DNA from: a phage
Strand: one strand, 5' to 3'
Length of the DNA stretch: 64,000 nucleotides
Sequence record: PV730299.1
Shown: positions 1 to 64,000 of the stretch, piece after piece
Layout of the letters: each line of letters opens with the position of its first letter
How positions within the stretch are numbered: position 1 is the first letter of the stretch
Position numbers and translations under genes: made by a program
The notes under the pieces: model-generated
What the model was told of the DNA's origin: nothing
What the model saw: only the letters and a program-made list of their open reading frames with translations
Databases searched by the model: none

Positions 1-1050
1 GATGAGTCCAACAGCTCGTCCAAGAAAGCATTCTGGTTGCACATGGTGACCACCGATGCCTATAAGGACAGCATGATCCGATGCTCCCTCGGTCTTGACG
101 GTTCGTACTCTGACATGGCAAAGACAATCTTCAATCAGTTGGAGTCGCGCACCAAGTTCGAAGACATCGACCCGTCGTATGGAATTCAAGAGCGGTTCGC
201 CACCCCGCTCTGGCCTGTGCTGCGATCTATTGATTATATGGCGAGCCGTTCTTATGACGAATTGTTCATGCCATTCGTGTTCTATGAAGACTTCAATGGC
301 TATCACTTCAAGAGCCTGACGACGTTGTTCAACCAGGGTAGCCAGTCATTGACAGCAGAAGAGAAGCAGGAACTAGCTCAGCAGAACAAGTTGTTCCGTG
401 ATCCTCAGGACGCGCCGCTCATGCAGGATAACAACTTCAATTCTGAGCGCTTTATGCGCACGATCATCAAGGCAGAGAAGAAGCTGGCGCGTGACCAGTT
501 CATGGCAAACTACCGCGATGTCCTGGCGGTGAACGAGCGCGTCTACGACTTTGAGACCAAGACAGTCACCCCAACACAGCGCATCTATACTGAGTGGTTT
601 GCAGAGACGGCTCACCTTGATCCGTTCCCGATGTTCTCAGATGAATTCAATCGTCAGAACGTCCGTTACATTGAAGCCCAGCCGGATGGAGCGGAGCAGA
701 TTGATTATGCTCGTCGTGTTATCAACTTCAGTCTTGCCAGCACTGTGATGCGCGTGTTGCTCGTTGGTGATAACCGCCTGAACGTCGGTCAGGTGTTCTA
801 CGTCGAAGACCAGTCCAACCGTCCTAAGAAGAACGAAAACCTGGCAGAGTTAAGTAAGCTATCGACAGGCCACTATATCGTGACCAAAGTGCGTCACAAG
901 ATTTCCCGCCTGACCAAAGATTATCAGTGCATCGCTGAGATTGCCAAGGACAGTTTGCTGGAGCAGGTGCTTCCACCTCAGACCAATCAGACAACTGCTT
1001 CCACCACTACTCCTCAGGCGATTGAGAAAGGCCAAGCACAGAAGGTTTAA
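1..1050 (+). CDS. virion structural protein, putative tail/baseplate component (5' end outside window)
   Basis: Frame-1 ORF open from base 1 (first Met at 37), stop at 1048-1050; followed 11 nt later by the tape-measure-like gene on the same strand; no catalytic motif recognised. Confidence 0.45.
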   Translation, partial: DESNSSSKKAFWLHMVTTDAYKDSMIRCSLGLDGSYSDMAKTIFNQLESRTKFEDIDPSYGIQERFATPLWPVLRSIDYMASRSYDELFMPFVFYEDFNGYHFKSLTTLFNQGSQSLTAEEKQELAQQNKLFRDPQDAPLMQDNNFNSERFMRTIIKAEKKLARDQFMANYRDVLAVNERVYDFETKTVTPTQRIYTEWFAETAHLDPFPMFSDEFNRQNVRYIEAQPDGAEQIDYARRVINFSLASTVMRVLLVGDNRLNVGQVFYVEDQSNRPKKNENLAELSKLSTGHYIVTKVRHKISRLTKDYQCIAEIAKDSLLEQVLPPQTNQTTASTTTPQAIEKGQAQKV

Positions 1051-1061
1051 CGAGGTGACCC

Positions 1062-3008
1062 ATGGCACAGGAAGCAACGAACAATGATGTTGTCAAAGTT
1101 CTAGACAAGATCAAGGCGGAGATGATGCAGCGCAAACAACTCCGCGCTCAGAATGAAACCAACAGACAGCTTGACCGGATGAACAAGAATCTGGCCAAGC
1201 TGGAATCTGCCACTAAACAGGGCACCAAGGCCGAGTCCAAGCCATTTGAAATCCGTATCCCGACAGTCAATGAGATCGTCATGGGATTCGCTCGCATGTC
1301 TCCGATCTTCACCCGCGACTTCAGCGTATGGATGAAGGATACTGTCGATGTGGGTAACGAAGGCAATCGGGAACTGGAGAATATCGCAGGCAAGATTGAC
1401 CGCCTCGGTGAGATCACCCGCATGCCAACAGATGACACGTCCCTGGAGTATCTTAACCTGATCTCAGACCAGCTGAAGTCTGCCAATGATGACACCCTCA
1501 AGCGCATGGACGAGCAGAGTGTGTCTCTGGTCCGCGTGGGATCATTCTTGAACATGATCGACGGAGTGATGATCGAGGTTCGTGACGATGTTGCTGAACT
1601 GAAAAAGAACTCCGATGACACCCTTACTCGCTTGTCTAGCATTGAAAACAAGATTGGACGCACGGGCGGTCATATCGTTGGAGTGTTGACACGCATCTTT
1701 GATGAAGACCAGAAGTGGCGTGAGAAGGACGAGATGCGCCGTGGGGAAACCGACAAAGAAACGGGTGGTCATCCTCAGGCGGGTTCTGTTATACCCAAAG
1801 ACGATGACCAGAAAGACGATTCCTCCGGTATCGGGGCTGCTGTGGCGGCCATGCTTGGCCTGAATGCACTGAAGGGCTTCTTGCTCAAGCCGTTCAAGAT
1901 CATCGGTGGTGTTGTCGGGACTTTCCTCGGCATGTTTTCCAAGCTGGGAGAAGGTATCACCAAACTTCTGGGTCCATTTGGGAAGGTGTTTAAGTTCCTG
2001 AAAGTCGGCCCACTGGCTCTCCTGTCTATGATCTGGGACTTCGGTAAAGGCTTCATTGATGCGAAGGAGATCCTGGGTAAAGGTGCTGTCACGATAGTTG
2101 ACCGAGTACGGGCGGGGATATCAGAACTGGTTGGTGGATTTGGTGATCTATTTGACTGGGTGTCCAAGATCTTTGGCTTTGATACCGAGGCGGGTGAAAC
2201 CCTGCGCAAATACACCCTCATGATCACTGAGGCTCCCTCTCGTTGGCTGAATGGTATTATCGACTGGATTAGCAACGACTTGTTTGCAGGGATCGGGAGA
2301 GACACGTCTCTTACGGATATCCCTGGCAAGTTAGCAGACAACCTACAGTCCGAGTTGATAAAGCTGGTAGACTGGATCACAGGGGGTATCAGTAGTGTGA
2401 TCGACGAGGGCATGGGTGTGGCCAACAAGGTCATTGACGATATCAAGAAGGGATTTGCCGAAAATGTGAAGAAACCTTTCTTCAACATGCTGAACACAAT
2501 CACCAATGCGATGTTCGATATCGTTGACAAGTTCGTCAGCATCATCCCTGACGCTCTGGGTGGACAGGCTGCGAAGCAGAAGATGGATGAGGCTCGCCAG
2601 TCTATGCTGATTGACACTGATGAGAATCCATCTCCTAATGTGACAGAGACCCAGCAGCCACAGACGCCAGCACAACCGAACATCGATCCACAAACGCTGA
2701 CTCCAATACCTTCTGGTGCGTCTTCGGATGACAAGAATATGACTAATGACCGCACCTCTCAGCTGAAAGCTGCGTATGGTTCTATCGGGGGTGGTACTCT
2801 GGGCGGGGCGATGCCATCACAAGGGAGGGCGCTGTCTAATATTGAACAAGTACAAGGCGGCTATTCACCGCCTCCAGCCAGCGTCGTGATGCCAGTACAG
2901 CAGAATGTGGATGCTTCTAAGAGGATCAACACGACCAATAACTTCAACAGCTCATATCTTGAGCCTGAGAACAAAACAGATAATTCCCGCATCCTGTGGG
3001 AATGGTAA
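1062..3008 (+). CDS. tape-measure-like / internal virion protein
   Basis: 648 aa; N-terminal coiled-coil-like region, central Gly-rich hydrophobic block (GIGAAVAAMLGLNALKGF...GGVVGTFLGMF), Pro/Gln-rich C-terminus; RBS GAGGTGA upstream of ATG. Confidence 0.5.
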   Translation: MAQEATNNDVVKVLDKIKAEMMQRKQLRAQNETNRQLDRMNKNLAKLESATKQGTKAESKPFEIRIPTVNEIVMGFARMSPIFTRDFSVWMKDTVDVGNEGNRELENIAGKIDRLGEITRMPTDDTSLEYLNLISDQLKSANDDTLKRMDEQSVSLVRVGSFLNMIDGVMIEVRDDVAELKKNSDDTLTRLSSIENKIGRTGGHIVGVLTRIFDEDQKWREKDEMRRGETDKETGGHPQAGSVIPKDDDQKDDSSGIGAAVAAMLGLNALKGFLLKPFKIIGGVVGTFLGMFSKLGEGITKLLGPFGKVFKFLKVGPLALLSMIWDFGKGFIDAKEILGKGAVTIVDRVRAGISELVGGFGDLFDWVSKIFGFDTEAGETLRKYTLMITEAPSRWLNGIIDWISNDLFAGIGRDTSLTDIPGKLADNLQSELIKLVDWITGGISSVIDEGMGVANKVIDDIKKGFAENVKKPFFNMLNTITNAMFDIVDKFVSIIPDALGGQAAKQKMDEARQSMLIDTDENPSPNVTETQQPQTPAQPNIDPQTLTPIPSGASSDDKNMTNDRTSQLKAAYGSIGGGTLGGAMPSQGRALSNIEQVQGGYSPPPASVVMPVQQNVDASKRINTTNNFNSSYLEPENKTDNSRILWEW

Positions 3009-3668
3009 TCAGATTCCGTGGGCTTGTATTAGCTCACGGAGTCTCTGTTTTGAATATGTGGTATCCTCATCCGGAACCACAGCATTCGTCTTCCTGAGCA
3101 AGAACGCCTCTGAGTTCCAGTAGATGTCATCACGCAGAATCGTATCGTATAGATGAATGAACCCAACGATCTTGTTCAGACCGACAAGGAACCAAATCGG
3201 GAACTTCTTGATGATGATGTCTGTCAGCAACGGTGGATGGCCTGTACCCGTCCCCTTGATGTACTCAATGAAGGTGCAGTTGCGCTCCCTTATGGCAGGG
3301 ATCATCTCCCGCTCGAACTCCTCAAGGAAGTTATATGTGAAGTTCTCGTACAGCTTACGGTATTCATCATAATTGGCCTGAGCCTGGCGTGTAAGCAATG
3401 TCGTCACCCAGGTCTTGGGTGATTTGATGAAGTTGGCAATGATGTAGTTCTCTACCACTTCACCCTGTGTTGACTCGAACCGACGGGCAAGGCGAGCAAA
3501 CTGTTTGCACACGGCCTCCTTCGCCAAGAACGTCTCGAACTTGTAATTCATAGGTCCATACAAGCTGTAATCGAAGTCCTTAGTGGTGAAGTGCAGCTTG
3601 ATCGCCATGAAGACACAGTAAACGTTGAACGCCCGCTCGAACTCCATCTTCTGCCACTCTGTTAGCAT
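3009..3668 (-). CDS. helicase-loader-like protein (T4 gp59-like, tentative)
   Basis: 219 aa; pattern resemblance to T4 gp59 recalled from memory, not verified by search. Confidence 0.35.
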   Translation of the reverse strand: MLTEWQKMEFERAFNVYCVFMAIKLHFTTKDFDYSLYGPMNYKFETFLAKEAVCKQFARLARRFESTQGEVVENYIIANFIKSPKTWVTTLLTRQAQANYDEYRKLYENFTYNFLEEFEREMIPAIRERNCTFIEYIKGTGTGHPPLLTDIIIKKFPIWFLVGLNKIVGFIHLYDTILRDDIYWNSEAFLLRKTNAVVPDEDTTYSKQRLRELIQAHGI

Positions 3669-3916
3669 TTGCGTTCCTCTTCTTTAATAAATTGCAATAA
3701 CTCTTCCATCAGCCCTTTCTTCTTGATGAACTGTAACACTAGGATGAAGCGACGGAAGGAGCGGGGGACAACACGATAACCCTTCGCCCAGTAGTTCACA
3801 ACATTAGAACAATCCAATAAACGAGCCAGCCCAGATTGTGACACCCCGAGGCTCAGTAGAACCTTGTACATGTACTTCTTGTCATTTACCGGAAGTTCTT
3901 TCATTCTTAAACTCAT
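3662..3916 (-). CDS. small helix-turn-helix-like protein
   Basis: 84 aa; segment LSLGVSQSGLARLLDCSNVVNYWAKG resembles an HTH; start codon uncertain. Confidence 0.35.
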   Translation of the reverse strand: MSLRMKELPVNDKKYMYKVLLSLGVSQSGLARLLDCSNVVNYWAKGYRVVPRSFRRFILVLQFIKKKGLMEELLQFIKEEERKC

Positions 3917-4139
3917 GATACTTGTCCGCTAATGTCTTGTAATATTTGTTAGGATTATACTCCTGTTTGGAATAGTGAAGAGTAAGGGAAGCACTCAGAC
4001 CTAGGATAATCACGACAACGAGCGCCTTGTGGTTATTGATCTCGGGAATAGCTATCCACACCAGCAACAACACAAGCGAGCTGATAATCAAGGACAGTAA
4101 GAACGTTAATGCAATCACCAATGCGAATAGCTCGTCCAT
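3882..4139 (-). CDS. small membrane protein
   Basis: 85 aa with long hydrophobic stretch ALVIALTFLLSLIISSLVLLLVWIAI. Confidence 0.4.
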   Translation of the reverse strand: MDELFALVIALTFLLSLIISSLVLLLVWIAIPEINNHKALVVVIILGLSASLTLHYSKQEYNPNKYYKTLADKYHEFKNERTSGK

Positions 4140-4143
4140 CAGA

Positions 4144-4377
4144 TCACACCTCTTTGTGTTTCTTCATCTTGCGGACAGTGCCCACAAACCCAAGATCCTT
4201 CCCGCAATGGGTGCAGATAGCATGGCAAGCATGGTTCTCACGATAGGTGCTGTGTTTGCAGCGCCATTGCTTGAACGCCGAACGGGCAACTAGGATCACG
4301 GCGATCAAGAAGACGATACCGGATATCTGAAGTTCAACCAAGAACTTCGCCCACCAGAAACTCATATACTCACCCAT
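4144..4377 (-). CDS. small membrane/Cys-rich protein
   Basis: Start moved to internal ATG (MGEY...) preceded by GGAG; one TM-like segment plus CxxC-containing tail; 8-nt overlap with ligase gene end. Confidence 0.4.
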   Translation of the reverse strand: MGEYMSFWWAKFLVELQISGIVFLIAVILVARSAFKQWRCKHSTYRENHACHAICTHCGKDLGFVGTVRKMKKHKEV

Positions 4378-5800
4378 TACTCTTCTCCAACAGGAATGCG
4401 ATGTTTTCGATGTACGCTTTCTGTATCGCATAGACTTCATCCAGTGTGTTGGCCACTTTCTTGTCAATGCGGACTTCTACAAGGCGAGGCAGGAACAAAG
4501 ACTTCATCGCATCATCTGTCTTATCCTGTACGCCATTGGAGAGCACTGCGGCGATCTTGCCAATGTAGTCGCCCTGGTTCTCCCACATATGGCGTCTCAG
4601 CTCATCTGAGATCCCTGATACGCCAACAACAAGCAGGCTGTCGGAAGTTTTACAAATCAGTGAGCCAAAAGTCTTGGCGTGTTTACCCTTCTTGTCAGCC
4701 TCGTTGAAGCCCACGATTTCAAGGTCACACTCAACCTCCATCTTCAGCTTCAGACCTTCAGAAGAAGTCCCATCTTCCCAAGGCATGTCGGCGGCCTTAC
4801 ATATCGTGCCTTCTTCTTTGCGAGCCAGCGCGTCTTTGAAGTGGTCGACGGCTTCGGCAAATGAGTGAACAACGCGGGTTTCTTGAACCTGAACCAGACC
4901 GTCGTCTTCATCAAACAGTTGCTGGATAATATCGAAGCGGCGCTCATACGGGATATCCACGCGCTGGGCGTTGAACCAGTTGTCGTACGGGATAACATCC
5001 CACACCCGGTAGATCACCCGATAACGATCTTCCAGGGGTTCTCCTGTCTGAATCACGCTGTTGAGTTTACCGTTACCGACAGCACGAGGCAGGATGGTAT
5101 TCGACTTGAGGTCAACAACGAGAAGTTCACCATGGAACACACTCTCACCAATCCCCGCATCGTAGATCAGGTCTTTGAACACCAGTGAAAGGTTATCAAC
5201 CGAACCACCTGCGATAAGGGAACCGGAGCGAGAGCGAATCTCAGGCTCTTTATTGTACCGACATATGATGTTGGCGAACATACCGTCTGACTTCAGCTGG
5301 CTGTAGACGCCGCGCTTGAAGTCCATCTTCTTCAGCAGGTCAATCGTCATGTTGTCGTAACGATGATACGGAAGAATGTTGATCAGGCGTCCAGTGCCTC
5401 CGGCGGCGTTGAATGCAGCGTTGATGCCCTTCTCAGCGATACCCGCCTTGATATCACGGTCTAGGATCATCTGAATGAGTTCGTGGTATTGGGGATCCAT
5501 CTTCAGGGCGACAGAGGCCAACAGGGCATCAGCCTTTTGGCCACCGACAAGACGCTGCGCCATCTGGTCGAGGACGTCATAGACTTCGCTGATGTCATCA
5601 GTCTTCTCACGGACGAGCATGCGAGGATACGCGCTGAGCTTCAACTCAGTCCGATAGAACGACGTCATTGGGTCATAGACATACTGCAGGAAGTCTGCCA
5701 AGTCTGGGTTGTTCTTGAATGCTTCGGTCAGCACGGCTTTCTTCGCATTGCTGCCTTTGGTTTCGCGAAGTCGGTGGACTATTTCAAGGATAGGGATCAT
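4370..5800 (-). CDS. ATP-dependent DNA ligase
   Basis: 476 aa; adenylation motif KSDG (QLKSDGMFANI); ATG preceded by GGAGG. Confidence 0.85.
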   Translation of the reverse strand: MIPILEIVHRLRETKGSNAKKAVLTEAFKNNPDLADFLQYVYDPMTSFYRTELKLSAYPRMLVREKTDDISEVYDVLDQMAQRLVGGQKADALLASVALKMDPQYHELIQMILDRDIKAGIAEKGINAAFNAAGGTGRLINILPYHRYDNMTIDLLKKMDFKRGVYSQLKSDGMFANIICRYNKEPEIRSRSGSLIAGGSVDNLSLVFKDLIYDAGIGESVFHGELLVVDLKSNTILPRAVGNGKLNSVIQTGEPLEDRYRVIYRVWDVIPYDNWFNAQRVDIPYERRFDIIQQLFDEDDGLVQVQETRVVHSFAEAVDHFKDALARKEEGTICKAADMPWEDGTSSEGLKLKMEVECDLEIVGFNEADKKGKHAKTFGSLICKTSDSLLVVGVSGISDELRRHMWENQGDYIGKIAAVLSNGVQDKTDDAMKSLFLPRLVEVRIDKKVANTLDEVYAIQKAYIENIAFLLEKSNG

Positions 5801-5808
5801 GTGGTGCC

Positions 5809-5843
5809 TCCAGGGTTATATGTGCTGCTATTATAACCCTGGA
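5809..5843 (-). promoter_or_regulatory. perfect 12-bp stem-loop overlapping the Shine-Dalgarno region of the DNA ligase gene
   Basis: TCCAGGGTTATA-11 nt loop-TATAACCCTGGA; 3' arm on mRNA strand runs into GGAGG SD; no U tract. Confidence 0.4.
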
Positions 5844-5923
5844 GACTTCAATATATTATCAGGGAACGAATCTCAGCACTCAGCGACGGTATACAGAACA
5901 ACCAGTTGATAAACTTTATCATG

Positions 5924-6136
5924 TCACTTCCTCATCAGTGAGAGCAGATTGACCGTAGCCGGGCGCGCATCAGGGGCGTAGAAGACGTCCTGAGAGTGCC
6001 TCTTACAGCACGGGCAATCCTTCGTGGCGATTACACAGGGAGCCTTGTCCACGGCAAATCCAGCGGCTTCGGCTTCCTTCACAGTGGTGAATGGCATGTA
6101 GGCACTTGTGCCCTGCCCTCCGCATGAACATTCCAT
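5924..6136 (-). CDS. small Cys-rich protein
   Basis: 70 aa with CSCGG...C...CPCC cysteine cluster; ORF-track start is TTG, taken here from following ATG with AGAGGAAA RBS. Confidence 0.35.
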   Translation of the reverse strand: MECSCGGQGTSAYMPFTTVKEAEAAGFAVDKAPCVIATKDCPCCKRHSQDVFYAPDARPATVNLLSLMRK

Positions 6137-6248
6137 CAACGTTTCCTCTTAAAGGGGATGACCAGGGCTATGATGAGAAGCATAGCTGTAATCATCCCAC
6201 ATGCTATCAGACCAAAGGCGAACGACTTCAGAACAAACTCAATCAAAT

Positions 6249-7442
6249 TCATAATTTCCTCAATTTGGCTCTAGTGACCTGAGTTTGTTTAACGCCGTTG
6301 TACTCAGTCAGTTCTTTGACACGACCACGGATGATCATATCGCCCTGCAAGAACTCTGTATCCATATAAGAGGTCTTCCAGGTAATTGTATTGCCTTCTG
6401 CTGTTTTGAAAGTAAACAGGTAACTATCACCATATTCATTGGAGAAGAGAAAGGTGCGCTTGTCGAACCTGACTTGCACTTCCAGCATTTCACCGACTTC
6501 ACCCACCCATTTGTTCTCCACCTTGCGGTCAGTACGAGGACGATGGATGTAATCGTAATACTTCTTGGCACCCCAGCGGACTGTGTTGTTATCCTTGATG
6601 AGGTGATAGCCGGGTTCACACATGCGTTTCAGGCGAACATTGAACTCATTAGATTCAGACAGCGCACTGATGAAAAGCTTCATATGGTACATTTCCGACT
6701 CGGCATCTTCACGGTATTCGTGTGCCTTGTTTACGAAATACTCTTCATCGGAACCTGCTTTTGGTTTCTGGTGAGACCGGACATAGCCCAGTACTTTGTC
6801 AAACAGTTCAGACTTGATATCCACGCCTGCCAGCATCACCTGGAAGCATGCGCGCAGGTAACTGTGGGTGTCGACGAAGTGCTCATTTTGGACGCGATAT
6901 ATACCCTCTGGGTCGTCCTCGTCTGGCATGAAGAACTCTTGGATTTCCAGATAGTAAGACATAATCGCGTCAAGGGACTTCTGATGAGGCACATAATGAT
7001 GCATACAGGTGCTACCAATCAGCATCTGGGTATGCGTTTCCTCATTTTCAATCACATACGTGTTCTTGCGACGGATGGCTAGATTGCAATGCTGACACCA
7101 AGAGACGTTCTCTGTCTCGAAGCGACGGATGAAGTCAGGATTGATGTTGTCGGACAGGCGGTTAAGAATAACCTTTGGATATTCGTGATTGAACTGACCG
7201 ATGATCTTCCAGCCACCATAAGAGATGGGGCGGTCAATGCCTTCGCCTTCGAGAGTAACAGGTTTCCACCAGTGAGTAAGGATCCCACCAGTGAAGTCGC
7301 GGGTGTGGGTTTTGAAGGGTTCACCATAAGTCACAGTCGGAAACGGAACACCCAACCTTTCGGCAGTGCGCTCGAGCTTCTTCAGTCGCTCAACTACCAA
7401 CCCTTCATTGTCGATCGGAATATTGAATGTTTTGACGTTCAT
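6249..7442 (-). CDS. hypothetical protein with Cys/His cluster
   Basis: Start moved to MNVK (RBS GAGG); contains CQHC...C.HH cluster; no family recognised. Confidence 0.45.
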   Translation of the reverse strand: MNVKTFNIPIDNEGLVVERLKKLERTAERLGVPFPTVTYGEPFKTHTRDFTGGILTHWWKPVTLEGEGIDRPISYGGWKIIGQFNHEYPKVILNRLSDNINPDFIRRFETENVSWCQHCNLAIRRKNTYVIENEETHTQMLIGSTCMHHYVPHQKSLDAIMSYYLEIQEFFMPDEDDPEGIYRVQNEHFVDTHSYLRACFQVMLAGVDIKSELFDKVLGYVRSHQKPKAGSDEEYFVNKAHEYREDAESEMYHMKLFISALSESNEFNVRLKRMCEPGYHLIKDNNTVRWGAKKYYDYIHRPRTDRKVENKWVGEVGEMLEVQVRFDKRTFLFSNEYGDSYLFTFKTAEGNTITWKTSYMDTEFLQGDMIIRGRVKELTEYNGVKQTQVTRAKLRKL

Positions 7443-7521
7443 TTCCAGCCTCATGATGTAGTTGTAACTCTTCAATACAGATTAAATATTAGGCGATTAT
7501 TTCTTGAAAGTAAAGTTATTG

Positions 7522-7550
7522 AAGTAAAAAGCCCAGTACTTGACTGGGCT
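7522..7550 (-). terminator. rho-independent terminator
   Basis: Hairpin GCCCAGT-acttg-ACTGGGC followed on minus strand by TTTTTAC; downstream of gene 7569..7883. Confidence 0.6.
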
Positions 7551-7568
7551 TCTTGGTGTTCGATTGAC

Positions 7569-7883
7569 TTATTCGCCACTGACATTCGGGTCTCGATCGG
7601 GCTTGGCGTTCGGGAATAAAGACTCGTATAAGTCTTGATATTTCTCGCTCGTTTCGATCGTCTTATGGTAAGTTCCATTGGCGCGGTCGGATACAACCTT
7701 GCGCAAGTCGCTGGCCTTGATACCCGTGTCTTTCGCCAGCTCGGCCAGAGTCTCAGTAATGAAAGTCTGTTCCGACTTGATGCGGACCTGGGCGGCACGA
7801 CAGTTTTCAATTGCACCTATCAGCTTGCGACGGGATTCAGGATCAGATGGTAGTACATAAAAACCGATTTGTTCTACAGACAT
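7569..7883 (-). CDS. hypothetical protein
   Basis: 104-aa ORF; followed on minus strand by a hairpin terminator; no motif recognised. Confidence 0.4.
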   Translation of the reverse strand: MSVEQIGFYVLPSDPESRRKLIGAIENCRAAQVRIKSEQTFITETLAELAKDTGIKASDLRKVVSDRANGTYHKTIETSEKYQDLYESLFPNAKPDRDPNVSGE

Positions 7884-7898
7884 TTGGTGTTCCTCTTG

Positions 7899-8234
7899 TT
7901 AAGATCTCATACCTCGTGGGATCAGATTAGTCCCGCAACGGCGTAAAAAGAAGTTTACGATTGAGTGATACTGGAACTTCGGGATGATCTCTACACCATC
8001 TTCCGTCGTATACCATTCCACTGTGTTGGTGCGCACTGGAAGGGGAAATGACGGCAGATCCAGCTGTACGAGTTCACCCTCTTGGCATATCATACCAATT
8101 CCATATTCCTCCCAGATTTTACGATTGTTGAAGAACTCCAGAGTCTGCTCCGGACTCAGCTCAATCGCTTGTTTGGTGTGGCACACCTGTTTGGCGGCCT
8201 GCACCAGGCCAGCCATAAAATCATTGTGTGACAT
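7899..8234 (-). CDS. hypothetical protein
   Basis: 111-aa ORF; sigma70-like TATAAT box upstream; no motif recognised. Confidence 0.4.
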   Translation of the reverse strand: MSHNDFMAGLVQAAKQVCHTKQAIELSPEQTLEFFNNRKIWEEYGIGMICQEGELVQLDLPSFPLPVRTNTVEWYTTEDGVEIIPKFQYHSIVNFFLRRCGTNLIPRGMRS

Positions 8235-8298
8235 GATGTGCTCCTAGTTTACATTCAGATCATAGAATTATACCCTATGACCCGCTTTATTGAATTGC

Positions 8299-9723
8299 CT
8301 AGAATTTCCAATTATTGACTGTTTGGGCTTTCTGCTCATCGCTGGCAGTAGCCCCGGACTTGTTGAGGTCATGTTTGATGTGTACGTTTTCGACATATTT
8401 GGCCTCAGCCTCAGTCAGGTCCTTCTTAACTTCATTCCAGTCCAGGTCAAACAGGATCTGTTTGTCTTGGTCCATACCAAACAGGAATGATTTCAGCTTC
8501 TGCTTGTTGGCATAACGGTTCTTGAGTATTGAGGCTCGGGCTTTCTTGACCGCCGCCAGTTCGTCAGGAGCATAGAATGCCATGATGAAGTCGGCCACCT
8601 TCGGAATACCGATAGCATCTGCCAAATCACTGATTCCACCATCAGTGCTATTCTGATTCTCACGATTGAACTGCATACCAGTCCATACAGGGACATCAAA
8701 CTCAAATCCCAGCGCACGAAACTCACGAGCCACAGACGTGTAATAGACGTTCGTGTTCTGCATCAGGTGGGCAGGCAGGCGCGAGGAAGCAGCTTCGCCA
8801 AGATAGTCAATAACGATAACATCAGGAGCACGACCAGTTGCCTGGATGTACTCAAGGATATCGCGGCGGAATAAACCTGTGTGTCCAGTACCGGAAGGAT
8901 ATTCCTTGATGACGATATCACCCTTGGGCGCACCATCTTGGCGACTGCGGAGCTTCTCTATCGTTGCAATATACTCGTGCCTTGTGAGTTTCTCTAAAGA
9001 CTCAAAGTCGCGTCGCATGATACGGGCATCAAGACGGTGTCGCCAGACGTTCTCGGCCACTTCGAGGGTGAAGACAAAGACGTTCAGCCCCTGCTCCGAG
9101 TACCCTGCGGTCAGGTCAATCAGCGTTGTGGTCTTACCTGCGTTGATCGCACCTGTTACGATGTTCAGTGTCTTCTTACCAACGCCACCACGTGTCGCCT
9201 TATTGAAGATCTCAACTGCGAACGGGATCTTGGCCTCGTTGGAGTTCATGTGGTCATACTGCTCTGCCGCCATCTCCCAATAGATGTGACCGAGGTATGA
9301 ATCAAACCGGATCGCCAGGGCTTCCTGCAACATGGTCGGGATGTTGTTCATCTCGTCCTTGCGCTTCTCGTCACCGTAGATGTTAACGGCGGTCTTGATT
9401 GCGTTGTGTACGGCCTTTTGCCGTGCCCAAGCCTCGGTTTCCTTCGCCAGCCACTCTTCATTGAAGGTGTTGTCGTTGATGTTCTCCAGGGCAGATACCG
9501 CCTGGTCAAACACATATTCGTTCAGCTTTGTCCGTTCAAGAATTATAGATAGTGCTTCGACAGACGGGCGGGCATTGTACTCTGAGGTATAACTGTCAAT
9601 CAGACCAAAGATGACCTTTTCGCCTTCGTTGTCAAAATAATCGGCTTTCAGGTACGGCAGGATCTTTCTTTGGTAATCTTCATTGTAAATCAACTGTGAA
9701 AGCACGACAGATTCGAGTAACAT
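8299..9723 (-). CDS. DnaB-family replicative DNA helicase (T4 gp41-like)
   Basis: 474 aa; Walker A GAINAGKTT; DnaB-like N-terminal region and RecA-fold ATPase core. Confidence 0.85.
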   Translation of the reverse strand: MLLESVVLSQLIYNEDYQRKILPYLKADYFDNEGEKVIFGLIDSYTSEYNARPSVEALSIILERTKLNEYVFDQAVSALENINDNTFNEEWLAKETEAWARQKAVHNAIKTAVNIYGDEKRKDEMNNIPTMLQEALAIRFDSYLGHIYWEMAAEQYDHMNSNEAKIPFAVEIFNKATRGGVGKKTLNIVTGAINAGKTTTLIDLTAGYSEQGLNVFVFTLEVAENVWRHRLDARIMRRDFESLEKLTRHEYIATIEKLRSRQDGAPKGDIVIKEYPSGTGHTGLFRRDILEYIQATGRAPDVIVIDYLGEAASSRLPAHLMQNTNVYYTSVAREFRALGFEFDVPVWTGMQFNRENQNSTDGGISDLADAIGIPKVADFIMAFYAPDELAAVKKARASILKNRYANKQKLKSFLFGMDQDKQILFDLDWNEVKKDLTEAEAKYVENVHIKHDLNKSGATASDEQKAQTVNNWKF

Positions 9724-9729
9724 TGGCCA

Positions 9730-10059
9730 CTACCCCACCAAAAATTTATTATATTCCTGAGCATTACGCTGCATGATGTCTACAAGGATATCCCCTGACA
9801 CCTCAGTGAACAAGTCATTTTCTTTCAAATTCACAAACATCAGACGCAATGGTTTCTTCAATATATCAGTCACGAAAGACAGGCGGGGTTCGCCGTCCAC
9901 TTCGTTGATGGCCACCTTGCCGAACCGGAATTGAACACCACGGAATTTGCCAGAAGTGATCTTGATGATCGCCAGCTGATCAGCACCAGGGTCGATGATT
10001 GTGTAGTTATTGGGGGAGTCTCCTCCCCCTCCACTGTTATTCGCTTGTGTTGATAACAT
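9730..10059 (-). CDS. hypothetical protein (position equivalent to T4 gene 40)
   Basis: Start moved to MLSTQ... (GGAG upstream); lies between UvsX and helicase genes as gene 40 does in T4. Confidence 0.35.
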   Translation of the reverse strand: MLSTQANNSGGGGDSPNNYTIIDPGADQLAIIKITSGKFRGVQFRFGKVAINEVDGEPRLSFVTDILKKPLRLMFVNLKENDLFTEVSGDILVDIMQRNAQEYNKFLVG

Positions 10060-11122
10060 GGTCCATTTGCTCCAGCATGTTAGCAGGCATAACAGTACCG
10101 TTAGAAACACCGAACATTTTCTTCACGTCATCGGCGAAGTTGACATTCTCCAGCAGCGGATACCAGAAATCATCACCCATCTGACGCTTCTGATATTTCT
10201 TTTCCTTCTCAGGATCGAAACCACCCTTGGCTGTACGCACATACCAGCCGGAAGACGGCATATCAACATAACCCAGAGCACGAGCGATCTCAAGCAGGCC
10301 GCTCCAGCGATCAATACCACCGTTGTACAGTACCGTCACAGGGAGCTTGGCTTTCTCTTTGACATGGCGACCTTTCATGATGCTTATGTTGAAGTTCCAG
10401 CCCAGCAGATCTTTGTCTTCCTTCACCTGAGAACGGGTGATAAACCAGATCAAGTTGGAGGATAAGAAGCCCTGTTTGCCACCTTTGATGTTAGGCTCGG
10501 CATATTGGTTGCCGATCTCATCGTAATAAGAGTTGATCCAAACACACACGAGATTTTTGCTGTTGATTTCGGGAGTCATGACACGCCAGAAGCTGTTAAG
10601 GGCACGGGCGCGGGTCATGTCCTGAGTGTCGTTCCCTTTGATCGCATCTTCAACTTCCTTGGTGGAGGGAAGTTGGCTGATAGAGTCGATGAAGATTATA
10701 ACATGGTCGCCTTTCTTGACTTCCTGTAGGATCTGCAGCAAGCGGATCTTGGTCTGTTCAACGTTGTCGATCGGTACGTACAGGACGCGGTCCATGTCAA
10801 TGCCCATAGAGGTCCAGTAATCGGCGTTGGCACCCTTTTCTGAGTCCGCAAAGACGCAGATAGCATCAGGGAACTTGTCCATGTACGCCTTGACGTCTAC
10901 CAGACCGAACATCGTTTTGAAGGTACGGGAATCACCCACCATCATCTTGATACCGGAGATCAGACCGCCGTCAATACGCCCAGACCATGCGATATCGATC
11001 AGGGGAATACCAGTAGAACAGATGATAGACGGTTCCAGAGCGTCGGATTTGGACAGCACTGAAGCCTGGTCATCGTGTTTCTTAGCAACCTTCAGCATGC
11101 GGTCCATTAATGAACTGGCCAT
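10037..11122 (-). CDS. uvsX: UvsX RecA-like recombinase
   Basis: 361 aa RecA-fold ATPase with P-loop (GDSRTFKT); RBS AGAGGAAG upstream of ATG. Confidence 0.85.
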   Translation of the reverse strand: MASSLMDRMLKVAKKHDDQASVLSKSDALEPSIICSTGIPLIDIAWSGRIDGGLISGIKMMVGDSRTFKTMFGLVDVKAYMDKFPDAICVFADSEKGANADYWTSMGIDMDRVLYVPIDNVEQTKIRLLQILQEVKKGDHVIIFIDSISQLPSTKEVEDAIKGNDTQDMTRARALNSFWRVMTPEINSKNLVCVWINSYYDEIGNQYAEPNIKGGKQGFLSSNLIWFITRSQVKEDKDLLGWNFNISIMKGRHVKEKAKLPVTVLYNGGIDRWSGLLEIARALGYVDMPSSGWYVRTAKGGFDPEKEKKYQKRQMGDDFWYPLLENVNFADDVKKMFGVSNGTVMPANMLEQMDHVINTSE

Positions 11123-11649
11123 TTCACTTCCTCTTTATTGTTGATCGTCGTTAATAATTCTACACCCATAACCTTCTGGGACAAAATGTTAACCGCCTCT
11201 TGGATGCTCTTCAGGGACATTGTCTCAACAAGCGACGATGCGTCATTATGCCGGTCGGTTAGGTACATATTGCGCAGATTGTTGTAGTTCGTGCGGTTGA
11301 TGCACGCAGTGTTCAGTGCTATATTCAGGATATACATCATCTGTTCAATGGTTACATCCTTTGGCATAGCGTGGATGTAATAGATCGAGCCTTCAAAATA
11401 GACGTCTACCAGTTCATCTGGTATCTTGATGCCACCACCGGCATACTCTTCGATCATCCTGAACAGAGACTCTGGTTGCTCGCTGGCGATTTTATGCGTA
11501 ACAGTCGCCGAAAGACCGTCGCCCGGTTTAACAGGCCTGTTGTATTCAGTAAGGAATACATTATGTCCGCCGCCGATGATGTGCTCGGCGAATTTGGAAG
11601 ATGCCTGAGCAGCGTTCTCCGCATGGTATGAAACGACGACTGTAAACAT
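11107..11649 (-). CDS. hypothetical protein
   Basis: 180-aa ORF overlapping neighbours by a few nt (translational coupling); no motif recognised. Confidence 0.45.
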   Translation of the reverse strand: MFTVVVSYHAENAAQASSKFAEHIIGGGHNVFLTEYNRPVKPGDGLSATVTHKIASEQPESLFRMIEEYAGGGIKIPDELVDVYFEGSIYYIHAMPKDVTIEQMMYILNIALNTACINRTNYNNLRNMYLTDRHNDASSLVETMSLKSIQEAVNILSQKVMGVELLTTINNKEEVKWPVH

Positions 11650-12203
11650 TAGAACTCCAGGGTCAGAGGGGTTTCTGCGGACTTATCGTAATCCGCGCCA
11701 CCAGCAGCACGCAGGCGATTGCGATCGTTCTTGCGTTTGTGTGCCAGTATGTAAGTCTCGATGTCGATCTCCATATAAGAACACGCAGACGACAGGAAGA
11801 ACATGAGAGTCTCAACGCAAGGATCGTTCATGAATTGCCCAAGGCGGTACGTAACATTGCGATGCCCTACAACACCCAAAGCAGATGGGGTGAATTCGCG
11901 ATTACTAAGGACTTCAAATTCTTCTTCGATCTCACCTTTGGTGCGGTCCACAAGGATGAAGCACAACATGAAGTGTACCACGTCCACCAGTTCATAAACT
12001 GCGTTCGTATGGTCAAACCCGATGTCGTTGCCATAGACCTTCCAGTCACGGGTGGTTTCATCAAGGAACTCTGCCCACTCACGATAGATAGAGTTGATGA
12101 CTGCGTTCTGACTCCATACATTCTTCCACTCTTCCCCAAAGTAGGCCACGTTAGTGGCCTTTTGGAGTTCGAGCAGGCTTTTGATATGCCCTGCTGTGAT
12201 CAT
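11649..12203 (-). CDS. all-alpha NTP pyrophosphatase (dimeric dUTPase/dCTPase-like, T4 gp56-like, tentative)
   Basis: 184 aa; acidic/aromatic pattern (EEWKNVWSQN..., VDVVHFMLCF) resembling MazG/dimeric-dUTPase enzymes; sits directly upstream of dNMP kinase and TS-family genes. Confidence 0.45.
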   Translation of the reverse strand: MITAGHIKSLLELQKATNVAYFGEEWKNVWSQNAVINSIYREWAEFLDETTRDWKVYGNDIGFDHTNAVYELVDVVHFMLCFILVDRTKGEIEEEFEVLSNREFTPSALGVVGHRNVTYRLGQFMNDPCVETLMFFLSSACSYMEIDIETYILAHKRKNDRNRLRAAGGADYDKSAETPLTLEF

Positions 12204-12769
12204 TTACGTTCTCCGTAGAATTTAACGAACGGCTCCCAACCATCAAATGGATTGAGGAATTCGTAGTCCACTTTCATTTGGTCAATGAAAGCCTCTATAT
12301 CGTCCTCTATGATACCAGCACGGTCGGCCTTTGAAATACGGGTGATAGGACATTTCGTACTCAGCGCCCATTCATATTCCTGAGGGGTACGCAGATCGCT
12401 CACGATATAATGGACGTGGGGGTTCTGCTCTACCAGAGGAAGCTGGAAGCGCTTGAAGAATGCCAGGAACAGATCGGGTTGTACGTAACGCAAGCCCGTA
12501 TCGCTGCCTAGATGAAGCCAGATCTGCCGTGGAGTTAAGCCCTTGGGGTTATCAGGGTGCACGTAAGGAACGTCCTTCACGGCATCCTCTACCTCCGCTG
12601 GGAGCCATGGGTAGATGTAGTTGGCTACACGGCGCAGTTCATCCGAGAACGAAAGGCGCTGGATGTCCATATCACCCTGTAAGTGGTGATAACTGATCAG
12701 GGACTCCAAACAGAAGTCCTTACCGGAGCGCTTGCGCCCCGTAAAGAATTCAAGATTTGGATACATCAT
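12200..12769 (-). CDS. deoxynucleoside monophosphate kinase (T4 gp1-like)
   Basis: 189 aa; P-loop FTGRKRSGKD matches the T4 gp1 GVKRSGKD signature; ATGA overlap with neighbour. Confidence 0.7.
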   Translation of the reverse strand: MMYPNLEFFTGRKRSGKDFCLESLISYHHLQGDMDIQRLSFSDELRRVANYIYPWLPAEVEDAVKDVPYVHPDNPKGLTPRQIWLHLGSDTGLRYVQPDLFLAFFKRFQLPLVEQNPHVHYIVSDLRTPQEYEWALSTKCPITRISKADRAGIIEDDIEAFIDQMKVDYEFLNPFDGWEPFVKFYGERK

Positions 12770-13812
12770 ACTACACCTTCCAGGAACTTAGGATCAATGA
12801 TCTTGCGGTCAACCGGGGAATGGGTGAGCGCGGTGTTCAAGCCATGATCCTGAATCAGGTCCAGGTTAATGAGCTTTTCGTTCAGTTTGCAGTGCAGACA
12901 GTACGCCATCTGTACAATCAGGCCGCGATCCGCATCGTATTCCTTCAGGTGAGCAACCACAGTTTCCCACGGGCTACCGATATCACAGTGATGAAGCACA
13001 CCAGTGAACAGATTGCGGATATGGTTCTGGTTGGTCACGTTCGTGAAGTGAATCATGGAGTTGATGAACCCAGCTTCTACTTTGGTGTCCTTCGTGATCT
13101 TGCCCAGCTGCTTCTGGCTGACTTCATTGTTGTAGTAATGAAGATTGTTAGAGAATAGCTTGTACTGACCGACATCAACACCCAGCACCCGAGCAATCAC
13201 TTCCTGAAGAATAGAGAACTCAATGAAGTTAATTGAACTCATCCCCCACAGAACATCCTGTGAGCGATTGATGACCGTCAGGTTCAGACGACCTTCAACG
13301 ATGGCGAATAACAGAGCCAGGTTACACACCATGTCCTTGGTCTTCGCTTCGCCGCTCTCGCTGAACTTCGCCAGACCAGCATCCGAATCTAGAGCCGGGT
13401 CATAGATGGTGAGGTACGCCTGGCGAGTGTTTGGGTTCTTACGCAGGCGGTTGATAACGCTATCCAGCTGGTCATGGGCGTACAGACGCGGACCATAAGC
13501 AGCTCGCCATGTTACCCCATCATCCGAAAAGTTAGCAGCGCGAGGCAATACGCGTGACAGGAACTTTATGTCGTTGCGGCCTGACAACACCCAGAAGGTC
13601 TCGCCGATGGCAGCGATAGCCGATGAGTTGCGACCTTCAACGGAGAGCCAGCGGTCACGGATGTCGGCGACGGTTATGGTCACGCCATCAAGGAAGCGGG
13701 TGCTATCAGTATTGATTTCAGCATTACCAGGATCAGATTCGATCCCGAATTCACGGATAGCCAAGACAGCCTGCTTCAGCATGTCATTGTTGTTAATTGC
13801 TTTGATTTCCAT
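12766..13812 (-). CDS. thymidylate synthase-family enzyme (pyrimidine hydroxymethylase/methylase homolog)
   Basis: 348 aa; TS-fold signatures: DMVCNLALLF (aligns to TS LPPCHAL catalytic Cys), RQAYLTIYDP, NRSQDVLWGMSSINFIEFSIL; about 90-aa C-terminal extension; stop/start overlap (TGATG) with kinase gene. Confidence 0.7.
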   Translation of the reverse strand: MEIKAINNNDMLKQAVLAIREFGIESDPGNAEINTDSTRFLDGVTITVADIRDRWLSVEGRNSSAIAAIGETFWVLSGRNDIKFLSRVLPRAANFSDDGVTWRAAYGPRLYAHDQLDSVINRLRKNPNTRQAYLTIYDPALDSDAGLAKFSESGEAKTKDMVCNLALLFAIVEGRLNLTVINRSQDVLWGMSSINFIEFSILQEVIARVLGVDVGQYKLFSNNLHYYNNEVSQKQLGKITKDTKVEAGFINSMIHFTNVTNQNHIRNLFTGVLHHCDIGSPWETVVAHLKEYDADRGLIVQMAYCLHCKLNEKLINLDLIQDHGLNTALTHSPVDRKIIDPKFLEGVV

Positions 13813-14471
13813 CAGATACTCCCAAAATCACGACAGAGGAATGCCATCACAGCCTGGTCTACTGTTAGGCCGTGAGACTTCATCATACCCGCAGCCACCG
13901 TAGGGAACAAGCCTTTATGTCGTTGACGATGGTCATGAACTCTCTCCCACTTCTCGACCACCAGACTTTCATTGAAGTCCACACCACCGTTACGTGATTT
14001 AACGCGGGAGATACACGTTTCAAGGGGAGTGTCCATAAAGAGCACAACCAATTCACGTGGTGGGCGTGTCAGACGGGGGATCCAAGAACTCAATAATGTG
14101 GATGGAATGATACCTTCGAAAATCACATCATATTTCAAGTATTCTGGTTGGTCAGCAATAGACAACGCGAACAACATCTGCTCAGTGTCCTTCAGGGAAT
14201 CAACCCCCTTGGACTTCGACTTGTCATATTTACCGATACAGACCACGTTGAACGAAGGACAGACAGTCAGCATGACCTTGCCGTTATGGGTCACGACATA
14301 CGCCTGAGGATCCCTCTCCGCCAGCTGAGACGGCACAGTGGATTTACCGCTACCATTGGAGCCTTTGACGTAGTAGATTTGCCCTCGTGCTGGGTAGATC
14401 CCCTTTACGACGGGTGGTTTAAAGAATGTGTGGACGGGGCGCTTCATCAGCCCCTTCAGGGAGTAGGACAT
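13812..14471 (-). CDS. P-loop nucleotide/nucleoside kinase
   Basis: 219 aa; Walker A GSNGSGKST and LID-like DTPLETCISRVKSR. Confidence 0.55.
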   Translation of the reverse strand: MSYSLKGLMKRPVHTFFKPPVVKGIYPARGQIYYVKGSNGSGKSTVPSQLAERDPQAYVVTHNGKVMLTVCPSFNVVCIGKYDKSKSKGVDSLKDTEQMLFALSIADQPEYLKYDVIFEGIIPSTLLSSWIPRLTRPPRELVVLFMDTPLETCISRVKSRNGGVDFNESLVVEKWERVHDHRQRHKGLFPTVAAGMMKSHGLTVDQAVMAFLCRDFGSI

Positions 14472-14492
14472 AAACTGCTCCGATAAACAAAA

Positions 14493-14515
14493 GGAGCTGC
14501 TATTATAGCAGCCCC
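14493..14515 (-). terminator. rho-independent terminator
   Basis: About 10-bp stem (GGGGCTGCTAT / ATAGCAGCTCC, one G-U) followed by TTTTGTTTATC; TATAAT within loop; directly upstream of kinase gene RBS. Confidence 0.55.
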
Positions 14516-14546
14516 TTCATCTATTGAACAGTTTCTGAACTTAAAT

Positions 14547-15383
14547 TTACACAGCTTTCGCTTCAGCCAGAGCCTGTGGAAGCCATTCATTGATCGCCTT
14601 AACCAGAGACTCAGCATCAGACTCTTTGATCTTCTGACGTTTGGTGAAGGACTTGCCGTTCACGTACAGACTGAAGCCCCAGCCACCGGAAACGATAGGC
14701 GCAACGTCGACATACGTATTGGTGCGGGCGTGAAGGTTTTCAGGGTTAGCCAGTTCGGTGACCGGGAACTGGAACCAACGCATGTCTGGGTTCACGTAGC
14801 TCAGGAACACGCCGGGGACAACACCAGATTCAATCGCCGCCAAGACCGGACCGTGATTAGAAGCGCGAGCCAAGTCAACCATTTCCTCACGTTTGGTGTG
14901 ACGGCGTTTACGCTCTACCAGCGCTGCCTGCGGGGTCAGGGTCTTACCCTTCGATGCTTCTTTCAGCATAGAAGACGCCAAGGAACCGATTTTCGCGTCG
15001 GACGGCTGATTGCCTTCTTCCAGCGCCGCGTTGACTGCATCTTCAACCGCGTCTACCGGGGCGTCGGACACTGGGGCTTCACATGCATCGGCAGAGATCA
15101 GTGCTTCAACATCAACGGTTTCAGCGACTTTCAGGGATACTTCAGCTTGGGCTTGCTCTTGGGCTTGCGCCAGAGCCTGCTGAGTTTCTTCCTTCTCTTC
15201 GGCGCTCAGACCTTCAATCAGTTCGAAGCCGTTGGCAGCCTGAAGAACACCTTCAACCATACGGCGTAGGGTAACGTTTCCGATGATCAGACCTGCTTCT
15301 TTGATTTCAGCCTGGATAGCCGCAACGTCTTTGCCTTCAATTTCAATTTTGGTTCCAGAATCCACATGAAGAATATATGACAT
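14547..15383 (-). CDS. hypothetical acidic protein
   Basis: 278 aa; central Ala/Glu-rich low-complexity region; Trp/Gly-rich C-terminal domain; sigma70-like promoter candidate upstream. Confidence 0.45.
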   Translation of the reverse strand: MSYILHVDSGTKIEIEGKDVAAIQAEIKEAGLIIGNVTLRRMVEGVLQAANGFELIEGLSAEEKEETQQALAQAQEQAQAEVSLKVAETVDVEALISADACEAPVSDAPVDAVEDAVNAALEEGNQPSDAKIGSLASSMLKEASKGKTLTPQAALVERKRRHTKREEMVDLARASNHGPVLAAIESGVVPGVFLSYVNPDMRWFQFPVTELANPENLHARTNTYVDVAPIVSGGWGFSLYVNGKSFTKRQKIKESDAESLVKAINEWLPQALAEAKAV

Positions 15384-15451
15384 AATAAAAACCCTTTCGT
15401 TATTAAGACCGTATCCGCGGCATATTGTTGTTCTGACTGTGTAGTGAGAAC

Positions 15452-15480
15452 ATAATATACTGCATTTTCATAGATGTAAA
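15452..15480 (-). promoter_or_regulatory. sigma70-like promoter candidate (TTTACA-17 nt-TATTAT)
   Basis: Read on minus strand in AT-rich intergenic region upstream of gene 14547..15383. Confidence 0.35.
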
Positions 15481-15572
15481 CTACTTTTTATTGAAAAGAA
15501 AGTTAACACCTTAGTGTTATAAGGTGCGCGACCAAGCGGAGCGCGAACTTGCGTGAATATTAACTTTCTACG

Positions 15573-15848
15573 TCAATATAGAAAAACCATTTCCGGCGGC
15601 CAACAATTTGTTAGCTCGACTTTTGCGAACCGTGGTTGGCAGTACGCATCAACCGACTCATCAAACAGACAGTGTTCTACATTTGCAATCATCAGATCAT
15701 CATCCACCACTTCAACAGAATGGACAATGATCTTGTGGTCATACGTCAGGCAACCGTCTAAATGCATGTTGTCGGCGCGGAGGTGTTGCATGATGAAATA
15801 CTCTATGATCGACTCAAGGACAGTCGTCAGCTTCAGATAACGTTTCAT
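15573..15848 (-). CDS. hypothetical protein
   Basis: Start at MKRY... with GAGAGGTG RBS. Confidence 0.4.
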   Translation of the reverse strand: MKRYLKLTTVLESIIEYFIMQHLRADNMHLDGCLTYDHKIIVHSVEVVDDDLMIANVEHCLFDESVDAYCQPRFAKVELTNCWPPEMVFLY

Positions 15849-15868
15849 ACACACCTCTCACAGTGGAG

Positions 15869-16618
15869 TTATTTGGACAAGTAGAAGTTTGGAACTTCAG
15901 GGAAATACTCTGGTGGATATTCCCCTAGAACATCCTGTTTCACCTTCCCTTCGATATCTTCGCGGATACGACGAATCACTTCTTCCTGTTGTTCTGCTGC
16001 CATCACTTCTTCCATGGCTGAGTACAAGTTTTCTAGAATGACACCTACGTAGTTGTGGATGGCACGACAGGAGTTCTGATCATACTCCATATCCGGATGA
16101 ATCGCCAGGTCGACCTGATCACGCCCTACCAGCAGATGCCCAGACACCAGATTTATCGGGTATTTGAATACTTCACTAGATTTGACAGCAACTCCGTCGG
16201 CTTGCTTCAGCAGGAATTCGGTTTCAGAGAAGCGTTCAAGCAGTTCCGATGGGAATACCATATCGAGATTCTGACGCTTGCGACCAAAGAAGTACAGACA
16301 ATGCGCCAGTTTCAGGCATGCATCGGTGGCCATCTTCATGTGTGCTTTAGCGTGTTCATAACCAGCGATCACATCACGGACATAATCGTACAGGTCGGAA
16401 TGACCAAAACGGATGTCCTCTTCGAAGCGGATTGCTGTTTCACTGTCCGGTTTCACACCCAGAACATCGAAAATATTTTGTTCACGAACTGATCTTCCGT
16501 TTCGATCGAAACCCAGAACGCAACCGACTTCGAATCCACTCTTTTCAAAATTTGGGAGTTTCATATCAAGGCGAGCTGGGGTAAACTCTAACCCGAACAT
16601 ACGATAAATTTGTGACAT
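15869..16618 (-). CDS. hypothetical protein
   Basis: 249-aa ORF; no motif recognised. Confidence 0.45.
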   Translation of the reverse strand: MSQIYRMFGLEFTPARLDMKLPNFEKSGFEVGCVLGFDRNGRSVREQNIFDVLGVKPDSETAIRFEEDIRFGHSDLYDYVRDVIAGYEHAKAHMKMATDACLKLAHCLYFFGRKRQNLDMVFPSELLERFSETEFLLKQADGVAVKSSEVFKYPINLVSGHLLVGRDQVDLAIHPDMEYDQNSCRAIHNYVGVILENLYSAMEEVMAAEQQEEVIRRIREDIEGKVKQDVLGEYPPEYFPEVPNFYLSK

Positions 16619-16680
16619 GTTATAGCCTCATCATTTAGGATTACCTGTTCACGAATTATCCCTCGGAACGGGTTATAGAA

Positions 16681-17385
16681 CTATTTCTTCTTATGCATAC
16701 GACGTGCATCTTTCCACACAGACATCTGGCTCTGTTTCTGGAAGCGGGCAGTGCGCATGAAGAGAACGATCTCCCAGTACTGTGGCTCAATCTCGTAAAG
16801 CTGTGAACGGAACTGATCGGCGCGGTACAGCTTCACACAGTGATTGTACAGCGGATGGTTGGCGAAGCGCTTCAGGGCTTCCCAGGTGAGCTTCAGACGC
16901 GTCTTTGAGCGGTATGCCCGTTCGTTACGCAACTTGATCAGATCCTCAAACACCAACAGCCTGAGCTTCGGTGGCAGGTAGTGCATGTTGAGCCCCCAGA
17001 GGTATGTCACACCCTTCTCTCCAAAGGTGATACCATCACCCTTGACAAAGTTGAAGAAGAACACCAGAGGGTACATATCCCAGTAGGGTAGTTCATTCTT
17101 CGTCAGAGCATCATATTTGAAATAGAACATACGCCCGACTATATACCGCACACCTTGTACCGGACGTTTGTGATCAGCAAACGCCTGTTTCATATGGTTG
17201 GGGCTCAGGTTGGCGTCCTTAGACACACGCTCCATGAACCACACATGCGAACGGCGGATGTTACGCTTCGCCTCTGGACCGAAGTGTTGACGGTACTTGC
17301 GGATGTAACGCTTGACCAGCTCGGGGGCGTCCATCTCGGCCGGAAACAGCAACGGATCTTCTTCGCCAGCTGCATTCTTTGCCAT
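16681..17385 (-). CDS. hypothetical protein
   Basis: 234-aa ORF, basic C-terminus; GGAG RBS. Confidence 0.45.
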   Translation of the reverse strand: MAKNAAGEEDPLLFPAEMDAPELVKRYIRKYRQHFGPEAKRNIRRSHVWFMERVSKDANLSPNHMKQAFADHKRPVQGVRYIVGRMFYFKYDALTKNELPYWDMYPLVFFFNFVKGDGITFGEKGVTYLWGLNMHYLPPKLRLLVFEDLIKLRNERAYRSKTRLKLTWEALKRFANHPLYNHCVKLYRADQFRSQLYEIEPQYWEIVLFMRTARFQKQSQMSVWKDARRMHKKK

Positions 17386-17396
17386 TTGTCAACTCC

Positions 17397-17404
17397 TATA
17401 AATA
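17397..17404 (+). promoter_or_regulatory. T4-type late promoter-like box TATAAATA
   Basis: Exact TATAAATA 34 nt upstream of GTG start of gp54-like gene. Confidence 0.45.
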
Positions 17405-17438
17405 ATAACAGTTATTTTATTTAAGTGGAGTCCTCACC

Positions 17439-18383
17439 GTGGAAGACTATCGCAATTTTATCACACAGATATTACAGCGGGGCTTGTCGCGCAAGAACCG
17501 CTTCAGAGTGACCATCCCTCTACCACCAGGGATCTTTGACTCCAATGCCACTCTGGCTAATGACGGAAAGGCGTACAGAACCAATTCATCTTTTGGTGAC
17601 TTGTTTAAGCAGTCAGCCCGTATTGTAAACGCTTTCTTTGGAGGGACAAACCAGACGTCCCGTTCCCTTCAGATGATGTGTATGGTTGCCTCATTGCCAG
17701 GGGTTGGTATCGACACCACTCCAATGACAAACAACGGTAATCACATCAAGATGCCGAACAACAAGTCCAACGTCGACCTCGACTTGTCATTCTTATTAGC
17801 CAATGACTATTATGAGAAGTCTGTGATGGACAAGTGGAAGAGTCTGATCTTTGATCCACACACCACCAAAATGGGATATTACGAAGACTTCGTGACTGAC
17901 ATATGCATTGAACAGCTTGACACCGAAGATCAAGTGGTCCACCGCGTCTACATCGTCGAGGCTCACCCAATAAATTTCAGTTCTATTGAGCTGGATAAAG
18001 GCGCCACAGACCAGTTCAACCAATACAACATTTCTTTCTCTTACAATAAAGTGCTTTCGGAGACAGAATATGAAACACGCAGCCTTTCCAGCGATTTTCT
18101 TCCTCTCGGCATTGCTGACGCTCTTACCAGTGGTGACTGGGAAACTGCGGCCTCAAAAGCTGGACAGCTTTATCGCAAGGTGAAAGAAGGGAACTTCACA
18201 GGAGAGGCTCTCCTGGCTTACAAACAGCTTGACCAACTTGTAAACAACCTGGCTGGGATAAGCATACAGGACTTCGAGCGCATCTCGGTAGGTATCTCTC
18301 GTGACATCATGGGTAACGATAACCTGACGGCGGCGGAGAAGACAAGCCTGTTGGGAATATTACAAGACGTGATGGGGAAATAA
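17439..18383 (+). CDS. tail tube-family protein (gp19/gp54-like, baseplate tube initiator candidate)
   Basis: 314 aa; N-terminal RKNRFRVTI and CMVASLPGVGIDT...WKS pattern matching T4 gp19/gp48/gp54 tube fold; GTG start with GGAG RBS; TATAAATA box 34 nt upstream. Confidence 0.6.
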   Translation: MEDYRNFITQILQRGLSRKNRFRVTIPLPPGIFDSNATLANDGKAYRTNSSFGDLFKQSARIVNAFFGGTNQTSRSLQMMCMVASLPGVGIDTTPMTNNGNHIKMPNNKSNVDLDLSFLLANDYYEKSVMDKWKSLIFDPHTTKMGYYEDFVTDICIEQLDTEDQVVHRVYIVEAHPINFSSIELDKGATDQFNQYNISFSYNKVLSETEYETRSLSSDFLPLGIADALTSGDWETAASKAGQLYRKVKEGNFTGEALLAYKQLDQLVNNLAGISIQDFERISVGISRDIMGNDNLTAAEKTSLLGILQDVMGK

Positions 18384-18386
18384 AAA

Positions 18387-18404
18387 AGCCATCCGAAGAT
18401 GGCT
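18387..18404. terminator. bidirectional rho-independent terminator between convergent genes
   Basis: Hairpin AGCCATC-cgaa-GATGGCT flanked by AAAAA on one side and TGTTGA on the other. Confidence 0.6.
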
Positions 18405-18410
18405 TGTTGA

Positions 18411-19421
18411 TCAGTTAGACTTGAGATACCGCTCGAATTCGTCAATGGAAGCCGTGTTTCTGGCATTCGGTTGAGCCTGAGCCTGCGACGGCGCGGCCTG
18501 TTGCTGTTTCAGGCTGTCTTGAGCAGTTGGCTGATGTGTAGTCTGGGTGCTAGGAGCATGAGCCATCGTGGCTGCACCACCTTCAACCAGAGGCTGGTCA
18601 TCAGGGATTGCCAAAACTTTGCGCAGGCGCTTTTCCAGGGAGTCGTAGTCTTTGAAGTTAGCCGGATTGAAGAATTCAAACAGGCTGTGCTCGCGAGACC
18701 AGACGTCTTCCATATACGCTTCGTCATCACTCAGCGGGGCAGGGTTCTCCCACACCACCTTACTGAAGTTTGCCACCAGACCTTCCCAGTTCCCAAACTT
18801 CTTCTGCTCGCCAAAGAGCTTCAGGTTCAGGTTGGCACCTTCCCACAGATCGAACGGATCGAATTTAGGGTCGGTTGGGAACTTAGGATTCTGCGCCTGA
18901 TCCAGGATTTTCTTGATGGCGTTACCAAATTCCAGCAGGAAGACCTTGCCGTTGTTTTCCGGTACGTTGACATCTTTGATCACCAGGATGTTAGCGTAGT
19001 ATTTGGTGTCGGGTAGACGTTTCTTCAGGATGTCCTTCAGCTTTTCGTCGTTCGTTTCTTTCTGCTGCGCCCACAGCGGACGGTCATGGTCGCGCACCGG
19101 ATCGTCGTTGCCGAACGTCTGAGGTGAGTTCTCAATGTACCAACCACCAGGTCCCTGGAACTGATGCTTCATGATCATGGCACAAGGGGTGAGGATCTGA
19201 TCTTTATCGATCGTTCCTTCTTCCTGTGCCTTGAGGTCTACCAGCGGGACTGGCAGGAAGCGGATGATGTTCTCGGAGATACCATCTTTGTTCCAAGTCC
19301 ATTTCCAGATGCGAGGATCCTTCTGGAAACCGGACTTCTGGCCTTGCTGTGCAAGACGCGCCTGCATTGCTTCAGTTTGCTGACCACGGGACGCTTTCAG
19401 ACGATCGAATAAATTACCCAT
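18411..19421 (-). CDS. ssDNA-binding protein (T4 gp32-like)
   Basis: 336 aa; shares T4 gp32 blocks IRFLP, YANILV, PENNGKVF, WEGANL; acidic C-terminal tail. Confidence 0.8.
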   Translation of the reverse strand: MGNLFDRLKASRGQQTEAMQARLAQQGQKSGFQKDPRIWKWTWNKDGISENIIRFLPVPLVDLKAQEEGTIDKDQILTPCAMIMKHQFQGPGGWYIENSPQTFGNDDPVRDHDRPLWAQQKETNDEKLKDILKKRLPDTKYYANILVIKDVNVPENNGKVFLLEFGNAIKKILDQAQNPKFPTDPKFDPFDLWEGANLNLKLFGEQKKFGNWEGLVANFSKVVWENPAPLSDDEAYMEDVWSREHSLFEFFNPANFKDYDSLEKRLRKVLAIPDDQPLVEGGAATMAHAPSTQTTHQPTAQDSLKQQQAAPSQAQAQPNARNTASIDEFERYLKSN

Positions 19422-19488
19422 TTCTTAATTTCCTCTGTTTCCGCCCCTCAGGGCTATTCTGTTACATGTATTTTCAGTTTGCTACAAA

Positions 19489-19507
19489 GCGGGGTAATTA
19501 TACCCCG
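19489..19507 (-). terminator. hairpin terminator candidate
   Basis: GCGGGGTA-atta-TACCCCG(C) downstream of gene 19521..19760; weak U tract. Confidence 0.4.
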
Positions 19508-19520
19508 ATCTTACATTGAA

Positions 19521-19760
19521 TTAACCTTTAAGCACTTGATTTGCTGGGTCAATTTCAATAATGTCGAACACGTCCGAAAACGTCTTCTTACCTTCGTCGT
19601 GCGTGTGATACTCAACGACATATGAGCGACCATCAGGGGTAACGTAACGAATACGATCCGTCTGGTCAGCATTCTCGTTCAGGCTACCCACACGCCAGCG
19701 CATTGCGCCAGGAAGAAACTCGGCAGCTTTCATTGCGCTGTAAATTGATTCTTTGCTCAT
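19521..19760 (-). CDS. hypothetical protein
   Basis: 79-aa ORF followed by hairpin terminator. Confidence 0.4.
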   Translation of the reverse strand: MSKESIYSAMKAAEFLPGAMRWRVGSLNENADQTDRIRYVTPDGRSYVVEYHTHDEGKKTFSDVFDIIEIDPANQVLKG

Positions 19761-19767
19761 AATAGAC

Positions 19768-20013
19768 CTACACTAATTTCTTGGACTTTAGCGCGTCTTT
19801 GATCAGGCGCGCATCGGAGCACTCAGCTGTCAGTCGTGACAACAATGGTGCTGTAATCATCTTTTTGACTTTGGTCTCGTCTATGTCGTTCTCTTCACAG
19901 ACAGCTGCCAGAGTCTCAAGGATACTATCCTTGGTTTGGGCGGCGCGTAGTAGGACGATTTCAGAAAATAATTCTGGTGTCATCACAAGCGCTGGCTGTT
20001 TTTCGTCAGACAT
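19768..20013 (-). CDS. hypothetical protein
   Basis: 81-aa ORF, overlaps next gene by 8 nt. Confidence 0.4.
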   Translation of the reverse strand: MSDEKQPALVMTPELFSEIVLLRAAQTKDSILETLAAVCEENDIDETKVKKMITAPLLSRLTAECSDARLIKDALKSKKLV

Positions 20014-20251
20014 CGATTGTGTTCCCCTTACCCGAACCCTTCTTTATCGTACGCAAGACGTCCTTGAAGCCGTCTGGAGCTGATTGTGGTCCCTTCACCC
20101 CAGAGACAATCTTGGGAGCACCCACGACCATTTTAATCTCCCCTCCGCACTCAGTGCAGGGGTTGGATTCAGGCTCATGGCGATCTGCAATAGATTTACG
20201 CAGTATCATCGCGTTACCACAGCCCTTGCATTGATAATCATACAGCGGCAT
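20006..20251 (-). CDS. FmdB-family zinc-ribbon protein
   Basis: 81 aa; MPLYDYQCKGCG...CTECGG zinc ribbon. Confidence 0.5.
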   Translation of the reverse strand: MPLYDYQCKGCGNAMILRKSIADRHEPESNPCTECGGEIKMVVGAPKIVSGVKGPQSAPDGFKDVLRTIKKGSGKGNTIDV

Positions 20252-20552
20252 GGAACACCCCCACGGTTGTCAGTACGAAACGTACCATAATGATAACCAG
20301 CAACATCACTGTAGAAAACACTACACGCTTGATCATTTTATCGCGCATGTGGATGAACTGATATGAGAGGATAGCCTCGGCCTGTTGATCGGCACGAACG
20401 TTCGTGTCACGATGTGGGGATAGTGTGTAGAAGTTGATCTGGTACACATACGCATGAACCAGAGTGAAGAACGACTTCACCCAGACCAAGACAACCACTA
20501 ACAACAAAGCGAACGTCAGGAAGTTCGCCAACAACCAATAATCGACCATCAT
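20238..20552 (-). CDS. membrane protein
   Basis: 104 aa with two hydrophobic helices. Confidence 0.4.
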   Translation of the reverse strand: MMVDYWLLANFLTFALLLVVVLVWVKSFFTLVHAYVYQINFYTLSPHRDTNVRADQQAEAILSYQFIHMRDKMIKRVVFSTVMLLVIIMVRFVLTTVGVFHAAV

Positions 20553-21139
20553 ATACCTCTGTTGAAGTCTGGATTATTCTCAATGAAGTAAGAGCCACAA
20601 GCCATTATCGCAAACGAATCCACGAGGTCATCGATTGGCTTAGGATCCTTAACTTCCAACATATCCATTATACCGCGCATGCTAACATTGAACAGTGACT
20701 CGAAGTGAGCGATCATGGCGTGTTTATCCGCGTTGCCCTTGTCGGTGAACATCTTCTTCACATGGGATGGCGTCACGATCTGGAAGTCAAAATTGTTACG
20801 GCGCAGGGCTTGCTTCAACAGTGAGGTATTCTCTGCGGTCTGGCATATGTTGTTGGAGTTCTTAGAGTTGCCCATAGCATACCCTTCAAGAGTGATCACA
20901 TCCGGCTTCTCAGTCAACAGGACAGCCTCAGCCCATTTACAAATGTTATAGAAGCGTTCTTCTGGGGTCTCCCACTTCGGTTGCTTCATGATAAGGATAT
21001 TCTGACGAATCTGAGTGCAGTACTTCTCCACAGTATAATATGCGTAGAAGCGCAGATGATCAAAATCAAGAGGGTCTTTGTCATCCCAGAAGCACAGGGA
21101 TGGACAGCCATAGGAGTAGTCGATTCCGCAATATTTCAT
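20549..21139 (-). CDS. RuvC-like Holliday junction resolvase (tentative)
   Basis: 196 aa; N-terminal CGIDYSYG, ITLEGY and C-terminal DDLVDSFAIMACGSYF resemble RuvC/RNase-H-fold resolvase catalytic blocks. Confidence 0.5.
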   Translation of the reverse strand: MKYCGIDYSYGCPSLCFWDDKDPLDFDHLRFYAYYTVEKYCTQIRQNILIMKQPKWETPEERFYNICKWAEAVLLTEKPDVITLEGYAMGNSKNSNNICQTAENTSLLKQALRRNNFDFQIVTPSHVKKMFTDKGNADKHAMIAHFESLFNVSMRGIMDMLEVKDPKPIDDLVDSFAIMACGSYFIENNPDFNRGI

Positions 21140-21140
21140 G

Positions 21141-21183
21141 TAAATAGCCCATAACGAAGTTTCATTGGTGTATGGGCTATTTA
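21141..21183 (-). promoter_or_regulatory. 13-bp stem-loop immediately upstream of RuvC-like start codon
   Basis: TAAATAGCCCATA-17 nt loop-TATGGGCTATTTA ending 1-2 nt before ATG; no obvious SD. Confidence 0.35.
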
Positions 21184-21190
21184 CGCCGGG

Positions 21191-21682
21191 TTAACGGGTG
21201 ATGATTTTGCTATCAGGCAGGATCAGACCAGGGTGGTCCAGGTTCTTCTGCATCTGTTGGATACTCTGCAGGATCACGGTAGTGTCGATGTGGCGTTTCA
21301 CTTTGCGCGCTTCATCACCGTAGGAGATCTGCCCCTGAGGATCGATGTAGTGGGCTGTCACAACCTGCAGATCATAACCACACTTGATCAGGTACTTGGC
21401 AATGTTGCTAACTTCGAGAGACAGGGACTCACCGTCCACACCGATGTTGGCTGAGTAGACGATTACGCCATTTTCTACTGCTTTTGGTTCAAACAAAACC
21501 ATACCAGCGATCGTCTGGATCAAAGGAACTCCCTCGGTATCGAAAGCCACCTGATCGAACGCACCGATGAACTCATCCGGCACTTTACCTTCGGCATCAG
21601 AAACTGTGTGTTTCATAAGGTCCAGGACGTGTTGTTGTACTTCCTCAATCGGAGCACGTTCAACGGGTTTTTCGTTTTGCAT
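21191..21682 (-). CDS. hypothetical protein
   Basis: Start moved to MQNEK (GGAG RBS, 8-nt spacing). Confidence 0.4.
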   Translation of the reverse strand: MQNEKPVERAPIEEVQQHVLDLMKHTVSDAEGKVPDEFIGAFDQVAFDTEGVPLIQTIAGMVLFEPKAVENGVIVYSANIGVDGESLSLEVSNIAKYLIKCGYDLQVVTAHYIDPQGQISYGDEARKVKRHIDTTVILQSIQQMQKNLDHPGLILPDSKIITR

Positions 21683-22190
21683 TACTTTTCTCCAGTTCAT
21701 AATCGCGCTCCACAACGTATTGGTAGACACGCATCTTAATATAGTCAGCACTGCCTGCTGAAGACAGTACCATCCATCCACTACTAAGGGCATTCATCTT
21801 ATATTGACCAACACCCTCTTGAAAATAACTTTTAATCTGTTCCAGCTTTCGCCCACGATGATAATACGAGATGAGTTCGCCGATGACAATACAATCTGGA
21901 TAATGCTTTTCCAATGTATTGATGTTGCGGTGAACATATACGGGTAGAACTTCTTCATCGTCGATAGGGCTGTAGTATGGGTCTACGATGACCACTTGTA
22001 GACCATAACGCAGCAGGTCTTTGACACCCAGCCGACAGAACTTATAATCTTCGTGTTTCATTGCCACATGGAGGATATTCTCTTTCTTGGCATAATCGGT
22101 CAGGAAGATAAAGAAGTCTGTGTTGGGATCGGGATATTGTATAGACAGTTCTTTGCCTATTTCACTAAAACAAAATCCGCGCATTTTCAT
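21660..22190 (-). CDS. hypothetical protein
   Basis: 176-aa ORF; no motif recognised. Confidence 0.4.
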   Translation of the reverse strand: MKMRGFCFSEIGKELSIQYPDPNTDFFIFLTDYAKKENILHVAMKHEDYKFCRLGVKDLLRYGLQVVIVDPYYSPIDDEEVLPVYVHRNINTLEKHYPDCIVIGELISYYHRGRKLEQIKSYFQEGVGQYKMNALSSGWMVLSSAGSADYIKMRVYQYVVERDYELEKSNAKRKTR

Positions 22191-22197
22191 TCCTCGT

Positions 22198-22205
22198 TAT
22201 AATTA
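22198..22205 (+). promoter_or_regulatory. late promoter-like box, variant TATAATTA (or sigma70 -10)
   Basis: 28 nt upstream of ATG at 22234. Confidence 0.25.
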
Positions 22206-22233
22206 CTCTTACAATATACCGTGGAGATACATT

Positions 22234-23040
22234 ATGAATTTACCATCATTGCCCAGAACAGAAAAGACATATAAAAGCGACTTTTGGCCTACTGTGATCA
22301 AATATCGCGCCTTTACTGCGGGGCAACAAACTTTATTACTTCAGGTGTCAGATCCGCAAACGCCGATTGAAGAACGCGCGGCCATGATGGAGAGTCTCTT
22401 TAGCGAGTGTGTAAATGCAGGCGCACCTTTCAGTAAACTGCCAATCGGCGTTGTTGAGGAAGTGTTCATCCGCATGCGCATGATCTCCATCGGTGAATTG
22501 ATGAAGATTCGTTATAAGTGCAATAATCAGATTGAAGAAACGATCGATCTGGGAGATGGTCAAGAAAAGCACCAGATGGTTCCCTGTGAGCAGGAACTGA
22601 CTCTACCTATCCCGTTGAACAATGTCAAATGCATTGCTCAGGACGGCTTCCGGGAAACATTTGACCTGCCAGGTGGATATCACCTCAAGATGCGCCAACC
22701 TTCCTTCTCGGACGCTACGGCACTGTCTGATGCTGCAAGTGTTGAGATGATGCTGGCCACCTTTATCGACTGTCTGTACGATGATGACGGTCAGGTGTGG
22801 AAGGTTGAGAATCCTGAAGAAATCGGAATCACTCCAGAAGAGGCTACTGAGCGCCGCCGTGTGAAAGAAGCGTTTGTTGAGTGGGTGAAGGATAACATCG
22901 AATCAGATGTTATTGACAGCATTACGAAGAACTTCTTCCACAAAATACCGCGCATCCACTACAAGAGTTCGATCAAGTGTCCGAAATGTGGTAAGGAGCA
23001 CAAAATCGAATTCAATAGTATTAATGAAATTTTCATTTAA
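22234..23040 (+). CDS. hypothetical protein with C-terminal zinc ribbon (possible baseplate-associated)
   Basis: Start moved to MNLPSL (GGAG RBS); C-terminal CPKCGKEH; first gene of plus-strand block ending with gp5-like and gp25-like genes. Confidence 0.45.
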   Translation: MNLPSLPRTEKTYKSDFWPTVIKYRAFTAGQQTLLLQVSDPQTPIEERAAMMESLFSECVNAGAPFSKLPIGVVEEVFIRMRMISIGELMKIRYKCNNQIEETIDLGDGQEKHQMVPCEQELTLPIPLNNVKCIAQDGFRETFDLPGGYHLKMRQPSFSDATALSDAASVEMMLATFIDCLYDDDGQVWKVENPEEIGITPEEATERRRVKEAFVEWVKDNIESDVIDSITKNFFHKIPRIHYKSSIKCPKCGKEHKIEFNSINEIFI

Positions 23041-23189
23041 TGTTTGAAACTGATTTATTATCCTACTTCGTGATGTGTGATGAATTGAAGTTACACGGCT
23101 ATAGCATATTTGAAATCAACGAGTCGATGCCATGGCATCTTGACTTGTTAACCGAAGCCCTCAAGGTCAGGTTGTCTAAGAAACAGTAA
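23040..23189 (+). CDS. small ORF (49 aa)
   Basis: ATG overlapping stop of upstream gene (TAATG); ends just before a strong terminator. Confidence 0.25.
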   Translation: MFETDLLSYFVMCDELKLHGYSIFEINESMPWHLDLLTEALKVRLSKKQ

Positions 23190-23213
23190 TCCCGCTTCGG
23201 CGGGATTTTTATT
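23188..23213 (+). terminator. rho-independent terminator
   Basis: ATCCCGC-ttcg-GCGGGAT followed by TTTTTATT, after plus-strand genes ending at 23040/23189. Confidence 0.65.
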
Positions 23214-23510
23214 GGCTTAACTGCAAAATAGGTTAACACGCGTTCTCTTTACCTAAAATTGTTATAATGGGCTTGTTCCCGAGTCATTTGTTGGTGTTTG
23301 TCTGTTTTGAATCAGATTGTCAGTAAAATACCATTTTTCAAGGAGTGTTCTGGGGTGTACAGTTATTGCCTCGCCCTTATGCCTCCATGGCATTGGAATG
23401 GTGCTGCCCGCATAGGGCGGTTTGATGAGCGAAGCGAATAGGATCGAATAAAACAAATAAAATGAACGGAAGCAGAGCTTCCTATAGTATATAAGGCAAA
23501 ATCAGCTGCG

Positions 23511-23518
23511 CATAAATA
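23511..23518 (+). promoter_or_regulatory. late promoter-like box, variant CATAAATA
   Basis: 34 nt upstream of gp5-like ATG, same spacing as the exact boxes. Confidence 0.35.
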
Positions 23519-23552
23519 CCTTCAAATCCTTGTTTGACAACCGGAACTCAAT

Positions 23553-25163
23553 ATGTTAGACAATATGAGATGGTTTTACGGCACCGTTGAAGATGTCAAC
23601 GATCCAGACCAAAACGGGCGCGTCGCCGTCCGCATATATGGCGTACACACCGACGATCCCGTCCTCCTGCCTACAGACAAACTCCCATGGGCGAAGGTAC
23701 TGATGCCTGCTTCTAACGCCTCCTCTGCTGGTTTAGGTTGGTCTCCAACGGGTATCATTCCTGGTACTGAGGTTATGGGGTTCGCCCTTGACGAAGCATA
23801 CCAGAATTTACGCATCACCTGGACTTGGACTGGTTCAAGCCCTACTGATGGCGCCGACACAAACCCGCTGGCTCTCGGGCAGGTCGTTCAATCTGTAGAA
23901 CGTCAGGCGTACAACGCTGTCACTGACGTTCCTGTGAAACAAGAAGACGAACCACAACCAGATCCACAACCACCTGTTGGTGGGTATGATCCAGAGAAGT
24001 GGATGACAATCGCTCGTGGCGAATTGGGTATCAAGGAGTACGCCGGAAAGTTCAATAACAACCCGCGCATTATAGAATATCACAAGACAACCTCCCTTGG
24101 TGCTTCTGAAGATGAAGTGTCGTGGTGTGCGGCGTTCGTGGGTTGGGTTATGATACAGGCTGGATACACGTCTACACGCTCCGCTCTTGCCCGATCTTAC
24201 CTTACATGGGGCACTGCACTGTCAGCACCACAATATGGCGCTATCGTAGTCTTCCGGCGTGGTAACAACCCTACATTTGGACACGTAGCGTTTGTGCAGA
24301 AGTTCGATGCAAACTATGTCTGGTGTATTGGTGGCAACCAATCCGATTCAGTGAAGGTCAGTCGTTTCAGACGTTCTTCGGTCTTGGGATATCGTTGGCC
24401 TGGTCCTGCTAACACAGCCACAGCCGCGCCTGCGCAGCAGAATGGTAAATGGTCAGAACCTATCCCAGATCGTACTCCAAAGGAACAACCGACTCCGGCT
24501 CCTACTGGGCGAGTACAGGATATTGACAACACTGGAGAAACCATGGTTCCGGCTGCGGGTGGCTCTAAATACCCGTACAATAACGTCATGGTGTCCCGAG
24601 CTGGGCATATTATGGAAGTGGATGACACCCCTGGTGGTGAACGTCTTCATTGGATGCATAAGTCTGGGTCTTACAAGCAAATGTTGCCGGATGGTGATGT
24701 GGTCAACAAGTCCGTCAAAGACCACTATGACCTGACGATGTTCAACAAGCGTTATTATGTCGGCGGGGACCACAACCTGACGGTCAAAGGAACTGAAGTT
24801 CAGCGCAAGACAGGTGAGGTCTATCATTTGCATTCCAACAATTACTCCAACGTGGTTGCGGGCACAGCGCTGATGAAATTCAGTGACCTAGCCGAGTTTC
24901 AAGCGCAGAATATTCTGCGCATTATCTGCGAGACTCTGGAGGTCGGTGGGACATTGAAGGTTCCTAAGATTCTAACGACTGAGATCATCGCTGACAAACT
25001 GACTGTCGCTCAGACGATCAATGGTAACATCATATATGCCGAAGGTGCTGGTCGCGCTTCTTCTCTGTCAGGTGCAACCCCTGCATCCCCTACGGGTCCG
25101 GGTGAGATTGACATCAAGGCAGAATTAAAAGACAATGGTGGTAATTTCGGCACCAAAGAGTAA
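23553..25163 (+). CDS. baseplate central spike/hub protein with CHAP peptidase domain (gp5-like)
   Basis: 536 aa; N-terminal OB-like YGTVEDVNDPDQNGRVAVRIYGVHTD; central Cys/His amidase pair (SWCAAFVGW ... FGHVAFV) typical of CHAP/NlpC-P60; C-terminal beta-helix-like region. Confidence 0.7.
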   Translation: MLDNMRWFYGTVEDVNDPDQNGRVAVRIYGVHTDDPVLLPTDKLPWAKVLMPASNASSAGLGWSPTGIIPGTEVMGFALDEAYQNLRITWTWTGSSPTDGADTNPLALGQVVQSVERQAYNAVTDVPVKQEDEPQPDPQPPVGGYDPEKWMTIARGELGIKEYAGKFNNNPRIIEYHKTTSLGASEDEVSWCAAFVGWVMIQAGYTSTRSALARSYLTWGTALSAPQYGAIVVFRRGNNPTFGHVAFVQKFDANYVWCIGGNQSDSVKVSRFRRSSVLGYRWPGPANTATAAPAQQNGKWSEPIPDRTPKEQPTPAPTGRVQDIDNTGETMVPAAGGSKYPYNNVMVSRAGHIMEVDDTPGGERLHWMHKSGSYKQMLPDGDVVNKSVKDHYDLTMFNKRYYVGGDHNLTVKGTEVQRKTGEVYHLHSNNYSNVVAGTALMKFSDLAEFQAQNILRIICETLEVGGTLKVPKILTTEIIADKLTVAQTINGNIIYAEGAGRASSLSGATPASPTGPGEIDIKAELKDNGGNFGTKE

Positions 25164-25236
25164 GTTGGTATAAGTTTAGTGGCAGAGGGACAGCACGTCT
25201 CTCTGCTCCTTATAGGCATCCTGAGAGGATCGCGAA

Positions 25237-25617
25237 ATGAAAGAGTATAAAGATGTCGATCTGAAGTTCGGCATGCATCCGGTGACCAAAGACGTCACTA
25301 TGAAATCAGGTGTGTATGCTGTCTTACAATCCGTGCGGAATATCGTCATGTCTTCAGTCGGGGACTGGCCCACTTATCCTGGGATCGGCGCGGGGCTTTA
25401 TGGGCTGTTGGGTGAAAACACGACACCGACTATCCAGGTAGATGTGAAGAACAAAGTAGAGGACGCTATCGCCCTGTATGAACCCAGAGCAGAGGTAGAA
25501 GAAGTCACGGTGAGTCTGTCAGAGGATTACCATTCTCTGGGCGTGACCATCACATTCTATGTGGTCAACAATCCAGATCCAATAACAGACACCGTGTGGT
25601 TGAAAAGGACGAATTAG
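25237..25617 (+). CDS. baseplate wedge protein (gp25/GPW family)
   Basis: 126 aa; typical gp25-like size and pattern. Confidence 0.75.
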   Translation: MKEYKDVDLKFGMHPVTKDVTMKSGVYAVLQSVRNIVMSSVGDWPTYPGIGAGLYGLLGENTTPTIQVDVKNKVEDAIALYEPRAEVEEVTVSLSEDYHSLGVTITFYVVNNPDPITDTVWLKRTN

Positions 25618-25964
25618 AATTTCGTCCTGAATGCCGGAGCCACGACTAACATGAAGTGGCTCAATAACCTGAACATCTCTTTACCGTTGAATTGGTAGAG
25701 GATAATCATCGGCCTGACGTCAACCACTGATCCCTCCAGCTTCTTGTTCAACACAAATCTGGAACCCACACTGACCTGTCCGCGCTCTTCGTCTCCTGGT
25801 TTGTCGTAGACCACGCAACTGGTGGCATAACCGATTTGAGATCCATCCTCAGACCGCAAGGGCAGCATATGCCCTTCAGACATCAGATGATGCAGGTTCT
25901 GGTATAAACCTTTGTCTGGTATGGGGACTGCCAGCTGCATTCTCAACTCTTTGTAATCTTGCAT
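25614..25964 (-). CDS. hypothetical protein
   Basis: 116-aa ORF convergent with gp25-like gene. Confidence 0.4.
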   Translation of the reverse strand: MQDYKELRMQLAVPIPDKGLYQNLHHLMSEGHMLPLRSEDGSQIGYATSCVVYDKPGDEERGQVSVGSRFVLNKKLEGSVVDVRPMIILYQFNGKEMFRLLSHFMLVVAPAFRTKF

Positions 25965-25969
25965 GAGGA

Positions 25970-26431
25970 CTACTCCGCCAGGGTGATCACAACCATATTT
26001 AAGACTGTGTCGATAGCTCGGCCTGTTTCCTCTTCATGGAGGGTTTCGGCTCGGAGGTGCACGTCGGTGATGAAATTGTCGATGTGCATTGAAGTCAGAT
26101 ACGGGCGGTGTTGACTGACCGGGCGGTTGACCAGAACATAATTGCGCAATGTGTTGAAGTCCTGATGAGAGCACCCCGTTGTATCGATACGAAGGAAGCG
26201 TTCGTTGTGACTTGTCTTCAACTCAGTCACCTTGCCAAGGTAGACCAGAGGTCCATTGCGACCGATACGGAACATGACATCAACAACAGACTTGAAGATT
26301 TCGCGTTCAATCAGTGCGGTGGGTGACCAGCAGATCTCTTCTTTGTCGTCGGCGTACAGGGTGTCGATCACCAGAGGGAGTTGAATGTAACCGAAGTTGT
26401 GCAGTGGGTTGGTGAGTACTTTGTTTGTCAT
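25970..26431 (-). CDS. hypothetical protein
   Basis: 153-aa ORF; start carries conserved AGGAACTATATC-ATG initiation motif. Confidence 0.4.
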   Translation of the reverse strand: MTNKVLTNPLHNFGYIQLPLVIDTLYADDKEEICWSPTALIEREIFKSVVDVMFRIGRNGPLVYLGKVTELKTSHNERFLRIDTTGCSHQDFNTLRNYVLVNRPVSQHRPYLTSMHIDNFITDVHLRAETLHEEETGRAIDTVLNMVVITLAE

Positions 26432-26499
26432 GATATAGTTCCTGCTTTTAATTTGTGGCGAATGCCAATGAATTACTGGGAAGTATAAGCGCAGGGATT

Positions 26500-26530
26500 A
26501 TAGAAGTAAAGCCCCTCAATGAGGGGCTTC
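26500..26530 (-). terminator. rho-independent terminator
   Basis: 9-bp stem AAGCCCCTC/GAGGGGCTT followed on minus strand by TTACTTCTA; downstream of NrdH-like gene. Confidence 0.55.
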
Positions 26531-26536
26531 GGCTTG

Positions 26537-26761
26537 TCAGCGTTTAAGGCTGGCGGCGAGTCCATTAACGTCGGTCACGGTCTGGTCAGCGAGGACGATT
26601 ACAGGCATCGACACGCGCGGCTTACCCGTCAACTGCTGAAGTTCTTCCAGCCGGTAATCTTTGTCCAGCTTGAGGATCTTGTGTTCCAGCCCTTTCATTT
26701 TGCACAGATTTTCGGCTGTTACACACTGAGCGCAACCTTGTTTGGAATAGATCGTAATCAT
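26537..26761 (-). CDS. glutaredoxin/NrdH-like redoxin
   Basis: 74 aa; redox motif CAQC near N-terminus; adjacent to nrdB/nrdA. Confidence 0.65.
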   Translation of the reverse strand: MITIYSKQGCAQCVTAENLCKMKGLEHKILKLDKDYRLEELQQLTGKPRVSMPVIVLADQTVTDVNGLAASLKR

Positions 26762-26770
26762 TTCTCACCT

Positions 26771-27874
26771 TTAAGCGAATTTGAGGCCATCGGATACCGA
26801 ACCAGTCAGTACACCCATCAGATAATCAGGAGCTTCCGCTTCCTGCAACGCGTACTGCATTGCCTTATTATCTAGCCAGTCATTAATCCATGGGACTGGG
26901 TTCTCCTTGCGAGGTTCACCGGGATATGGATGCCCGATAGCGCCCATCCGGTGGGTTGCCAGCCAGTCTACCATCTGATGAAGGATCTTGGCGTTCAGCC
27001 CCAGGATGGAACCGTCTTTGAATAGGTAGTTCGCCCACTCCTTCTCCTGATGGACCACGTCCAAGAACATCTGGGTCATCTCACCACGCAGTTCCTCACG
27101 GATGATTGCAAAGTCGGGGTCCATACCAGGCAGGCGGTTTAGCAGCGTCTGGGTCAGGATCAGGTGATCCTGCTCATCACGGGCGATCTGTCGAATGATT
27201 TTGGCATTGCCTTCCATCTTCTTCTGAAACTGTGTGAATGCCCAAGAGCATGCAAAGGACACGTAGAAGCGGATGCCTTCCAGTGTGTTGGCAGCAAACA
27301 GAGCACGCCAGAATGCGCGTTTGGCATTCATCAGATCTTCTCGGGTGAAGATGCGTCCGGCCATACGCATGCCACTGTACTGTACCATGTCATCGTAGTA
27401 CACACTGATCTGGTGAGCACAGTCCACGATCTCCACAACATCCAGTACGTGGTCAAACACGATACCTGGATCGTTCACAGTATTGCGCAAAATGTGGGTG
27501 TACGATAAAGAGTGAATGGCTTCCTGGCGCGTCCATTCAAGGACAGCAAACTGCATTTCAGGGGTAGACGCCCATGGACCAAACGCCTCGAACGGAGCCG
27601 CACCCTGGATAGAGTCCAGCATGGTCTGGCGCTTCAGGTTGCTGAAGTAGACATGTTTCTCTGCTTCGTTCAGAGTAGCGAAGTCTGCCTTGTCCTTGGT
27701 GATGTCCACCTCTTCAGGACGCCAGAACTGACTGAGACCTTTCTCATACCACTTCTGTACGAATGGCCAGGCCACGACATCGTAACGCTGGATGCTCACT
27801 GGGTCACCGAAGAACGGTAGACCAGTGTTGTCCGAGCTTGGGTCGAATACGGAGAATTGTTTCTGTTCGCTCAT
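26771..27874 (-). CDS. nrdB: ribonucleotide reductase class Ia beta subunit
   Basis: 367 aa with ferritin-like diiron/tyrosyl radical fold pattern; adjacent to nrdA. Confidence 0.9.
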   Translation of the reverse strand: MSEQKQFSVFDPSSDNTGLPFFGDPVSIQRYDVVAWPFVQKWYEKGLSQFWRPEEVDITKDKADFATLNEAEKHVYFSNLKRQTMLDSIQGAAPFEAFGPWASTPEMQFAVLEWTRQEAIHSLSYTHILRNTVNDPGIVFDHVLDVVEIVDCAHQISVYYDDMVQYSGMRMAGRIFTREDLMNAKRAFWRALFAANTLEGIRFYVSFACSWAFTQFQKKMEGNAKIIRQIARDEQDHLILTQTLLNRLPGMDPDFAIIREELRGEMTQMFLDVVHQEKEWANYLFKDGSILGLNAKILHQMVDWLATHRMGAIGHPYPGEPRKENPVPWINDWLDNKAMQYALQEAEAPDYLMGVLTGSVSDGLKFA

Positions 27875-27880
27875 GTTTCT

Positions 27881-27912
27881 TTCCTGATTAATAAGGGGTG
27901 ATCTCTCACCCC
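27881..27912 (-). terminator. intercistronic hairpin/terminator between nrdA and nrdB
   Basis: GGGGTGA-tctc-TCACCCC followed on minus strand by TTATTAATCAGG, then nrdB RBS. Confidence 0.5.
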
Positions 27913-27944
27913 TGATGATATAACGGTAGTAGGTTTAGACCAAT

Positions 27945-30227
27945 TTATACAACACAGCTATCGCACTGAGTTTCCTCGGCCTGCTTCAGCTCTTCGTCTT
28001 CCTTGGCGTCCTTGTTTGTGTTGTAATACAGAGTCTTGCCACCCCACATATAGAACGACAGGATATCCTGCATCATCTTGGCGCGAGGGATCTTGCTGTC
28101 AGGGTACTTCTCTGGGTCATACCACGTGTTGGTACTGATGGACTGGTCAACCCAGCGCTGGATGACAGCAGCGGTCTTCAGGTACTCAATACAGTCCAGA
28201 TCCCACTTGAGGTCATACATCGGTCCAAGGGTCTCAACGTCCGGGACGACCTGCTTATAAGTGCCGTCCTTGCTACCCTTGATGCTCACCAAGCCCTTCG
28301 GTGGCTCAATGCCGTTCGTTGCGTTGAGGACCTGTGAGGAGCTTTCGGTAGGGGCTACTGCCAGCAGGGTGGCGTTGCGGATACCATAGGTCTTCAGATT
28401 ATCCTTCAACCCATCCCAATCCAGCCCGTATGCCATCCCTTCTGGCTTCTTGCCATTTGGTAGGATATCAAGTGGAAGCGGCTGAAGGTCGGCGGTGACC
28501 TGCCCATTATTGTGGATGGTTCCGCGTTTACACGCCCCGAACTTCATAGCCAGACGGTTGGACGCCTTGACCAGATAGAAGTGCAGGTGTGCCATCCACG
28601 CATCCAGCATTTCAAGACCAGCTGGTGAGCCATAGCCCGTGAAGTTCTTGGCCAGGAAGTGAGCCACGTTCACGATACCAACACCCAGAGGACGATAGTC
28701 TTCAACAGCCTTGCGAGCCTGAATCGCTGGATAGTCCTGATATTCCAACAGCATGTCCAGCGCAGACACCAACACGAACGCCACGTCTTCCATTTCGGTC
28801 GGGTCTTCGAATGCTGTCAGGTTGAAGGAAGCCAGGGTGCACAGAGCCACGCGCCCGTTTTCATCGTTGTACTGCTCAAACTCACGGGTCGGCAGGGCGA
28901 TTTCTAAACAAAGATTTGAAGAATAAATCGTGTCTAGGTTGAATGGACTGTATTCATTCATGTGATCGACAAACGCGATGTAGATGCGGCCTGTGTCTGA
29001 ACGCTGGTCTAACAGCATCTGGAACACCTCTTCTGCCTGCAACTTTTTAGCACGAACCAAACCAGCATCAGCGGCCTTGATCATGTTCTCATACAGAGTA
29101 CGGAACTTGTCAACGTCAGCGAAGTATGCTTCATACATTTCGCGGTTGTCTTTCGGGTCGAACAGATACAGAGGCTGCTTGGCAACCAGGCGCTCAAACA
29201 TCACGCGGTTGATCTGAATGCCATAGTCGATACGGCGTTCGCGGTTTTCTTCAGTACCACGGTTGTTCTTCAGAACAACGACGTCATCGAACTGGTAATG
29301 CCACAGAGGGATGTACGCTGTTGCTGCACCACCACGAATGCCGCCCTGAGAGCACGATTTGAGTGCCCCAGTGAGATACTTGATGAACGGGATCAGGCCT
29401 GTGTGAACCATCTCTCCGCCGCGAATAGGACTACCAATCCCACGGATTGCCCCGACGTCGAAGCCGATACCCGCACGTTTGGACACATAGTCAACGATGG
29501 TCTTGGCTGTTGCGTTGATAGAGTTCAGGGTGTCATCAGTCTTGATTAACACGCAGGAACTAAACTGACGAGTAGGAGTACGAACACCTGCCATAATCGG
29601 GGTGGGAAGACTGAACTTGCCTGTGCTGGCATATTCATAGAACTTTTTCACCATCTCCAGGCGGCTGTCTTTGTCCCAGTTAGAGAACAACGCCATGGCG
29701 ATGCCCATGTACATGACCTGAGGGGTTTCGTAGAAGATCTTGCTGTCTTTCTTGGAACGGTCGCGCAACAGGTACTTCTCAGTCAGCTGACCCATGGCCG
29801 CCCACGTGAAGTTCTTATCGCGTTTGTGATTGATGACATCGTTCAGCTCGTTGAACTCTTCGGTCGTGTAGAGATCAAGGAACTCACGATCATACACGCG
29901 CTGTTTGATGTTCTTGACGAAGATGTCCAGCAGGTGAGGCGGCTTGTACTGACCGTAGACAGCCTTGCGCAGATCATACGACTTCAGACGAGCAGCCACA
30001 TACTGGTAATTGGGTTTGTCTACAGAGATCAGTGAAGCCGCAGCCTGGATGAGGATATCCTGAATGCGATCTGTTCTCATGTTGTCGGTGAACTGAATCT
30101 TCGATGCAGCGATCACCTCTGACATTGACACACCAGACAGGCCATCACAGGCGCGGTCTACGACTGCGTGTAGTTTCTCAATATCAAATGGGACAGAAGA
30201 TCCGTCACGTTTTATAACGTTAATCAT
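27945..30227 (-). CDS. nrdA: ribonucleotide reductase class Ia alpha subunit
   Basis: 760 aa; N-terminal ATP-cone (VIKRDGSSVPFDIEKL), catalytic barrel; C-terminal CxxC pair (CDSCVV). Confidence 0.9.
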   Translation of the reverse strand: MINVIKRDGSSVPFDIEKLHAVVDRACDGLSGVSMSEVIAASKIQFTDNMRTDRIQDILIQAAASLISVDKPNYQYVAARLKSYDLRKAVYGQYKPPHLLDIFVKNIKQRVYDREFLDLYTTEEFNELNDVINHKRDKNFTWAAMGQLTEKYLLRDRSKKDSKIFYETPQVMYMGIAMALFSNWDKDSRLEMVKKFYEYASTGKFSLPTPIMAGVRTPTRQFSSCVLIKTDDTLNSINATAKTIVDYVSKRAGIGFDVGAIRGIGSPIRGGEMVHTGLIPFIKYLTGALKSCSQGGIRGGAATAYIPLWHYQFDDVVVLKNNRGTEENRERRIDYGIQINRVMFERLVAKQPLYLFDPKDNREMYEAYFADVDKFRTLYENMIKAADAGLVRAKKLQAEEVFQMLLDQRSDTGRIYIAFVDHMNEYSPFNLDTIYSSNLCLEIALPTREFEQYNDENGRVALCTLASFNLTAFEDPTEMEDVAFVLVSALDMLLEYQDYPAIQARKAVEDYRPLGVGIVNVAHFLAKNFTGYGSPAGLEMLDAWMAHLHFYLVKASNRLAMKFGACKRGTIHNNGQVTADLQPLPLDILPNGKKPEGMAYGLDWDGLKDNLKTYGIRNATLLAVAPTESSSQVLNATNGIEPPKGLVSIKGSKDGTYKQVVPDVETLGPMYDLKWDLDCIEYLKTAAVIQRWVDQSISTNTWYDPEKYPDSKIPRAKMMQDILSFYMWGGKTLYYNTNKDAKEDEELKQAEETQCDSCVV

Positions 30228-30310
30228 GGTGTTCCTCGGGTTTGTTTACGCAGGTTTTATTATACGCCACCCTCGTAGATTGAAGGCGGCGGGGAGGGTT
30301 GGCGAGTTAC

Positions 30311-31153
30311 TTAAATGTCGTACAGATCGTTGACTTCCAGCATCAGGCGGGTGAAGTCGCCGCGCCCGTTGCGGTCAGACTTGTCGAACTCGATGATACT
30401 GAACGGCTGAACCCATTCAGGGTACTCATCACCGACGCCAACACCATCGATCTTCAGGGTTCCGGCCTCCAGCTTGGCGTTGAAGTCGCGGAAGGAACTG
30501 ACGTACTTTTCAAGGGCGCTGTCGCGCAGGCGCTTGTTGGACTGTTTGATGTCACCGTTGACAAAGATGTAAGTCGAGTCAGATGCGCGGGTCAGTAGGT
30601 TCTTCAGCTGCTCCATATCACATTCCTGCGCTTCTTCAATGATCAGGAAGGTGTCGTCAAAGGTCATCCCCTTGATGGTCTCCAGATCCTGGATCTCAAT
30701 GATCCGCTTCTCCCACAGATAGTTGAAGAAACCGTCGCTACCTGTGTCAGTCTTCAGCACCTTCTTCAGCGTCTGAATCAGGGGCATCAGATATGGCATC
30801 AGCTTTTCGTATGTGTCGCCAGGGCGGAAGCCTGCAGTCTGGCCTGTTGGCAGCGGAGAGCGCGTGATGACGATCTTACTGACCACTTTATCGATCAGGA
30901 GCTTGGCGGCGGCTGAGGCACCGCAGTACGATTTACCTGTACCGGCAGGACCGATTGCGATAGTGAGGTTTTCTTCAAGAGCAGATTGATATGCGAGGTT
31001 CTGATTCTCTGAGAGGCCATTGAACGGAGCGATTCTGAAGTCACCTTTAGAGAACTTCATCCAGTCATCTTCTTTCTGAATTGTCTCTTTCTTACGTGCT
31101 GACTTGGTCTTGCCCGCTGGCTTCTTACTTACAACTTTGGTGGCAGATTGCAT
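30311..31153 (-). CDS. phoH: PhoH-like ATPase
   Basis: 280 aa; Walker A GPAGTGKSY. Confidence 0.8.
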   Translation of the reverse strand: MQSATKVVSKKPAGKTKSARKKETIQKEDDWMKFSKGDFRIAPFNGLSENQNLAYQSALEENLTIAIGPAGTGKSYCGASAAAKLLIDKVVSKIVITRSPLPTGQTAGFRPGDTYEKLMPYLMPLIQTLKKVLKTDTGSDGFFNYLWEKRIIEIQDLETIKGMTFDDTFLIIEEAQECDMEQLKNLLTRASDSTYIFVNGDIKQSNKRLRDSALEKYVSSFRDFNAKLEAGTLKIDGVGVGDEYPEWVQPFSIIEFDKSDRNGRGDFTRLMLEVNDLYDI

Positions 31154-31224
31154 GGGAACCTTCCTATATCTCAGGGTGTCATCACCTCTAATTAAGGTGA
31201 CAACCCCAGCATACCTGAGGATTG

Positions 31225-31250
31225 GATAAAGAAAAGGCCGTTTCCGGCCT
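31225..31250 (-). terminator. rho-independent terminator
   Basis: AGGCCG-tttc-CGGCCT followed on minus strand by TTTTCTTTATCC; downstream of endolysin gene. Confidence 0.65.
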
Positions 31251-31255
31251 TTGAG

Positions 31256-32050
31256 TTAACTGAAACTCTTGTATGCTGCTGCGAGCTTCTTGTCGTACTG
31301 GTTCTTGGCATACGCCGGACCATTATAGCGCCGTGCAAATTCAGACCAGTTCTTGTCCTTCAGAGCCTGCCAGAGCTTGGCGTCAGCCTTGATGAACTTC
31401 ACGAATGCCATCAAATGAGCACGTTCTCCTGTCAGGAAGTCGTTGAACATCTCCTTGGCGTTGGCATATCCACAGACCTGGCAGTTGAATCCCATGATCT
31501 GGAAGAGACCGTAAGAGGCGCTCTCGTACGCACAATCCTCATCGATGTTGATGGCCGCATGAAGTCGATCCAACTCCGCGTCGCCTCCCGTGTACCCGCC
31601 TGCAGAAGGGTTGACCAACGTCGGGTACATATGTCCCATGGCATTCGCCCGAGCCTGTCCGAACTTCGCCATCAACTTCTTATACATGATGTGGCGCTCA
31701 AATAATGTCTTGATCTTACCTGACTTGGTGAAGCCCGTGCCGCGCGACTCAACCTGATTCACCGCCTTGACAGAGGCAAGGTCAACACCCAGATCGTTAG
31801 CAGCATCAATCAGGTCTGACTCAGTTAGATGATCCTGATGGGCGTCTCCAGCGTTGCGAATAGCATAGGAGGTCTTTGGACCCACGATACCATCAATGAC
31901 AAGCCCCGCACCCGCCTGAACAGTCTTGACGGCGTTCTCTGTTGCCTTGCCAAAGATACCATCAGCGACGAGGGTGAAGCCGATTTTGTTGAGGCTATCC
32001 TGGAGTGCCTTCACTTCAGTGCCACGGTTGCCAAGTTTTAGAATGGCCAT
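31256..32050 (-). CDS. endolysin (peptidoglycan-binding domain + muramidase-like catalytic domain)
   Basis: Start moved to MAILKLG (GGAGG RBS); N-terminal PG-binding-like repeat (LKLGNRGTEVKALQ..., IDGIVGPKT); C-terminal block VESRG...YGLFQIMGFN; terminator downstream. Confidence 0.7.
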   Translation of the reverse strand: MAILKLGNRGTEVKALQDSLNKIGFTLVADGIFGKATENAVKTVQAGAGLVIDGIVGPKTSYAIRNAGDAHQDHLTESDLIDAANDLGVDLASVKAVNQVESRGTGFTKSGKIKTLFERHIMYKKLMAKFGQARANAMGHMYPTLVNPSAGGYTGGDAELDRLHAAINIDEDCAYESASYGLFQIMGFNCQVCGYANAKEMFNDFLTGERAHLMAFVKFIKADAKLWQALKDKNWSEFARRYNGPAYAKNQYDKKLAAAYKSFS

Positions 32051-32080
32051 AAGAAAATACCTCCACAATGAATGTAGAGG

Positions 32081-32088
32081 TATTTAAA
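32081..32088 (-). promoter_or_regulatory. late promoter-like box, variant TTTAAATA
   Basis: About 30 nt upstream of endolysin ATG. Confidence 0.3.
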
Positions 32089-32234
32089 GTGAAAGTGAAC
32101 TACTCGAGGAGCTGGGGGAGACTTTGTTCTGAATGTGTCAGCAACCCAGAGAGCGCCTAAAGAGGATTGAATGACTGTGATCTCCTCCCAAGACCTGATA
32201 GGGGGAGTTGCCTCCCCCATGTTACACGTCTGGA

Positions 32235-32723
32235 TTAGGCCAGTTTGCTCACCAGAGCTTCAACTGCGTCGGCGCTCAGTTTACCCATTTTGACGTACTG
32301 AGCTTTTGCTTCACCACCAGCCGCTTTCACGATGTCTTCGTTTGCGTAGCCTTTCTTAGGGAAGACCATCACAGAGAAGGAACCGTTGTTCAGCGGGTTC
32401 AGCTGGATGCGACCTTTACCGACTACGATGGTGCCGTAAGTTTCGGTGTTTGCTTCGACAATGTGGATGTCGTGACCCAGGTTTTTCAGCATACCAACTT
32501 TGTCGGCAGTCTTAGCAACCACAGCTTTGTCAACCACAACCTGCTCTACCAGGGTGAAGCCGTTTGTCGATTTCACTTTACCGTTCAGCAGGTTCATGAA
32601 GGAAGTTTTACCACCAGTGAAGCCAGCTGCCTGAGCGATGCGGAACATTTCAACTTTAGCAACTTCGGTGTTCAGTTCGAAAGAGATGGTGCCGTTGGTG
32701 ATCAGAGTTTTGGTAGTAGCCAT
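32235..32723 (-). CDS. hypothetical protein
   Basis: Start moved to MATTK (GAGGAA RBS); bracketed by terminator-like hairpins. Confidence 0.45.
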   Translation of the reverse strand: MATTKTLITNGTISFELNTEVAKVEMFRIAQAAGFTGGKTSFMNLLNGKVKSTNGFTLVEQVVVDKAVVAKTADKVGMLKNLGHDIHIVEANTETYGTIVVGKGRIQLNPLNNGSFSVMVFPKKGYANEDIVKAAGGEAKAQYVKMGKLSADAVEALVSKLA

Positions 32724-32834
32724 GATGTAATTCCTCATAATGTAGTTGGTGCGTTTCACTTTTCATTCGGCGGTGTGTTGTCGCCCTATGTGAACTATAA
32801 TAGTGCATCATTATTGAAGAGTAAAGTCTTTTTC

Positions 32835-32854
32835 AATAATTTTTAAAAATTATT
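32835..32854. repeat. perfect 20-bp AT palindrome AATAATTTTTAAAAATTATT
   Basis: Self-complementary in a 196-nt AT-rich intergenic region between a terminator and gene 32235..32723. Confidence 0.5.
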
Positions 32855-32861
32855 TTTGAAG

Positions 32862-32891
32862 TATTTTAAAAGGCCTCGTCGAATGAGGCCT
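32862..32891 (-). terminator. rho-independent terminator
   Basis: AGGCCTC-gtcgaat-GAGGCCT followed on minus strand by TTTTAAAATAC; downstream of gene 32920..33126. Confidence 0.55.
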
Positions 32892-32919
32892 GGAGGGAAG
32901 TGATGTGAATTAAAAAGTT

Positions 32920-33126
32920 TTAGTTCGGGCGAAATCTTACAAACTCGCGAGCCAATTCGGCCTGCTCATCACTGATGGGAACCCCATGGAAGTCCGCCTG
33001 ACCATTCTTCCAGCCGTGGATGAAACTCGGAGATTCTTCCCCAGATAAGACATACCCCTCACGAGATTTCAAGTACCCCCGCACGATCTCTCCGTCGTCC
33101 AGTTTGTTCAGTTCTTCTAACGTCAT
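32920..33126 (-). CDS. hypothetical protein
   Basis: 68-aa ORF with ATGA overlap to primase gene; terminator downstream. Confidence 0.35.
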   Translation of the reverse strand: MTLEELNKLDDGEIVRGYLKSREGYVLSGEESPSFIHGWKNGQADFHGVPISDEQAELAREFVRFRPN

Positions 33127-34181
33127 CGCACTTTCCTCAGTTCAGCGAATTGTAATGATGCGGCCATACCTTGGTAAACGTTCTTGGCGATTAGCTTCAG
33201 GAGGTCTTGTATGGACATGTTGCCCTTTGATGGCATGACCATGTCGTTGATATCCTTCCAAGGAACGTCTGGTGGGAACAGTACAACTTTGACACCTTTA
33301 TCTATCATCTTCTGAATACCGTCACACACCTGCGGGTTCCGGTACTGATTATCAGGGATATAAATGTCACCCTTCACGCTCAGTAGATCAGCATCGGCCG
33401 ATGCAAGACAGTTGGGTAGGAACAGGCTGTCAATCGGACCTTCCACAACCAGCTTGGTTTTGTGAATGTTCACCCGGTCTTCACCATACACCTTAGTGTC
33501 TTCATCCTTGGGCTTGACTGTTGCGTAGCGCAGTGTCGCATTCTTGTCGAATGCACGCCCCTGAACGATCTTCATGCGACCATCCTGAGTCCAGAACGGA
33601 ATCACCAGCCGCTCGTCATCGGGGATCTTCAGCTGCTTCTCAGGGTTCGTTTCGAACTGGAGTAGATCCTGGCGGAAGTGCTGTGTGTAATACAGGAGGG
33701 ACAAAGTGCTCTCCGGCAGTCCACGCCACTGTACGTACTGTCGAGCCTTATGGTCAGGCGGTAGCAGATCAAGCCGTAGCATATTGCCGAGGAGGCTCTC
33801 GTCGCGTTTCGCCGCCACCGAGCCAATACGGGCGGTCTGTGTCAGCTTTGGTAACGGCTTCAGGGAAGGAAGTGGTCTGCCCGACGTATCACCCAGCAGA
33901 CGGAACTTCTCCATGTTGTATTCTGTTGAGAGGCGCTCATCGAACTTCTTCAACCAGAACTCAAATGACCAGCCATTCATCTGGTTGCAGTTGTGGCACT
34001 TGAACCGGAAGCAGTCATGATCCCGATCATAGAAGAAGTATCCACGGCGCTTGTTAGCAGACTTCGTGGAGTCACCGCACAGAGGGCAACGGAAGTTCGC
34101 AACAGAACCCACGCGCTCCCACTTGAACTTGTCAAGGCGAGGTGACACGTTGTTGATAAATTGCTCGTCAAGAAATTTCAT
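33123..34181 (-). CDS. DNA primase (zinc ribbon + TOPRIM, T4 gp61-like)
   Basis: N-terminal zinc ribbon CPLCGDS...CHNC, TOPRIM-like VVEGPIDSLFL; start set at MKFLDEQ. Confidence 0.7.
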   Translation of the reverse strand: MKFLDEQFINNVSPRLDKFKWERVGSVANFRCPLCGDSTKSANKRRGYFFYDRDHDCFRFKCHNCNQMNGWSFEFWLKKFDERLSTEYNMEKFRLLGDTSGRPLPSLKPLPKLTQTARIGSVAAKRDESLLGNMLRLDLLPPDHKARQYVQWRGLPESTLSLLYYTQHFRQDLLQFETNPEKQLKIPDDERLVIPFWTQDGRMKIVQGRAFDKNATLRYATVKPKDEDTKVYGEDRVNIHKTKLVVEGPIDSLFLPNCLASADADLLSVKGDIYIPDNQYRNPQVCDGIQKMIDKGVKVVLFPPDVPWKDINDMVMPSKGNMSIQDLLKLIAKNVYQGMAASLQFAELRKVR

Positions 34182-34423
34182 TAGATCTTCTGCCTCTGGA
34201 ACACTTCGGTCACAGTATAGTCTACACCACGACTTTGAGCTATACACAGTTGTTGCCAAGCCCTATACAAAATATTTGTTTACCAGCCGTGTAGTGTTCG
34301 AAGTGGGCGAAGCTGTCCAAGAGATTCATGTAGCTGCGCATGTGACGGGATAAAGATTTTGCTCATTGTCCTTTCCTTTCGGTGAATAATGAGCAAAATT
34401 ATATGCCTTTATTTCGTATTGAC

Positions 34424-34777
34424 TTACGACAGCTGCTTCAGTTTGTAGATCGTCTGATAGCACAGTGTCTTGATATCGTCAAGAGTGCTCTGAAGGTGGG
34501 AGTCACACTGCTTGTAGATGCCATCGACGTCTATCACCACACTGTTAATATAGGAGATAGGGTCTGGGTTGTACAATTTGATATTCTCGAATGATGGAAC
34601 ATACTGACCACCCGCACCGATGTATGCTTCGGTAAACGTGTCCAGCAAGTCCTCTAGATCCCCGTAGAACTCCCCGAGTGCCTTGTGCTTGGCATAGGAC
34701 GTTGTAACGAAGTGTAAGGCATGAGAGTGGGCTATAGCAAGCAGTCCACGGTTGATGAAAATACTCGCATTGACCAT
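34424..34777 (-). CDS. hypothetical protein
   Basis: Start moved to MVNAS (AAGGAA RBS). Confidence 0.4.
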   Translation of the reverse strand: MVNASIFINRGLLAIAHSHALHFVTTSYAKHKALGEFYGDLEDLLDTFTEAYIGAGGQYVPSFENIKLYNPDPISYINSVVIDVDGIYKQCDSHLQSTLDDIKTLCYQTIYKLKQLS

Positions 34778-34871
34778 GATTTGTTTCCTTAGAAAAAGAA
34801 ATCCCCCTGTATTTAGGGGGATCCAGTTACAGACCAAGTTCTTTCGCCGTGGCGTCGTCTAGTGCAACCTT

Positions 34872-35441
34872 CTAGACAGGCTTAACACCGAGGAACTTGG
34901 CAATGTCAGCAGCCAGGTTTTTACCCTTGCTGATGTCGTGTTCTTTACCGCCGACAGTAACGATCACATACGGGTCATCTTCACCACCGAAGTTCACGGT
35001 GATCGCCTTGCCGATGCCAGGGATGCCAGAGTATTCGAACTCAGTGCGACCACTCTTGCGAGACTTGCCAGCACCCAGTGCTTTACCGATCATCTTGTCC
35101 ATGTTCGCCAGTTCCTGAGCATAGGATTCGGTCACTTGGCCTTTGTTGGCAGACTTGCCAAAGAAGAATTCGAAGCCGTCATGGACAGCAACGACTTCCT
35201 GACCTTGGGAGATACCGTGAGTCTGGTCTGGGGTCAGCTTCACCTTGATGGTGTTGCCGTTGGTTAACTCCAGGTTGTAGACATCCGCCTGATTGTCAGG
35301 GGTGATCTGGGTCACGGTAGCGCCGGAACACCACTGGGTGCCGTCAGCTTGCTTGGTGATGGATACGGTCTTACCTTGGACACCAGCGTGGGTCTGAGGT
35401 TTAGCGGCTTGTTCTTTAAAATATTCGATAAAAGGTTTCAT
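34872..35441 (-). CDS. hypothetical protein, probable late/structural gene
   Basis: 189 aa; GAGGAG RBS; TATAAATA box about 25 nt upstream of ATG. Confidence 0.45.
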   Translation of the reverse strand: MKPFIEYFKEQAAKPQTHAGVQGKTVSITKQADGTQWCSGATVTQITPDNQADVYNLELTNGNTIKVKLTPDQTHGISQGQEVVAVHDGFEFFFGKSANKGQVTESYAQELANMDKMIGKALGAGKSRKSGRTEFEYSGIPGIGKAITVNFGGEDDPYVIVTVGGKEHDISKGKNLAADIAKFLGVKPV

Positions 35442-35466
35442 TGGATCTCTCCTCGGGGATTTAAGT

Positions 35467-35474
35467 TATTTATA
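35467..35474 (-). promoter_or_regulatory. T4-type late promoter-like box TATAAATA
   Basis: Exact TATAAATA on minus strand about 25 nt upstream of ATG at 35441, immediately after terminator hairpin of the 986-aa gene. Confidence 0.45.
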
Positions 35475-35492
35475 AGCCCCCGAAGGGGCTTT
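35475..35492 (-). terminator. hairpin terminator candidate
   Basis: AGCCCC-cgaa-GGGGCT just downstream of 986-aa gene stop, abutting TATAAATA box. Confidence 0.45.
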
Positions 35493-35498
35493 CGATGA

Positions 35499-38459
35499 TC
35501 AGATCTTAATCTGCATGTTGCCACCCAGGGACTGCTCGTACTCGCTGTATGCGCCTTCCCCGTAGTCTCGTGCCCACTGGTCAGACTGCTGGGCACTATC
35601 CAGAGTCATCAGGTTTGGTTCAGTCGGGTTGTAACCCTTGGACTTCGCATCCCGGTACAGAGTCTGCAGGTACTGGTTGGCGCGGTCAATCTGAGCTTTG
35701 AACTCGCGATATGCCCCTTCAGTTGTGTTGCGGCGGAAGGTGATATCCCAGTCCACGTTCAGAGTCTGACCATCACGGCTTGCATAGATCTGCCAATCCA
35801 GGTCGCGACCTTTTGGTGCGTTGTCGCGGATGGAGTCGGCGTATGCCGCAAGGTCGTCCTTCGGATTGTGCGACGTGCTTTTCAGAAGTAGTGCATGACC
35901 CATACCACCGTTTGACTGAAGAGACCATTTTCCTGTTTCTCTTCCCAGGCGTTCTATGTTGTTGAGTTGGTTTATCGACAATTCAGAAGAGTCAAATAAT
36001 ACCACATCACGTTTTTTGGGGGTTCTCACATAAGGGGTGAGATCAATGTCGATCATCCGGTTTATAAATTCTACCACTTCAGCTTGTTTCTTTGGCAATG
36101 TGGTATTGATATCCGGCGTGTTTGCTACTTTCTCCAGGCGTTTGTTTTCTGCGCTTATCATGGATAGCATAATTTGTGTAACTTTGCCGTCAGACAAGTT
36201 GTAATCATTCCAAATCACTTCACCTTTATCCGTGATGGTTATATCGTTCAAGAACACCTGGTTTGGGTTGTATGACTGACTTTTCAACTGTTGGAGGTTT
36301 CTGGAAAGATATTCCATTTTTGATGAAATCTCATCAATCACACTCTGGACCATATCTTTGTTTAAAGGAAGTTCATATGTCTTTGGATTGTTCAGGGTAC
36401 GCCCTTTCTGAGAGACAATTGGGGTGAATGCAACTTTACCTTTGTCGTAGTAATAGGTCACGTTGGTTATCATAGAAGCACCGGCGTATTTTCCCGTTTC
36501 GGGGAAATTGACATCCCACCGAATGGACATACCGTTGACAGTCTCACCAAACACCATGGCGTTGCGTGGCATCTTCAGGGTTCCAGAGTTGACCAGATCA
36601 TCGCCTTGGGCATTCAGGTCGATAGAACCATAGATGGCCCCGGTAATACGATCTTTCAGCATCAGGGTCTTGTCGCCCTTCTCTGGGATGATTTCCAGCG
36701 GGTGCTTGCCACGCGGAGGCTCTTTGATGAGTTCCAGCAGAGCAGTGTTCCCAGGCTTCACACGATTCAGGACAGCGTCTGACACTGTCAGAGTCCAGTT
36801 TGCGGTTTCTACATAACCCCAGCCCCGAGAACGGCGAATGGCTTTGATAGGGTATGGAGCGCTTGTTGGCACTGCGCTAATTTCCCATTTCCCAGTGTAC
36901 TGGGTCTTGGCAACCTCAAAGATGGACGCAATTACCGCATTGGCGACGTCACGGGCGCTGCCTTTGGCCACGTTCTCCTCTTCAGCAATTTCGCTGAAAA
37001 CTGAGTATTGAATGAAACCAGCGAGGACGTTTGTGAAGTTGACAACGATAACCAACCCGCCTGCCGTCGTGTAACGACCAGCGCCCACACGACGGATGTT
37101 CTCACCAGGAAGAATAGAAGTGTCCAGCCCAACGTTGGTATCAATGATACCCAGAACACGAGCGATGAAACCGCTGTCACGTAATTGATCAACACTGGTT
37201 GCACCCTCGGTCGAATCCGATGCGGATTTAGACACTTTGTTCAACTTGATAGAGACAAGGGTTTCCCCGTTGACACCGATGATATCCCATTCAGTACCCT
37301 GCTCGTTCGAGATGCGGGCAATCTTGCGCTTTGAATTGATGGCACCTTCGTAACGCCCGTTTTTGACCACAACAGAGGCAGTGGCAGCATCAGTCGCACT
37401 TGCTGCATTTGAAAAGTCTGGGTCGGAAATACTGATGTCGACGTCACCGTTTTGAGAACGCATGCGAACACCGTTTTTGAATCGTTCCACGTTTACTTCT
37501 CGAGCACCAAGTCGTTTGGCATCAATAACAGCAGTTCCAGAACCGATAATGTTGGCTGGGTTATTTCTGTCTGAACTGTTTTGAGAACCTTTCCAAAATT
37601 TTGTGGACGCCGTGGTGAAATCATTCAGGATACTGATAGGGACTTGCGGTAATTTCAACTGACGAGCAATGAAATCAGCACTTTGCCCACGCACAGGTTT
37701 CTCATTCATGTATGCGCCAACATACACACCCGGCTCATTGTAGTGGGGAGCGATATTTGCCGTGTTCATGCGGCCTCTCTCCTTACCAGCCCATAACAAC
37801 ATGGGCTGATCCCCGTTTGAAGTCAATTTCCATCCGTTGGAATTATCAGCAGAAGATGACACACCCACATCCGGAGTATTGTTCTGAACCGGAACGTCAC
37901 CGACCTTGTCTGGATCATCCCAGGTGATACCCTGCATCTTCGGACCGTCGAATACCTGAGCCGGATCTTTACCCTTGCGGACCAGCCACACATAACCACG
38001 GTCAGGGACAGGCGCGTAGGTCAGGTCCATGACATTCAGTTTCTGTTTCAGGCCGGACTGGCGGATGATCTTAGGAATCAGGGTCATACCGCGATCCAGC
38101 GCTTTCTTAGAGAAGTTGACAGCAAAGCCATCGATGGTCTTGCCCAGAGGAGTCGCCATGAATTGTTTGGTCGCTTCGATCATGGAAGCGATAACGCGCA
38201 TTGGGTTCTTGAAGCGAGCGATGGCGTCAGGATAGACGGAGCCGCGCTTCTGGCCGATGAAAACCTGACGAACGCTCTTGCCCAGCCCCTGAGGGGTATA
38301 GAACTGAATACGGTATTCCTTTTCATCTTCGTCGATGAAGGTGAAGAACACATCGCCTGCGTTCTTCTTACCCATGGTCAGCTCATACGGAGCGGAGTTG
38401 AACGCTTCGTCCAACTGATCTCTTTCCTGCATGAACTGGAGGAAACTTAGCTTTGACAT
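35499..38459 (-). CDS. large hypothetical protein (986 aa)
   Basis: Long uninterrupted ORF with AGGAG RBS; no polymerase, ATPase or nuclease motifs recognised; hairpin terminator downstream. Confidence 0.55.
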   Translation of the reverse strand: MSKLSFLQFMQERDQLDEAFNSAPYELTMGKKNAGDVFFTFIDEDEKEYRIQFYTPQGLGKSVRQVFIGQKRGSVYPDAIARFKNPMRVIASMIEATKQFMATPLGKTIDGFAVNFSKKALDRGMTLIPKIIRQSGLKQKLNVMDLTYAPVPDRGYVWLVRKGKDPAQVFDGPKMQGITWDDPDKVGDVPVQNNTPDVGVSSSADNSNGWKLTSNGDQPMLLWAGKERGRMNTANIAPHYNEPGVYVGAYMNEKPVRGQSADFIARQLKLPQVPISILNDFTTASTKFWKGSQNSSDRNNPANIIGSGTAVIDAKRLGAREVNVERFKNGVRMRSQNGDVDISISDPDFSNAASATDAATASVVVKNGRYEGAINSKRKIARISNEQGTEWDIIGVNGETLVSIKLNKVSKSASDSTEGATSVDQLRDSGFIARVLGIIDTNVGLDTSILPGENIRRVGAGRYTTAGGLVIVVNFTNVLAGFIQYSVFSEIAEEENVAKGSARDVANAVIASIFEVAKTQYTGKWEISAVPTSAPYPIKAIRRSRGWGYVETANWTLTVSDAVLNRVKPGNTALLELIKEPPRGKHPLEIIPEKGDKTLMLKDRITGAIYGSIDLNAQGDDLVNSGTLKMPRNAMVFGETVNGMSIRWDVNFPETGKYAGASMITNVTYYYDKGKVAFTPIVSQKGRTLNNPKTYELPLNKDMVQSVIDEISSKMEYLSRNLQQLKSQSYNPNQVFLNDITITDKGEVIWNDYNLSDGKVTQIMLSMISAENKRLEKVANTPDINTTLPKKQAEVVEFINRMIDIDLTPYVRTPKKRDVVLFDSSELSINQLNNIERLGRETGKWSLQSNGGMGHALLLKSTSHNPKDDLAAYADSIRDNAPKGRDLDWQIYASRDGQTLNVDWDITFRRNTTEGAYREFKAQIDRANQYLQTLYRDAKSKGYNPTEPNLMTLDSAQQSDQWARDYGEGAYSEYEQSLGGNMQIKI

Positions 38460-38534
38460 TTTATATCTCCTGACTGAATTAATGGCGGTTTCTTCTAATT
38501 AGCGAAACCAAAAGGGAGCGTCAGCCCCCTTATC

Positions 38535-38870
38535 TTATTTTTGAACTTGGGCTACAGACATCGCCCAGAGCGGGAGGGTGTGGGGGTCCAGGGCTTCCAG
38601 TAGATATTCGACGCGCTCTGACATGATACCTTCAGGGAAGTTTACTTCTTCTGGTTCGTTGTTGGCCGTCCAACCCAAGGTCAGTCCTTCAGCGTGATGG
38701 ATGATATAAACGAAGTCGTCTGGTTCGTAGTCCTTTTCCATCAGGTCGAAGAACGCTTCCATCTCTTCGTCGGAGAAGTAGTAGATGCGAGGTACGGAGC
38801 CGTCAGCAAAGTGCTCAGCACCCTGGAAGGCAAACATGTCATCGGCGGTGAAGTTCTTGAGTTGTGTCAT
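38535..38870 (-). CDS. hypothetical acidic protein
   Basis: Start at MTQLKNF with AAGGAACTATATC-ATG motif. Confidence 0.4.
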   Translation of the reverse strand: MTQLKNFTADDMFAFQGAEHFADGSVPRIYYFSDEEMEAFFDLMEKDYEPDDFVYIIHHAEGLTLGWTANNEPEEVNFPEGIMSERVEYLLEALDPHTLPLWAMSVAQVQK

Positions 38871-38892
38871 GATATAGTTCCTTCGGTTCAAA

Positions 38893-39168
38893 TTAACGGC
38901 GGAAAGGGCGGTTTGCGTTTTCGCGGTTAGACCAATTCTTTTCAGCCCGAGCGATAGCCGCTGGACTCCATTCGCGCTCCCACTCTTTGTCTACTTCAGC
39001 CTGGTTGGCAGGCTCTACCATTTCAACGCCAGGGAAGTCGCGTGACATGATTTCGCGCAGCTGGGCAGCTGGGGCGGTCTGGGCGTGGATCAATTCTTCG
39101 CCGTCGTAAACCTTGGCCATCAGGTATTTCTGACCGTGGCGGATATATGCGTCGAGAATAATTTTCAT
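38893..39168 (-). CDS. hypothetical protein
   Basis: Start at MKIIL with AGGAACTACACC-ATG motif. Confidence 0.4.
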   Translation of the reverse strand: MKIILDAYIRHGQKYLMAKVYDGEELIHAQTAPAAQLREIMSRDFPGVEMVEPANQAEVDKEWEREWSPAAIARAEKNWSNRENANRPFRR

Positions 39169-39239
39169 GGTGTAGTTCCTGCTTTTCAAGTTGGTGTTGT
39201 ACTGCTTATGGAATGAAGTATAGGGAAGGATATTGAAGA

Positions 39240-39262
39240 AGTAAAGGGGCGAAAGCCCCTTT
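39240..39262 (-). terminator. rho-independent terminator (possibly bidirectional)
   Basis: AGGGGC-gaaa-GCCCCT flanked by T-runs on both strands. Confidence 0.55.
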
Positions 39263-39275
39263 TATTGAATTATTT

Positions 39276-39914
39276 TTACGGCGTCGGATTCGCAACCGGA
39301 ATGTGGGATCGAATACCTGCGATGATATCCTTCAGCTGTGGTTTCCAGCCATTTACCAAACGGGGGAGAGCGATAGCGCCAGGCTGGACCAAAATGATGT
39401 CGCTGCCTGTGATATTGTGCTGAGGGAACTGGGCAAGGTACTGCTCCATGGTGACACCCTCATCAATCAGAACCGCACCGACGTCAGACGATGCGTAGGT
39501 TGCACCCAGACCGTCAACGCCCCACGCCAAAATACCCCAGTCAGGGATGTTGGCTTCAGATGTGATGGTGAATCCAAACACGGTGTTCAGTGAGGTAAAG
39601 GAATAGACATCGTGGGTGAGGTCATACACCAGATACCCCTTGGCCAGCATATCGGCAAAGATCGCGTCCGTATCGCCTGCAGCCGGAGTCGGTACAGTAA
39701 ACAACAACTCGCCCTCAGGAGGGGCAGGATACGTACCGAGGGCATAGAGGCACCATGCGTCAATACACTTCTTGATAAATGCCTCCGGTGCGACATAATC
39801 AGCAAGGCGAACCGTGCCTGAGTACTCGGATACGATGATGCCTTCCTTCGCACCCTGTAGAGCAATGAAGACCAAGATATGTTCATATCCGGCCTGAGAT
39901 GGAGTGATGTTCAT
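39276..39914 (-). CDS. hypothetical protein
   Basis: Start moved to MNITPS (TAATG overlap with upstream gene); terminator downstream. Confidence 0.45.
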   Translation of the reverse strand: MNITPSQAGYEHILVFIALQGAKEGIIVSEYSGTVRLADYVAPEAFIKKCIDAWCLYALGTYPAPPEGELLFTVPTPAAGDTDAIFADMLAKGYLVYDLTHDVYSFTSLNTVFGFTITSEANIPDWGILAWGVDGLGATYASSDVGAVLIDEGVTMEQYLAQFPQHNITGSDIILVQPGAIALPRLVNGWKPQLKDIIAGIRSHIPVANPTP

Positions 39915-40528
39915 TATCTTGTCCTCTTCAGTTTCTCTATCGTGTGCTTGTTCATGGCGATCACCCGAGGATCTACCTCGGAGATGGTCCGGCCTTTGAA
40001 GGACACACATTTCTGAAGATATTTAGCTTTCTTCACGACGTCAGCGGCATAAGCGTTCGATGCAGGATTACGGGCAAAGCCAGCATTGTAAGAGGAGAGG
40101 GATTTGCGGATATTCTGATTGTGATAGGTCAGCCAGAACTGCATCTCATCGAGGGCGGCTTGCGCGGCATATTCTTGGTCGGTCAGCAACTTTATGGCGA
40201 CATTGGCATAGCACTTGCGATTCTTACAACCTTCGCGATCACCAACTGTCTTCACCTTGTTCTGAAAGGCTCCCATGTTGGCCGCCTTGAGGCCGTATCG
40301 CATTGACACTACATCTTCACCAGCGCGGCTCTCTCGCCAAGATATGGCGGCCAGAGTGTAGCCAAGATCTTGTGTCTTGCCTACGTGATAGGCGGTTGCC
40401 ATCGTATTAAGTTGTTGCTCGGAGAAATTATAATCACATTGGGTGGTACTTTGGGAAGCGTGCACATTCCCGCTGGCAATGGTAAAGGTCACGGACAAGG
40501 CCATGGCCTTCAACGTTGTCATCGTCAT
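39914..40528 (-). CDS. secreted lytic transglycosylase-like (SLT domain) protein
   Basis: 204 aa; N-terminal signal peptide (MTMTTLKAMALSVTFTIASGNVHA); SLT-like catalytic context LAAISWRESRAG and NAGFARNPASNAY. Confidence 0.55.
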   Translation of the reverse strand: MTMTTLKAMALSVTFTIASGNVHASQSTTQCDYNFSEQQLNTMATAYHVGKTQDLGYTLAAISWRESRAGEDVVSMRYGLKAANMGAFQNKVKTVGDREGCKNRKCYANVAIKLLTDQEYAAQAALDEMQFWLTYHNQNIRKSLSSYNAGFARNPASNAYAADVVKKAKYLQKCVSFKGRTISEVDPRVIAMNKHTIEKLKRTR

Positions 40529-40582
40529 GATGGCGTTCCTTATGTTTTGTCGACTTGCAGCTCGCTTGAGCCTCCTGACAGG

Positions 40583-40620
40583 GGTTAAAAGATAAAGGGC
40601 ACGTGGTATTTAGTGCCCTT
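40583..40620 (-). terminator. rho-independent terminator
   Basis: 8-bp stem AAGGGCAC/GTGCCCTT with 10-nt loop, followed on minus strand by TTATCTTTTAACC. Confidence 0.5.
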
Positions 40621-40625
40621 CAGCC

Positions 40626-40910
40626 TCATTCGTAGATGAGGTGGTAGGATTCCTCGATGCACTCCAGCCAGCCATAGACGAACTGTAGAGGGTCATCCCA
40701 TGCCGTCTTGGTCGCGACGGTAAAGTTGCCGTCCAGGATCTGCATATCTTGGTACTTGTTGAAAGCGAGTACAGCATCAACCACAATCAGGCCGCCCTGC
40801 TCAAGATAACGATTCAGAGTGACGGTCACTTGGTAATGAGGATTCCTGCGATTCCATATCTCCACAGCAATGTCACAGGATTCCTGAATTTCATCTTTGT
40901 TTTCTGACAT
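40626..40910 (-). CDS. hypothetical protein
   Basis: 94-aa ORF; terminator downstream. Confidence 0.4.
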   Translation of the reverse strand: MSENKDEIQESCDIAVEIWNRRNPHYQVTVTLNRYLEQGGLIVVDAVLAFNKYQDMQILDGNFTVATKTAWDDPLQFVYGWLECIEESYHLIYE

Positions 40911-41220
40911 ACGTTTGTCTCAGATGTTCAGTAAAGGATTTACCCAGCTTGCGGAATAGTTTAATACGACCAATGACTTTGACGTAAACATCTCCGTGGC
41001 AGGGGCGCGGCTTACACCAGCACCCCAATACCTTCCCGTCAAGATCAAGGAGTTCATCCTCAGTGATATCCCCTTCAATCAGGCGCACATACAGGTCGTC
41101 CTCAAACAGTTCGATACAGACGCCTCGTCCATGGTCTTTGACCTCAAACGGGTTCCCCCATTTACCAGGCCGACCAATGTAGACGTCATATGGCTCCTTC
41201 TTGAAGTGGACGACTTTCAT
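40891..41220 (-). CDS. DUF4326-family protein
   Basis: 109 aa; signature YDVYIGRPGKWGNPF and GCWCKPRPCHGDV. Confidence 0.65.
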   Translation of the reverse strand: MKVVHFKKEPYDVYIGRPGKWGNPFEVKDHGRGVCIELFEDDLYVRLIEGDITEDELLDLDGKVLGCWCKPRPCHGDVYVKVIGRIKLFRKLGKSFTEHLRQTYVRKQR

Positions 41221-41382
41221 TTCAGGATTTGACCTGCAAGTAGATAACAGAACCAGACAGAGAACCCGAGATACCCCAGTGATTTCAGGTAGTTTTTCCT
41301 TTCGACTTCACGAGAAAACGCAACGATGTCAATGATGCATGCAAAGATCAGTATTGCGAGTTTAATTTGTTCGTAGTTCATG
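41219..41382 (-). CDS. small membrane protein (54 aa, not in ORF track)
   Basis: ATG preceded by AAGGA; hydrophobic core; stop overlaps next start (ATGA). Confidence 0.3.
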
Positions 41383-41383
41383 A

Positions 41384-43729
41384 TCAATCCTTCTTGATAA
41401 CTTCAGTCAGGCCGTTTCGCAGACCGTAGCGAATGTTGTGTTGGAAGTATTCCTGGAACTCCTGCTCACGCTGACTGATGACAAACAGGTTGTTCCCACC
41501 GAACTTATGCTTCAACATCTCAACAGATTCCTGCACCCCGCGCTCGCTCATGTTCTCAAGGATCTCGTCCAGCACGAACAGGTTACATTGTACAGACGCC
41601 TTGAGGTTAGCCACATCGCGCAGGGCTAATGTCACAGCCAGGTTCAGACGACTGCGCTGGCCAGTAGACAGGGAGAAGATACTCTGTCCTTTGCGACCTG
41701 CTGCGCTCATGGTGATCTCAAAGGTATCGTCAACAACGATGTCCAAGAACATGTTGAGGGCTTCAAGATACTCGTTGATCTTACTATTGAGGAATGGCAG
41801 ATACAGAGCGATGATACGCGCCTTGGTCTGGTCATCTTTCAAGAAGAACAGCAGGTGCTGTAAGTCCTGGAGTTCCTGGTCGGCATCCTCGCGGCGCTGG
41901 TATAGATCCTCCAGTTCACCTTCCAACGCAGCGATAGAGTTCTCTAGGTCGGTGGTAGGTGTTGGCTGTACAGCCAGTTTACGCTCCAGATCGGCAATAG
42001 ACGCCACGAGAGGAGCACGACGGGCTTTCAGCTCGGCGATCTTATCATCGACGACTTTAATCCCGCTGACGGCATTCTCTCGCGTCTGTTGCAGCGAAGC
42101 GGTGATGTCTTCAAAACGAACGTTCAGTGCCTTACGGATGTCAAGGATCTTCTGTTGGCATTCACGGTTCAGTGAATTACATTCAATCGTGGCGGTATCA
42201 TGAAAACCTTGAATATCACGGCGCAGCTGCTTGATGTTGTCAACGATTTCGTCGGCCTGCTTGCGCATTGCATCCAGTTCAGCATCCAACACAGCAATGT
42301 CAGCAACCAGCTTGTCGTCCTGAGCCTTGTGATCATCGATCAGGACATTGATATCGGCGGTAACTTTGTCCAGTTGATCTAACTTCGACTGTAGTTCCTG
42401 GATCTGAGGATTGTACTCACTCTCAATCCGCGCCTTGGTGTCATCAGACACCAGTTGGGTACATGTTGGGCAAGTCCCCATATCGTGGAAGCGCTTGATG
42501 GCCGACTGATGCCCCTCCATTTCAGTCTGGAACTTGATGCGGAAGTTCTCACCCTGTTGGCGACGCTGGATAGCAGCGTTCAGGGCGTCCAGATTTGTGT
42601 TGCGCTCGGTGAGCAGGGTGTTCTTGCGTTCGGCCACTGTAAAGGCGCGGTCACGCAAGACCTGAAGATCATGCTCCGCAGTAGACACTTCGATGCGCTC
42701 ATAATCGTCAGCCTTGTCCTGCGCGGCGTCCTTCACCGCCTGGATCTTGGTATCAAAGTCTTTCTTGACAGCCTCGATCTCTACCATGGATTCATCATGC
42801 AGGCGGCTTTCCACCGTCTTCATTTCCTGGGTGGCTTCAAACTCCACAGCCGTGAGGCGGGTGCGCTCTTCGTTCTGGGAAGCGATGTCGATATCCAGGG
42901 AATTCAGGGCTTCCTGTTGCTGTACAAGGATATCGGCCGATTGCTGTCGGATCAGGGCGTTGGATTGCTCGATCTGCTGAAGCTGCGTCTTCTTGTTGGT
43001 GTGGTCAACAACCTTCAGTGCGCATTCGTTAGATATAGAGTCCAGAGTTGCATTTGTCCTTTTGATGGCGGCCTTGACATCTTCGTTCATCAGGCTGAAG
43101 AAGCCCAAGTCCCAGATAGTCTCCACCATGGCGCGGCGGTCGGCTGTGTACATCTCCGTGAACGGAATGAACTTCTCTTTGCCCAGCACCAGAGAGTTCT
43201 CAAACATCTTCTGGTCCACGCCGATGAGGTTCACGATGTACTTGTTCATGTCGGCTTTGGCTGCTTCGTTATCGATCTTCAACCACTTGCCGTCCACCAT
43301 CTGGTATACTTCAACAAAGTCAGGTTTAATGCCACGGCGAACCTTCCATTCGCTACCACGGCAGGCAAACTCCACCTCACCCACACATTCCTTGCGGCTC
43401 TGTGAGTTAACCAGGCCTGCCTTCTTCTCCTTCTTGCTGTATGTGTCGTTGTACAGTACGAAAAACAGCAGCCATACCAGCATCGTGGATTTACCCGCGC
43501 CGTTGTCATCAGACGTGACAAGGGTGGCCGGGTTGCGCTGATAATCAATCTCCATGAACTGATTGCCGATGGAGCGGAAGTTCTTGGCGCGGCCTTTACG
43601 GAAGGTCAGTTTGTGTGTAACAACGTTACGCACTTCAAATGGGACTTCAACCTCGACCGGGGCGTCGGCTTCCTTCAAAAGATTACCAAATTTGGTCAAG
43701 ATATCTGTGCTCTGAGTCATGTTATGCAT
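41384..43729 (-). CDS. SbcC/Rad50-like recombination ATPase (T4 gp46-like)
   Basis: 781 aa; N-terminal P-loop (SDDNGAGKST), long coiled-coil with zinc hook CPTC, C-terminal signature/Walker B region. Confidence 0.85.
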   Translation of the reverse strand: MHNMTQSTDILTKFGNLLKEADAPVEVEVPFEVRNVVTHKLTFRKGRAKNFRSIGNQFMEIDYQRNPATLVTSDDNGAGKSTMLVWLLFFVLYNDTYSKKEKKAGLVNSQSRKECVGEVEFACRGSEWKVRRGIKPDFVEVYQMVDGKWLKIDNEAAKADMNKYIVNLIGVDQKMFENSLVLGKEKFIPFTEMYTADRRAMVETIWDLGFFSLMNEDVKAAIKRTNATLDSISNECALKVVDHTNKKTQLQQIEQSNALIRQQSADILVQQQEALNSLDIDIASQNEERTRLTAVEFEATQEMKTVESRLHDESMVEIEAVKKDFDTKIQAVKDAAQDKADDYERIEVSTAEHDLQVLRDRAFTVAERKNTLLTERNTNLDALNAAIQRRQQGENFRIKFQTEMEGHQSAIKRFHDMGTCPTCTQLVSDDTKARIESEYNPQIQELQSKLDQLDKVTADINVLIDDHKAQDDKLVADIAVLDAELDAMRKQADEIVDNIKQLRRDIQGFHDTATIECNSLNRECQQKILDIRKALNVRFEDITASLQQTRENAVSGIKVVDDKIAELKARRAPLVASIADLERKLAVQPTPTTDLENSIAALEGELEDLYQRREDADQELQDLQHLLFFLKDDQTKARIIALYLPFLNSKINEYLEALNMFLDIVVDDTFEITMSAAGRKGQSIFSLSTGQRSRLNLAVTLALRDVANLKASVQCNLFVLDEILENMSERGVQESVEMLKHKFGGNNLFVISQREQEFQEYFQHNIRYGLRNGLTEVIKKD

Positions 43730-44837
43730 CCAGTTTGTTCAGGCGTTGTTGGGCAGCATTATAGAAGTGCTCTGCTAGTTTACAGACATTGTCGGGGCGC
43801 TGAATGTTGTTCCCTGCGCGGATATCCTTCTTCAGGACTTCCACCGCATCGGTCGCCACCATCTCTTCGGTGACCTCAACCTTCTCGGCAGCAACAGTAA
43901 TCGTCCGGTCGATGAAGTTGTAGTCAATACACTTGCATCGCTTCATGGCATCACAGAACTTTTCATAATGCTTAGCATTGTCGCGGTTCTGTACAATAAC
44001 CTTAACGATTTGCCCTTCAATACCCAAGCCTGTGTTCAACCATTCCGGGTCGATCCAATTACCTTCTTCATCAGAGGACAACTTGGTGTAATCATATTCC
44101 ACATAGCGGAACAGCGTCTGGTGCTCGGCGTTCGGGATAAAGATCTCACCACCACGCATGTCGTCCACATAGAAGCCACGGTTAGTGCCGTCTTTGTAGT
44201 CTTCCCAGTTCAGGTGATACGGAGTCCCAATATATTGAATGTTACCTTCCATCGAACGGGTATGGAAATGCCCCGTGTCGACCCTGGTAAACTTGGAAAG
44301 CAGAGCAACGTCGATCTGACCGTGATCACAAGTAGAAGACTGGTACATTTTGAACCCCGCCAGCTCCAGATGCGCAAAACAGTACTCGGCGTCTGTATCT
44401 TGTATCGCTTTAATAGACGCATCATAGTTCTCCTTGTTGATCCAAGGCAGCAGCAGAGTCTTGACACCCTCGATCATCACTTCGGTCGGTTCGCTGTAAT
44501 AGCAGTACACATCCGGGTCGAGTTCGTTCAGGTAGGATGGCCAGTTGATGCGGTTGGACTCTTCCAGGGTGATATCATGGTTACCCACGATGCCATTCCA
44601 CTTGATACCAGCCGCTTTCAACGCAGGGGTGAGTTCATCCTTCAGCCAGTCTTTGTCACGACCGTACATGAATTTGCGGACATCAAACGTATCACCGAAC
44701 TGCCAGACCTCTTTGATATCAGAGTCGACAAGTTCAGGAATGAAATAATTGATGAGATAGTTCTTGATGAAGTCGCGAACGTATCGAGAACCATTACGGC
44801 TCCCGATATGCAGATCGCCAATTTTAGCAATCGCCAT
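43722..44837 (-). CDS. SbcD/Mre11-like nuclease (T4 gp47-like)
   Basis: 371 aa; calcineurin-like phosphoesterase motifs GDLHIG and GNHD; 8-nt overlap with SbcC-like gene. Confidence 0.85.
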   Translation of the reverse strand: MAIAKIGDLHIGSRNGSRYVRDFIKNYLINYFIPELVDSDIKEVWQFGDTFDVRKFMYGRDKDWLKDELTPALKAAGIKWNGIVGNHDITLEESNRINWPSYLNELDPDVYCYYSEPTEVMIEGVKTLLLPWINKENYDASIKAIQDTDAEYCFAHLELAGFKMYQSSTCDHGQIDVALLSKFTRVDTGHFHTRSMEGNIQYIGTPYHLNWEDYKDGTNRGFYVDDMRGGEIFIPNAEHQTLFRYVEYDYTKLSSDEEGNWIDPEWLNTGLGIEGQIVKVIVQNRDNAKHYEKFCDAMKRCKCIDYNFIDRTITVAAEKVEVTEEMVATDAVEVLKKDIRAGNNIQRPDNVCKLAEHFYNAAQQRLNKLDA

Positions 44838-45615
44838 TATTCTGTTTCTCCCGTTCTTCTAATCTTTGTTTGAGGGCTTCCCAATCTGGTTCCATCGCAC
44901 AGATATTATCTTCCAGATTGAATTGGGTTTTGCCGAAGTCCTGATCTGAATTGTCTTCGGCCTGCGCTGTTACCGTATTCTTAGCCTGCGCCATGTATTG
45001 AAGTATGCCTTTCGCAATCTTTTTATTCGATTCTGCGAGACGAGCTGCCTCCACCTTCTCTCGTTCCTTCTGCCTTTGAGCGTCCTTTTTGTTCTCAAAG
45101 TTGCCGATACGTTCACGGAAGTCCATGCCAATTCCTGTAGCATCAACAAAGATCTCTTGTTGGAAGTCGGGATCGTCTGCCAGGCCTGCGAACCCACCCG
45201 CCTCTTCAAATGAGCGCAATTTGATGTACGTATGTTCTTCTTCGATATTCAGTTTACGAGCAAATGAGCGATCCGCACACATGGTCACCCAAGAAAAGAA
45301 GTTGATCTTCCCTTTCTTTCCAATATGGTCGACGTCAAAGGTGTGGAGGTAACGCAGGATGTTGACGATTGCTTCAGAGACCATGTCTTCACGGAAGGGA
45401 TAATCGCGATAGTTGTAGCGGGTACTCATCTTGGTGATGATGCGCTGGACCTGCAGAGCAACATAGTTGGGGATCTTTGGAAGCCTGGTGCCCTCAGCAA
45501 GTGCTTTCTTGCGAGCAGGGATCCAATCACGAAGGATACTAATGACACGCTCGTTGTCTTCGTCCGTGAAATATTTGACGACATTCTCCCCTCTGTCCAC
45601 GAAGTTCATTCCCAT
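44824..45615 (-). CDS. late-transcription sigma factor candidate (T4 gp55-like)
   Basis: 263 aa; N-terminal region resembles T4 gp55 as recalled; lies upstream of the SbcD/SbcC-like pair as gene 55 lies near 47/46 in T4; TATAAATA boxes present in window. Confidence 0.45.
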   Translation of the reverse strand: MGMNFVDRGENVVKYFTDEDNERVISILRDWIPARKKALAEGTRLPKIPNYVALQVQRIITKMSTRYNYRDYPFREDMVSEAIVNILRYLHTFDVDHIGKKGKINFFSWVTMCADRSFARKLNIEEEHTYIKLRSFEEAGGFAGLADDPDFQQEIFVDATGIGMDFRERIGNFENKKDAQRQKEREKVEAARLAESNKKIAKGILQYMAQAKNTVTAQAEDNSDQDFGKTQFNLEDNICAMEPDWEALKQRLEEREKQNNGDC

Positions 45616-45626
45616 TATGATAGCCC

Positions 45627-46154
45627 TCAGATACCGATAAATTCATCAAAAGATCCAACAACCTTCTTCACCGAGATATTGTCATTCTCAATCAGGAAGT
45701 TGCTGTCGTTTTTGGCTGCTGTAGCCCAGTCATCGGCAAGTTCGTTGCCTTCGTGTCCCGCATGACCCTTAACCCATTTTAGTTCAACATCACAAATTGA
45801 ACAAACGAGATCATAGATTCTGAACAGATCTTTGATGAGTTCAACGTTCTTTTCTGGGAACCCCTGATACTCCCACTTCGTTCGCCATTCGGTGACACTC
45901 TTGATGGCATATTGGCTGTCAGACCAAATTGTTGCCTTTGGTATTCTGCGCTCACCCTTTCCTGAGAATGCCCACAGTAGCTTCAATGCGTTGGTCACAC
46001 CCAACAACTCGGCGATGTTGTTAGTGGACGGGGGAGGTAGATGACCGAAGAACACCTTCCATTGCATACCCGTTATTGGCCTGATGACAAATGCCCAGCC
46101 TGCGGCCTGGTTGGTCTTCGGGTTAGAACCCCCGTCAGAATAAATTTCTATCAT
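45627..46154 (-). CDS. ribonuclease H (RNase HI-like)
   Basis: Start at MIEIYSDGG; RNase H catalytic blocks YSDGGS, NNIAELLGV, IWSDSQYAI, GHAGHEGNELAD. Confidence 0.85.
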   Translation of the reverse strand: MIEIYSDGGSNPKTNQAAGWAFVIRPITGMQWKVFFGHLPPPSTNNIAELLGVTNALKLLWAFSGKGERRIPKATIWSDSQYAIKSVTEWRTKWEYQGFPEKNVELIKDLFRIYDLVCSICDVELKWVKGHAGHEGNELADDWATAAKNDSNFLIENDNISVKKVVGSFDEFIGI

Positions 46155-46156
46155 GA

Positions 46157-46164
46157 TATAAATA
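46157..46164 (+). promoter_or_regulatory. T4-type late promoter-like box TATAAATA
   Basis: Exact TATAAATA 35 nt upstream of ATG at 46200; overlaps RNase H start region on opposite strand. Confidence 0.45.
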
Positions 46165-46199
46165 TCCCAAACTGGTTTTATAGAAAGAGGAATGAAACT

Positions 46200-46967
46200 A
46201 TGGCACCCCGCGCATATCGTTTCAGTCTCACCGCCCCGCAGATTGAGCAATTGCTCCTCTCTATCTATGATGCTATCAAGTCAGAAGATATCATCTATGA
46301 TTATGCTGCAGGTGGGACTGCTGGACAAGTCGCAGCAGCGTCTGCTGTCAAGAACATGTGGTTGAAGCTCAACGAGATGGTGACAGGCCAAGGTCTCAAA
46401 GATGCCATCAACGATGCAGAAGACAGCAACGTGTTCACCGACTATTATAAGTCTTTACTGGATCGCGAAGGCTGGAAATTTATTGGATCTCCAGCAGATG
46501 AACTTCAGCGAGGCGACATCGATACTTCGAACTTCAAAGGTGGTGAGGTCATTCTACTTCAGAAGAACGCTTCGGGCAACCCAGAATTCCAATACTGGAA
46601 GCGAACCCCTGTTGCTGGGGGTGATCCTACCTTTGCATGGGCTTCGGTCTATGAAGGGAACTCCAATGATTCCAGCATAGAGATTCCCGTGGTTGGCACC
46701 AGCGTACTCAAGGACATCCCCAAGGCACTCTTCCATATGATCGAGTTCAGAGTGCATGTGTACGATGAGACACTGGGTCATTGGCAAGACACCGACGGGA
46801 AGGTGGGGTATCGTGGCGAGGATCTGATCTACAGTGTATACAACCATATTCAGACCAAACCTCTCGCCACCATTGACTTCAGCCAAGATACGGACAATAT
46901 GACGGTTTCTGTGACGTCGTTGGAACCGAATGTCAAGTGCCATCTGTCCTTCGTTGCGGGTTACTAA
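46200..46967 (+). CDS. hypothetical protein, probable late gene
   Basis: Start at MAPRAY (AGAGGAA RBS); TATAAATA box 35 nt upstream; plus-strand gene between minus-strand RNase H and helicase genes. Confidence 0.5.
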   Translation: MAPRAYRFSLTAPQIEQLLLSIYDAIKSEDIIYDYAAGGTAGQVAAASAVKNMWLKLNEMVTGQGLKDAINDAEDSNVFTDYYKSLLDREGWKFIGSPADELQRGDIDTSNFKGGEVILLQKNASGNPEFQYWKRTPVAGGDPTFAWASVYEGNSNDSSIEIPVVGTSVLKDIPKALFHMIEFRVHVYDETLGHWQDTDGKVGYRGEDLIYSVYNHIQTKPLATIDFSQDTDNMTVSVTSLEPNVKCHLSFVAGY

Positions 46968-48682
46968 ACCTCAAACACGGCATCAGTGAACCAAGCGGGG
47001 AAGAACTCTGGGTTGCGCATCATCAGTGATTCAAAAGAAGAATCAAGGATGTACGTCGCAGCCCAGTCATTCACGCCCCTGACCGAACGCCCACACATCT
47101 GAACGATACGCAGTACCGCCATCCTGAAGTACGCCGATGGGTCCACACTGTTGACGTGGGCCACCAGAGGATCACCAAGGTAATCGTATGGCACCTTGAT
47201 CAAGATCTGAAATCGACTATAATCGCCTTTGAAGTCATACCCCTCTTCCATGGCCGGACTGGCGATGACACAAGGCGTCTTCGTCCTGAACGCGTGTTCC
47301 ATGATGTCCATCAGAGCCTTACGAGTACGAGGAACGTGAATCATATTCCGGTACTTACTGAACTTTTGTAGAGCCAGGGCGCGGTCATAACTGACTGTGT
47401 GAATGATGCCAGACTGCCCAGGGTGGAACGCGATAATTTCATCCACGTATTCAGCCAGCTTCTTCATCTCGTAGTCGCCCATGTTCGCTGTCATCTTCAT
47501 GATGGGCATGTAGTTGACTTTCCGGTTCTCAATCGGGATAGGGTTGCCGATCTGTATCTTGTGGTACTCACCCTCGCGGATACCCAGTGACCGGGCGTAC
47601 GAGTCAATCCCACAAATGGTAGCCGACATGTGAACGTGGTAGTCACCCTTGCGGAACAGGCCGAACTGGGATACATCAGAGGCGATGACAGGCTTGAACT
47701 GAATCATGCCCTTGTCCTTCTCCTGTACGATGAAAGTGCTGGCGTTGGTCTGCCCCATGATACCACAGTAGTCGCTGAGGTTGTGAAGATTATCAATAAT
47801 ATCAGACAGCTTCATCACCTGGGCTTCAGTCAGGCGCTCATCCTCTACCAGTTCCTCAAGAGTTTCCAACAGGGCTTCAACCTTGCCGTGTAGTTCATCA
47901 AATATCGCATGCATCTCACCAGACAGGGAATACAGCTTGCCCAATTCATAGTTCTCTGTGCGGGTGATGATATCCTTGATGGTCTCCACGATAGGCACTC
48001 CCTCGGGGATCGTAAGCAACCCTTCCACAGCCTTTATGTTGTATTCCATGATCGTGTGCTCTAGGAGCGTAGAGGGCATTTTATGACACTCGTCAAGGAT
48101 CAGCATATCGGCACGGTTTTCCGGCTTCATACAAATCGTCGTACACATCTCCACCATCATGGCGGCGTTGGTGCAGCGCAGGGAGGAGACGTCGGTCCAC
48201 TGTCTACGCGCCTGAACATATGGGCAACGATTCTTACTACAGTGGCCATCACGGCATGCCATACGACACTGAATGGCGTTGTAGTATAGGTCGGGACTGA
48301 TGTGGCAACGATAGTTCTTCTTGCCCTTCAGGATGTCTATCGCCACGGCTTTCTCTGCTGCATACTGATCCTGTAAACCTTTGGTCGGCGTCGTGATAGA
48401 CGTGCGGAACTGACCATACGGGTTGTGCTCAAGAACCAAATGGCGAAGCACGTTATGGATGGTAGTGCCGATGAGGGATTTACCTACACCAGTCGGAGCC
48501 TCGATGATCACGTGTTTGAATTTCTTATTCACAAGGGCATCAATGGCTTCAACGATGCATTCCATCTGGCCGGGGTTGGCGGTGTCATACGGGAAGAACT
48601 CAGTGGCAAGAGACTTGATGCGGTCTATGCTGACTGGTCCGACGCCGTTAAGCGCCTTGGTATATTGGTTGAATGCTGTCAC
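46964..48682 (-). CDS. DinG/XPD-like Fe-S DNA helicase
   Basis: 572 aa; Walker A EAPTGVGKS, DEAH-like LILDECH, Cys cluster (CRMACRDGHCSKNRCP) between them. Confidence 0.7.
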   Translation of the reverse strand: MTAFNQYTKALNGVGPVSIDRIKSLATEFFPYDTANPGQMECIVEAIDALVNKKFKHVIIEAPTGVGKSLIGTTIHNVLRHLVLEHNPYGQFRTSITTPTKGLQDQYAAEKAVAIDILKGKKNYRCHISPDLYYNAIQCRMACRDGHCSKNRCPYVQARRQWTDVSSLRCTNAAMMVEMCTTICMKPENRADMLILDECHKMPSTLLEHTIMEYNIKAVEGLLTIPEGVPIVETIKDIITRTENYELGKLYSLSGEMHAIFDELHGKVEALLETLEELVEDERLTEAQVMKLSDIIDNLHNLSDYCGIMGQTNASTFIVQEKDKGMIQFKPVIASDVSQFGLFRKGDYHVHMSATICGIDSYARSLGIREGEYHKIQIGNPIPIENRKVNYMPIMKMTANMGDYEMKKLAEYVDEIIAFHPGQSGIIHTVSYDRALALQKFSKYRNMIHVPRTRKALMDIMEHAFRTKTPCVIASPAMEEGYDFKGDYSRFQILIKVPYDYLGDPLVAHVNSVDPSAYFRMAVLRIVQMCGRSVRGVNDWAATYILDSSFESLMMRNPEFFPAWFTDAVFEV

Positions 48683-48731
48683 TTTCTTCCTCCTATGGGA
48701 TTCGCCTTTAGTTTACCCGATCCCCAAGAAC

Positions 48732-48768
48732 GAAAAAGCCGGAGCATTGTACTCCGGCTTTCTCTTTG
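48732..48768. terminator. rho-independent terminator downstream of HU gene (bidirectional potential)
   Basis: 8-bp stem AGCCGGAG/CTCCGGCT, loop cattgta, T-runs on both sides. Confidence 0.7.
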
Positions 48769-48810
48769 CCATGCCCTGTAATGCAGAGCCTGGCCGCGCG
48801 TCAGATAGAA

Positions 48811-49089
48811 TTACTTGCCGTTGGCAGCGTTCTTCAGACCTTCGCCCACTTTGAATTTCACAACGTTTTTCGCCGCGATCTGAATGGTCTGGCCGTTCAG
48901 AGGGTTGCGACCTTCACGCGCTTCTTGGTGTTTCACTTCGAACGCACCGAAGCCGACCAGCTGTACAGATGCGCCTGCAGCAACTGCAGTTTTAACACCG
49001 TCGATAAAGGATGCCACTACTTTCTCCGCTTCGCCTTTGGTGATATTCTGGGTCGAAGCAATGTGGGCAACAAATTCAGTACGATTCAT
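48811..49089 (-). CDS. HU/IHF-family DNA-binding protein
   Basis: 92 aa; HU pattern (MNRTEF...GFGAFEVKHQEAREGRNPLNGQTIQIAAKNVVKFK); GGAG RBS; strong terminator downstream. Confidence 0.85.
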   Translation of the reverse strand: MNRTEFVAHIASTQNITKGEAEKVVASFIDGVKTAVAAGASVQLVGFGAFEVKHQEAREGRNPLNGQTIQIAAKNVVKFKVGEGLKNAANGK

Positions 49090-49214
49090 CTGGATTTCTC
49101 CGTTGGGTTAATGTTTACTTTCATGTTCACTACAAGAGGACTACAGTTTAACTAACAAATTTTATTGAATAAAGCGGAATTAATAGCCTTTCACCACGAT
49201 TACAGTCTTTGTGC

Positions 49215-49655
49215 TCATATTTGCTCCGTTTGTTTCTCAACGCCCAGTGCGGCGGCATAGATACCACGAGCCATGCGATCATCACAAAATCCATGCGTAA
49301 ATAATCCAGCAATGGCATCAAGGCGTTCCTGTGTTGGTGCGACAGGCACAGACACCGTTTGAACTTCAGTCTTTTCGGTGCCTTCCGGTTTCATCAAGAC
49401 CTCCATTTCTTGACGGCTAACCATAATGGTTTCTACCTTATCTTCATCGATCAACATTTCGTTCAGAAGATCGTATCCCAACACTTGTGTATCGCCGATA
49501 TATGTCTTCGCGTTCAGTTCTGCTTCGATACTTAACACCCTCTGAGCTGTAAGGCCACCAGAGGAGAACGGTACTGGATAGAAGGCGGAACGAACTTGGG
49601 CACACCCATTTACGCTGTAACGAACCAGCAAGACATCACACCATACGCCAGCCAT
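49215..49655 (-). CDS. hypothetical protein
   Basis: 146 aa; GGAGG RBS lies in 3' end of upstream gene. Confidence 0.45.
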   Translation of the reverse strand: MAGVWCDVLLVRYSVNGCAQVRSAFYPVPFSSGGLTAQRVLSIEAELNAKTYIGDTQVLGYDLLNEMLIDEDKVETIMVSRQEMEVLMKPEGTEKTEVQTVSVPVAPTQERLDAIAGLFTHGFCDDRMARGIYAAALGVEKQTEQI

Positions 49656-49656
49656 A

Positions 49657-50319
49657 TTACACCTCCACCGCGTGAGACTTCAGGAGTTCATCAATCTCTT
49701 TCTGCCCCATGTATGAGAACGGGGTGCGCTGGTAGAACGCCCAGAGTACTAACTGGACAACAGCACGGGAACGGGTTTCGGCCGTCATTACCAGGCCACT
49801 GAAATGAGGAGACTCAGCTGTCCATTGTATCTCTTCGCCCAGGTCTTGATTACAGGTCACCGAGATGCGGAACTTGTTGCACAGATTGTCGACTTCTTTG
49901 TATGCATCGGTAGACACACGAAGTTGTTCCGAATGTGCCCACGGAGTTGTGATGATTCTTTCACCCATCACTTTATCAGAGATAAACCAATCAATACATT
50001 CGGTAAACTCACTAAAATGGTCGATACGATAAATGCAGTCTCCCCCTTCCATAGAACGCATGGCATGATAGCGAGCGTCAATTTCGTTGTTGTGCATAGC
50101 GTTGAAGTCGATGAACACGCGACGCGCCAACACAACATCTTCTGGTTGAAGTGCCAGGAAATCGTTCAGGCGGCTATAATGGAGGATATTGGAACCGTCG
50201 TGGCCACGTGTGAAATATGCGTAATAGCTACCGATACGGGCGTGGGCAATATAAGACAACGGGGCGAAGAATAATCCGTCAGGATCAGGACCGACGATAA
50301 TAGAATAAAGTTTTTCCAT
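49657..50319 (-). CDS. hypothetical protein
   Basis: Start moved to MEKLY with ACTATATC-ATG motif; hairpin upstream. Confidence 0.45.
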   Translation of the reverse strand: MEKLYSIIVGPDPDGLFFAPLSYIAHARIGSYYAYFTRGHDGSNILHYSRLNDFLALQPEDVVLARRVFIDFNAMHNNEIDARYHAMRSMEGGDCIYRIDHFSEFTECIDWFISDKVMGERIITTPWAHSEQLRVSTDAYKEVDNLCNKFRISVTCNQDLGEEIQWTAESPHFSGLVMTAETRSRAVVQLVLWAFYQRTPFSYMGQKEIDELLKSHAVEV

Positions 50320-50375
50320 GATATAGTCACTCAAATGAAAGGGCAGCTTTATGATAAGCCGCCCGAGGTTATTGA

Positions 50376-51314
50376 TTATTGGAAATCGCCAACATACATG
50401 TTCAGCTTGTCGTCCCAATTCAGAACGACACGGATCGTTCCGGTGTCTTCTGGGAAGGTCAGTTTGTCACACATGGCGCGATTAACATAAGTCCCGCTCT
50501 GGTTGACGTTGTAGTCCTTGCCTTGCATGATACCAAAACGCTTGAAGTCGCGAGTGACCATCATGTTCAGAGTTGTCCAAGGGATTGCATCGCGCAGGGC
50601 TTTGCACAGGACGATCTTGCCATCCGACCTGAACGACACAAACAGCTCGTTGGCGACACGGCGGCGAGTAGGCGGTTCAAGTTCACGCAGGGAAATAAAT
50701 TCAGAGGGATCGTCCAATGCACCCAGGGCGACCATGTCTTCGCGAACTTTACTGACAACTTCAGTTACTGCTGAAACGACTTCAACAGCTGATTTTGAAG
50801 AATTTTTAAAGGGTTCTACAGTCTTGTCGGTCTTGACAATTGCGTGGCCATTCTCTGTTTTCACCAGACGTTGTGATTCCATAACCACACCCTTGCGCTT
50901 CTCCGCATATTGTTCAACAGACTTTTCGCTCACCGGAGGCAGTTTGGTGGCCGGGTTTGCATCTGGCTTCGCCTTTGGGGTACTCCGAGCCGCACGCAGC
51001 TTTTCCTGGGCTTCCAGAATGCGCTCTTGACGAGAAAGCGGAGCCTTTGGGGTGATCTTCGTACTGAAGTCAGAAACGCCGACCCAGTCACCCTGGTCAT
51101 TACGCTTGGCCACCAGAGTCAGTTTGTGGATGATACCCTGAAGTTTGCTCTCACGTAAGTTGTCGGCATACCAGAACTTCGCGCCCATCTCGAACTTCTC
51201 GGCGAAGATCACGCGAGCGTCTTCGTGTACCAACATAACTTTGGCTGCGTTGGGGGCAAAAGCCTTATTCTTTTCGATAATCGCCGCAGCGATTGTTTTG
51301 GTCAGGAGCATCAC
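50376..51314 (-). CDS. hypothetical protein
   Basis: 312-aa ORF; Lys/Ala-rich central region. Confidence 0.45.
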   Translation of the reverse strand: MMLLTKTIAAAIIEKNKAFAPNAAKVMLVHEDARVIFAEKFEMGAKFWYADNLRESKLQGIIHKLTLVAKRNDQGDWVGVSDFSTKITPKAPLSRQERILEAQEKLRAARSTPKAKPDANPATKLPPVSEKSVEQYAEKRKGVVMESQRLVKTENGHAIVKTDKTVEPFKNSSKSAVEVVSAVTEVVSKVREDMVALGALDDPSEFISLRELEPPTRRRVANELFVSFRSDGKIVLCKALRDAIPWTTLNMMVTRDFKRFGIMQGKDYNVNQSGTYVNRAMCDKLTFPEDTGTIRVVLNWDDKLNMYVGDFQ

Positions 51315-51350
51315 AGTGTATTCCTTCAGTTCACAATGTAGGGCTAAATT

Positions 51351-51680
51351 TTAACCCGAAACTTTATTTTGAAATCCGACAAAGTCCTGGGCAATCCCCC
51401 GACAATACATCAGGTCTTTCTTCGTTTGTGGACTGTTATCAGCCGCAGTCAGCATCATGGGAAGATCCAGCGCATTCTCTATCTGATCAACACTGAACAG
51501 ATCAAGGCGCTTCAGCTCCCCCTCGAAGTCGGACAGGAGGATAGATGTGTCTTTGTCATCTGGGTGGAACTGCTGATACGTCTCCATCCATGCCACACAT
51601 GTGTTCAGTTTGGACGGTGGCGCGGCGTTTACACACCCGGCTATCAGTACCAACAAGAGCAGGATTTTACATTTCATCAC
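51351..51680 (-). CDS. secreted protein (signal peptide)
   Basis: 109 aa; N-terminal MMKCKILLLLVLIAGCVNAA signal peptide. Confidence 0.45.
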   Translation of the reverse strand: MMKCKILLLLVLIAGCVNAAPPSKLNTCVAWMETYQQFHPDDKDTSILLSDFEGELKRLDLFSVDQIENALDLPMMLTAADNSPQTKKDLMYCRGIAQDFVGFQNKVSG

Positions 51681-52363
51681 TCGTTCTCCTTCATCATATT
51701 GTCGCAGTCAACACGAGTCTGCTGGAGTTCGCGCGACATGCGGGGATCATCAAGGTTCACGCTCAGATTCGTAGCCAGGTCTTTCAGACCGTTCTGAACC
51801 CTGTCTTCAAAGTAATAATCGTTCTCAACCAGCCAGGCTCTGAGACCAAGAGCGCGGGTGCGCCATTCCTTCTTCAGGACGCGATCAGAGGTCTGTGTAG
51901 CGCTGTATTCGAATACTTTGATGCACTGGTTGCCATCGTTGATAAGGTTCAGGTGGCGGCGACCAACCTGCACACCCTTCTGTAATGCCGGAGAAGGGAG
52001 CGAACGGCACTGTCTTACGGTCATTCGGCCTTGGGTGCCCATACGCCCAGTCATGATCAAATCGCCAGCCTCCATGCCTCCACGGTTAAATTCGTCGTCA
52101 TTGAGGTAGCCTTTGAGGTTATAGGCTCCCTGTTTGTAACGGTTGAACTCAATTCCGGCATTGACGACAGCAGTGGAGACGTTGCCTGTGTTCCAGAGTT
52201 CAGCGAAGTTCTCTATGGAACCAGACTTGTCGATGGCAACCGCCTGGGAGAACCCAGCGCAATAGGAAAGGTCGGACCACAGTTTATCACCTGTGGAGTT
52301 CAGCTTGGCAGCGGCGGGTAATGCCAGACCAACCAGCACAACCCCGAGGATTAAACGTTTCAT
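51677..52363 (-). CDS. secreted protein (signal peptide)
   Basis: Start moved to MKRLILGVVLVGLALPAAA with AAGGAG RBS; ORF-track N-terminal extension lacks RBS. Confidence 0.5.
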   Translation of the reverse strand: MKRLILGVVLVGLALPAAAKLNSTGDKLWSDLSYCAGFSQAVAIDKSGSIENFAELWNTGNVSTAVVNAGIEFNRYKQGAYNLKGYLNDDEFNRGGMEAGDLIMTGRMGTQGRMTVRQCRSLPSPALQKGVQVGRRHLNLINDGNQCIKVFEYSATQTSDRVLKKEWRTRALGLRAWLVENDYYFEDRVQNGLKDLATNLSVNLDDPRMSRELQQTRVDCDNMMKENE

Positions 52364-52442
52364 GGCGATTCTCCTTATTTCATTGGATGAAATGATAGGC
52401 GGCTCACCATGATGAGTAAAGGGATTCAATAAACTATCGTAT

Positions 52443-52892
52443 TCAGAAACGGGTATCACTGACCGTTCTGTATCGCACACCCTGAAACTGTTTAGCGAGT
52501 TTAACAAATTCCATCGCTGGCAAATCAACTTTGTAGACCTTCATGCGCTGTTTGCCGTCCATGTTCAACGCAGCGACAAATCGGTGAGAACCGTCAACAA
52601 CGTAATTGTCAGAAGACACCCAAACTCGACCCATAGGTTTCTTATTTCTGATGTTCTTCATGATCTTCCAGACCTTCATCTTGTTGATTTCGTTCTGGGT
52701 AAGACGAAGCATTTTGATGGGCACTTGCACAGCATCTATGGACACGCCGTTGTCTTCAAGATATTTGTGAAAATCTTCTTGTTTGTCGGCATCGATTTGC
52801 GGCATAGAAGAACGAGAAAGCCCGAGGTTCCCAACAGGAATCCTCAGGCCGTTAATGATGTTCAACCAGTCAATAAAAGATGTAAGGAACAT
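52443..52892 (-). CDS. ParB-like nuclease-domain protein
   Basis: 149 aa; ParB N-terminal domain signatures LRLTQNEINKMKV and VVDGSHRFVAAL. Confidence 0.5.
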   Translation of the reverse strand: MFLTSFIDWLNIINGLRIPVGNLGLSRSSMPQIDADKQEDFHKYLEDNGVSIDAVQVPIKMLRLTQNEINKMKVWKIMKNIRNKKPMGRVWVSSDNYVVDGSHRFVAALNMDGKQRMKVYKVDLPAMEFVKLAKQFQGVRYRTVSDTRF

Positions 52893-52924
52893 GACACACC
52901 TCGGGATATAGGGTTATCCCTTAG

Positions 52925-53116
52925 TTAGCGCATCCATCGATCCTTTCTCTCTTTCTCCTTGCGTTCGCGACGTTTCTGGTCGGATCGGAATAACCAATAG
53001 AAGAAGTTCCCACCCAAGATGAAAACCACCGCGATTATTACTAGGACACCCTTCACAATTTCCCAAACCAATTCTTTATCCAAATTATACCTCGTCTTCT
53101 TCAGGTCCACCGTCAA
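52925..53116 (-). CDS. small membrane protein
   Basis: 63 aa; single TM (VLVIIAVVFILGG) followed by highly basic tail. Confidence 0.35.
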   Translation of the reverse strand: MTVDLKKTRYNLDKELVWEIVKGVLVIIAVVFILGGNFFYWLFRSDQKRRERKEKERKDRWMR

Positions 53117-53372
53117 TCAGGATACGAGCGGCGTCGAAAGTTTCCCCGCCCGTGTTCAGCAGCTTGGTCAGATCGTCAAGATATCGGACCGTGCCAAGAT
53201 CAGACGACCGCGATATAAACTCCAGCATGCCATACAACGCTGTTTGGAATCGGCTGTTGTCGATATCGTTCTTTATTACCATCAGGCGCAAGATGTTCTC
53301 TGACTGAGTATGGCCAACACACGCCTTGTCTCTGATCATCTCCTTGATAGAACTTCTCTCTGATGGTGTCAT
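53085..53372 (-). CDS. hypothetical protein
   Basis: 95-aa ORF with ATGA overlap to next gene. Confidence 0.4.
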   Translation of the reverse strand: MTPSERSSIKEMIRDKACVGHTQSENILRLMVIKNDIDNSRFQTALYGMLEFISRSSDLGTVRYLDDLTKLLNTGGETFDAARILIDGGPEEDEV

Positions 53373-53743
53373 AACGTACCCCCGACAGAGATCAAGAACT
53401 CTTCTTGCATGGTCTTGACCGGGTGGTGGTTGCGGGTTTCGAACATGAAGCCCCAGCCACCGTCGGCGACGTTGCCAAAGGTCTTGACGCCAAAGGACTT
53501 CGTCCCGTTGGAGCAGGAATAGATGTCCAGGACGTATGGGCTACCCTGATTGTCGATCCCACGATTCACGTCGTCTGATACGCAGCGCTCAATCATCTTC
53601 CCGTTCTTATACAGAACGAGGTCTTGGCCATACGCCTTGAAAGCATAAACACCGTTGGTAGACACTCCGGTGATGACAGGAGGGGCGGAAACAGCAGCAA
53701 AGGAAGCGCCCAGCAGGGCAACAGCGAGGATTAACTTTTTCAT
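53369..53743 (-). CDS. secreted protein (signal peptide)
   Basis: Start at MKKLILAVALLGASFAAVSA with ACTATATC-ATG motif. Confidence 0.5.
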   Translation of the reverse strand: MKKLILAVALLGASFAAVSAPPVITGVSTNGVYAFKAYGQDLVLYKNGKMIERCVSDDVNRGIDNQGSPYVLDIYSCSNGTKSFGVKTFGNVADGGWGFMFETRNHHPVKTMQEEFLISVGGTL

Positions 53744-53802
53744 GATATAGTCTCTTGGTTTCAAATAGACGGGGTAATCATACCCCGCCCAAAGTTATAG
53801 AA

Positions 53803-54042
53803 TTAACTGATGTGCTTCAGAAGAGCGAAGAGGATCACGGCCTTGGCCTTTACCTTTCCTACGATGCCTGTCTCGACATCAACTTCTTCAGCAACCCACT
53901 CTTTGCCTTTCTTGCTGATGATAACGTCACGACGCTGTGCGTAGACTTCTTTGGTCGCATACACACGGCGGAACCCTTTAGCGCGGAGCAATCCCCAATT
54001 GCGATCAATCTCTACTGAAGTTTCGACCATTTTGTTCTTCAT
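53803..54042 (-). CDS. hypothetical basic protein
   Basis: 79-aa ORF; hairpin downstream. Confidence 0.4.
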   Translation of the reverse strand: MKNKMVETSVEIDRNWGLLRAKGFRRVYATKEVYAQRRDVIISKKGKEWVAEEVDVETGIVGKVKAKAVILFALLKHIS

Positions 54043-54127
54043 GATATAATCTTACCTTTCAACCCGGTGAACCCATCGTTCGCCAGTTATTGAATAATAG
54101 GACATTCCTTAGAGGAAGTAAACCCCT

Positions 54128-54160
54128 AAAAGTAAAAATCCCCAACAAAACGTTGGGGAC
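54128..54160 (-). terminator. rho-independent terminator
   Basis: 8-bp stem TCCCCAAC/GTTGGGGA, loop aaaac, followed on minus strand by TTTTTACTTTT; downstream of ACP-like gene. Confidence 0.7.
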
Positions 54161-54165
54161 TTCTG

Positions 54166-54489
54166 TTATTTGCGCAGGGCAACCACGAGTTCAGCGAGTT
54201 CACCCATGGTCGGGTCATCGCCTTTACTACCCAGCCAACCGTCGTCGATTTCGACCTGAAACTCTTCTTCTAGTTCCATTACGATTTCGATGGCATCCAG
54301 TTCATCACCGCCGAGGTCTTTCTTGGTACGGAGGCCAGCCAGCTTGTCCAGGGCGTCCTCGTTCTGAGATGCCACGTCGTCCAGCAATTTACGCTTGTCA
54401 TCGTCACGCCACAGATCCATATTCAGATTGTCAGTGGCGTACTGAGCCAGATGACGCATGACTTCAACATATGTTGGTTTACTGCTCAT
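54166..54489 (-). CDS. acyl carrier protein-like protein lacking the phosphopantetheinyl serine (DEL instead of DSL)
   Basis: 107 aa; DLGGDELDAIEIVMELEEEFQVEIDD aligns with ACP helix II ([27 protein letters not shown]) but the Ser is Glu; GGGAG RBS; terminators on both sides. Confidence 0.6.
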   Translation of the reverse strand: MSSKPTYVEVMRHLAQYATDNLNMDLWRDDDKRKLLDDVASQNEDALDKLAGLRTKKDLGGDELDAIEIVMELEEEFQVEIDDGWLGSKGDDPTMGELAELVVALRK

Positions 54490-54498
54490 GCTACTTCT

Positions 54499-54526
54499 CC
54501 CAAAGAAAGGCGGGTTGCCCCGCCCG
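54499..54526 (-). terminator. rho-independent terminator/attenuator between vWA and ACP-like genes
   Basis: GGCGGG-ttgc-CCCGCC followed on minus strand by TTTCTTTGGG then ACP-like RBS. Confidence 0.6.
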
Positions 54527-54531
54527 TTGGA

Positions 54532-56733
54532 TTAGATTTTGATTTCTTTCTCTGTCAGTTCGGCAGTGACCTTGTACTTCACGCCATCCACTTCAACTTC
54601 CATGGTGGACTCTTCCAAGTCGAGGTCGGTGAACCAGCCATGGCCAGCAACGATACCATAAACCACTTTAGACAGCGTCTTGTTCAGGGCACGGACTTCG
54701 GTGATGGCCGCCTTGGCAGCAGCGTCGATCCAGTTTTCGATCAGATGTTTCTGTAAGGCTTCAGGCACGGCAGTGATCATAGGAGACTTCACGAATGCTT
54801 CGTACTCCTTCAGCGCATTGGCGATGAACAAGTCACCAGCATTGAGTTTCTTGTTCTCGGCAATCTTCTTCTGTACCGCTGCGATAGACGGTAGAGAAGA
54901 AGCGCCAGCGATCTTCACGTTCAGCTCACGGCTCATGTAGAAGTCGGTAGACTCTTTGGTCTCAGTCTTCGGTGAGAATCCGTAATCGCGGATGCCGTAG
55001 GAGGACAGGAACTCGGCCGCCTCAGCGCCGTACTGTACTGCCAGGCCTTTGGCGTTACCCTTACCAACCAGGGCGTCTCGATAGAACTTCAGCACCTTCT
55101 GCTTGCCTTTCAGGGCTTCCAGACGGACATTATCCGCAAAGAACTGAGCAGCACTGATGTTCTTGACCATGGCGCGGTTGACCAGTGGTACACTTTCCAG
55201 GTTCAGGACAAACACTTCTGGACCACCAAACACGTGGACACCCATTTCGATCAGCTTATGCACGACTTCGATATCAGCCTTGAACGGCAGAGTCTTCACG
55301 TTAATGATACCGTCTTTGACGATCGTGTAGTTGCGCCACTGGAAAGTATCCAGTTCTTCAGGCAGGCCGAACTTCTTCTGTGCGAATTCAGGCACAGCCA
55401 CAGTACCGTGTTGAATTGTACGCACACTGATGTTCGGGCGCTCGGAGTTATAGACCAAATCGCTGATTGGCACAACACCCAGGTCGTTGGTAGGTTCGAA
55501 CGTCGGGTTCCACTCTTCGTGCTCTGCCAGCTTGAGAGCCAGGGCTTTACGCTCTTCTTTGGACTGAGCATTCGCGATCTGTTCTGCCAGCTTGTCTTCG
55601 GTGTCGTCGGTTTTCTGCACAGTACCGCGCCCGATACTCTTATAGGAGAACATCGGATGCTTGGTAGCAACAGGCACACCAGCTTCAGCCAGGTACGTCA
55701 GCACATCAACAACGGTGGTCGCGTCTTCGGCCGGAACCAGGTCATAGTCAATACCGTCAACGCCGCGCAGCTGGTCGTCAACAATCGCCTGAACCAGATC
55801 GTTCTTGATGTTGGAGTAGTCCTGCTTGGTGAAGCAGTTGCTGTACTGTTTGATGAAGCGAACGTCACCCGTTTTCTTCAGTGCAGCCCACACCAGGTCC
55901 GCGTCCATGATGTGTACGCCGTAGAACGCCAGCACGTATGCCGCCTGGATATCCGTCAGACTATCCATCTGGTCGATCATGTTAGGGTTTACAACCCACA
56001 GCTTGGTGACGCTCTCAGGGATGCTCACATAGCCGACCGGGTGAGAGTCATCGTCCTGCACCGCCAGTACTGTTGCCACACCGTTTTCGACGTAGATGGC
56101 ATGGGTGTAGATGACTGGGACATCAACTTTCACCTTCGGCACTGATGACTTCAGCACGTTTTCCAGTTCGGTCTGGTATTCGGTCTGACCTTCGGCAAAC
56201 ACATGAGTCGCGCCAGAGCGCTCGGACATCAGAGCCAGCAGTTCGCGGTTACAGTGCCAGCCGTATTCGATGAAAGTAATGTTATCGAACACAGAAGGCA
56301 AGGTTTCGGCGACGGCCAGGATTTCGTTTGAGCGCCAGCAGTTGTCATAACCATCGGTCATGAATGCCAGGTTGTTGACGTAACCAGGTTTCTTCAGGTC
56401 ACGCGCAGTATCCATCGCCAGTTTCAACGGCTCAACGAAGCCAGTACATCCGGACGGTTGCAGGAAGCGATCGATCAGTTTGTTCAGCTCGCTCAGGTCA
56501 GACGCAGCACTAACCTGGCGGCCAGCGAACACAGTACCAAAGTCGCCTTTGGAGGAGAAATACAGAACGCTCACAGTGTCTTCCGGTTTCACCAGGGAAG
56601 GCAGGTTCTCCTTCAGATGCTTACGGACTTCAGGGAGCGCACGGTACATAGAGCCGGAAATGTCTACAACGATTACATGGTTGGACGGGGCAGCAGTCGC
56701 AACCGCATTCTTAAATTCTAATGATTCAATCAT
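54532..56733 (-). CDS. von Willebrand factor A (vWA) domain protein
   Basis: Start set at MIESLEF; MIDAS-like VIVVDISGSM near N-terminus followed by vWA-like fold; about 500-aa C-terminal region without recognised motifs. Confidence 0.6.
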   Translation of the reverse strand: MIESLEFKNAVATAAPSNHVIVVDISGSMYRALPEVRKHLKENLPSLVKPEDTVSVLYFSSKGDFGTVFAGRQVSAASDLSELNKLIDRFLQPSGCTGFVEPLKLAMDTARDLKKPGYVNNLAFMTDGYDNCWRSNEILAVAETLPSVFDNITFIEYGWHCNRELLALMSERSGATHVFAEGQTEYQTELENVLKSSVPKVKVDVPVIYTHAIYVENGVATVLAVQDDDSHPVGYVSIPESVTKLWVVNPNMIDQMDSLTDIQAAYVLAFYGVHIMDADLVWAALKKTGDVRFIKQYSNCFTKQDYSNIKNDLVQAIVDDQLRGVDGIDYDLVPAEDATTVVDVLTYLAEAGVPVATKHPMFSYKSIGRGTVQKTDDTEDKLAEQIANAQSKEERKALALKLAEHEEWNPTFEPTNDLGVVPISDLVYNSERPNISVRTIQHGTVAVPEFAQKKFGLPEELDTFQWRNYTIVKDGIINVKTLPFKADIEVVHKLIEMGVHVFGGPEVFVLNLESVPLVNRAMVKNISAAQFFADNVRLEALKGKQKVLKFYRDALVGKGNAKGLAVQYGAEAAEFLSSYGIRDYGFSPKTETKESTDFYMSRELNVKIAGASSLPSIAAVQKKIAENKKLNAGDLFIANALKEYEAFVKSPMITAVPEALQKHLIENWIDAAAKAAITEVRALNKTLSKVVYGIVAGHGWFTDLDLEESTMEVEVDGVKYKVTAELTEKEIKI

Positions 56734-56941
56734 TGTTCTCTTCGCCTTGTGCGTAAGGGTTAAGTTCAGACTCATCAGCGGCTTCGATGCGCGTCTTTAC
56801 AGAGTCCAGCATATTGTTGATAAATTCACGAGACTGCTCCAGCTGAGCCAAGAGCACATCCTTTGGAGCATAGTTCTGAATGCAAGCCGGAATACTTTCA
56901 GACGTCGCCTTCAGGTCGGTAAAACATTCTTTCAGTATCAT
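56726..56941 (-). CDS. hypothetical acidic protein
   Basis: 71-aa ORF overlapping vWA gene start by 8 nt. Confidence 0.35.
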   Translation of the reverse strand: MILKECFTDLKATSESIPACIQNYAPKDVLLAQLEQSREFINNMLDSVKTRIEAADESELNPYAQGEENND

Positions 56942-57009
56942 TTGATCTCACTTAACAGAGACGAAGCCCTGTTGGGATTTAATAGCGGTCTTCACAGACA
57001 TCAGGTTTC

Positions 57010-57036
57010 CCTCAAAACAGGGGAGTCTCCTCCCCT
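57010..57036 (-). terminator. rho-independent terminator downstream of NAMPT-family gene
   Basis: GGGGAG-tctc-CTCCCC followed on minus strand by TGTTTTGAG. Confidence 0.55.
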
Positions 57037-57043
57037 TCGGTTA

Positions 57044-58708
57044 TCAGATTTGTGAGGCCAGTTCTGTCACCAGAGGAGCGGCACGAACACGCGCATCTTC
57101 CAGTGTTTGAGTATTGAAGAACTCGCCATCACGATACACCAGCTGGTGCTGGTTGTCGGCGTCTTGCACCTGATCAAAGGTGATACCGTCAACCAACACT
57201 AGTTTACCCTGAGAGTCTTTAATGACTTTAAGGAAACCACGCGCAGACTTTTTAGTCCCGCCTTTATCGGTCTTCGGCTCTTTGAAGATCTCACGGAATT
57301 CGCCGTTCACTTTACCAGCCGTGGCTTTCACCGCCGTGCCAGTACTGTCACGGGTGTTCATCTGGTAGGTGTAGGAACCGATACCGAACACCACGTTGAT
57401 GGAAGCGAAGTTCCGGTCAGCCAGACGGCTAAAGATCTGGTCTTCACGCGACAGGGTGATAGAATCACCGTAGATCAGGCCGATGTGCTCATCCAACAGG
57501 AAGTGCCCAGTTTCAGTCTGGGTGCCACCAAAGATCTCCCACAGGCGCTGGATAGAGCCGACCGCTTCTGAACGGCTGATGATATTACGGTCATCTGCCA
57601 TCAGAGAGTTGATCGTGCCTTCGCCTGTAATCAGGTGGTAGGTGTTCGTCTCTTCGATGTGAATAACTTCTGTGTCGCTAGACACACCGCTAATGTTCAG
57701 CGTGGCACGGTCTTTGAACCCCTCGATGCGGTAGCCGCCAACAATGTGTACAGGGTCGCCCGAGTCGGGGCGGATCACGACTTTACCATTGCGCGCCATG
57801 ATAATGTCTTTCAGGCGAGGGAGATAGTCGTCGATGACCTGCCAGTAATCCCATGCATCAGACACGATGCTGACGGTGCCATCAGGATACACGTCCTGCA
57901 CCAGGCGGCGGAAGGTTTCGAATTCGCCATCCTTCGTGCCCATACACATCACGGCGTGTTCGGTAGCCGCAACAGAACCAGCAACGACATAATCTTCGTC
58001 GATGTCTGCGCCATAATACTCTTCTACGAAGTCTAGGGCAGGGTTGGTATCGGTGCCTTTGAAGAACACCAGATGACCGGAACCGGAAGACGCCGCGTCA
58101 TGCCACCCGCTCATACCACGGAAGGAGAAGTCGTGGCCTTGGTAGTCGATGAACCAATGGTCCGGCGACACGCCTGTAGCGAGGGCAGCTTTCACCATCA
58201 GTGCCTTGTAATGCAGAGCTATGGTGGCGTTCGTCATCGGCTTCCATATCTCAGAGCTGAACACGGTCTCCAGATAGTTGGTCAGCCAGTAGAACTCCGG
58301 CAGGGTATTGAACATCACATACACCGGAACGCCATACGGGCACATGGTGCCTTCAGGCAGCGCACGGACTTCGATAGGAAGGTAGCCGAGGTCATGCAGG
58401 GCTTCAATATGCTCTGTGCCGACGCGGCCTGGACCCAGGACTTTGTTCATGCGACGGGCATACTTCTTCAGCACCTTGGCCTTCGGGCACTGGAAGAATG
58501 CTTCGTCAAACAGTTCGTGGAACCAGGTCATGAAGCCCTGGATGCCCCAGACCACCACTCCGTTCTTCGGCAGGTGAGAGTTGAACAGTTTGTTAGAGCG
58601 CGGAGTTCCGTTGGAGAACACCAGCTCACTGCCTTCAGGGAACTGATAGATGTGCCCCGATTTGTAGAAGTCGATTGCATGGATTGGGTCTAAGTGGCGC
58701 ATGCTCAT
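57044..58708 (-). CDS. nicotinamide phosphoribosyltransferase-family protein (NadV/Namat-like)
   Basis: 554 aa; NAMPT-family pattern along full length; ATGA overlap with Prs-family gene; terminator downstream. Confidence 0.8.
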   Translation of the reverse strand: MSMRHLDPIHAIDFYKSGHIYQFPEGSELVFSNGTPRSNKLFNSHLPKNGVVVWGIQGFMTWFHELFDEAFFQCPKAKVLKKYARRMNKVLGPGRVGTEHIEALHDLGYLPIEVRALPEGTMCPYGVPVYVMFNTLPEFYWLTNYLETVFSSEIWKPMTNATIALHYKALMVKAALATGVSPDHWFIDYQGHDFSFRGMSGWHDAASSGSGHLVFFKGTDTNPALDFVEEYYGADIDEDYVVAGSVAATEHAVMCMGTKDGEFETFRRLVQDVYPDGTVSIVSDAWDYWQVIDDYLPRLKDIIMARNGKVVIRPDSGDPVHIVGGYRIEGFKDRATLNISGVSSDTEVIHIEETNTYHLITGEGTINSLMADDRNIISRSEAVGSIQRLWEIFGGTQTETGHFLLDEHIGLIYGDSITLSREDQIFSRLADRNFASINVVFGIGSYTYQMNTRDSTGTAVKATAGKVNGEFREIFKEPKTDKGGTKKSARGFLKVIKDSQGKLVLVDGITFDQVQDADNQHQLVYRDGEFFNTQTLEDARVRAAPLVTELASQI

Positions 58709-59559
58709 TTTACACGTCCTGTATTTTCAGTTTTGAAAGGAAGCCCGTCGGCGGTGATGTTCTCCCACCAGACAGTGTCGGCATACACAGCATCATAGAT
58801 CCCGTCGAAAACAGAGAGACCTTTGCTGAAGATGCCATGGGTAACGAAGAGTGTCATGTGCTTAGGCTTGTGCTTCTGAAGCTCTTTGCCTAACTCAACG
58901 AAAGTGCGCCCGCCGTCGCAGATATCATCAACCACAACCAGATAGCGGTCTTTGATCAGTTCAGGGTTCGTAATACTCACCCCAATGATCTCACCAGTCT
59001 TGGTGTCACGGTTCTTGTGACCGTAGACAATAGGAACACCGTCCAACGACAGGCTGAGGGCTTCGGTCTTCTTAGCCGCGCCGCCGTCAGGGGCCACCAA
59101 CACAGCGTTGTTCCCACGGATGAACCAACCCAGATACTGACGCACGATGTAATCTTGCGGGACAACATGGACGTTGTTGATCAGAGAAGACACAACATGG
59201 CTGTGAGGATCTTTGATCGCCACGCGGTCAAAGTTCATGCTATTGATGAACTCAGCCGCCCACTTCACAGACAGAGGCTCACCGAAGTCACAATGGCGGT
59301 CCTGGCGAGCATACGGGAAATAAGGGATATACGCATGGAATGTCGTCAGACGGTCCACGTTACCCAGACCACGAACGGCGTTTACCAGAAGCGCCAGCTC
59401 AATGAAGTCAGCCGATGATTTGATGTGAGCATCAATCACCACGTTCTGAACGTGGCCGATAGGGATACCAGACTTTTGAATCTTGATATGTTCCTCACCA
59501 CCTGGGAAGGTGAAGTGTTTGTAGAACACATCTTGGTCGTTCAATTTCAAACGAAACAT
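58705..59559 (-). CDS. ribose-phosphate pyrophosphokinase-family protein (Prs/Adps-like)
   Basis: 284 aa; phosphoribosyl-binding block VVVDDICDGGRTF and N-terminal Prs-like domain; GAGG RBS. Confidence 0.8.
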   Translation of the reverse strand: MFRLKLNDQDVFYKHFTFPGGEEHIKIQKSGIPIGHVQNVVIDAHIKSSADFIELALLVNAVRGLGNVDRLTTFHAYIPYFPYARQDRHCDFGEPLSVKWAAEFINSMNFDRVAIKDPHSHVVSSLINNVHVVPQDYIVRQYLGWFIRGNNAVLVAPDGGAAKKTEALSLSLDGVPIVYGHKNRDTKTGEIIGVSITNPELIKDRYLVVVDDICDGGRTFVELGKELQKHKPKHMTLFVTHGIFSKGLSVFDGIYDAVYADTVWWENITADGLPFKTENTGRVK

Positions 59560-59615
59560 AATGCAGCCTCATGGTGTATTGTACAGCCGTATTATACTGT
59601 GATGCACAAATTGAA

Positions 59616-59639
59616 ACGTCCAGCATTTACGCTGGACGT
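59616..59639 (-). terminator. hairpin terminator candidate
   Basis: 9-bp stem ACGTCCAGC/GCTGGACGT downstream of gene 59668..59901 and upstream of Prs/NAMPT pair. Confidence 0.45.
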
Positions 59640-59667
59640 TATTGATATTGAAAAGGTTTTGACAAAC

Positions 59668-59901
59668 TCAGGATTTGGAGGAAGCGCCCTTCCATGTCTG
59701 ACGTTTGTAGTGGGAAGCCATGGCCATCGACCCGGCGTATTGTGTTTCACCCCTGACTACCACAGCCACAACCAGCTTATGTCGCAACAGGAAGTCCAGA
59801 CCTGACTTAGACGGGATATCGCCAATGCTCAGTGGACCACGATTGTACAGGGCATACATGGTGTCAAGCGCCGCCCCGGTAAAGATAATCTCTTTAGACA
59901 T
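59668..59901 (-). CDS. hypothetical protein
   Basis: Start moved to MSKEII; terminator downstream. Confidence 0.35.
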   Translation of the reverse strand: MSKEIIFTGAALDTMYALYNRGPLSIGDIPSKSGLDFLLRHKLVVAVVVRGETQYAGSMAMASHYKRQTWKGASSKS

Positions 59902-59908
59902 GGCGGTC

Positions 59909-60214
59909 TCACTTAAACGAGTCAACGATGGATGTAAGAATTTCGGGGGTGGGTTTGGCGTCTTGTGGTTCACGGAAACCCACCTTTGCGATGCGACCCA
60001 AGACATTGTACACTTCGCGCGGAAGGGTGTCTACGACCGTGTCCGACATGAACGCCACGTCTTCTTGGATGGCGTTGTATTCGGCCAGTTTAGCCAGTTC
60101 TGATTCTACCAGGGACTTCAGCTTTTGCAATGGGTCGTTGCAATAGTTGAGACGGTTGCAGTTGGTGAGCGCCTGGGTTAGATTCTCAAACGCTTCTTGT
60201 ATTTCCTTTGACAT
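59909..60214 (-). CDS. hypothetical protein
   Basis: ORF-track start is TTG; internal ATG (MSKEIQ) used. Confidence 0.35.
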   Translation of the reverse strand: MSKEIQEAFENLTQALTNCNRLNYCNDPLQKLKSLVESELAKLAEYNAIQEDVAFMSDTVVDTLPREVYNVLGRIAKVGFREPQDAKPTPEILTSIVDSFK

Positions 60215-60301
60215 TGATATGTGCCTCGTATTGTTGACAGACAACAACTACTTTACGGCACATGTCGATATCGAACAAGCCAATATGACACTCACGCTTC
60301 T

Positions 60302-60595
60302 TTATCCCCAGCTTATGCGCCAGCCAACTGTAAGCGTCGCTCCTGCTCCTCTCTCCGTTTTCCATAATGGGTCAAACGATCTATGGGCTTTTTGCTTCTC
60401 GGCACGGAGAGCGGCATTCGCCATCCTTCCCAGAGGCTGTCTGCCGTCGCCATGGGCATGGCAACCGACACGGGCATCACACGGGGTGCATATCCAGAAC
60501 TTCAGATTGCGGAGGTCAGGGCGATGAGGGTAGAGAACATCACCACCGACGAATTCGGCTGGGAGGCCACAGTAATCACATATAACATGTTTCAT
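60302..60595 (-). CDS. DUF3268-like zinc-ribbon protein
   Basis: Start at MKHVICDYCG; CxxC...CxxC with PLG and FDPLWK blocks typical of this phage zinc-ribbon family. Confidence 0.55.
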   Translation of the reverse strand: MKHVICDYCGLPAEFVGGDVLYPHRPDLRNLKFWICTPCDARVGCHAHGDGRQPLGRMANAALRAEKQKAHRSFDPLWKTERGAGATLTVGWRISWG

Positions 60596-60655
60596 ATTCT
60601 TTGTCCAAAAGAAACCCCGCACATGGCGGGGTTGCTCAGGCTGAGGTCAGACAGA

Positions 60656-61027
60656 TTATTTCAGGAGTGCTTCCAGTTCTTCAACAGATTTGCTTTCCAG
60701 CTCTTGCTGTTTCTTACGCTGGATCAGCTCCAGGATAATCTGGTTGTTCGCCTTACGCTCTGCCGCTTCTCTGCTGTCGTCACGTTCTTTCAGCTTAACG
60801 CCGATGATGTGCTTGACAACGTCGAAGCGCAGCTGCAGTTCGGAGTCAACGTTGCTTTTGGTGCCAATGAAATCTTCTTCATCGGTTTCTGCTGCTTTCA
60901 CCTGACGGCTCAGACCTTTCGCCATTTCGTTCAGGGCAGTCAGGCTCAGGTCCCAGACCTGCTCAACAGACAGCAGACCTTTGTTAGACTCGAAGCGCAG
61001 TTTCATACGGGTTGCTTTATCAAACAT
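60656..61027 (-). CDS. hypothetical protein
   Basis: 123-aa charged, helical-looking ORF. Confidence 0.4.
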   Translation of the reverse strand: MFDKATRMKLRFESNKGLLSVEQVWDLSLTALNEMAKGLSRQVKAAETDEEDFIGTKSNVDSELQLRFDVVKHIIGVKLKERDDSREAAERKANNQIILELIQRKKQQELESKSVEELEALLK

Positions 61028-61071
61028 TTTACTATCCTCAATGATGAATGGGTTACAATTTCAAATCAGGT

Positions 61072-63090
61072 TTAGAACACAACTTTCACAGTGCGGTTGA
61101 ACGAACCGCTCACCTTCACGAACACGTGGTTACGTTGGGTGGTAGAGAAGCCCAGACCGGACAGCTGCTCAGTGCTTGGCTGTACTTTAATCTTACCACC
61201 TAACATTTCAAAAACCTTGCGGTGTTTATCAAGTTCCGGCTTCAGATATTCGTTATAGAAACCACGGGTGCCGACAGGGTTAGCACAACCTTCCAGGATG
61301 AAGAACACGTGCTTGTTGCCCGTCTGCTCGCCGTCCCAATGGTTTGGTGAGTTCAGAACCAGCTGTACCTTCTGGAAGACGGAGGTCTTGATGCCCCAGA
61401 TTTCCTGAGAGCGAGCGTCGTCTTTCAGGGTAGAACTGATGTCAACCACCTGACCAGCGCGAACCTGAACCACAACAGCCAACGTGCGATCTTTGTTACC
61501 CAAGCCAGGGTGTGAGAAGCGCTTAGTCTGACCTTTGTATTCAACTTCGATTTCGAAACCAACGTCACAGGTTTCACGCTTGTTGAAGTTGGTGACATAG
61601 AACTCATAATTCCCGTCGCGCAGCTTGCTTTCATCGCTAAAGAAGATGTTCTCCACCGGACGGCGGTTTGGATCAATGCCGTCCATACCGTTCATGTCGA
61701 TGTCCAGAGTTGCGCCAGTTGACGAACGACGGTTGCGAAAATATACGTGGTTGTGAAGAGGATCGTTCATGCTCAGATCCAGGTCGTCGTTGTTATGCCA
61801 AGCCAGTGACACACGGAGGAAACTGTCGACATTACCACCTGCGGTCTTCACGCGCTCTTTGATGGAGTCGGCCACTTCGCCATTGTACGACCAGCTGAAG
61901 CCGTTGTTCCACTTGAACAGGTTAGGAGCGCCTGCGGTGGCCGGAGCGATCAGGGACATCAGGTTGCCAATGTGAGAGTTTTCGACCAGCACTTCCAGGG
62001 AATGCGCCTTTGGCAACACGTTTGTCAGGAAGTCGTCGATCGTGATCTCTTCAACCTTGTCCAGGGACTTGGTCGGAGTCTTCACTTCAGACGCCAGCTG
62101 AGCAAACGGGTCCATCTTCTTCTGAGCTGCCAGATCGGCGAACAGAACGTTGTTGATGGTCAGATCGTCATACACGGCATAACGGCGACCCAGTGAATCA
62201 GTCAGACCCAGCGCTTCGACTTCTTTCTGCGCGTTTTCAATCATCGACTTCGTGACCAGCGCGGTTGGGCGCTTGTAGTTCGTCGGAGCGACTTTGGCTT
62301 CAAAGGACTTCACGGCGGTTTCCAGATCCCGGCCTTCATTGAGGTCTACCAGCAGAGAGCCAATCACGGTATTACGAATGCCGTGAGGGGTATGACCGTT
62401 TGCACGGTAGCCAGTGCGCCAAGCCCACAGAGCGCGTTTCTCTTCTGCAGTTTGTTCGTACATGGTCTTGTTCACCACGAACGCCTGCACTGCCGCTTTG
62501 TGCTCTTCACCGCGATACAGAGAATTCTGGTCAATCAATTCCAGAACGATTTCAGCCGATTCCAGAGACAGTTCACGCAGGCCGCGCTCAAACACTTCAA
62601 TCGCCTGGCGGATTTCACCCTTCTTAGAAGCGATGGTATCTGCCCGCAGAACATAGCTGCCCAGCAGGTCGGTGTGGAAGTGGTTGTAGGTGCGGACAAT
62701 ACCATCTTTCATTTCGTGATTCGACTCAACACCAACTTTCTTGGTGTCGTTGAAGTACACGTCGACGATTGCGTGCTGCTTAACATACGCTGACAGCGCC
62801 GCAGCGACAACGTCGTATTCGTTACCCAGCTGAATGTTATCCCAGATAGAGATCACGTTCAGGTCGGCGTCGATGGTGACCACACCGCCGATGTTACGGA
62901 TGAATTGTTTACAGCAGGTGCAGTCGTGCTCGGTACGCTCACGGTAGAGCGGGTTGGTACCAGCAGGAAAAGAAGACAGATACAGATCCCACAGAGCATC
63001 TTTATCGATGTTGGTCATGAACAGACCAGTTGCTGACATGGCTAGCACGTTGTTGTTAACAGCTACTGCGAAGGGCTTAAATTCTGACAT
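61072..63090 (-). CDS. large hypothetical protein with N-terminal Cys motif
   Basis: 672 aa; HDCTCC motif near N-terminus; AGGAAGACTACACC-ATG initiation motif; no family recognised. Confidence 0.55.
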   Translation of the reverse strand: MSEFKPFAVAVNNNVLAMSATGLFMTNIDKDALWDLYLSSFPAGTNPLYRERTEHDCTCCKQFIRNIGGVVTIDADLNVISIWDNIQLGNEYDVVAAALSAYVKQHAIVDVYFNDTKKVGVESNHEMKDGIVRTYNHFHTDLLGSYVLRADTIASKKGEIRQAIEVFERGLRELSLESAEIVLELIDQNSLYRGEEHKAAVQAFVVNKTMYEQTAEEKRALWAWRTGYRANGHTPHGIRNTVIGSLLVDLNEGRDLETAVKSFEAKVAPTNYKRPTALVTKSMIENAQKEVEALGLTDSLGRRYAVYDDLTINNVLFADLAAQKKMDPFAQLASEVKTPTKSLDKVEEITIDDFLTNVLPKAHSLEVLVENSHIGNLMSLIAPATAGAPNLFKWNNGFSWSYNGEVADSIKERVKTAGGNVDSFLRVSLAWHNNDDLDLSMNDPLHNHVYFRNRRSSTGATLDIDMNGMDGIDPNRRPVENIFFSDESKLRDGNYEFYVTNFNKRETCDVGFEIEVEYKGQTKRFSHPGLGNKDRTLAVVVQVRAGQVVDISSTLKDDARSQEIWGIKTSVFQKVQLVLNSPNHWDGEQTGNKHVFFILEGCANPVGTRGFYNEYLKPELDKHRKVFEMLGGKIKVQPSTEQLSGLGFSTTQRNHVFVKVSGSFNRTVKVVF

Positions 63091-63209
63091 GGTGTAGTCT
63101 TCCTGTTTCAGTTCAAATGTGCGCCCCGTTTGCCAGGGCGCTTCGTTTAAGTGAGGTCAATAATACGTTGAAAAGAGTTATTGAAGAACGAAGTAAAGGG
63201 AATCTTTAT

Positions 63210-63434
63210 TCAGACGATCTTACCGCCGTCACAAGGCCGAGTATCACCGGAGTTGTATGCCAACATCCCCTGCATCAACAAACGTCTTGGCCCAGAAACT
63301 GATTTCTGTTTCCTCAACGTACTACAAAACCGAGTAGTGCCTGGGTAAGGAGTGTACACGAGACGTCCTTCCATACGGGCTTTCAGAAGAAACTCATCAG
63401 TCGCTTTACGCAGTTTGAACAATTTCCAGCTCAT
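63210..63434 (-). CDS. hypothetical basic protein
   Basis: 74-aa ORF directly downstream of the NUMOD3-containing ORF. Confidence 0.3.
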   Translation of the reverse strand: MSWKLFKLRKATDEFLLKARMEGRLVYTPYPGTTRFCSTLRKQKSVSGPRRLLMQGMLAYNSGDTRPCDGGKIV

Positions 63435-64000
63435 TTCTCACCCTTGTATCTTTTTAACCATTTGACGCATTTTAATGGTTCCCACCCTTTATTGAAACGT
63501 TCGATTATCCCACTGGTGGCATTAAACGCCTTCAGATCTTTTGTTCCGTACACATGCATGAGGGCTTCTGAACGTTTCATCGTTTTCAGGGCTTCAAGGA
63601 ATTGATCAGCTTTCTCCCAATATACGTCATTGTCGGGGTTCCATTTACCCTTCTCCCAAGGCATCTTAGCCAACATGCCTTTCTGAGCGTTTTCTTTCTG
63701 TTTGGCGCGTTGCTCTGGTGTGAATGAGTTGGTTAAGTCCTTCCCATAATTGGGATTGAGTTCCCCCAGTTTAGCTTTCCTGGCACATTCAGAAAATTGT
63801 TCTAAATCCATGTTGGCGCGGCGTTTCTCTAAAACCCGCCTTTTATATTCAGGATCAGAAGCCATCCTTTCATGGATTTTCATCAATCCTTTGGTAATTT
63901 TCTTGACTTGCTCTGGGGTTCTCTTATACCCATATTGGGGATTATTCTTTCCTCTTCTCCCATACATTGGGTTGTCTTTACCCACAAACCGAGAAACCCC
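63431..64000 (-). mobile_element. homing endonuclease-like gene, C-terminal NUMOD3 DNA-binding region (N-terminus beyond window edge)
   Basis: Tandem NUMOD3-like motifs (GKDNPMYGRRGKNNPQYGYKRTPEQ) typical of GIY-YIG/HNH homing endonuclease DNA-binding domains; reading frame continues to window end; catalytic domain not visible. Confidence 0.45.

Follow-up and report, generated by a model that had tools for sequence, protein, structure and literature searches.

The stretch of phage DNA analyzed here (64,000 nucleotides of record PV730299.1, called the window below) contains the gene for an ATP-dependent DNA ligase on its minus strand, with the ATG at 5800-5798. The window phage is a member of the Ackermannviridae (a ViI-like myovirus), and the region shares 98% identity with Escherichia phage A221 and its relatives in that family. 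Upstream of the ligase gene, the sequence TCCAGGGTTATA-11 nt-TATAACCCTGGA was found at 5809-5843. A preliminary description of this DNA had reported a perfect 12-bp stem-loop there, and our results agree with the location of this element but not with its length. The perfect inverted repeat comprises 13 bp (CTCCAGGGTTATA / TATAACCCTGGAG, 5808-5820 / 5832-5844, with an 11-nt spacer), and in the ligase-sense (minus-strand) RNA folded with ViennaRNA a U.G and a G-C pair lengthen the stem to 15 bp, so that the arms are GUCUCCAGGGUUAUA and UAUAACCCUGGAGGC and 5846-5832 pairs with 5820-5806. The order of elements on the ligase-strand RNA is ...GAUAAUAUAUUGAA GUCUCCAGGGUUAUA AUAGCAGCACA UAUAACCCUGGAGGC ACCAC AUG. 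The Shine-Dalgarno (SD) sequence had been described as partly occluded by the hairpin; in the 15-bp stem all five of its bases are enclosed. The corresponding sequence is GGAGA in most relatives, and it is annotated as the ribosome-binding site (RBS) in phages Marshall, Mooltan, and Menlow. The features of the region are listed in Table 1.

Table 1. Features of the ligase region and of two further hairpins in the window.
Feature	Position	Strand	Basis
ATP-dependent DNA ligase gene, 476 aa	4370..5800	-	Pfam PF01068, E 2.6e-15; relatives annotate DNA ligase
Complete RNA stem-loop, 15-bp stem and 11-nt loop	5806..5846	-	MFE, z, conservation in 17 variants
3' arm UAUAACCCUGGAGGC, holding the whole Shine-Dalgarno sequence	5806..5820	-	
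Ligase Shine-Dalgarno sequence GGAGG, entirely within the stem	5807..5811	-	sequence and fold
Loop AUAGCAGCACA	5821..5831	-	column variability in the alignment
Invariant AC 7-8 nt past the -10 box; predicted transcription start A5823	5822..5823	-	prediction
Sigma-70-type -10 hexamer TATAAT, perfect	5830..5835	-	invariant in 24/24 cassette sequences
5' arm GUCUCCAGGGUUAUA; its last 4 bases are the first 4 of TATAAT	5832..5846	-	
Conserved box TATTGAAGTC, directly 5' of the perfect repeat	5844..5853	-	
24-codon remnant ORF from a ~750-bp deletion relative to A221	5848..5922	-	
A/T-rich box, GATAATA here and AATAAT(C/T) in relatives; 5' limit of conservation	5854..5860	-	
Second hairpin, GTAAATAGCCCATA-N17-TATGGGCTATTTAC, then the ATG of a RuvC-like resolvase gene (20549-21139)	21140..21184	-	
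Third hairpin, 5' arm ATTTTGCTCATT, 3' arm AATGAGCAAAAT with ATG (34366-34364)	34356..34403	-	

The ligase palindrome is real and non-random. The window contains two perfect inverted repeats of at least 13 bp with a loop of 3-20 nt, compared with 0.017 expected per dinucleotide-shuffled window, and such repeats were present in just 1 of 60 shuffled windows. Folding energy, which had been suggested as a check of the structure, bore it out: the minimum free energy (MFE) of the ligase-sense hairpin is -24.6 kcal/mol (z -5.29), whereas the shuffles averaged -10.3 and none of 200 was as stable. The antisense RNA forms a weaker hairpin (-22.7 kcal/mol, z -3.1).

Extent and conservation of the ligase cassette

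Approximately 240 records match a 3.2-kb query from the region, and the hosts of these phages include Escherichia, Shigella, Salmonella, Klebsiella, and Dickeya. In wide use, ViI-like phages serve as candidates for biocontrol and therapy. We compared about 35 ligase loci drawn from IMG/VR, GenBank phages, and one metagenome, the scan of which contributed only two further loci. The conserved unit is larger than the hairpin alone and forms a co-linear, roughly 60-nt cassette, consisting in order of the A/T-rich box AATAAT(C/T), TATTGAAGTC, the stem-loop, GGAG(A/G), 6-8 nt, and ATG, and the last 3 nt (GTC) of TATTGAAGTC begin the 15-bp stem. When a 73-nt cassette was searched with blastn, it was found at exactly one place per record in 265 phage records, always at the start of the ligase gene. 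A dispersed repeat was considered and rejected, as the arm motif (up to 2 mismatches) has 6 matches in the window, a number reached by 9 of 100 shuffles, and the cassette is single-copy. The cassette is absent in Serratia phage Kevin (a Miltonvirus with 53% ligase identity) and in Vibrio phages of about 157 kb (36-38%), in which a small Cys-rich ORF either borders the ligase gene or is annotated as part of a fusion with it.

Conservation begins sharply at the A/T-rich box, beyond which both the sequence and the neighboring gene vary among phages, and the compared loci include at least four distinct upstream contexts. The A/T-rich box directly follows the stop codon of the upstream gene in Kuttervirus, and it lies at a deletion junction in the window phage. 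Relative to A221, about 750 bp have been deleted from the window, with the right end of the deletion adjoining TATTGAAGTC, and the stop codon TGA (5850-5848) of the resulting remnant ORF falls within TATTGAAG. The cassette acts as an indel boundary. The remnant ORF ends 1-2 nt before the stem, an arrangement that would suit activation of the ligase by ribosomes from upstream. However, because the upstream gene and the distance from its stop codon to the stem differ between phages, translational coupling to an upstream ORF cannot be conserved, and it was rejected as a conserved mechanism.

The ligase cassette is a genuine regulatory element and is strongly conserved. Of its 255 stem cells in 17 distinct variants, 92.9% form standard pairs, whereas shifting the 3' partners by 1-3 columns leaves 25-55% paired, and the stem is 14-15 bp long in all variants. 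An equivalent hairpin was predicted in each of the six genomes folded, which represent four genera (z -3.8 to -6.0). The stem arms and the boxes are nearly invariant, and variation is found in the SD-ATG spacer and at 6 of the 11 loop positions; the 3'-arm sequence ATAACCC is invariant, while the flanking loop and the SD-ATG spacer vary. At four variable stem positions, pairing is kept by G.U wobbles, which exist in the ligase-sense RNA alone (pairing retained at 92.9% in the sense RNA and 86.3% in the antisense RNA), and one stem pair runs through A-U, G.U, and G-C states. Even L017, a variant with two altered bases midway along the 5' arm, refolds, as 8 bp, a bulge, and 3 bp.

Some substitutions break pairs of the ligase stem (alignment columns 16-50 and 27-39), and certain clades have two positions unpaired. 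A formal test for covariation in this stem was not significant, with one pair changed on both sides, a result equaled by 102 of 500 shuffles. The divergence of the compared loci (at least 80% ligase identity) is too shallow for this hairpin alone to prove selection at the RNA level. A search of Rfam returned chance-level matches only (E 0.24 and 0.4, with 20 bits against thresholds of 45-62), and membership in a known RNA family was rejected.

Promoter-like elements in the ligase hairpin and in two sibling hairpins

The hexamer TATAAT is spelled by the upper end of the 5' arm followed by two bases (AU) at the start of the loop. These two loop bases are invariant though pairing cannot constrain them, and the other invariant loop positions are A5826, A5823, and C5822. 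The hexamer is followed by six freely variable bases (AGCAGC, AACAAG, TGGATT, ATAACG, AGCATG, and others) and then by the invariant AC. TATAAT-N6-A is the geometry of a -10 box, a discriminator, and a +1 purine, which suggests a putative promoter, and from this arrangement we infer an active promoter at TATAAT with a start site at about A5823. In the variant L017, the two stem changes give TGGTATAAT, an extended -10. The conservation of TATAAT could be partly explained by the stem, since four of its bases are stem bases.

TATAAT is enriched 3.6-fold in intergenic DNA, with 13 of its 30 copies in the approximately 12% of the window that is intergenic. The ligase -10 box ends 29 nt from the ATG, and four other coding-strand TATAAT boxes (8272, 14507, 30264, 34403) end 30-32 nt from theirs. 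In these four, TATAAT is retained in Marshall, and a (T/G/C)TC(A/T)AT element is located 14-16 nt upstream in the window. A fifth conserved TATAAT (19502) has its upstream element at 12 nt and is 75 nt from its ATG. At the ligase cassette, a -35-like hexamer, (T/A)TCTAT in relatives and ATATAT in the window (5851-5856), is located 15 nt upstream of TATAAT and was compared with the (T/G/C)TC(A/T)AT-N12-16-TATAAT arrangement of the other conserved promoter-like elements. Although this hexamer explains why some of TATTGAAGTC is conserved, it resembles a -35 poorly. TTGAAG was also considered as the -35 for the internal TATAAT and was rejected; its spacer would be 10 nt, and (T/A)TCTAT at 15 nt fits better.

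A strict scan for the sigma-70 consensus called no promoter at the ligase cassette. The DNA of ViI-like phages carries modified bases at thymidine positions (CBA120 paper), so promoter reasoning based on the consensus may not transfer to them. According to the CBA120 and AG3 genome papers, early and middle promoters could not be identified in ViI-like phages, and our search of the Ackermannviridae and Kuttervirus literature found no usable 5'-end or RNA-seq data.

The only other perfect palindromes of at least 12 bp in the window are located at 21140-21184 and 34356-34399, and in both, the SD or AUG falls within the 3' arm and a promoter box sits in the 5' arm or next to it. The first, upstream of the RuvC-like resolvase gene, has a late-promoter-like TAAATA in its 5' arm, a sequence that the authors of the LIMEstone1 genome independently annotated as a putative late promoter (-10). 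In the second, which precedes a gene remnant, TATAAT (34403-34398) adjoins the 5' arm. Both hairpins contain compensated changes. In the ruvC hairpin, one G of the 5' arm and its partner C of the 3' arm are both missing from LIMEstone1, Marshall, and Menlow, and GCTCATT/AATGAGC of the third hairpin in the window is GCCCATT/AATGGGC in Marshall and Menlow (T-A to C-G). These changes at the predicted sibling stems provide the covariation support that the ligase stem lacks.

The siblings also bear on the possibility that the palindrome is a DNA operator, on which a dimeric phage or host regulator would repress or activate transcription by binding over the -10 region. The perfect 13-bp palindrome does overlap the -10 box, almost every variant keeps its inner core, GGGTTAT-N13-ATAACCC, symmetric, and small proteins encoded nearby are annotated as transcriptional regulators in relatives. 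There is also a precedent in I-TevI, listed among the references of PMC3014915, of an operator overlapping a promoter within such a hairpin. However, the outer arm positions are asymmetric as DNA in most relatives and are still G.U-paired in the sense RNA. In addition, there is a single palindrome per genome segment, half-sites occur at chance frequency, and the 84-aa neighbor has no match to a DNA-binding family in Pfam or PHROGs, and on these grounds an operator regulon was rejected. The two similarly organized hairpins are unrelated in sequence, so one protein cannot explain the class. Given the compensatory changes in the siblings, a general RNA-level mechanism would be more parsimonious than three unrelated protein operators, and we consider an operator very unlikely.

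A broader possibility is that the ViI-like promoters missed in earlier genome papers form a structure-linked class, in which the -10 element would be displayed within a stem-loop and this stem-loop, extruded in DNA or formed in nascent RNA, would contribute to promoter recognition or belong to a phage-specific switch. On this view, the hairpins of the ligase, the resolvase, and gene 117 would best exemplify a genome-wide, family-specific code that couples transcription and translation, beyond T4-style masking. We regard this as a long shot.

Ribosome access and the control of ligase expression

The cost of opening the region from the SD to the AUG was estimated at 9.1-14.6 kcal/mol for RNAs that contain the 5' arm (7.8-15.2 kcal/mol over starts 70 nt upstream and at TATTGAAG) and at 2.5-5.5 kcal/mol for RNAs that start at the predicted +1 (7 of 7 variants). 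An RNA starting in the loop (from 5826) folds at only -1.3 kcal/mol (z +1.88) and is less structured than 199 of 200 shuffles. An energy gap of such size at hairpin-masked ribosome-binding sites corresponds to very poor translation. According to these folding models, mRNAs that contain the hairpin should translate the ligase very poorly. Translational control had been proposed for this hairpin, and the fold and its conservation support masking of the SD on the ligase mRNA strand. Simple modulation of a single ligase mRNA species is unlikely, because the stem is strong enough to make a hairpin-containing mRNA nearly untranslatable.

Read-through from upstream genes into the ligase is expected from the gene arrangement. 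In Marshall, genes 157-161 lead into the ligase with no annotated terminator after 46227-46245, and the 61-nt cassette is the sole sizeable gap between that terminator and the ligase. Similarly, our scan of the window predicted no terminator on the ligase strand between 7529-7551 and the ligase, and the nearest upstream terminator/promoter is at about 7490-7551. We infer from this arrangement and from the folding energies that read-through transcripts exist and that the hairpin affects their translation. If hairpin-containing mRNA is poorly translated and the gene is essential, a route to hairpin-free mRNA is needed, and an internal promoter would supply one.

The reading that we prefer, with a probability of roughly 0.5, is that read-through transcripts undergo T4-style RBS masking and that an internal promoter yields translatable ligase mRNA. 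Read-through transcripts would carry both arms, fold the 15-bp hairpin, and bury the SD, leaving the ligase untranslated, and the hairpin may also slow or attenuate the read-through itself. The putative promoter with TATAAT as its -10 box would initiate in the loop, at about A5823. The resulting transcripts would contain the 3' arm only and form no hairpin, and with their open 23-nt leader they would be the translated ligase mRNA. In this way, the cassette would tie ligase expression to its own promoter and insulate it from the variable upstream genes, and it suggests how an essential replication gene might keep its own control while upstream genes are gained and lost freely.

The masked SD and the conserved hairpin would also be expected of a purely post-transcriptional element. 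There would then be one hairpin-bearing mRNA, whose translation a trans-acting factor (an RNA-binding protein or a helicase), loop cleavage, or ribosomes terminating on an upstream ORF such as the remnant in the window would switch on, and TATAAT would be kept only as stem and loop sequence. The three further invariant loop positions (A5826, A5823, and C5822) could contact a protein or an RNase. In T4 and RB69, the operator of gene 43 is a hairpin with an overlapping RBS that is bound by the DNA polymerase (gp43), and the AC on the 3' side of the loop is important (PMC3014915). The ligase hairpin likewise overlaps the ribosome-binding region of a replication gene and conserves an AC on the 3' side of its loop. 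However, the gene 43 operator has a stem of about 5 bp and an 8-nt loop that are recognized sequence-specifically, and the ligase hairpin has a 15-bp stem and a mostly variable loop, with 6 of 11 positions free to change. A post-transcriptional element would leave unexplained both the invariance of the two loop bases that complete TATAAT and the promoter boxes at the 5' arms of two unrelated hairpins in the same genome. Moreover, no RNase-type or Rfam motif was found, and the varied upstream contexts argue against conserved activation by upstream ribosomes. We therefore consider a control that is post-transcriptional alone to be unlikely.

The hairpin could instead be an attenuator or insulator that stops or pauses upstream transcription, or a stabilizer at the very 5' end of a transcript that starts from the A/T-rich box, where it would shield that mRNA from decay dependent on the 5' end. 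The former is consistent with the observation that the promoter-early stem-loops (PeSLs) of T4-type phages cut downstream reporter expression like a strong terminator (PMC2839356). Intrinsic (rho-independent) terminators are, like the ligase hairpin, stable stem-loops between genes on the same strand. In contrast to them, the ligase hairpin is not followed by a T/U tract on either strand, its stem top is A/U-rich, and it contains the downstream SD; the terminator scan made no call at it. An intrinsic terminator was rejected on this basis, in agreement with the preliminary description, which had noted that a U tract was missing and had rated termination below translational control or RNase processing. 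As for a stabilizer, every variant has an ATAAT-like box 0-7 nt before TATTGAAG, and a comparable TAATAT/TATTAT-TTAATCT-TATTGAAG arrangement precedes a 394-aa ORF, where LIMEstone1 annotates a promoter. However, a transcript starting at TATTGAAG would still have its SD fully masked, with an opening cost of 7.8-15.2 kcal/mol, and could not alone express the ligase; the spacing from the A/T-rich box to the rest of the cassette is also not constant. Both roles seem quite unlikely as the main function of the cassette.

RNase processing had been suggested as another role of the hairpin, and our results lend it no support. As a site for RNase III or another double-strand-specific enzyme, the hairpin would separate the ligase mRNA from the upstream message, and a stable intergenic hairpin directly upstream of the ligase gene would be suitably placed for this. 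We take processing at R1.3 of T7, upstream of ligase gene 1.3, to be an analogy. However, RNase III substrates are usually about 20 bp long (roughly two helical turns), and the stem here has 14-15 bp. Cleavage within the stem would cut in or beside the SD, and no related Rfam family was found. A processing site is extremely improbable. Masking of the SD on read-through transcripts, relieved by initiation within the loop, stays our preferred reading.

Comparison with T4-type systems

Genome papers on ViI-like phages (Ackermannviridae) describe their early and middle promoters, and also their post-transcriptional control, as largely uncharted. The ligase cassette, the two sibling hairpins, and the (T/G/C)TC(A/T)AT-N12-16-TATAAT family are conserved, testable candidates for promoters and translation control in these phages. 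The device proposed here is known from phage T4 and has not yet been described for the Ackermannviridae.

PeSL cassettes occur in the T4-type phages RB49/phi1, T4/PST, and KVP40/nt-1 (PMC2839356; PMC4122927), and our literature searches found PeSLs described in T4-type myoviruses and no such description for the Ackermannviridae. Similar to the ligase cassette, PeSLs are intergenic and consist of an A/T-rich stop region, promoter boxes, a stem-loop that often lies over the -10, an SD, and an ATG (PMC2839356). They are also located at junctions of gene insertion or deletion among close relatives, comparable to the deletion relative to A221 and the varied neighbors of the ligase cassette. However, PeSLs occur in numerous near-identical copies in each genome, and their proposed role in recombination rests on this multiplicity; they also have near-consensus -35 and -10 boxes with N17, whereas the ligase cassette is single-copy and has a weak -35 at N15. 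The 3' arm of the ligase cassette also differs in containing the SD itself. Thus, the ligase cassette would work like the T4-type and PeSL systems but is not classed as a PeSL, because it is single-copy and has a weak -35.

The T4 genes e (lysozyme), soc, 49 (endonuclease VII), and I-TevI have inhibitory hairpins at their translation initiation regions, with promoters in the DNA that encodes the 5' strand (PMC3014915; McPheeters et al., 1986). Their long early transcripts sequester the SD or AUG, and the short transcripts from the internal promoters are well translated (PMC3014915). The ligase element has no sequence homology to these T4 elements, and its organization is similar: the SD or AUG would be held in a stable helix on long transcripts, and a promoter box, here of a predicted promoter, is in the 5' strand. 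In both cases the design recurs in one genome, here at the ligase, the RuvC-like resolvase, and a third gene. T4 gene 49 encodes the Holliday-junction resolvase, and the RuvC-like resolvase with its hairpin is its functional counterpart. The internal promoters of T4 are late (gp55) promoters with TATAAATA, and the TAAATA of the ruvC hairpin is likewise late-like, unlike the sigma-70-type TATAAT of the ligase element. In addition, the T4 genes are needed late, whereas the ligase is a replication gene. The TATAAT box and the replication function suggest that the purpose of the ligase element is more likely insulation from read-through than early-to-late timing. If the T4-type logic is confirmed, the device would serve, beyond late genes, an early/replication gene with a sigma-70-type promoter.

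Promoter-like boxes at stem-loops

In the hairpin at 34356-34403, a T-A pair is replaced by C-G in the ViI-like relatives Marshall and Menlow, a compensatory substitution. The gene downstream of this hairpin in the present phage, a homologue of Marshall_117 and LIMEstone1 ORF077 (about 205 aa), is a 28-codon remnant left after an internal deletion, and the promoter and hairpin were retained despite this reduction. Further -10 boxes, among them GGGGTATAATTACCCC and CGGGGTATGATTACCCCG, lie in or beside stem-loops on the coding strand and are candidate members of a ViI-like phage promoter class. Four of these are preceded 12-16 nt upstream by TTCAAT, and in one case TATAAT is located within the stem of a T-tract terminator. 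Compensatory substitutions turn CGCCGCC/GGTGGCG of the stem at 30265-30291 into CGTCGCC/GGCGACG in Marshall.

Coordinates of the features in the window
Feature	Position	Strand	Remark
TATAAT adjoining 12-bp hairpin	34356-34403	minus	ATG inside 3' arm
-10 boxes in or beside stem-loops	8261-8279, 14491-14517, 19491-19506, 30265-30291, 53770-53787	minus
8-mer TATTGAAG / CTTCAATA, examples	5853(-), 7477(-), 7517(+), 32812(+), 39231(+), 63179(+)
71-aa Cys-rich ORF	5924-6139	minus	PHROG 4789 (unknown function); conserved neighbour upstream of ligase
TTTACT-N17-TATACT	26482-26510	minus	directly 3' of terminator hairpin; kept in Marshall
TTTACT-N17-TAATAT	7486-7514	minus	directly 3' of terminator hairpin
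Perfect 14-bp hairpin	21140-21184	minus	3' end exactly at ATG of resolvase gene
RuvC-like Holliday-junction resolvase gene	20549-21139	minus

The region upstream of the ligase gene

Compared with phage A221, about 750 bp have been deleted in the window's lineage (window 5848-5922 versus L002 2055-2806), with the loss of one gene and most of another. What the deletion left is a remnant ORF of 24 codons, with its stop codon inside a TATTGAAG box. This 8-mer (TATTGAAG / CTTCAATA) is over-represented, with 12 exact copies in the window, and the 10-mer TATTGAAGTC has 117 matches there with at most 2 mismatches versus 56 expected. Coding-strand copies of CTTCAATA usually sit 3' of terminators, inside promoter regions; the orientation is reversed in the conserved cassette at the ligase start and in the leader of a 394-aa ORF. 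The 8-mer may serve as a factor site or as a -35-like element.

The Cys-rich ORF is annotated as a ligase fusion in Serratia phage Kevin (L024 543-2240) and directly adjoins the ligase in Vibrio relatives (L025/L026 about 493-798). This arrangement suggests that the ORF is functionally linked to the ligase, perhaps as a zinc-binding accessory.

Parallels with T4

LIMEstone1 ORF086 (L042, 36408-37022) bears the annotation 'putative RegB'. T4 RegB cleaves at GGAG in Shine-Dalgarno sequences. If ViI-like phages do have a RegB-like nuclease, burial of GGAG in a stem could also shield the message. The elements at 26482-26510 and 7486-7514 resemble T4 early promoters in geometry, and LIMEstone1 has a 'putative middle promoter' annotated at the position of the latter. 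The resolvase hairpin contains a late-promoter-like TAAATA within its 5' arm, and each arm is one base shorter in relatives through a matched deletion. Its layout parallels the regulation of T4 gene 49 (endonuclease VII).

Follow-up and report, generated by a model that had tools for sequence, protein, structure and literature searches.

The four-gene block at positions 11649–14471 of the window, a 64,000-nucleotide stretch of phage DNA (PV730299.1), is very probably (roughly 0.9) the thymidine-hypermodification module of Ackermannviridae of the ViI type, in which three enzymes swap dTTP for 5-hydroxymethyl-dUTP (5-hmdUTP) and a fourth is the first to act on replicated DNA. This system is already known and has been worked out experimentally in close relatives (Kutter 2011; Lee 2018, 2021); the block is an orthologue of it, not a new variant. 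The source phage falls within the Ackermannviridae, Aglimvirinae, and is Agtrevirus-like, the window being ~98% identical to and collinear with Escherichia phage vB_EcoM-ZQ1 (ZQ1).

Four minus-strand open reading frames (ORFs) span exactly 11649–14471, with ATG starts confirmed by the ORF listing and a junction check, which bears out the four coupled genes described in the initial annotation. They encode a predicted 5-hmdU DNA kinase (5-HMUDK; 13812–14471, 219 aa), a thymidylate synthase (TS) homologue (12766–13812, 348 aa), a putative dNMP kinase (12200–12769, 189 aa) and a putative all-alpha NTP pyrophosphatase (11649–12203, 184 aa), and the successive junctions are overlaps of 1 nt (TGATG), 4 nt (ATGA) and 4 nt (ATGA). 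Translational coupling extends downstream beyond these four: the pyrophosphatase stop overlaps the start of the gene for an ACT-like protein (11107–11649, minus strand, 180 aa) by 1 nt (TAATG), and that gene overlaps uvsX (10037–11122) by 16 nt. The block recurs in 265 phage records (128 with at least 80% coverage), and on this ground we regard the ORFs as real genes and not chance ORFs; phage AG3 is 91.5% identical to the block. Between the kinase gene and an upstream gene of 278 aa lies a terminator-like hairpin (14490–14518, minus strand; 13-bp stem, then a T-run) that probably marks the 5′ limit of the transcription unit. A count of terminator-like sites across the region shows no excess over shuffles (8 versus 7.1), so only the exceptional stem length singles this one out.

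Family searches agreed with the families previously assigned to the four products: PF18748 HMUDK_HMUD1 for the first kinase (E 4e-109; 363 bits versus a cut-off of 27), PF00303 Thymidylat_synt for the TS homologue (E 5e-17), phrog_139 ‘deoxynucleoside monophosphate kinase’ for the dNMP kinase (E 1e-47) and PF08761 dUTPase_2 for the pyrophosphatase (E 6e-9; 36.7 bits versus a curated cut-off of 22.9). The PF18748 match is near full-length (aa 14–208 on profile positions 1–195 of 196), and the kinase is 89% identical over 219 aa to ViI gp67 (YP_004327432), which occupies the syntenic position and has the identical Walker A motif (GSNGSGKST, aa 37–45). Activity of gp67, a 5-hmdU DNA kinase, on 5-hmdU in DNA has been shown in vitro (PMC8989533). 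We assign our kinase by homology as the gp67 orthologue, a 5-HMUDK predicted to phosphorylate hmdU in DNA at its 5-CH2OH, yielding 5-PmdU. The earlier reading of it as a nucleotide kinase does not hold for the gp67 type, which acts on 5-hmdU in polymerised DNA and not on free nucleotides. No solved homologue of the kinase was found by sequence search. RefSeq labels the kinase ‘terminase small subunit’, an error passed on between records; in ViI the real small terminase lies elsewhere (Vi01_162c).

The TS homologue, 77% identical to ViI orf00066, is indeed longer than canonical enzymes (348 aa versus 264 for E. coli ThyA and 246 for T4 gp42) and has the Cys-Asn reported within DMVCNLALLF (aa 160–169). 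Cys-Asn replaces the Cys-His of TS in 23/25 relatives and is thus a family trait; T4 gp42 and MilA likewise do without this His, both having Cys-Thr. MilA, the CMP 5-hydroxymethylase of Streptomyces rimofaciens (PDB 5B6D/5JNH; about 21% identity), is the closest solved relative by phmmer (E 1e-18 versus 2e-6 for E. coli TS) and by profile search (E 5e-49 versus 1e-20), and Foldseek on the AF2 model (pLDDT 93) aligned MilA full-length (TMq 0.74) and TS over ~250 columns (TMq ~0.55). At the C terminus, a helical domain of ~110 aa that E. coli TS lacks takes the place of the TS C-terminal tail, and MilA has the same extra all-helical domain and no TS tail (PMC5175136). None of the NCBIfam ThyA equivalogs, whose cut-offs range from 108 to 427 bits, was reached by the TS homologue (best 63.7 bits; cut-off 327).

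Residues mapped in the TS homologue were C163, E71, Y106, R183, S184, D186, N195, H225 and Y227. Of these, C163, E71, Y106, R183, D186, H225 and Y227 are invariant in the 25 aligned homologues, and these seven are the equivalents of the TS Cys nucleophile, Glu58, Tyr94, Arg166, Asp169, His207 and Tyr209, in an alignment that reproduces the published C148/D179 numbering of T4 gp42. N195, at the position of TS N177, is present in 25/25 homologues, and S184 and R130 in 21/25 each. Asn195 aligns with Asp179 of gp42 and its MilA counterpart is Asp186; MilA has Lys133/Ala176/Asp186 (ribose, cytosine), whereas the TS homologue has Arg130/Ser184/Asn195, the pattern for deoxyribose and uracil according to the MilA study (PMC5175136). 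The substrate, which the initial annotation held could not be read from sequence, thus reads as dUMP, and because of these three residues, together with homology and fold, we infer that the TS homologue is a dUMP hydroxymethylase (dUMP + CH2-THF + H2O → 5-hmdUMP + THF). Support for hydration over reduction is indirect: the TS tail is absent, the nearest relative is a hydroxymethylase, and relatives fail to incorporate thymidine and have bases derived from 5-hmdU. Two other identities were considered and rejected, canonical ThyA on the missed equivalog scores, Cys-Asn in place of Cys-His and the lack of the folate-closing C-terminal tail, and a dCMP hydroxymethylase of the gp42 type on Asn195 in place of D179.

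The two remaining enzymes belong to families that T4 also uses. T4 gp1 falls in phrog_139 too (E 2e-65), and the P-loop of the dNMP kinase (GRKRSGKD, aa 11–18) aligns with GVKRSGKD of gp1; BLASTP against gp1 gave a 21-aa match at E 0.003 and a second, weak one collinear with it (E 0.41). The protein is 91% identical to ViI orf00065 ‘dnk’, had no Pfam match above cut-off and none in the PDB by phmmer at E ≤ 1. We read it as a kinase of the T4 gp1 family that would convert 5-hmdUMP to 5-hmdUDP. The pyrophosphatase lies in phrog_173 (E 3e-40), which also contains T4 gp56; pairwise similarity to T4 gp1 and gp56 is marginal (E 0.003–0.005). Relative to the C. jejuni dimeric dUTPase 1W2Y it keeps ExxE (E42, E45) and ExxD (E71, D74), which we take to be the metal-binding residues of the dimeric dUTPase family. 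These matches place the 11649–12203 product among the all-alpha dimeric-dUTPase/MazG-like dNTP pyrophosphatases of the T4 gp56 family, and at 61% identity to ViI orf00063 it is the least conserved of the four. The NCBIfam dUTPase equivalog was missed (29.6 bits versus 300), so dUTPase specificity cannot be transferred from it. Its substrate range is a guess: it would serve as a dUTPase supplying dUMP and probably also as a dTTPase excluding dTTP, the latter a role hypothesized by Kutter 2011 (PMC3184105).

In the pathway we propose, the pyrophosphatase would hydrolyse dUTP to the monophosphate, and probably dTTP as well, supplying dUMP and keeping dTTP out. Cys163 of the TS homologue would attack C6 of dUMP, and the enzyme would take the methylene from 5,10-methylene-THF and hydrate the exocyclic methylene, without reduction, to give 5-hmdUMP. 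The gp1-like kinase would yield 5-hmdUDP and a host NDP kinase 5-hmdUTP, which the phage polymerase would insert for T. The 5-HMUDK would then use the γ-phosphate of ATP to phosphorylate 5-hmdU in DNA at its hydroxymethyl group. From the resulting 5-PmdU, a serine:DNA transferase of the gp247 type would make O-serinyl-T and a PLP decarboxylase of the gp226 type 5-(2-aminoethoxy)methyl-dU (5-NeOmdU). Leftover 5-hmdU would become plain thymine, and the modified DNA would be expected to withstand many restriction endonucleases. Serine transfer (gp247) and decarboxylation (gp226) have both been demonstrated for ViI.

These later enzymes would be encoded outside the window: tblastn found no homologue of gp247, gp226, the second kinase gp243 or the aGPT-Pplase1 gp160 within its 64 kb. 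The window breaks off in a gene for a homing endonuclease, just short of where ZQ1 has its gp160 homologue. Their presence in this exact phage is consequently read from the ~98%-identical ZQ1, which carries homologues of ViI gp160, gp226, gp243 and gp247 (82, 91, 47 and 89% identity) as well as a dCMP deaminase and a 5′(3′)-deoxyribonucleotidase. The non-canonical base that the initial annotation predicted has been verified in relatives, the virion DNA of ViI, CBA6, CBA120 and 1.255.O containing a 301-Da nucleoside, 5-NeOmdU, at ~40% of T, and the same nucleoside is predicted for AG3, one of the 5-HMUDK phages (PMC5889632). In CBA120, 3H-thymidine goes unincorporated, and the TS of that phage groups with established dUMP hydroxymethylases (PMC3184105); the same gene set is listed for PP35, another phage of the Aglimvirinae (PMC6336734). 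Our literature search found no nucleoside analysis for Agtrevirus or Aglimvirinae phages, and we therefore extrapolate from Kuttervirus and a Vibrio relative; by this analogy, 5-(2-aminoethoxy)methyl-dU is the expected end product, at ~40% of T positions.

Entry through 5-hmdU could nonetheless lead elsewhere, with DNA that keeps 5-hmdU or 5-PmdU or bears a side chain other than aminoethoxymethyl. Room for such an outcome is left by the lack of LC-MS data for Aglimvirinae in our literature search, by the later enzymes not being visible in the window, by the second kinase of ZQ1, which is just 47% identical to ViI gp243 and forms part of a 532-aa ORF that carries a homing-endonuclease annotation, and by the variation of tailoring enzymes between related phage groups, such as M6 and PaMx11 (PMC5889632). 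We consider it distinctly unlikely, as the gp247 and gp226 homologues that fix the chemistry are 89% and 91% identical between ZQ1 and ViI, and even the much more remote Vibrio relative 1.255.O still produces the 301-Da nucleoside (PMC5889632).

Readings that dispense with 5-hmdU fare worse. Many records (most of those in GenBank) label the block ‘thymidylate synthase’, ‘dUTP diphosphatase’ and ‘thymidylate kinase’, and the TS homologue does belong to PF00303, as ordinary nucleotide salvage by a conventional TS, a dUTPase and thymidylate or nucleoside kinases, with canonical DNA, would have it; this is highly improbable given the wide miss of the ThyA equivalog (64 bits versus 327), the MilA-like helical domain in place of the TS tail, the PF18748 kinase (363 bits) and the experimental data from ViI and CBA120, which also speak against it. 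Hardly credible is cytosine replacement in the manner of T4, with a dCTPase, a dCMP hydroxymethylase and an hm-dCMP kinase yielding hmdC DNA. The pyrophosphatase and the dNMP kinase share PHROGs with gp56 and gp1, and the TS homologue is detectably, if distantly, related to gp42 (hhalign 97%, E 1e-11, over 124 columns only), yet the base-specifying residue is Asn in 25/25 homologues and Asp in gp42 (D179) and MilA (D186), and a 5-hmdU-specific DNA kinase lies in the same operon. CBA120 is without hmdC substitution according to Kutter 2011 (PMC3184105), and virion DNA of the relatives has normal dC and modified T (PMC5889632). Of the two routes to a modified pyrimidine first put forward, the T4 conversion of dC to hmdC thus falls away, whereas the 5-hmdU hydroxymethylase and kinase route stands, on the identity to gp67 and the ViI gene order.

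Among known systems, ViI and CBA120 have orf63 dUTPase, orf65 dnk, orf66 ‘thyA’ dUMP hydroxymethylase and gp67 5-HMUDK in matching order, strand and overlaps, likewise flanked by uvsX, the gp41 helicase and the gp2 end protector, with, for ViI, protein identities of 61, 91, 77 and 89% in that order; they differ in belonging to Cvivirinae/Kuttervirus rather than Aglimvirinae and in the pyrophosphatase, which is diverged here. The Bacillus hmU phages SPO1 and SP8, with a dUMP hydroxymethylase, dNMP kinase, dTTPase/dUTPase, dCMP deaminase and dTMPase, share the logic of replacing dTTP by 5-hmdUTP (PMC8989533) but end at 5-hmdU and have no 5-HMUDK, whereas here the hydroxymethylase gene is directly preceded by a DNA kinase gene coupled to it, and in the ViI-type module 5-hmdU serves as an intermediate only. 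T4 gp56/gp42/gp1 represent the same three enzyme families and the same three jobs, depleting a canonical dNTP, hydroxymethylating and phosphorylating the monophosphate; they act on cytosine (gp42 Asp179) rather than uracil (Asn195), their genes are scattered rather than coupled, and gp42 is ~100 aa shorter than our TS homologue with its helical C-terminal domain. In M6, PaMx11, PhiW-14 and SP10, the 5-HMUDK family likewise starts post-replicative chemistry via 5-PmdU and occurs in association with a gene for a dUMP hydroxymethylase (PMC5889632), but the side chains differ and the tailoring enzymes adjoin the kinase, whereas Ackermannviridae have them scattered around the genome.

The coupled ACT-like protein possibly belongs to the module. 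It is improbable, though conceivable, that something undescribed resides in this protein, the pyrophosphatase or the diverged second kinase: the ACT-like protein might sense a small molecule as a regulator or partner of the enzymes for dTTP exclusion and 5-hmdUTP synthesis, or take part in the conversion of 5-hmdU to thymine, or there might be an Aglimvirinae side chain other than 5-NeOmdU. The protein matches PF24021 ACT_phage (E 1e-78), and its relatives form 14 clusters only, all in the same Pfam family and, where members are named, from Ackermannviridae phages. In its AF2 model the N-terminal beta-alpha-beta-beta-alpha-beta arrangement is confident and the C-terminal helices are not; the best fold match is the ACT-domain protein 1ZPV, at E 2e-3 only.

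The four minus-strand genes at 11649-14471 belong to a system that is already known, carried here as orthologues by a close relative of the phages in which it was described. The block, its role and its product, 5-(2-aminoethoxy)methyl-dU (5-NeOmdU), have been published for Salmonella phage ViI (Vi01) and E. coli phage CBA120, and the genes are listed for phages AG3 and PP35. The coordinates in the initial annotation proved exact, and the stop/start overlaps that it described are present in the sequence. According to the ORF listing, the block comprises ATG-initiated genes for a 5-hmdU DNA kinase (13812-14471, 219 aa), a thymidylate synthase (TS) homologue (12766-13812, 348 aa), a dNMP kinase (12200-12769, 189 aa) and an all-alpha pyrophosphatase (11649-12203, 184 aa), with TGATG, ATGA and ATGA overlaps at the junctions.

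Megablast with the block gave hits in 265 phage records, virtually all of them from Ackermannviridae. Escherichia phages RPN242, LHE287 and ZQ1 matched best (98-99% identity), followed by Shigella phage AG3 (91.5%), and the entire window is collinear with positions 51,091-113,415 of vB_EcoM-ZQ1 (Aglimvirinae) at ~98% identity. ViI (NC_015296) has the same four genes in the same order, orf00063 (dUTPase), orf00065 (dnk), orf00066 (thyA) and orf00067, to which the window proteins are 61, 91, 77 and 89% identical; ViI orf numbers equal the 'gp' numbers in Lee et al. The reading of the block as thymidine hypermodification was right, since its genes are ViI orthologues and its kinase, a PF18748 protein, is 89% identical to gp67.

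The TS homologue belongs to PF00303 but falls below every NCBIfam ThyA equivalog cut-off (64 bits versus 327). Its nearest solved relative is the CMP 5-hydroxymethylase MilA, which was favoured over E. coli TS by phmmer (E 1e-18 versus 2e-6), by a profile built from 25 relatives (5e-49 versus 1e-20) and by Foldseek, where the model matched MilA over its whole length (TMq 0.74) and E. coli TS over ~250 columns (TMq ~0.55). The low equivalog score and the proximity to MilA exclude a plain TS. The AlphaFold2 model (pLDDT 93) contains a helical domain at residues ~240-348, and in MilA an extra five-helix C-terminal domain replaces the TS C-terminal tail (PMC5175136); the ~90 residues by which the protein had been noted to exceed canonical TS are thus explained by a MilA-type helical C-terminal domain.

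Active-site residues were mapped by adding T4 gp42 and E. coli ThyA, the latter checked for length and key positions, to the alignment of 25 homologues; the alignment recovers the published gp42 numbering C148 and D179. C163, E71 and Y106 correspond to TS C146, E58 and Y94; R183, S184 and D186 to R166, S167 and D169; H225 and Y227 to H207 and Y209; and N195 to N177. N195 is invariant (25/25 homologues), whereas enzymes specific for cytosine carry Asp there (gp42 D179, MilA D186), which excludes the T4-like cytosine pathway that the initial annotation had entertained. R130 and S184 fit the deoxyribose rule of the MilA study, and because of the combined N195, R130 and S184 pattern the substrate reads as dUMP, contrary to the earlier view that it could not be read from sequence. 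The Cys-Asn dipeptide to which that view appealed is present and is a family trait (23/25), but it is uninformative alone because gp42 and MilA carry Cys-Thr. Loss of Trp80 of TS (Ala92 here) was dropped as a hydroxymethylase signature, as T4 gp42 retains the Trp. We infer hydroxymethylation as the chemistry from the missing TS tail, the nearest relatives and the biology of close relatives. In CBA120, 3H-thymidine is not incorporated, and the 'TS' of this phage groups with dUMP hydroxymethylases (PMC3184105).

Pairwise BLASTP of the window proteins against T4 gp1 and gp56 was marginal, so 'gp1-like' and 'gp56-like' required family-level PHROG comparison. At that level both descriptions held. 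The 189-aa product scores E 1e-47 against phrog_139 (dNMP kinase), a family that T4 gp1 also matches, and the two proteins share a GxKRSGKD P-loop; a sequence search of the PDB with the 189-aa kinase gave no match. The 184-aa protein scores above the cut-off for the PF08761 all-alpha dUTPase family, falls in phrog_173 with T4 gp56 and keeps the ExxE and ExxD motifs of C. jejuni dUTPase. In CBA120, the adjacent dNMP kinase and dUTPase were already discussed in 2011, and Kutter et al. suggested that the pyrophosphatase acts as a dTTPase/dUTPase (PMC3184105).

The DNA kinase matches Pfam PF18748 (HMUDK_HMUD1) with 363 bits (E 4e-109). Its ViI orthologue, orf00067 (YP_004327432), is gp67, the '5-hmdU DNA kinase' that phosphorylates 5-hmdU in DNA (PMC8989533). 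A sequence search of solved structures returned only generic P-loop/ABC matches, all with E > 0.008. The block exposes persistent database errors for two of its enzymes. The dUMP hydroxymethylase is mislabelled 'thymidylate synthase', and mislabelling of the kinase is systematic, affecting locus L002 (13204-13866) as well as public records matching the block: RefSeq records of Vi01, AG3, SKML-39, P46FS4 and MK-13 call it 'terminase small subunit', as does PHROG 800, and other public records name it 'thymidylate kinase'. The terminase label is an error because the real small terminase of ViI is encoded elsewhere. The ZQ1 annotation has a shortened 174-aa kinase; the Pfam match requires the 219-aa form.

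In the proposed pathway, the pyrophosphatase, hydroxymethylase and dNMP kinase would generate a 5-hmdUTP pool (steps 1-3), as suggested by homology, residues, fold and the physiology of relatives. The DNA kinase would then act on 5-hmdU DNA (step 4), as shown for the 89%-identical orthologue, and serine transfer followed by decarboxylation (steps 5-6), shown for ViI, would be expected here by way of ZQ1. The remaining 5-hmdU is turned into thymine. In ViI, gp67 and gp243 phosphorylate 5-hmdU DNA, gp247 then attaches serine, and decarboxylation by gp226 gives 5-NeOmdU (PMC8989533). Tblastn with ViI gp160, gp161, gp226, gp243 and gp247 found no homologues in the 64-kb window; the later pathway genes lie outside it. 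ZQ1 holds homologues of gp160, gp226, gp243 and gp247 (82, 91, 47 and 89% identity to ViI). The gp243 homologue (22876-24474 of ZQ1 locus L005, outside the window) corresponds to the final ~300 aa of a 532-aa ORF that is labelled 'putative homing endonuclease'. This ORF may fuse an endonuclease to the kinase, or two genes may have been called as one.

5-NeOmdU replaces ~40% of T in DNA of ViI, CBA6, CBA120 and Vibrio phage 1.255.O, and AG3, LIMEstone and SKML-39 are listed as likely carriers (PMC5889632). The same gene set has been tabulated for Aglimvirinae phage PP35 (PMC6336734) and reviewed for the family in 2024 (PMC11721090). We predict 5-NeOmdU as the end product in the window phage, itself Aglimvirinae; its DNA would withstand many restriction endonucleases and could prove anomalous when sequenced or cloned. 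What novelty is left is confined to accessories, namely an ACT-like protein, the specificity of the pyrophosphatase and the diverged second kinase.

More distant relatives of the TS homologue occur in other contexts, which leave the verdict unchanged. In Ralstonia phage RP13 the gene adjoins DNA polymerase. A distant metagenomic phage contig, JGI Ga0376445_000038, carries a trio of dUTPase_2, P-loop kinase (AAA_28) and long TS homologue (4428-7065 of locus L010; 48% identity over 69% of the window protein), with a dCTP deaminase nearby and no HMUDK on record within 6 kb. This arrangement suggests that the pool-level module moves independently of the DNA-level enzymes.

Coupling runs past the block, as the gene for the 180-aa ACT-like protein (PF24021; 11107-11649, minus strand) shares 1 nt with the pyrophosphatase stop and 16 nt with uvsX. 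Homologues of the ACT-like protein turned up in 14 clusters only, all with PF24021, and the few with named sources are Ackermannviridae phages. AlphaFold2 gave a confident N-terminal ferredoxin/ACT-like fold and C-terminal helices of low confidence; taken together, homologue search, AlphaFold2 and Foldseek pointed to no function and showed only a weak likeness to ACT domains (E 2e-3). Upstream, a 13-bp GC-rich minus-strand hairpin (14490-14518), followed by TTTTGTTT, divides the kinase gene from the preceding 278-aa gene. Its loop and flanking stem, CTATAATAG, include a -10-like TATAAT hexamer. The hairpin may be a terminator and the hexamer a promoter element. Terminator-like sites overall were at chance (8 versus 7.1 in shuffles), this hairpin being the exception; a sigma-70-like promoter scan gave no clear excess (16 sites versus 11 +/- 3.3 in shuffles) and no site immediately upstream of the kinase gene.

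Elsewhere in the window, two overlapping minus-strand genes at 57044-59559, absent from the otherwise collinear ZQ1, encode a 554-aa NAPRTase/NAMPT-family phosphoribosyltransferase (PF04095, E 3e-32) and a 284-aa ribose-phosphate pyrophosphokinase-like protein (PF00156, PF13793). NAMPT/RPPK is variable in Agtrevirus (PMC11721090), and the pair probably replenishes NAD+ to counter NAD-depleting defences; PADLOC found no match for the pair or for neighbouring hypothetical genes. A NUMOD3-containing homing-endonuclease-like ORF (63431-64000, minus strand) is cut by the window end, which falls just before the ZQ1 position of the gp160 (aGPT-Pplase1) homologue. ZQ1 there runs straight into that homologue, and nothing in it matches the final ~790 bases of the window; the ORF is a mobile insertion adjoining a hypermodification gene. 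Two further large minus-strand ORFs are kept in ZQ1: a 672-aa one that has no Pfam match (61072-63090) and a 747-aa one whose N-terminal part is a von Willebrand A domain (54532-56775; PF00092, E 1e-6).

Follow-up and report, generated by a model that had tools for sequence, protein, structure and literature searches.

T4-type late-gene machinery and short TAAATA boxes upstream of virion and lysis genes in an AV101-like Ackermannviridae genome

Introduction

Does this phage express its virion and lysis genes from T4-type late promoters and, if so, which bases make up the promoter? Late transcription in T4 employs the gp55 sigma factor, the gp33 co-activator and the gp45 sliding clamp, and its promoter is TATAAATA, at positions -13 to -6. 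The DNA analysed here (the window, a stretch of 64,000 nt from record PV730299.1) derives from a ViI-like (Ackermannviridae) phage with an AV101-like genome, and shares 97-98% identity with Escherichia phage AV101 of the same family. An initial annotation of the window had proposed T4-style late transcription from TATAAATA boxes.

Similar predictions exist for relatives. A regulatory motif, CTAAATAcCcc, has been described for the Ackermannviridae ('Viunalikevirus'; cited in PMC7283392), and the record of Dickeya phage LIMEstone1 (HE600015) carries 33 putative late promoters; both are sequence-similarity predictions, given without statistics or start-site mapping. In Shigella phage Ag3, a relative at the same genus level (92% identical), a search for TATAAATA with one mismatch, the same approach as that of the initial annotation, yielded 17 matches, and gp2, gp5 and gp6 were named as late targets (Anany et al. 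2011, PMC3121705). In the literature searched, transcript 5' ends, late timing or gp55 dependence had been measured for no member of the Ackermannviridae.

Results

A TAAATA core in a narrow band upstream of gene starts

Three exact copies of TATAAATA were found in the window (Table 1), all of them intergenic, in comparison to 0.67 expected from shuffled sequences; three copies were reached in 3 of 100 shuffles. As proposed, these copies end 34, 25 and 35 nt before, respectively, the GTG at 17439 (gp54-like), the ATG at 35441 on the minus strand and the ATG at 46200. Three one-mismatch variants named with them, CATAAATA, TTTAAATA and TATAATTA, were likewise located, 34, 30 and 28 nt before starts. 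A blind count of all one-mismatch 8-mers in the window displayed no enrichment (19 versus 20.8 expected), so that, in contrast to the premise of the Ag3 search, the one-mismatch 8-mer as a whole performs no better than chance, and the signal resides in the 6-mer core and its spacing. The putative variant boxes are thus supported by their position and conservation, and not by the one-mismatch count.

To be scored as upstream-positioned, a copy had to lie 23-42 nt before a same-strand start, a band that covers 1.3% of the positions in the window. Nine of the 16 TAAATA copies in the window did so, with gaps of 25-38 nt (binomial p about 1e-13); when the comparison was restricted to intergenic DNA, 8 of 11 copies qualified versus 9.1% of positions (p about 6e-7). 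The bias was independent of the window, as 8 of the 25 copies outside it were similarly placed. Throughout the AV101 genome, 28 of 58 copies were found 23-42 nt upstream of a start (p about 5e-27), versus at most 17% for composition-matched 6-mers, and an unbiased k-mer scan of the AV101 upstream regions ranked CTAAATA, ACTAAAT and TAAATAC on top. The predicted +1 base is A in 17 of the 28 AV101 boxes. What selection maintains is the 6-mer TAAATA rather than the T4 8-mer.

The base preceding the core, which corresponds to position -12 in T4, is C in 13 of the AV101 boxes, A in 7, T in 6 and G in 2, an order of preference (C>A>T) that agrees with the published motif CTAAATAcCcc. The full TATAAATA is present in 3 of about 11 window boxes and in 4 of 28 AV101 boxes, and the strict T4 consensus (A at -12) is not followed. 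The TAAATA core of the originally proposed consensus was therefore retained, but TATAAATA itself had to be replaced by a family, N-TAAATA-yC, in which C is favoured before the core. Most window boxes are of an A/T-TAAATA flavour and differ in this from the family motif CTAAATAcCcc, with which they share both the core (TAAATA) and the tail (yC). CTAAATA occurs four times in the window; two of these copies precede genes and are situated in hairpin loops, and the full 11-mer is found in promoter position nowhere in the window; in AV101, 13 of 18 CTAAATA copies are upstream of starts. A weight matrix built from structural-module promoters (ACTAAATAyC) did not score the window boxes, and two promoter flavours of unequal strength may consequently exist.

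The boxes showed a preference for late genes (13 of 21 late versus 2 of 17 early; Fisher p=0.0025). Two AV101 boxes precede replication-type genes, those of DNA polymerase and uvsW.

Table 1. Putative late-promoter boxes, hairpins and related genes in the window (positions in the 64,000 nt stretch)
Feature	Position	Strand	Remarks
Late box TATAAATA	17397..17404	+	34 nt before gp54-like baseplate tube gene 17439-18383
Late box CTTAAATA	17418..17425	-	32 nt before gp2 DNA-end-protector gene 16681-17385; divergent from gp54 box
gp33-like late transcription co-activator gene	19768..20013	-	81 aa; PF16805 Trans_coact E=8.5e-18; phrog_254 E=2.8e-20
Late box CGTAAATA	21178..21185	-	38 nt before RuvC-like resolvase gene 20549-21139
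Variant box TATAATTA	22198..22205	+	28 nt before gp26-like baseplate hub gene 22234-23040
Late box CATAAATA	23511..23518	+	34 nt before gp5-like hub/lysozyme gene 23553-25163
Weak candidate box CTTAAATA	25996..26003	-	31 nt before hypothetical gene 25614-25964; within upstream coding sequence
Hairpin pairing AAATACCUCUAC with GUGGAGGUAUUU	32055..32085	-	Buries endolysin Shine-Dalgarno; predicted late +1 (32075) inside
Late box TTTAAATA	32081..32088	-	30 nt before endolysin gene 31256-32050
Terminator-like GC hairpin and T run, loop with CTAAATAC	34799..34824 (box 34810-34817)	-	32 nt before mobD.6-like gene 34424-34777
189-aa protein gene	34872..35441	-	Probable virion protein; 93% identity to LIMEstone1 ORF80
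Late box TATAAATA	35467..35474	-	25 nt before 189-aa gene; directly after GC hairpin 35476-35489
Candidate variant box GCTAATTA	38496..38503	-	36 nt before 986-aa gene 35499-38459
GC hairpin and T run, loop with CTAAATACC	40593..40622 (box 40607-40614)	-	78 nt before long start 40528, RegB-like ORF
gp55-like late sigma factor gene	44824..45615	-	263 aa; phrog_234 E=6.3e-52
Late box TATAAATA	46157..46164	+	35 nt before 255-aa gene; 45-nt spacer shared with divergent RNase H gene
255-aa protein gene	46200..46967	+	Virion protein; 92% identity to LIMEstone1 ORF93

Homologues of gp55 and gp33

By its sequence, the minus-strand product of 44824-45615 is the gp55 homologue that it had been taken for. 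A profile of its homologues searched against the PDB had a sole match, chain 7d7c_F (7D7C, T4 gp55; E=2.4e-7, T4 residues 10-161). T4 gp55 itself is assigned to the same PHROG as the window protein (phrog_234, E=2.9e-69), and the orthologues in AV101 and LIMEstone1 are annotated as gp55. Pairwise BLASTP of the window protein against T4 gp55 detected no similarity, the relationship being visible to profiles only.

The window protein has a core resembling sigma region 2, the conserved segment KKIxKGILQYL and an acidic, variable tail of ~50 aa. In the shortest homologues KKIxKG-ILQYL is C-terminal, and in the window protein it is followed by the ~50 variable residues; the putative clamp-binding segment is thus internal here, in contrast to its position at the C-terminus of T4 gp55, and the protein is longer (263 versus 185 aa).

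In T4 gp55, the pocket residues for the flipped -12, -9 and -8 bases are N13, L54, R57, F86, H95, Y97 and T99 (PMC7892883). As read from the alignment, four of these are identical and invariant (T4/window: N13/N21, R57/R66, F86/F93 and T99/T111), and three are substituted (Y97 to W109, H95 to F107 and L54 to M63). The fold is probably kept, and the specificity at -12 may differ from that of T4. As the -12 base, which T4 gp55 flips into its pocket, is not conserved in the boxes, recognition cannot be identical to that in T4.

A gp33 homologue is also encoded (Table 1). A gp45 clamp gene is absent from the window; in AV101 it is annotated at 109174-109842, a few kb beyond the window end.

Conservation of the boxes and virion status of their genes

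Counterparts of the boxes were found at orthologous positions in Limestonevirus, Kuttervirus, Taipeivirus, Miltonvirus and Nezavisimistyvirus, as well as in a Vibrio phage of the same family, even where the flanks have diverged. LIMEstone1 late -10 signals are annotated at the same orthologous sites of gp2, gp26, gp5, endolysin, ruvC, ORF78, ORF80, ORF86 and ORF93; in the stretches of the LIMEstone1 record examined, no late promoter is marked before gp54. All six sites originally named stood, but the list had overlooked four clear boxes, those of the gp2, RuvC-like, mobD.6-like and RegB-like genes.

At the gp54 site the sequence is TATAAATA in CBA120 and TATAAGTA in LIMEstone1. The gp2 box is kept in both phages and is a putative late promoter in the LIMEstone1 annotation, the gp26 site reads exact TATAAATA in both, and at the CBA120 gp5 site CATAAATA has been retained amid diverged flanks. 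The box of the 189-aa gene is exact in LIMEstone1 and reads GGCTAAATACA in CBA120, where it comes after the same hairpin. For the 255-aa gene, six further members of the family retain the box; Det7 has TATAAGTA there, and the Vibrio phage TCTAAATA amid different flanks. A weak sigma-70-like reading (TTGCCA-16-AATAAT, a 10/12 match) overlaps the gp54 box.

From their boxes, the 189-aa and 255-aa proteins of unknown function had been predicted to be virion or lysis components. The virion assignment was borne out by the LIMEstone1 orthologues, both of which were identified in virions by mass spectrometry (ORF80 with 2 peptides; ORF93 with 8 peptides and 41% coverage).

Boxes embedded in hairpins

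The endolysin (domains PF11860 and PF01471) was taken to start at the ATG at 32050, the start used in the annotation of relatives, and not at the TTG at 32068, which only gives the longest ORF. At its box, TAAATACC is invariant across five genera, and 3 of the 13 pairs of the hairpin display compensatory changes among the same number of genera. The minimum free energy of the leader is -19.2 kcal/mol in the read-through transcript versus -4.6 kcal/mol in the predicted late one. Similarly, the RuvC-like box forms the 5' arm of a hairpin (21140-21184) that adjoins the ATG; this hairpin has an energy of -23.8 kcal/mol, and the predicted late leader, having lost it, -3.3 kcal/mol. Hairpin and box are conserved among four genera, one pair showing a compensatory change, and a late promoter is annotated at the ruvC site of LIMEstone1. 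At both genes box and 5' arm overlap, and the +1 predicted six bases past the box end would fall within the stem.

In T4, the late promoters of genes e, 49, soc and I-TevI are situated within hairpins, which in early read-through transcripts keep the ribosome site masked. Of these genes, e and 49 have functional counterparts in the window's endolysin and Holliday-junction resolvase, and the layout is alike: the box is the 5' arm, the 3' arm holds the Shine-Dalgarno or the AUG, and the predicted late start is inside the stem. That these two boxes, like those of e and 49, are placed within hairpins burying the ribosome site is a new detail. The enzymes themselves, a PF11860 muramidase and a RuvC-like resolvase, are presumably, judging by their family names, not of the T4 lysozyme and endonuclease VII types, and the hairpin layout accordingly looks convergent, or carried over with the promoters.

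At two further minus-strand sites the box is found in the loop of a GC hairpin followed by a T run. The mobD.6-like hairpin was the top terminator-like match in the scan, its loop is identical in LIMEstone1 and CBA120, and ORF78, at the corresponding site of LIMEstone1, is a virion protein. At the place orthologous to the RegB-like box, LIMEstone1 has an annotated late promoter. As the box lies inside a terminator loop at these two places, its conservation could in part be owed to the hairpin.

Discussion

The data show that T4-type late-gene machinery, along with about a dozen short TAAATA boxes 5' of virion and lysis genes, is real in this phage. The best explanation, of which we are highly confident, is an AV101-like Ackermannviridae genome that runs its late genes in the T4 manner; the homology of gp55 and gp33, the enrichment of boxes in constrained positions, the late-gene preference and the conservation across genera all support the T4-style reading first put forward. 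The gp55 homologue would take the place of the host sigma on an E. coli-type RNA polymerase, with the gp33 homologue helping the gp55-bearing polymerase and the phage sliding clamp, encoded just outside the window, presumably assisting as well. This holoenzyme would read a single -10-type element without a -35, its core TAAATA (T4 -11 to -6) usually followed by yC, and start at an A six bases past the core, producing leaders of roughly 18-37 nt. About eleven window boxes would thereby drive gp54, gp26, gp5, gp2, the endolysin, the RuvC-like resolvase and a virion-protein cluster that includes the 189-aa and 255-aa proteins. Where a box shares its strand with early genes it appears to be built into a hairpin, and a terminator-like stem, or one burying the ribosome site, would silence early read-through transcripts; late transcripts, beginning inside the stem, would escape this silencing.

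Compared with T4, the system is alike in its homologous gp55 and gp33, in the single -10-type TAAATA box without a -35 element, in boxes a few tens of bases before late starts with A at the predicted start, and in late genes that are dispersed among the early ones and in many cases encoded on the other strand. It differs at -12, where a C>A>T preference takes the place of the flipped A of T4, in the added yC tail, and in two changed pocket residues (Y97W and H95F) of the window gp55 homologue. A joint reading of these features, in which a shorter TAAATA plus yC core, a relaxed or changed -12 specificity brought about by Y97W and H95F, and systematic hairpin embedding for late-only expression go together, is held tentatively, the balance tipping slightly against it. 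If true, lysis, resolvase and some virion genes situated inside early transcription units would be expressed only late, a parallel to T4 genes e and 49 achieved with unrelated enzymes.

One alternative is that TAAATA works mainly at the RNA level and not as a promoter, being part of a terminator or of a hairpin masking the ribosome site, or a site of processing. Five minus-strand boxes are indeed within or beside conserved hairpins, and terminators are annotated at some such places in LIMEstone1 and Menlow. However, no hairpin is present at the plus-strand boxes (gp54, gp26, gp5 and the 255-aa gene) or at most structural-module boxes, motif and spacing are the same with and without hairpins, and CTAAATAC is identical across subfamilies although terminator loops are not normally conserved. 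T4 genes e and 49 moreover show that promoter and hairpin roles can coexist. We consider this explanation quite improbable.

Slightly less probable still is that the motif is a promoter read by another phage sigma factor or activator, the gp55 homologue reading some other element. The authors of the CBA120 study (2011) stated that no late recognition sequence had been identified for the ViI-like phages, and such a factor would accord with the divergence from T4 at -12 and in two pocket residues. Yet the TAAATA core is common with the T4 late element, the residues through which T4 gp55 contacts the adenines at -9 and -8 are retained, no motif is more enriched than TAAATA in front of structural genes, and the annotation tables of AV101 label no gene as a second sigma-like factor.

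The weakest proposal regards the boxes as AT-rich strings arisen by chance, or as -10 hexamers of host sigma-70 within AT-rich spacers, used early or never. It would fit the one-mismatch total and the sigma-70-like overlap at gp54, but is very hard to maintain given that TAAATA is upstream in 48-56% of its copies (2-17% for other A4T2 6-mers), in the sense orientation and in a narrow 23-42 nt band, also when intergenic copies alone are counted, that the boxes prefer late genes, that sigma-70 scans of the late boxes detected a partner hexamer at none other than gp54, and that the -35-like hexamer there is located where the divergent gp2 gene begins and has not been retained in CBA120.

As T4-type late promoters, the boxes are ordinary, the same predictions having already been made in public records of relatives, and the result leaves beliefs about Ackermannviridae phages unchanged. 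For annotation, a TAAATA 23-42 nt before a start codon can serve as a reliable flag of late genes (virion, lysis and packaging) in a family widely proposed for biocontrol and therapy; in the window it correctly singles out two unknowns, both with orthologues that have been confirmed as virion proteins. The analysis also refines the targets for a first transcript mapping in the Ackermannviridae, namely the 6-mer core, the degenerate -12, A at +1 and the hairpin-embedded boxes of endolysin and resolvase, and offers the family as a natural variant for studying how gp55-type sigmas read DNA.

Two weaker candidates, at 25996 and 38496, were also absent from the initial annotation. The former is kept in LIMEstone1 and reads TCAATA in CBA120. 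The CTAATTA variant seen at 38496 is also found 5' of gp20 and gp19 in AV101, and LIMEstone1 ORF81 and ORF82, at the position of the 986-aa gene, are virion proteins.

Relatives of the phage and its gene map

A megablast search with positions 17000-37000 as the query returned 44 phage records with at least 80% query coverage. The top matches (97-98% identity) were Escherichia, Salmonella and Enterobacter phages, for example AV101 (OQ973471), and Shigella phage Ag3 displayed 92% identity; these relatives are members of the Ackermannviridae, subfamily Aglimvirinae. The AV101 annotation was carried over to the window by protein matching, yielding a map of 86 genes, 93% of the window sequence. The majority lie on the minus strand and are concerned with replication and nucleotide metabolism; a few baseplate genes are located on the plus strand.

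Predicted late promoter boxes and the TAAATA core

The initial annotation had proposed T4-type late promoter boxes at six sites, together with a gp55-like gene. The exact T4 8-mer, TATAAATA, was indeed found at three sites, all of them intergenic, compared to 0.67 expected from shuffled sequences (three copies were reached in 3 of 100 shuffles), and its distances to the next start codon agree with those proposed. The three one-mismatch boxes were also present. Sites one mismatch away from TATAAATA, when counted blindly in the window, nevertheless numbered 19 versus 20.8 expected; this class is not enriched and its count is uninformative, so that this part of the original reasoning needs other support. 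Enrichment upstream of starts was a property of the shorter TAAATA core.

This core emerged from an unbiased 7-mer scan of the AV101 upstream regions against the whole genome, in which CTAAATA, ACTAAAT and TAAATAC ranked first, followed by ATAAATA. The window contains 16 copies of TAAATA on both strands, nine of which precede a start codon on their own strand by 25-38 nt; the zone 23-42 nt upstream of starts makes up 1.3% of window positions (p ~1e-13). When only intergenic copies were considered, which removes the argument from AT-richness, 8/11 fell in the zone versus 9.1% (p ~6e-7). In the AV101 structural region, which lies outside the window and is thus independent of it, 8 of 25 copies were upstream-positioned, and over the 151 kb of AV101 this was true of 28/58, with gaps all of 23-42 nt (p ~5e-27); the remaining fourteen A4T2 permutations were upstream-positioned at 2-17%. 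Among the 28 AV101 sites the core is preceded by C (13), A (7), T (6) or G (2) and followed mostly by C or T and then mostly by C, and the sixth position after it, the start point of T4 late transcripts, is A in 17 (p ~7e-4 versus 30% A). When the comparison was limited to genes preceded by a spacer of 25 nt or more, a box was carried by 13/21 annotated late genes versus 2/17 replication-type genes (p=0.0025).

With CTAAATAC as seed, training on the structural module beyond the window produced the weight matrix ACTAAATAyC; the window boxes did not reach 9 bits with it, and the matches it did give in the window were mostly intragenic, so the core 6-mer was used instead. Sigma-70 promoters do not offer a general explanation, as scans over positions 17-50 kb of the window gave a single overlapping match, at gp54.

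Beyond the six sites, four clear boxes and two weaker candidates of the same pattern were found. Box 25996 is graded weak owing to its coding location and its absence in CBA120.

Predicted late promoter boxes and late transcription genes in the window
Feature	Position (strand)	Downstream gene	Gap (nt)	Remark
TATAAATA	17397 (+)	gp54	34	
TATAAATA	35467 (-)	189-aa gene, 34872-35441 (-)	25	
TATAAATA	46157 (+)	255-aa gene, 46200-46967 (+)	35	
CATAAATA	23511	gp5	34	one mismatch
TTTAAATA	32081 (-)	endolysin	30	one mismatch; start in relatives is ATG 32050, not TTG 32068
TATAATTA	22198		28	one mismatch
CTTAAATA		gp2		divergent from gp54 box, shared 53-nt spacer
CGTAAATA		RuvC-like resolvase		
CTAAATAC		mobD.6-like		
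CTAAATACC		RegB-like ORF		
Weak candidate	25996	25614-25964		within coding sequence
GCTAATTA variant	38496	986-aa structural gene, 35499-38459 (-)		same variant as before gp20 and gp19 in AV101
gp55-like gene	44824-45615 (-)			263 aa
gp33 homologue	19768-20013			PF16805, 8.5e-18

The 986-aa ORF is a variable structural gene: its AV101 counterpart has 906 aa, and in LIMEstone1 it is divided into two virion proteins (ORF81 and ORF82). Another box of the late type may be the TAATTA variant (ccTTAATTAg) at 31189-31194 (-), which lies 35 nt before phoH, a gene classed as early. AV101 has a fourth exact TATAAATA outside the window (13976-13983), located 28 nt before the gene of a 55-aa putative membrane protein (14012-14179), which makes the latter a candidate late lysis gene (e.g. 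a holin or spanin). AV101 also has a strong box, ACTAAATACCCC, before uvsW (112085-112092, minus strand), and its DNA polymerase gene is preceded by a TAAATA at a distance of 39 nt; late promoters may therefore also serve some replication or repair genes.

Prior annotation and conservation of the boxes

The boxes are real and their interpretation as late promoters is right; the finding repeats the in-silico annotation of close relatives. The 2012 GenBank record of LIMEstone1 (HE600015) lists -10 signals labelled 'putative late promoter' upstream of gp2, gp26, gp5, the endolysin and ruvC, as well as of ORF78, ORF80, ORF86 and ORF93. These are orthologues of nearly all of the window sites, and the record also names gp55 and gp33. 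A search of Ag3 for TATAAATA with one mismatch gave 17 hits (PMC3121705), and the genus description carries the motif CTAAATAcCcc (cited in PMC7283392); the CBA120 paper nonetheless describes the late recognition sequence as unidentified. A literature search found no mapped transcription start sites for Ackermannviridae. The additions made here are statistical support, a corrected consensus, extra sites, and a hairpin arrangement like that of T4 e and 49 at the endolysin and resolvase genes.

The boxes were compared at orthologous sites. CBA120 (Kuttervirus) has TATAAATA at the gp54 site, where LIMEstone1 has TATAAGTA; both phages carry exact TATAAATA at the gp26 box (22198 in the window), and CATAAATA at gp5 is kept in CBA120 despite changed flanks. 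Before the 189-aa gene, TATAAATA in LIMEstone1 is replaced by CTAAATAC in CBA120, preceded by the same hairpin. A-TAAATA and C-TAAATA thus interchange at a given site. The endolysin box, TAAATACC, is invariant across five genera. That of the 255-aa gene persists in LIMEstone1, Det7, Erwinia phage Bue1, one Klebsiella and one Serratia phage, and a Vibrio representative of the family, where it reads TCTAAATA between unrelated flanks.

Predicted late transcription proteins

The gp55-like assignment was upheld by a match of the protein to phrog_234, 'late sigma transcription factor' (6e-52), the PHROG that T4 gp55 itself matches at 3e-69. Pairwise BLASTP against T4 gp55 showed no similarity (E=96), a Pfam search gave no match, and single-sequence phmmer against the PDB returned one FtsZ match, which is spurious; the relationship is visible only to PHROG and profile searches. 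Searched against the PDB, a profile of 16 homologues matched T4 gp55 alone, as present in the late transcription complex 7D7C/7D7D (E=2.4e-7, T4 residues 10-161).

In the T4 structure, bases -12, -9 and -8 are flipped into pockets formed by gp55 residues N13, L54, R57, F86, H95, Y97 and T99 (PMC7892883). Alignment shows N13, R57, F86 and T99 to be identical and invariant among the Ackermannviridae homologues, which differ from T4 in having W for Y97, F for H95 and M for L54. In T4, Y97 stacks on the -12 adenine; its replacement would accord with the lack of a fixed A at -12 here. The sigma-like core is followed by a conserved KKIxKG-ILQYL segment that may be the clamp-binding motif; this segment is C-terminal in the shortest homologues, and a variable tail of ~50 residues lies beyond it here. 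The clamp gene is annotated in AV101 at a position outside the window.

Hairpins at the late boxes

Folding of the leaders places the endolysin box in the 5' arm of a hairpin (32055-32085, minus strand, -19.2 kcal/mol) whose 3' arm includes the Shine-Dalgarno sequence GGAGG, and which a transcript from the predicted late +1 (32075) is unable to form. A hairpin of this layout is also present at the RuvC-like gene (21140-21184, minus strand, -23.8 kcal/mol), where the 3' arm runs up to the ATG. The two stems persist, with compensatory changes, in Limestonevirus, Kuttervirus, Taipeivirus and Miltonvirus, in a small sample of five sequences for the endolysin and four for the RuvC-like gene. In T4, early read-through RNA of e (lysozyme), 49 (resolvase), soc and I-TevI is masked and the late start lies inside the stem (PMC3014915). 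As in T4 e and 49, the late boxes of these two genes form the 5' arm of a conserved hairpin, which buries the ribosome site of the endolysin and adjoins the start codon of the RuvC-like gene; unlike in T4, the endolysin and resolvase are, judging by family names, of other enzyme types. The RuvC-like hairpin is palindromic to the extent that, within 21139-21186, TAAATA occurs on both strands (21141 plus, 21178 minus); the plus-strand copy, with no gene downstream, is probably the mere complement of the stem.

The boxes of the mobD.6-like and RegB-like genes each occupy the loop of a GC hairpin that leads into a T run, and that of the 189-aa gene directly follows a GC hairpin. All five intergenic minus-strand boxes behind co-oriented early genes are tied to hairpins; none is found at the gp2 box, which stands at the head of its block, or at the four plus-strand boxes. 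At 39914-40595, AV101 has a short start for the RegB-like gene (window 40402) and a tiny plus-strand ORF (40479-40595), and LIMEstone1 a long 204-aa ORF, corresponding to window 39914-40528; of the two forms, the long one is in better agreement with the hairpin and box upstream.

Virion proteins and other features

The boxes had been taken to mark the 189-aa and 255-aa proteins as probable virion or lysis proteins, and virion membership is borne out by LIMEstone1, in which mass spectrometry identified 39 virion proteins. These include ORF80, 93% identical to the 189-aa protein (2 peptides), and ORF93, 92% identical to the 255-aa protein (8 peptides, 41% coverage), as well as ORF78 (mobD.6-like), ORF81, ORF82 and ORF85, which are encoded nearby (PMC3296691). 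The Ag3 and Sajous1 proteome papers yielded no quick evidence on either protein.

Only ~240 nt (34182-34423) separate the primase from the mobD.6-like gene; the same interval holds two genes in AV101 (74107-75012, ~0.9 kb) and a homing endonuclease in LIMEstone1. This looks like a deletion or an absent mobile-element insertion; a partial protein match is still present. Adjacent nicotinamide phosphoribosyltransferase and ribose-phosphate pyrophosphokinase genes at 57044-59559 (-) look like a phage-borne NAD salvage pair. Modified thymidine has been reported for Ackermannviridae. A minus-strand cluster at 11649-13812 fits this, comprising genes for a dUTPase, a 189-aa protein (a dNMP kinase in LIMEstone1, distinct from that encoded at 34872-35441) and a thymidylate-synthase-like protein, whose counterpart in the phiMAM1 record is described as similar to deoxyuridylate hydroxymethyltransferase.
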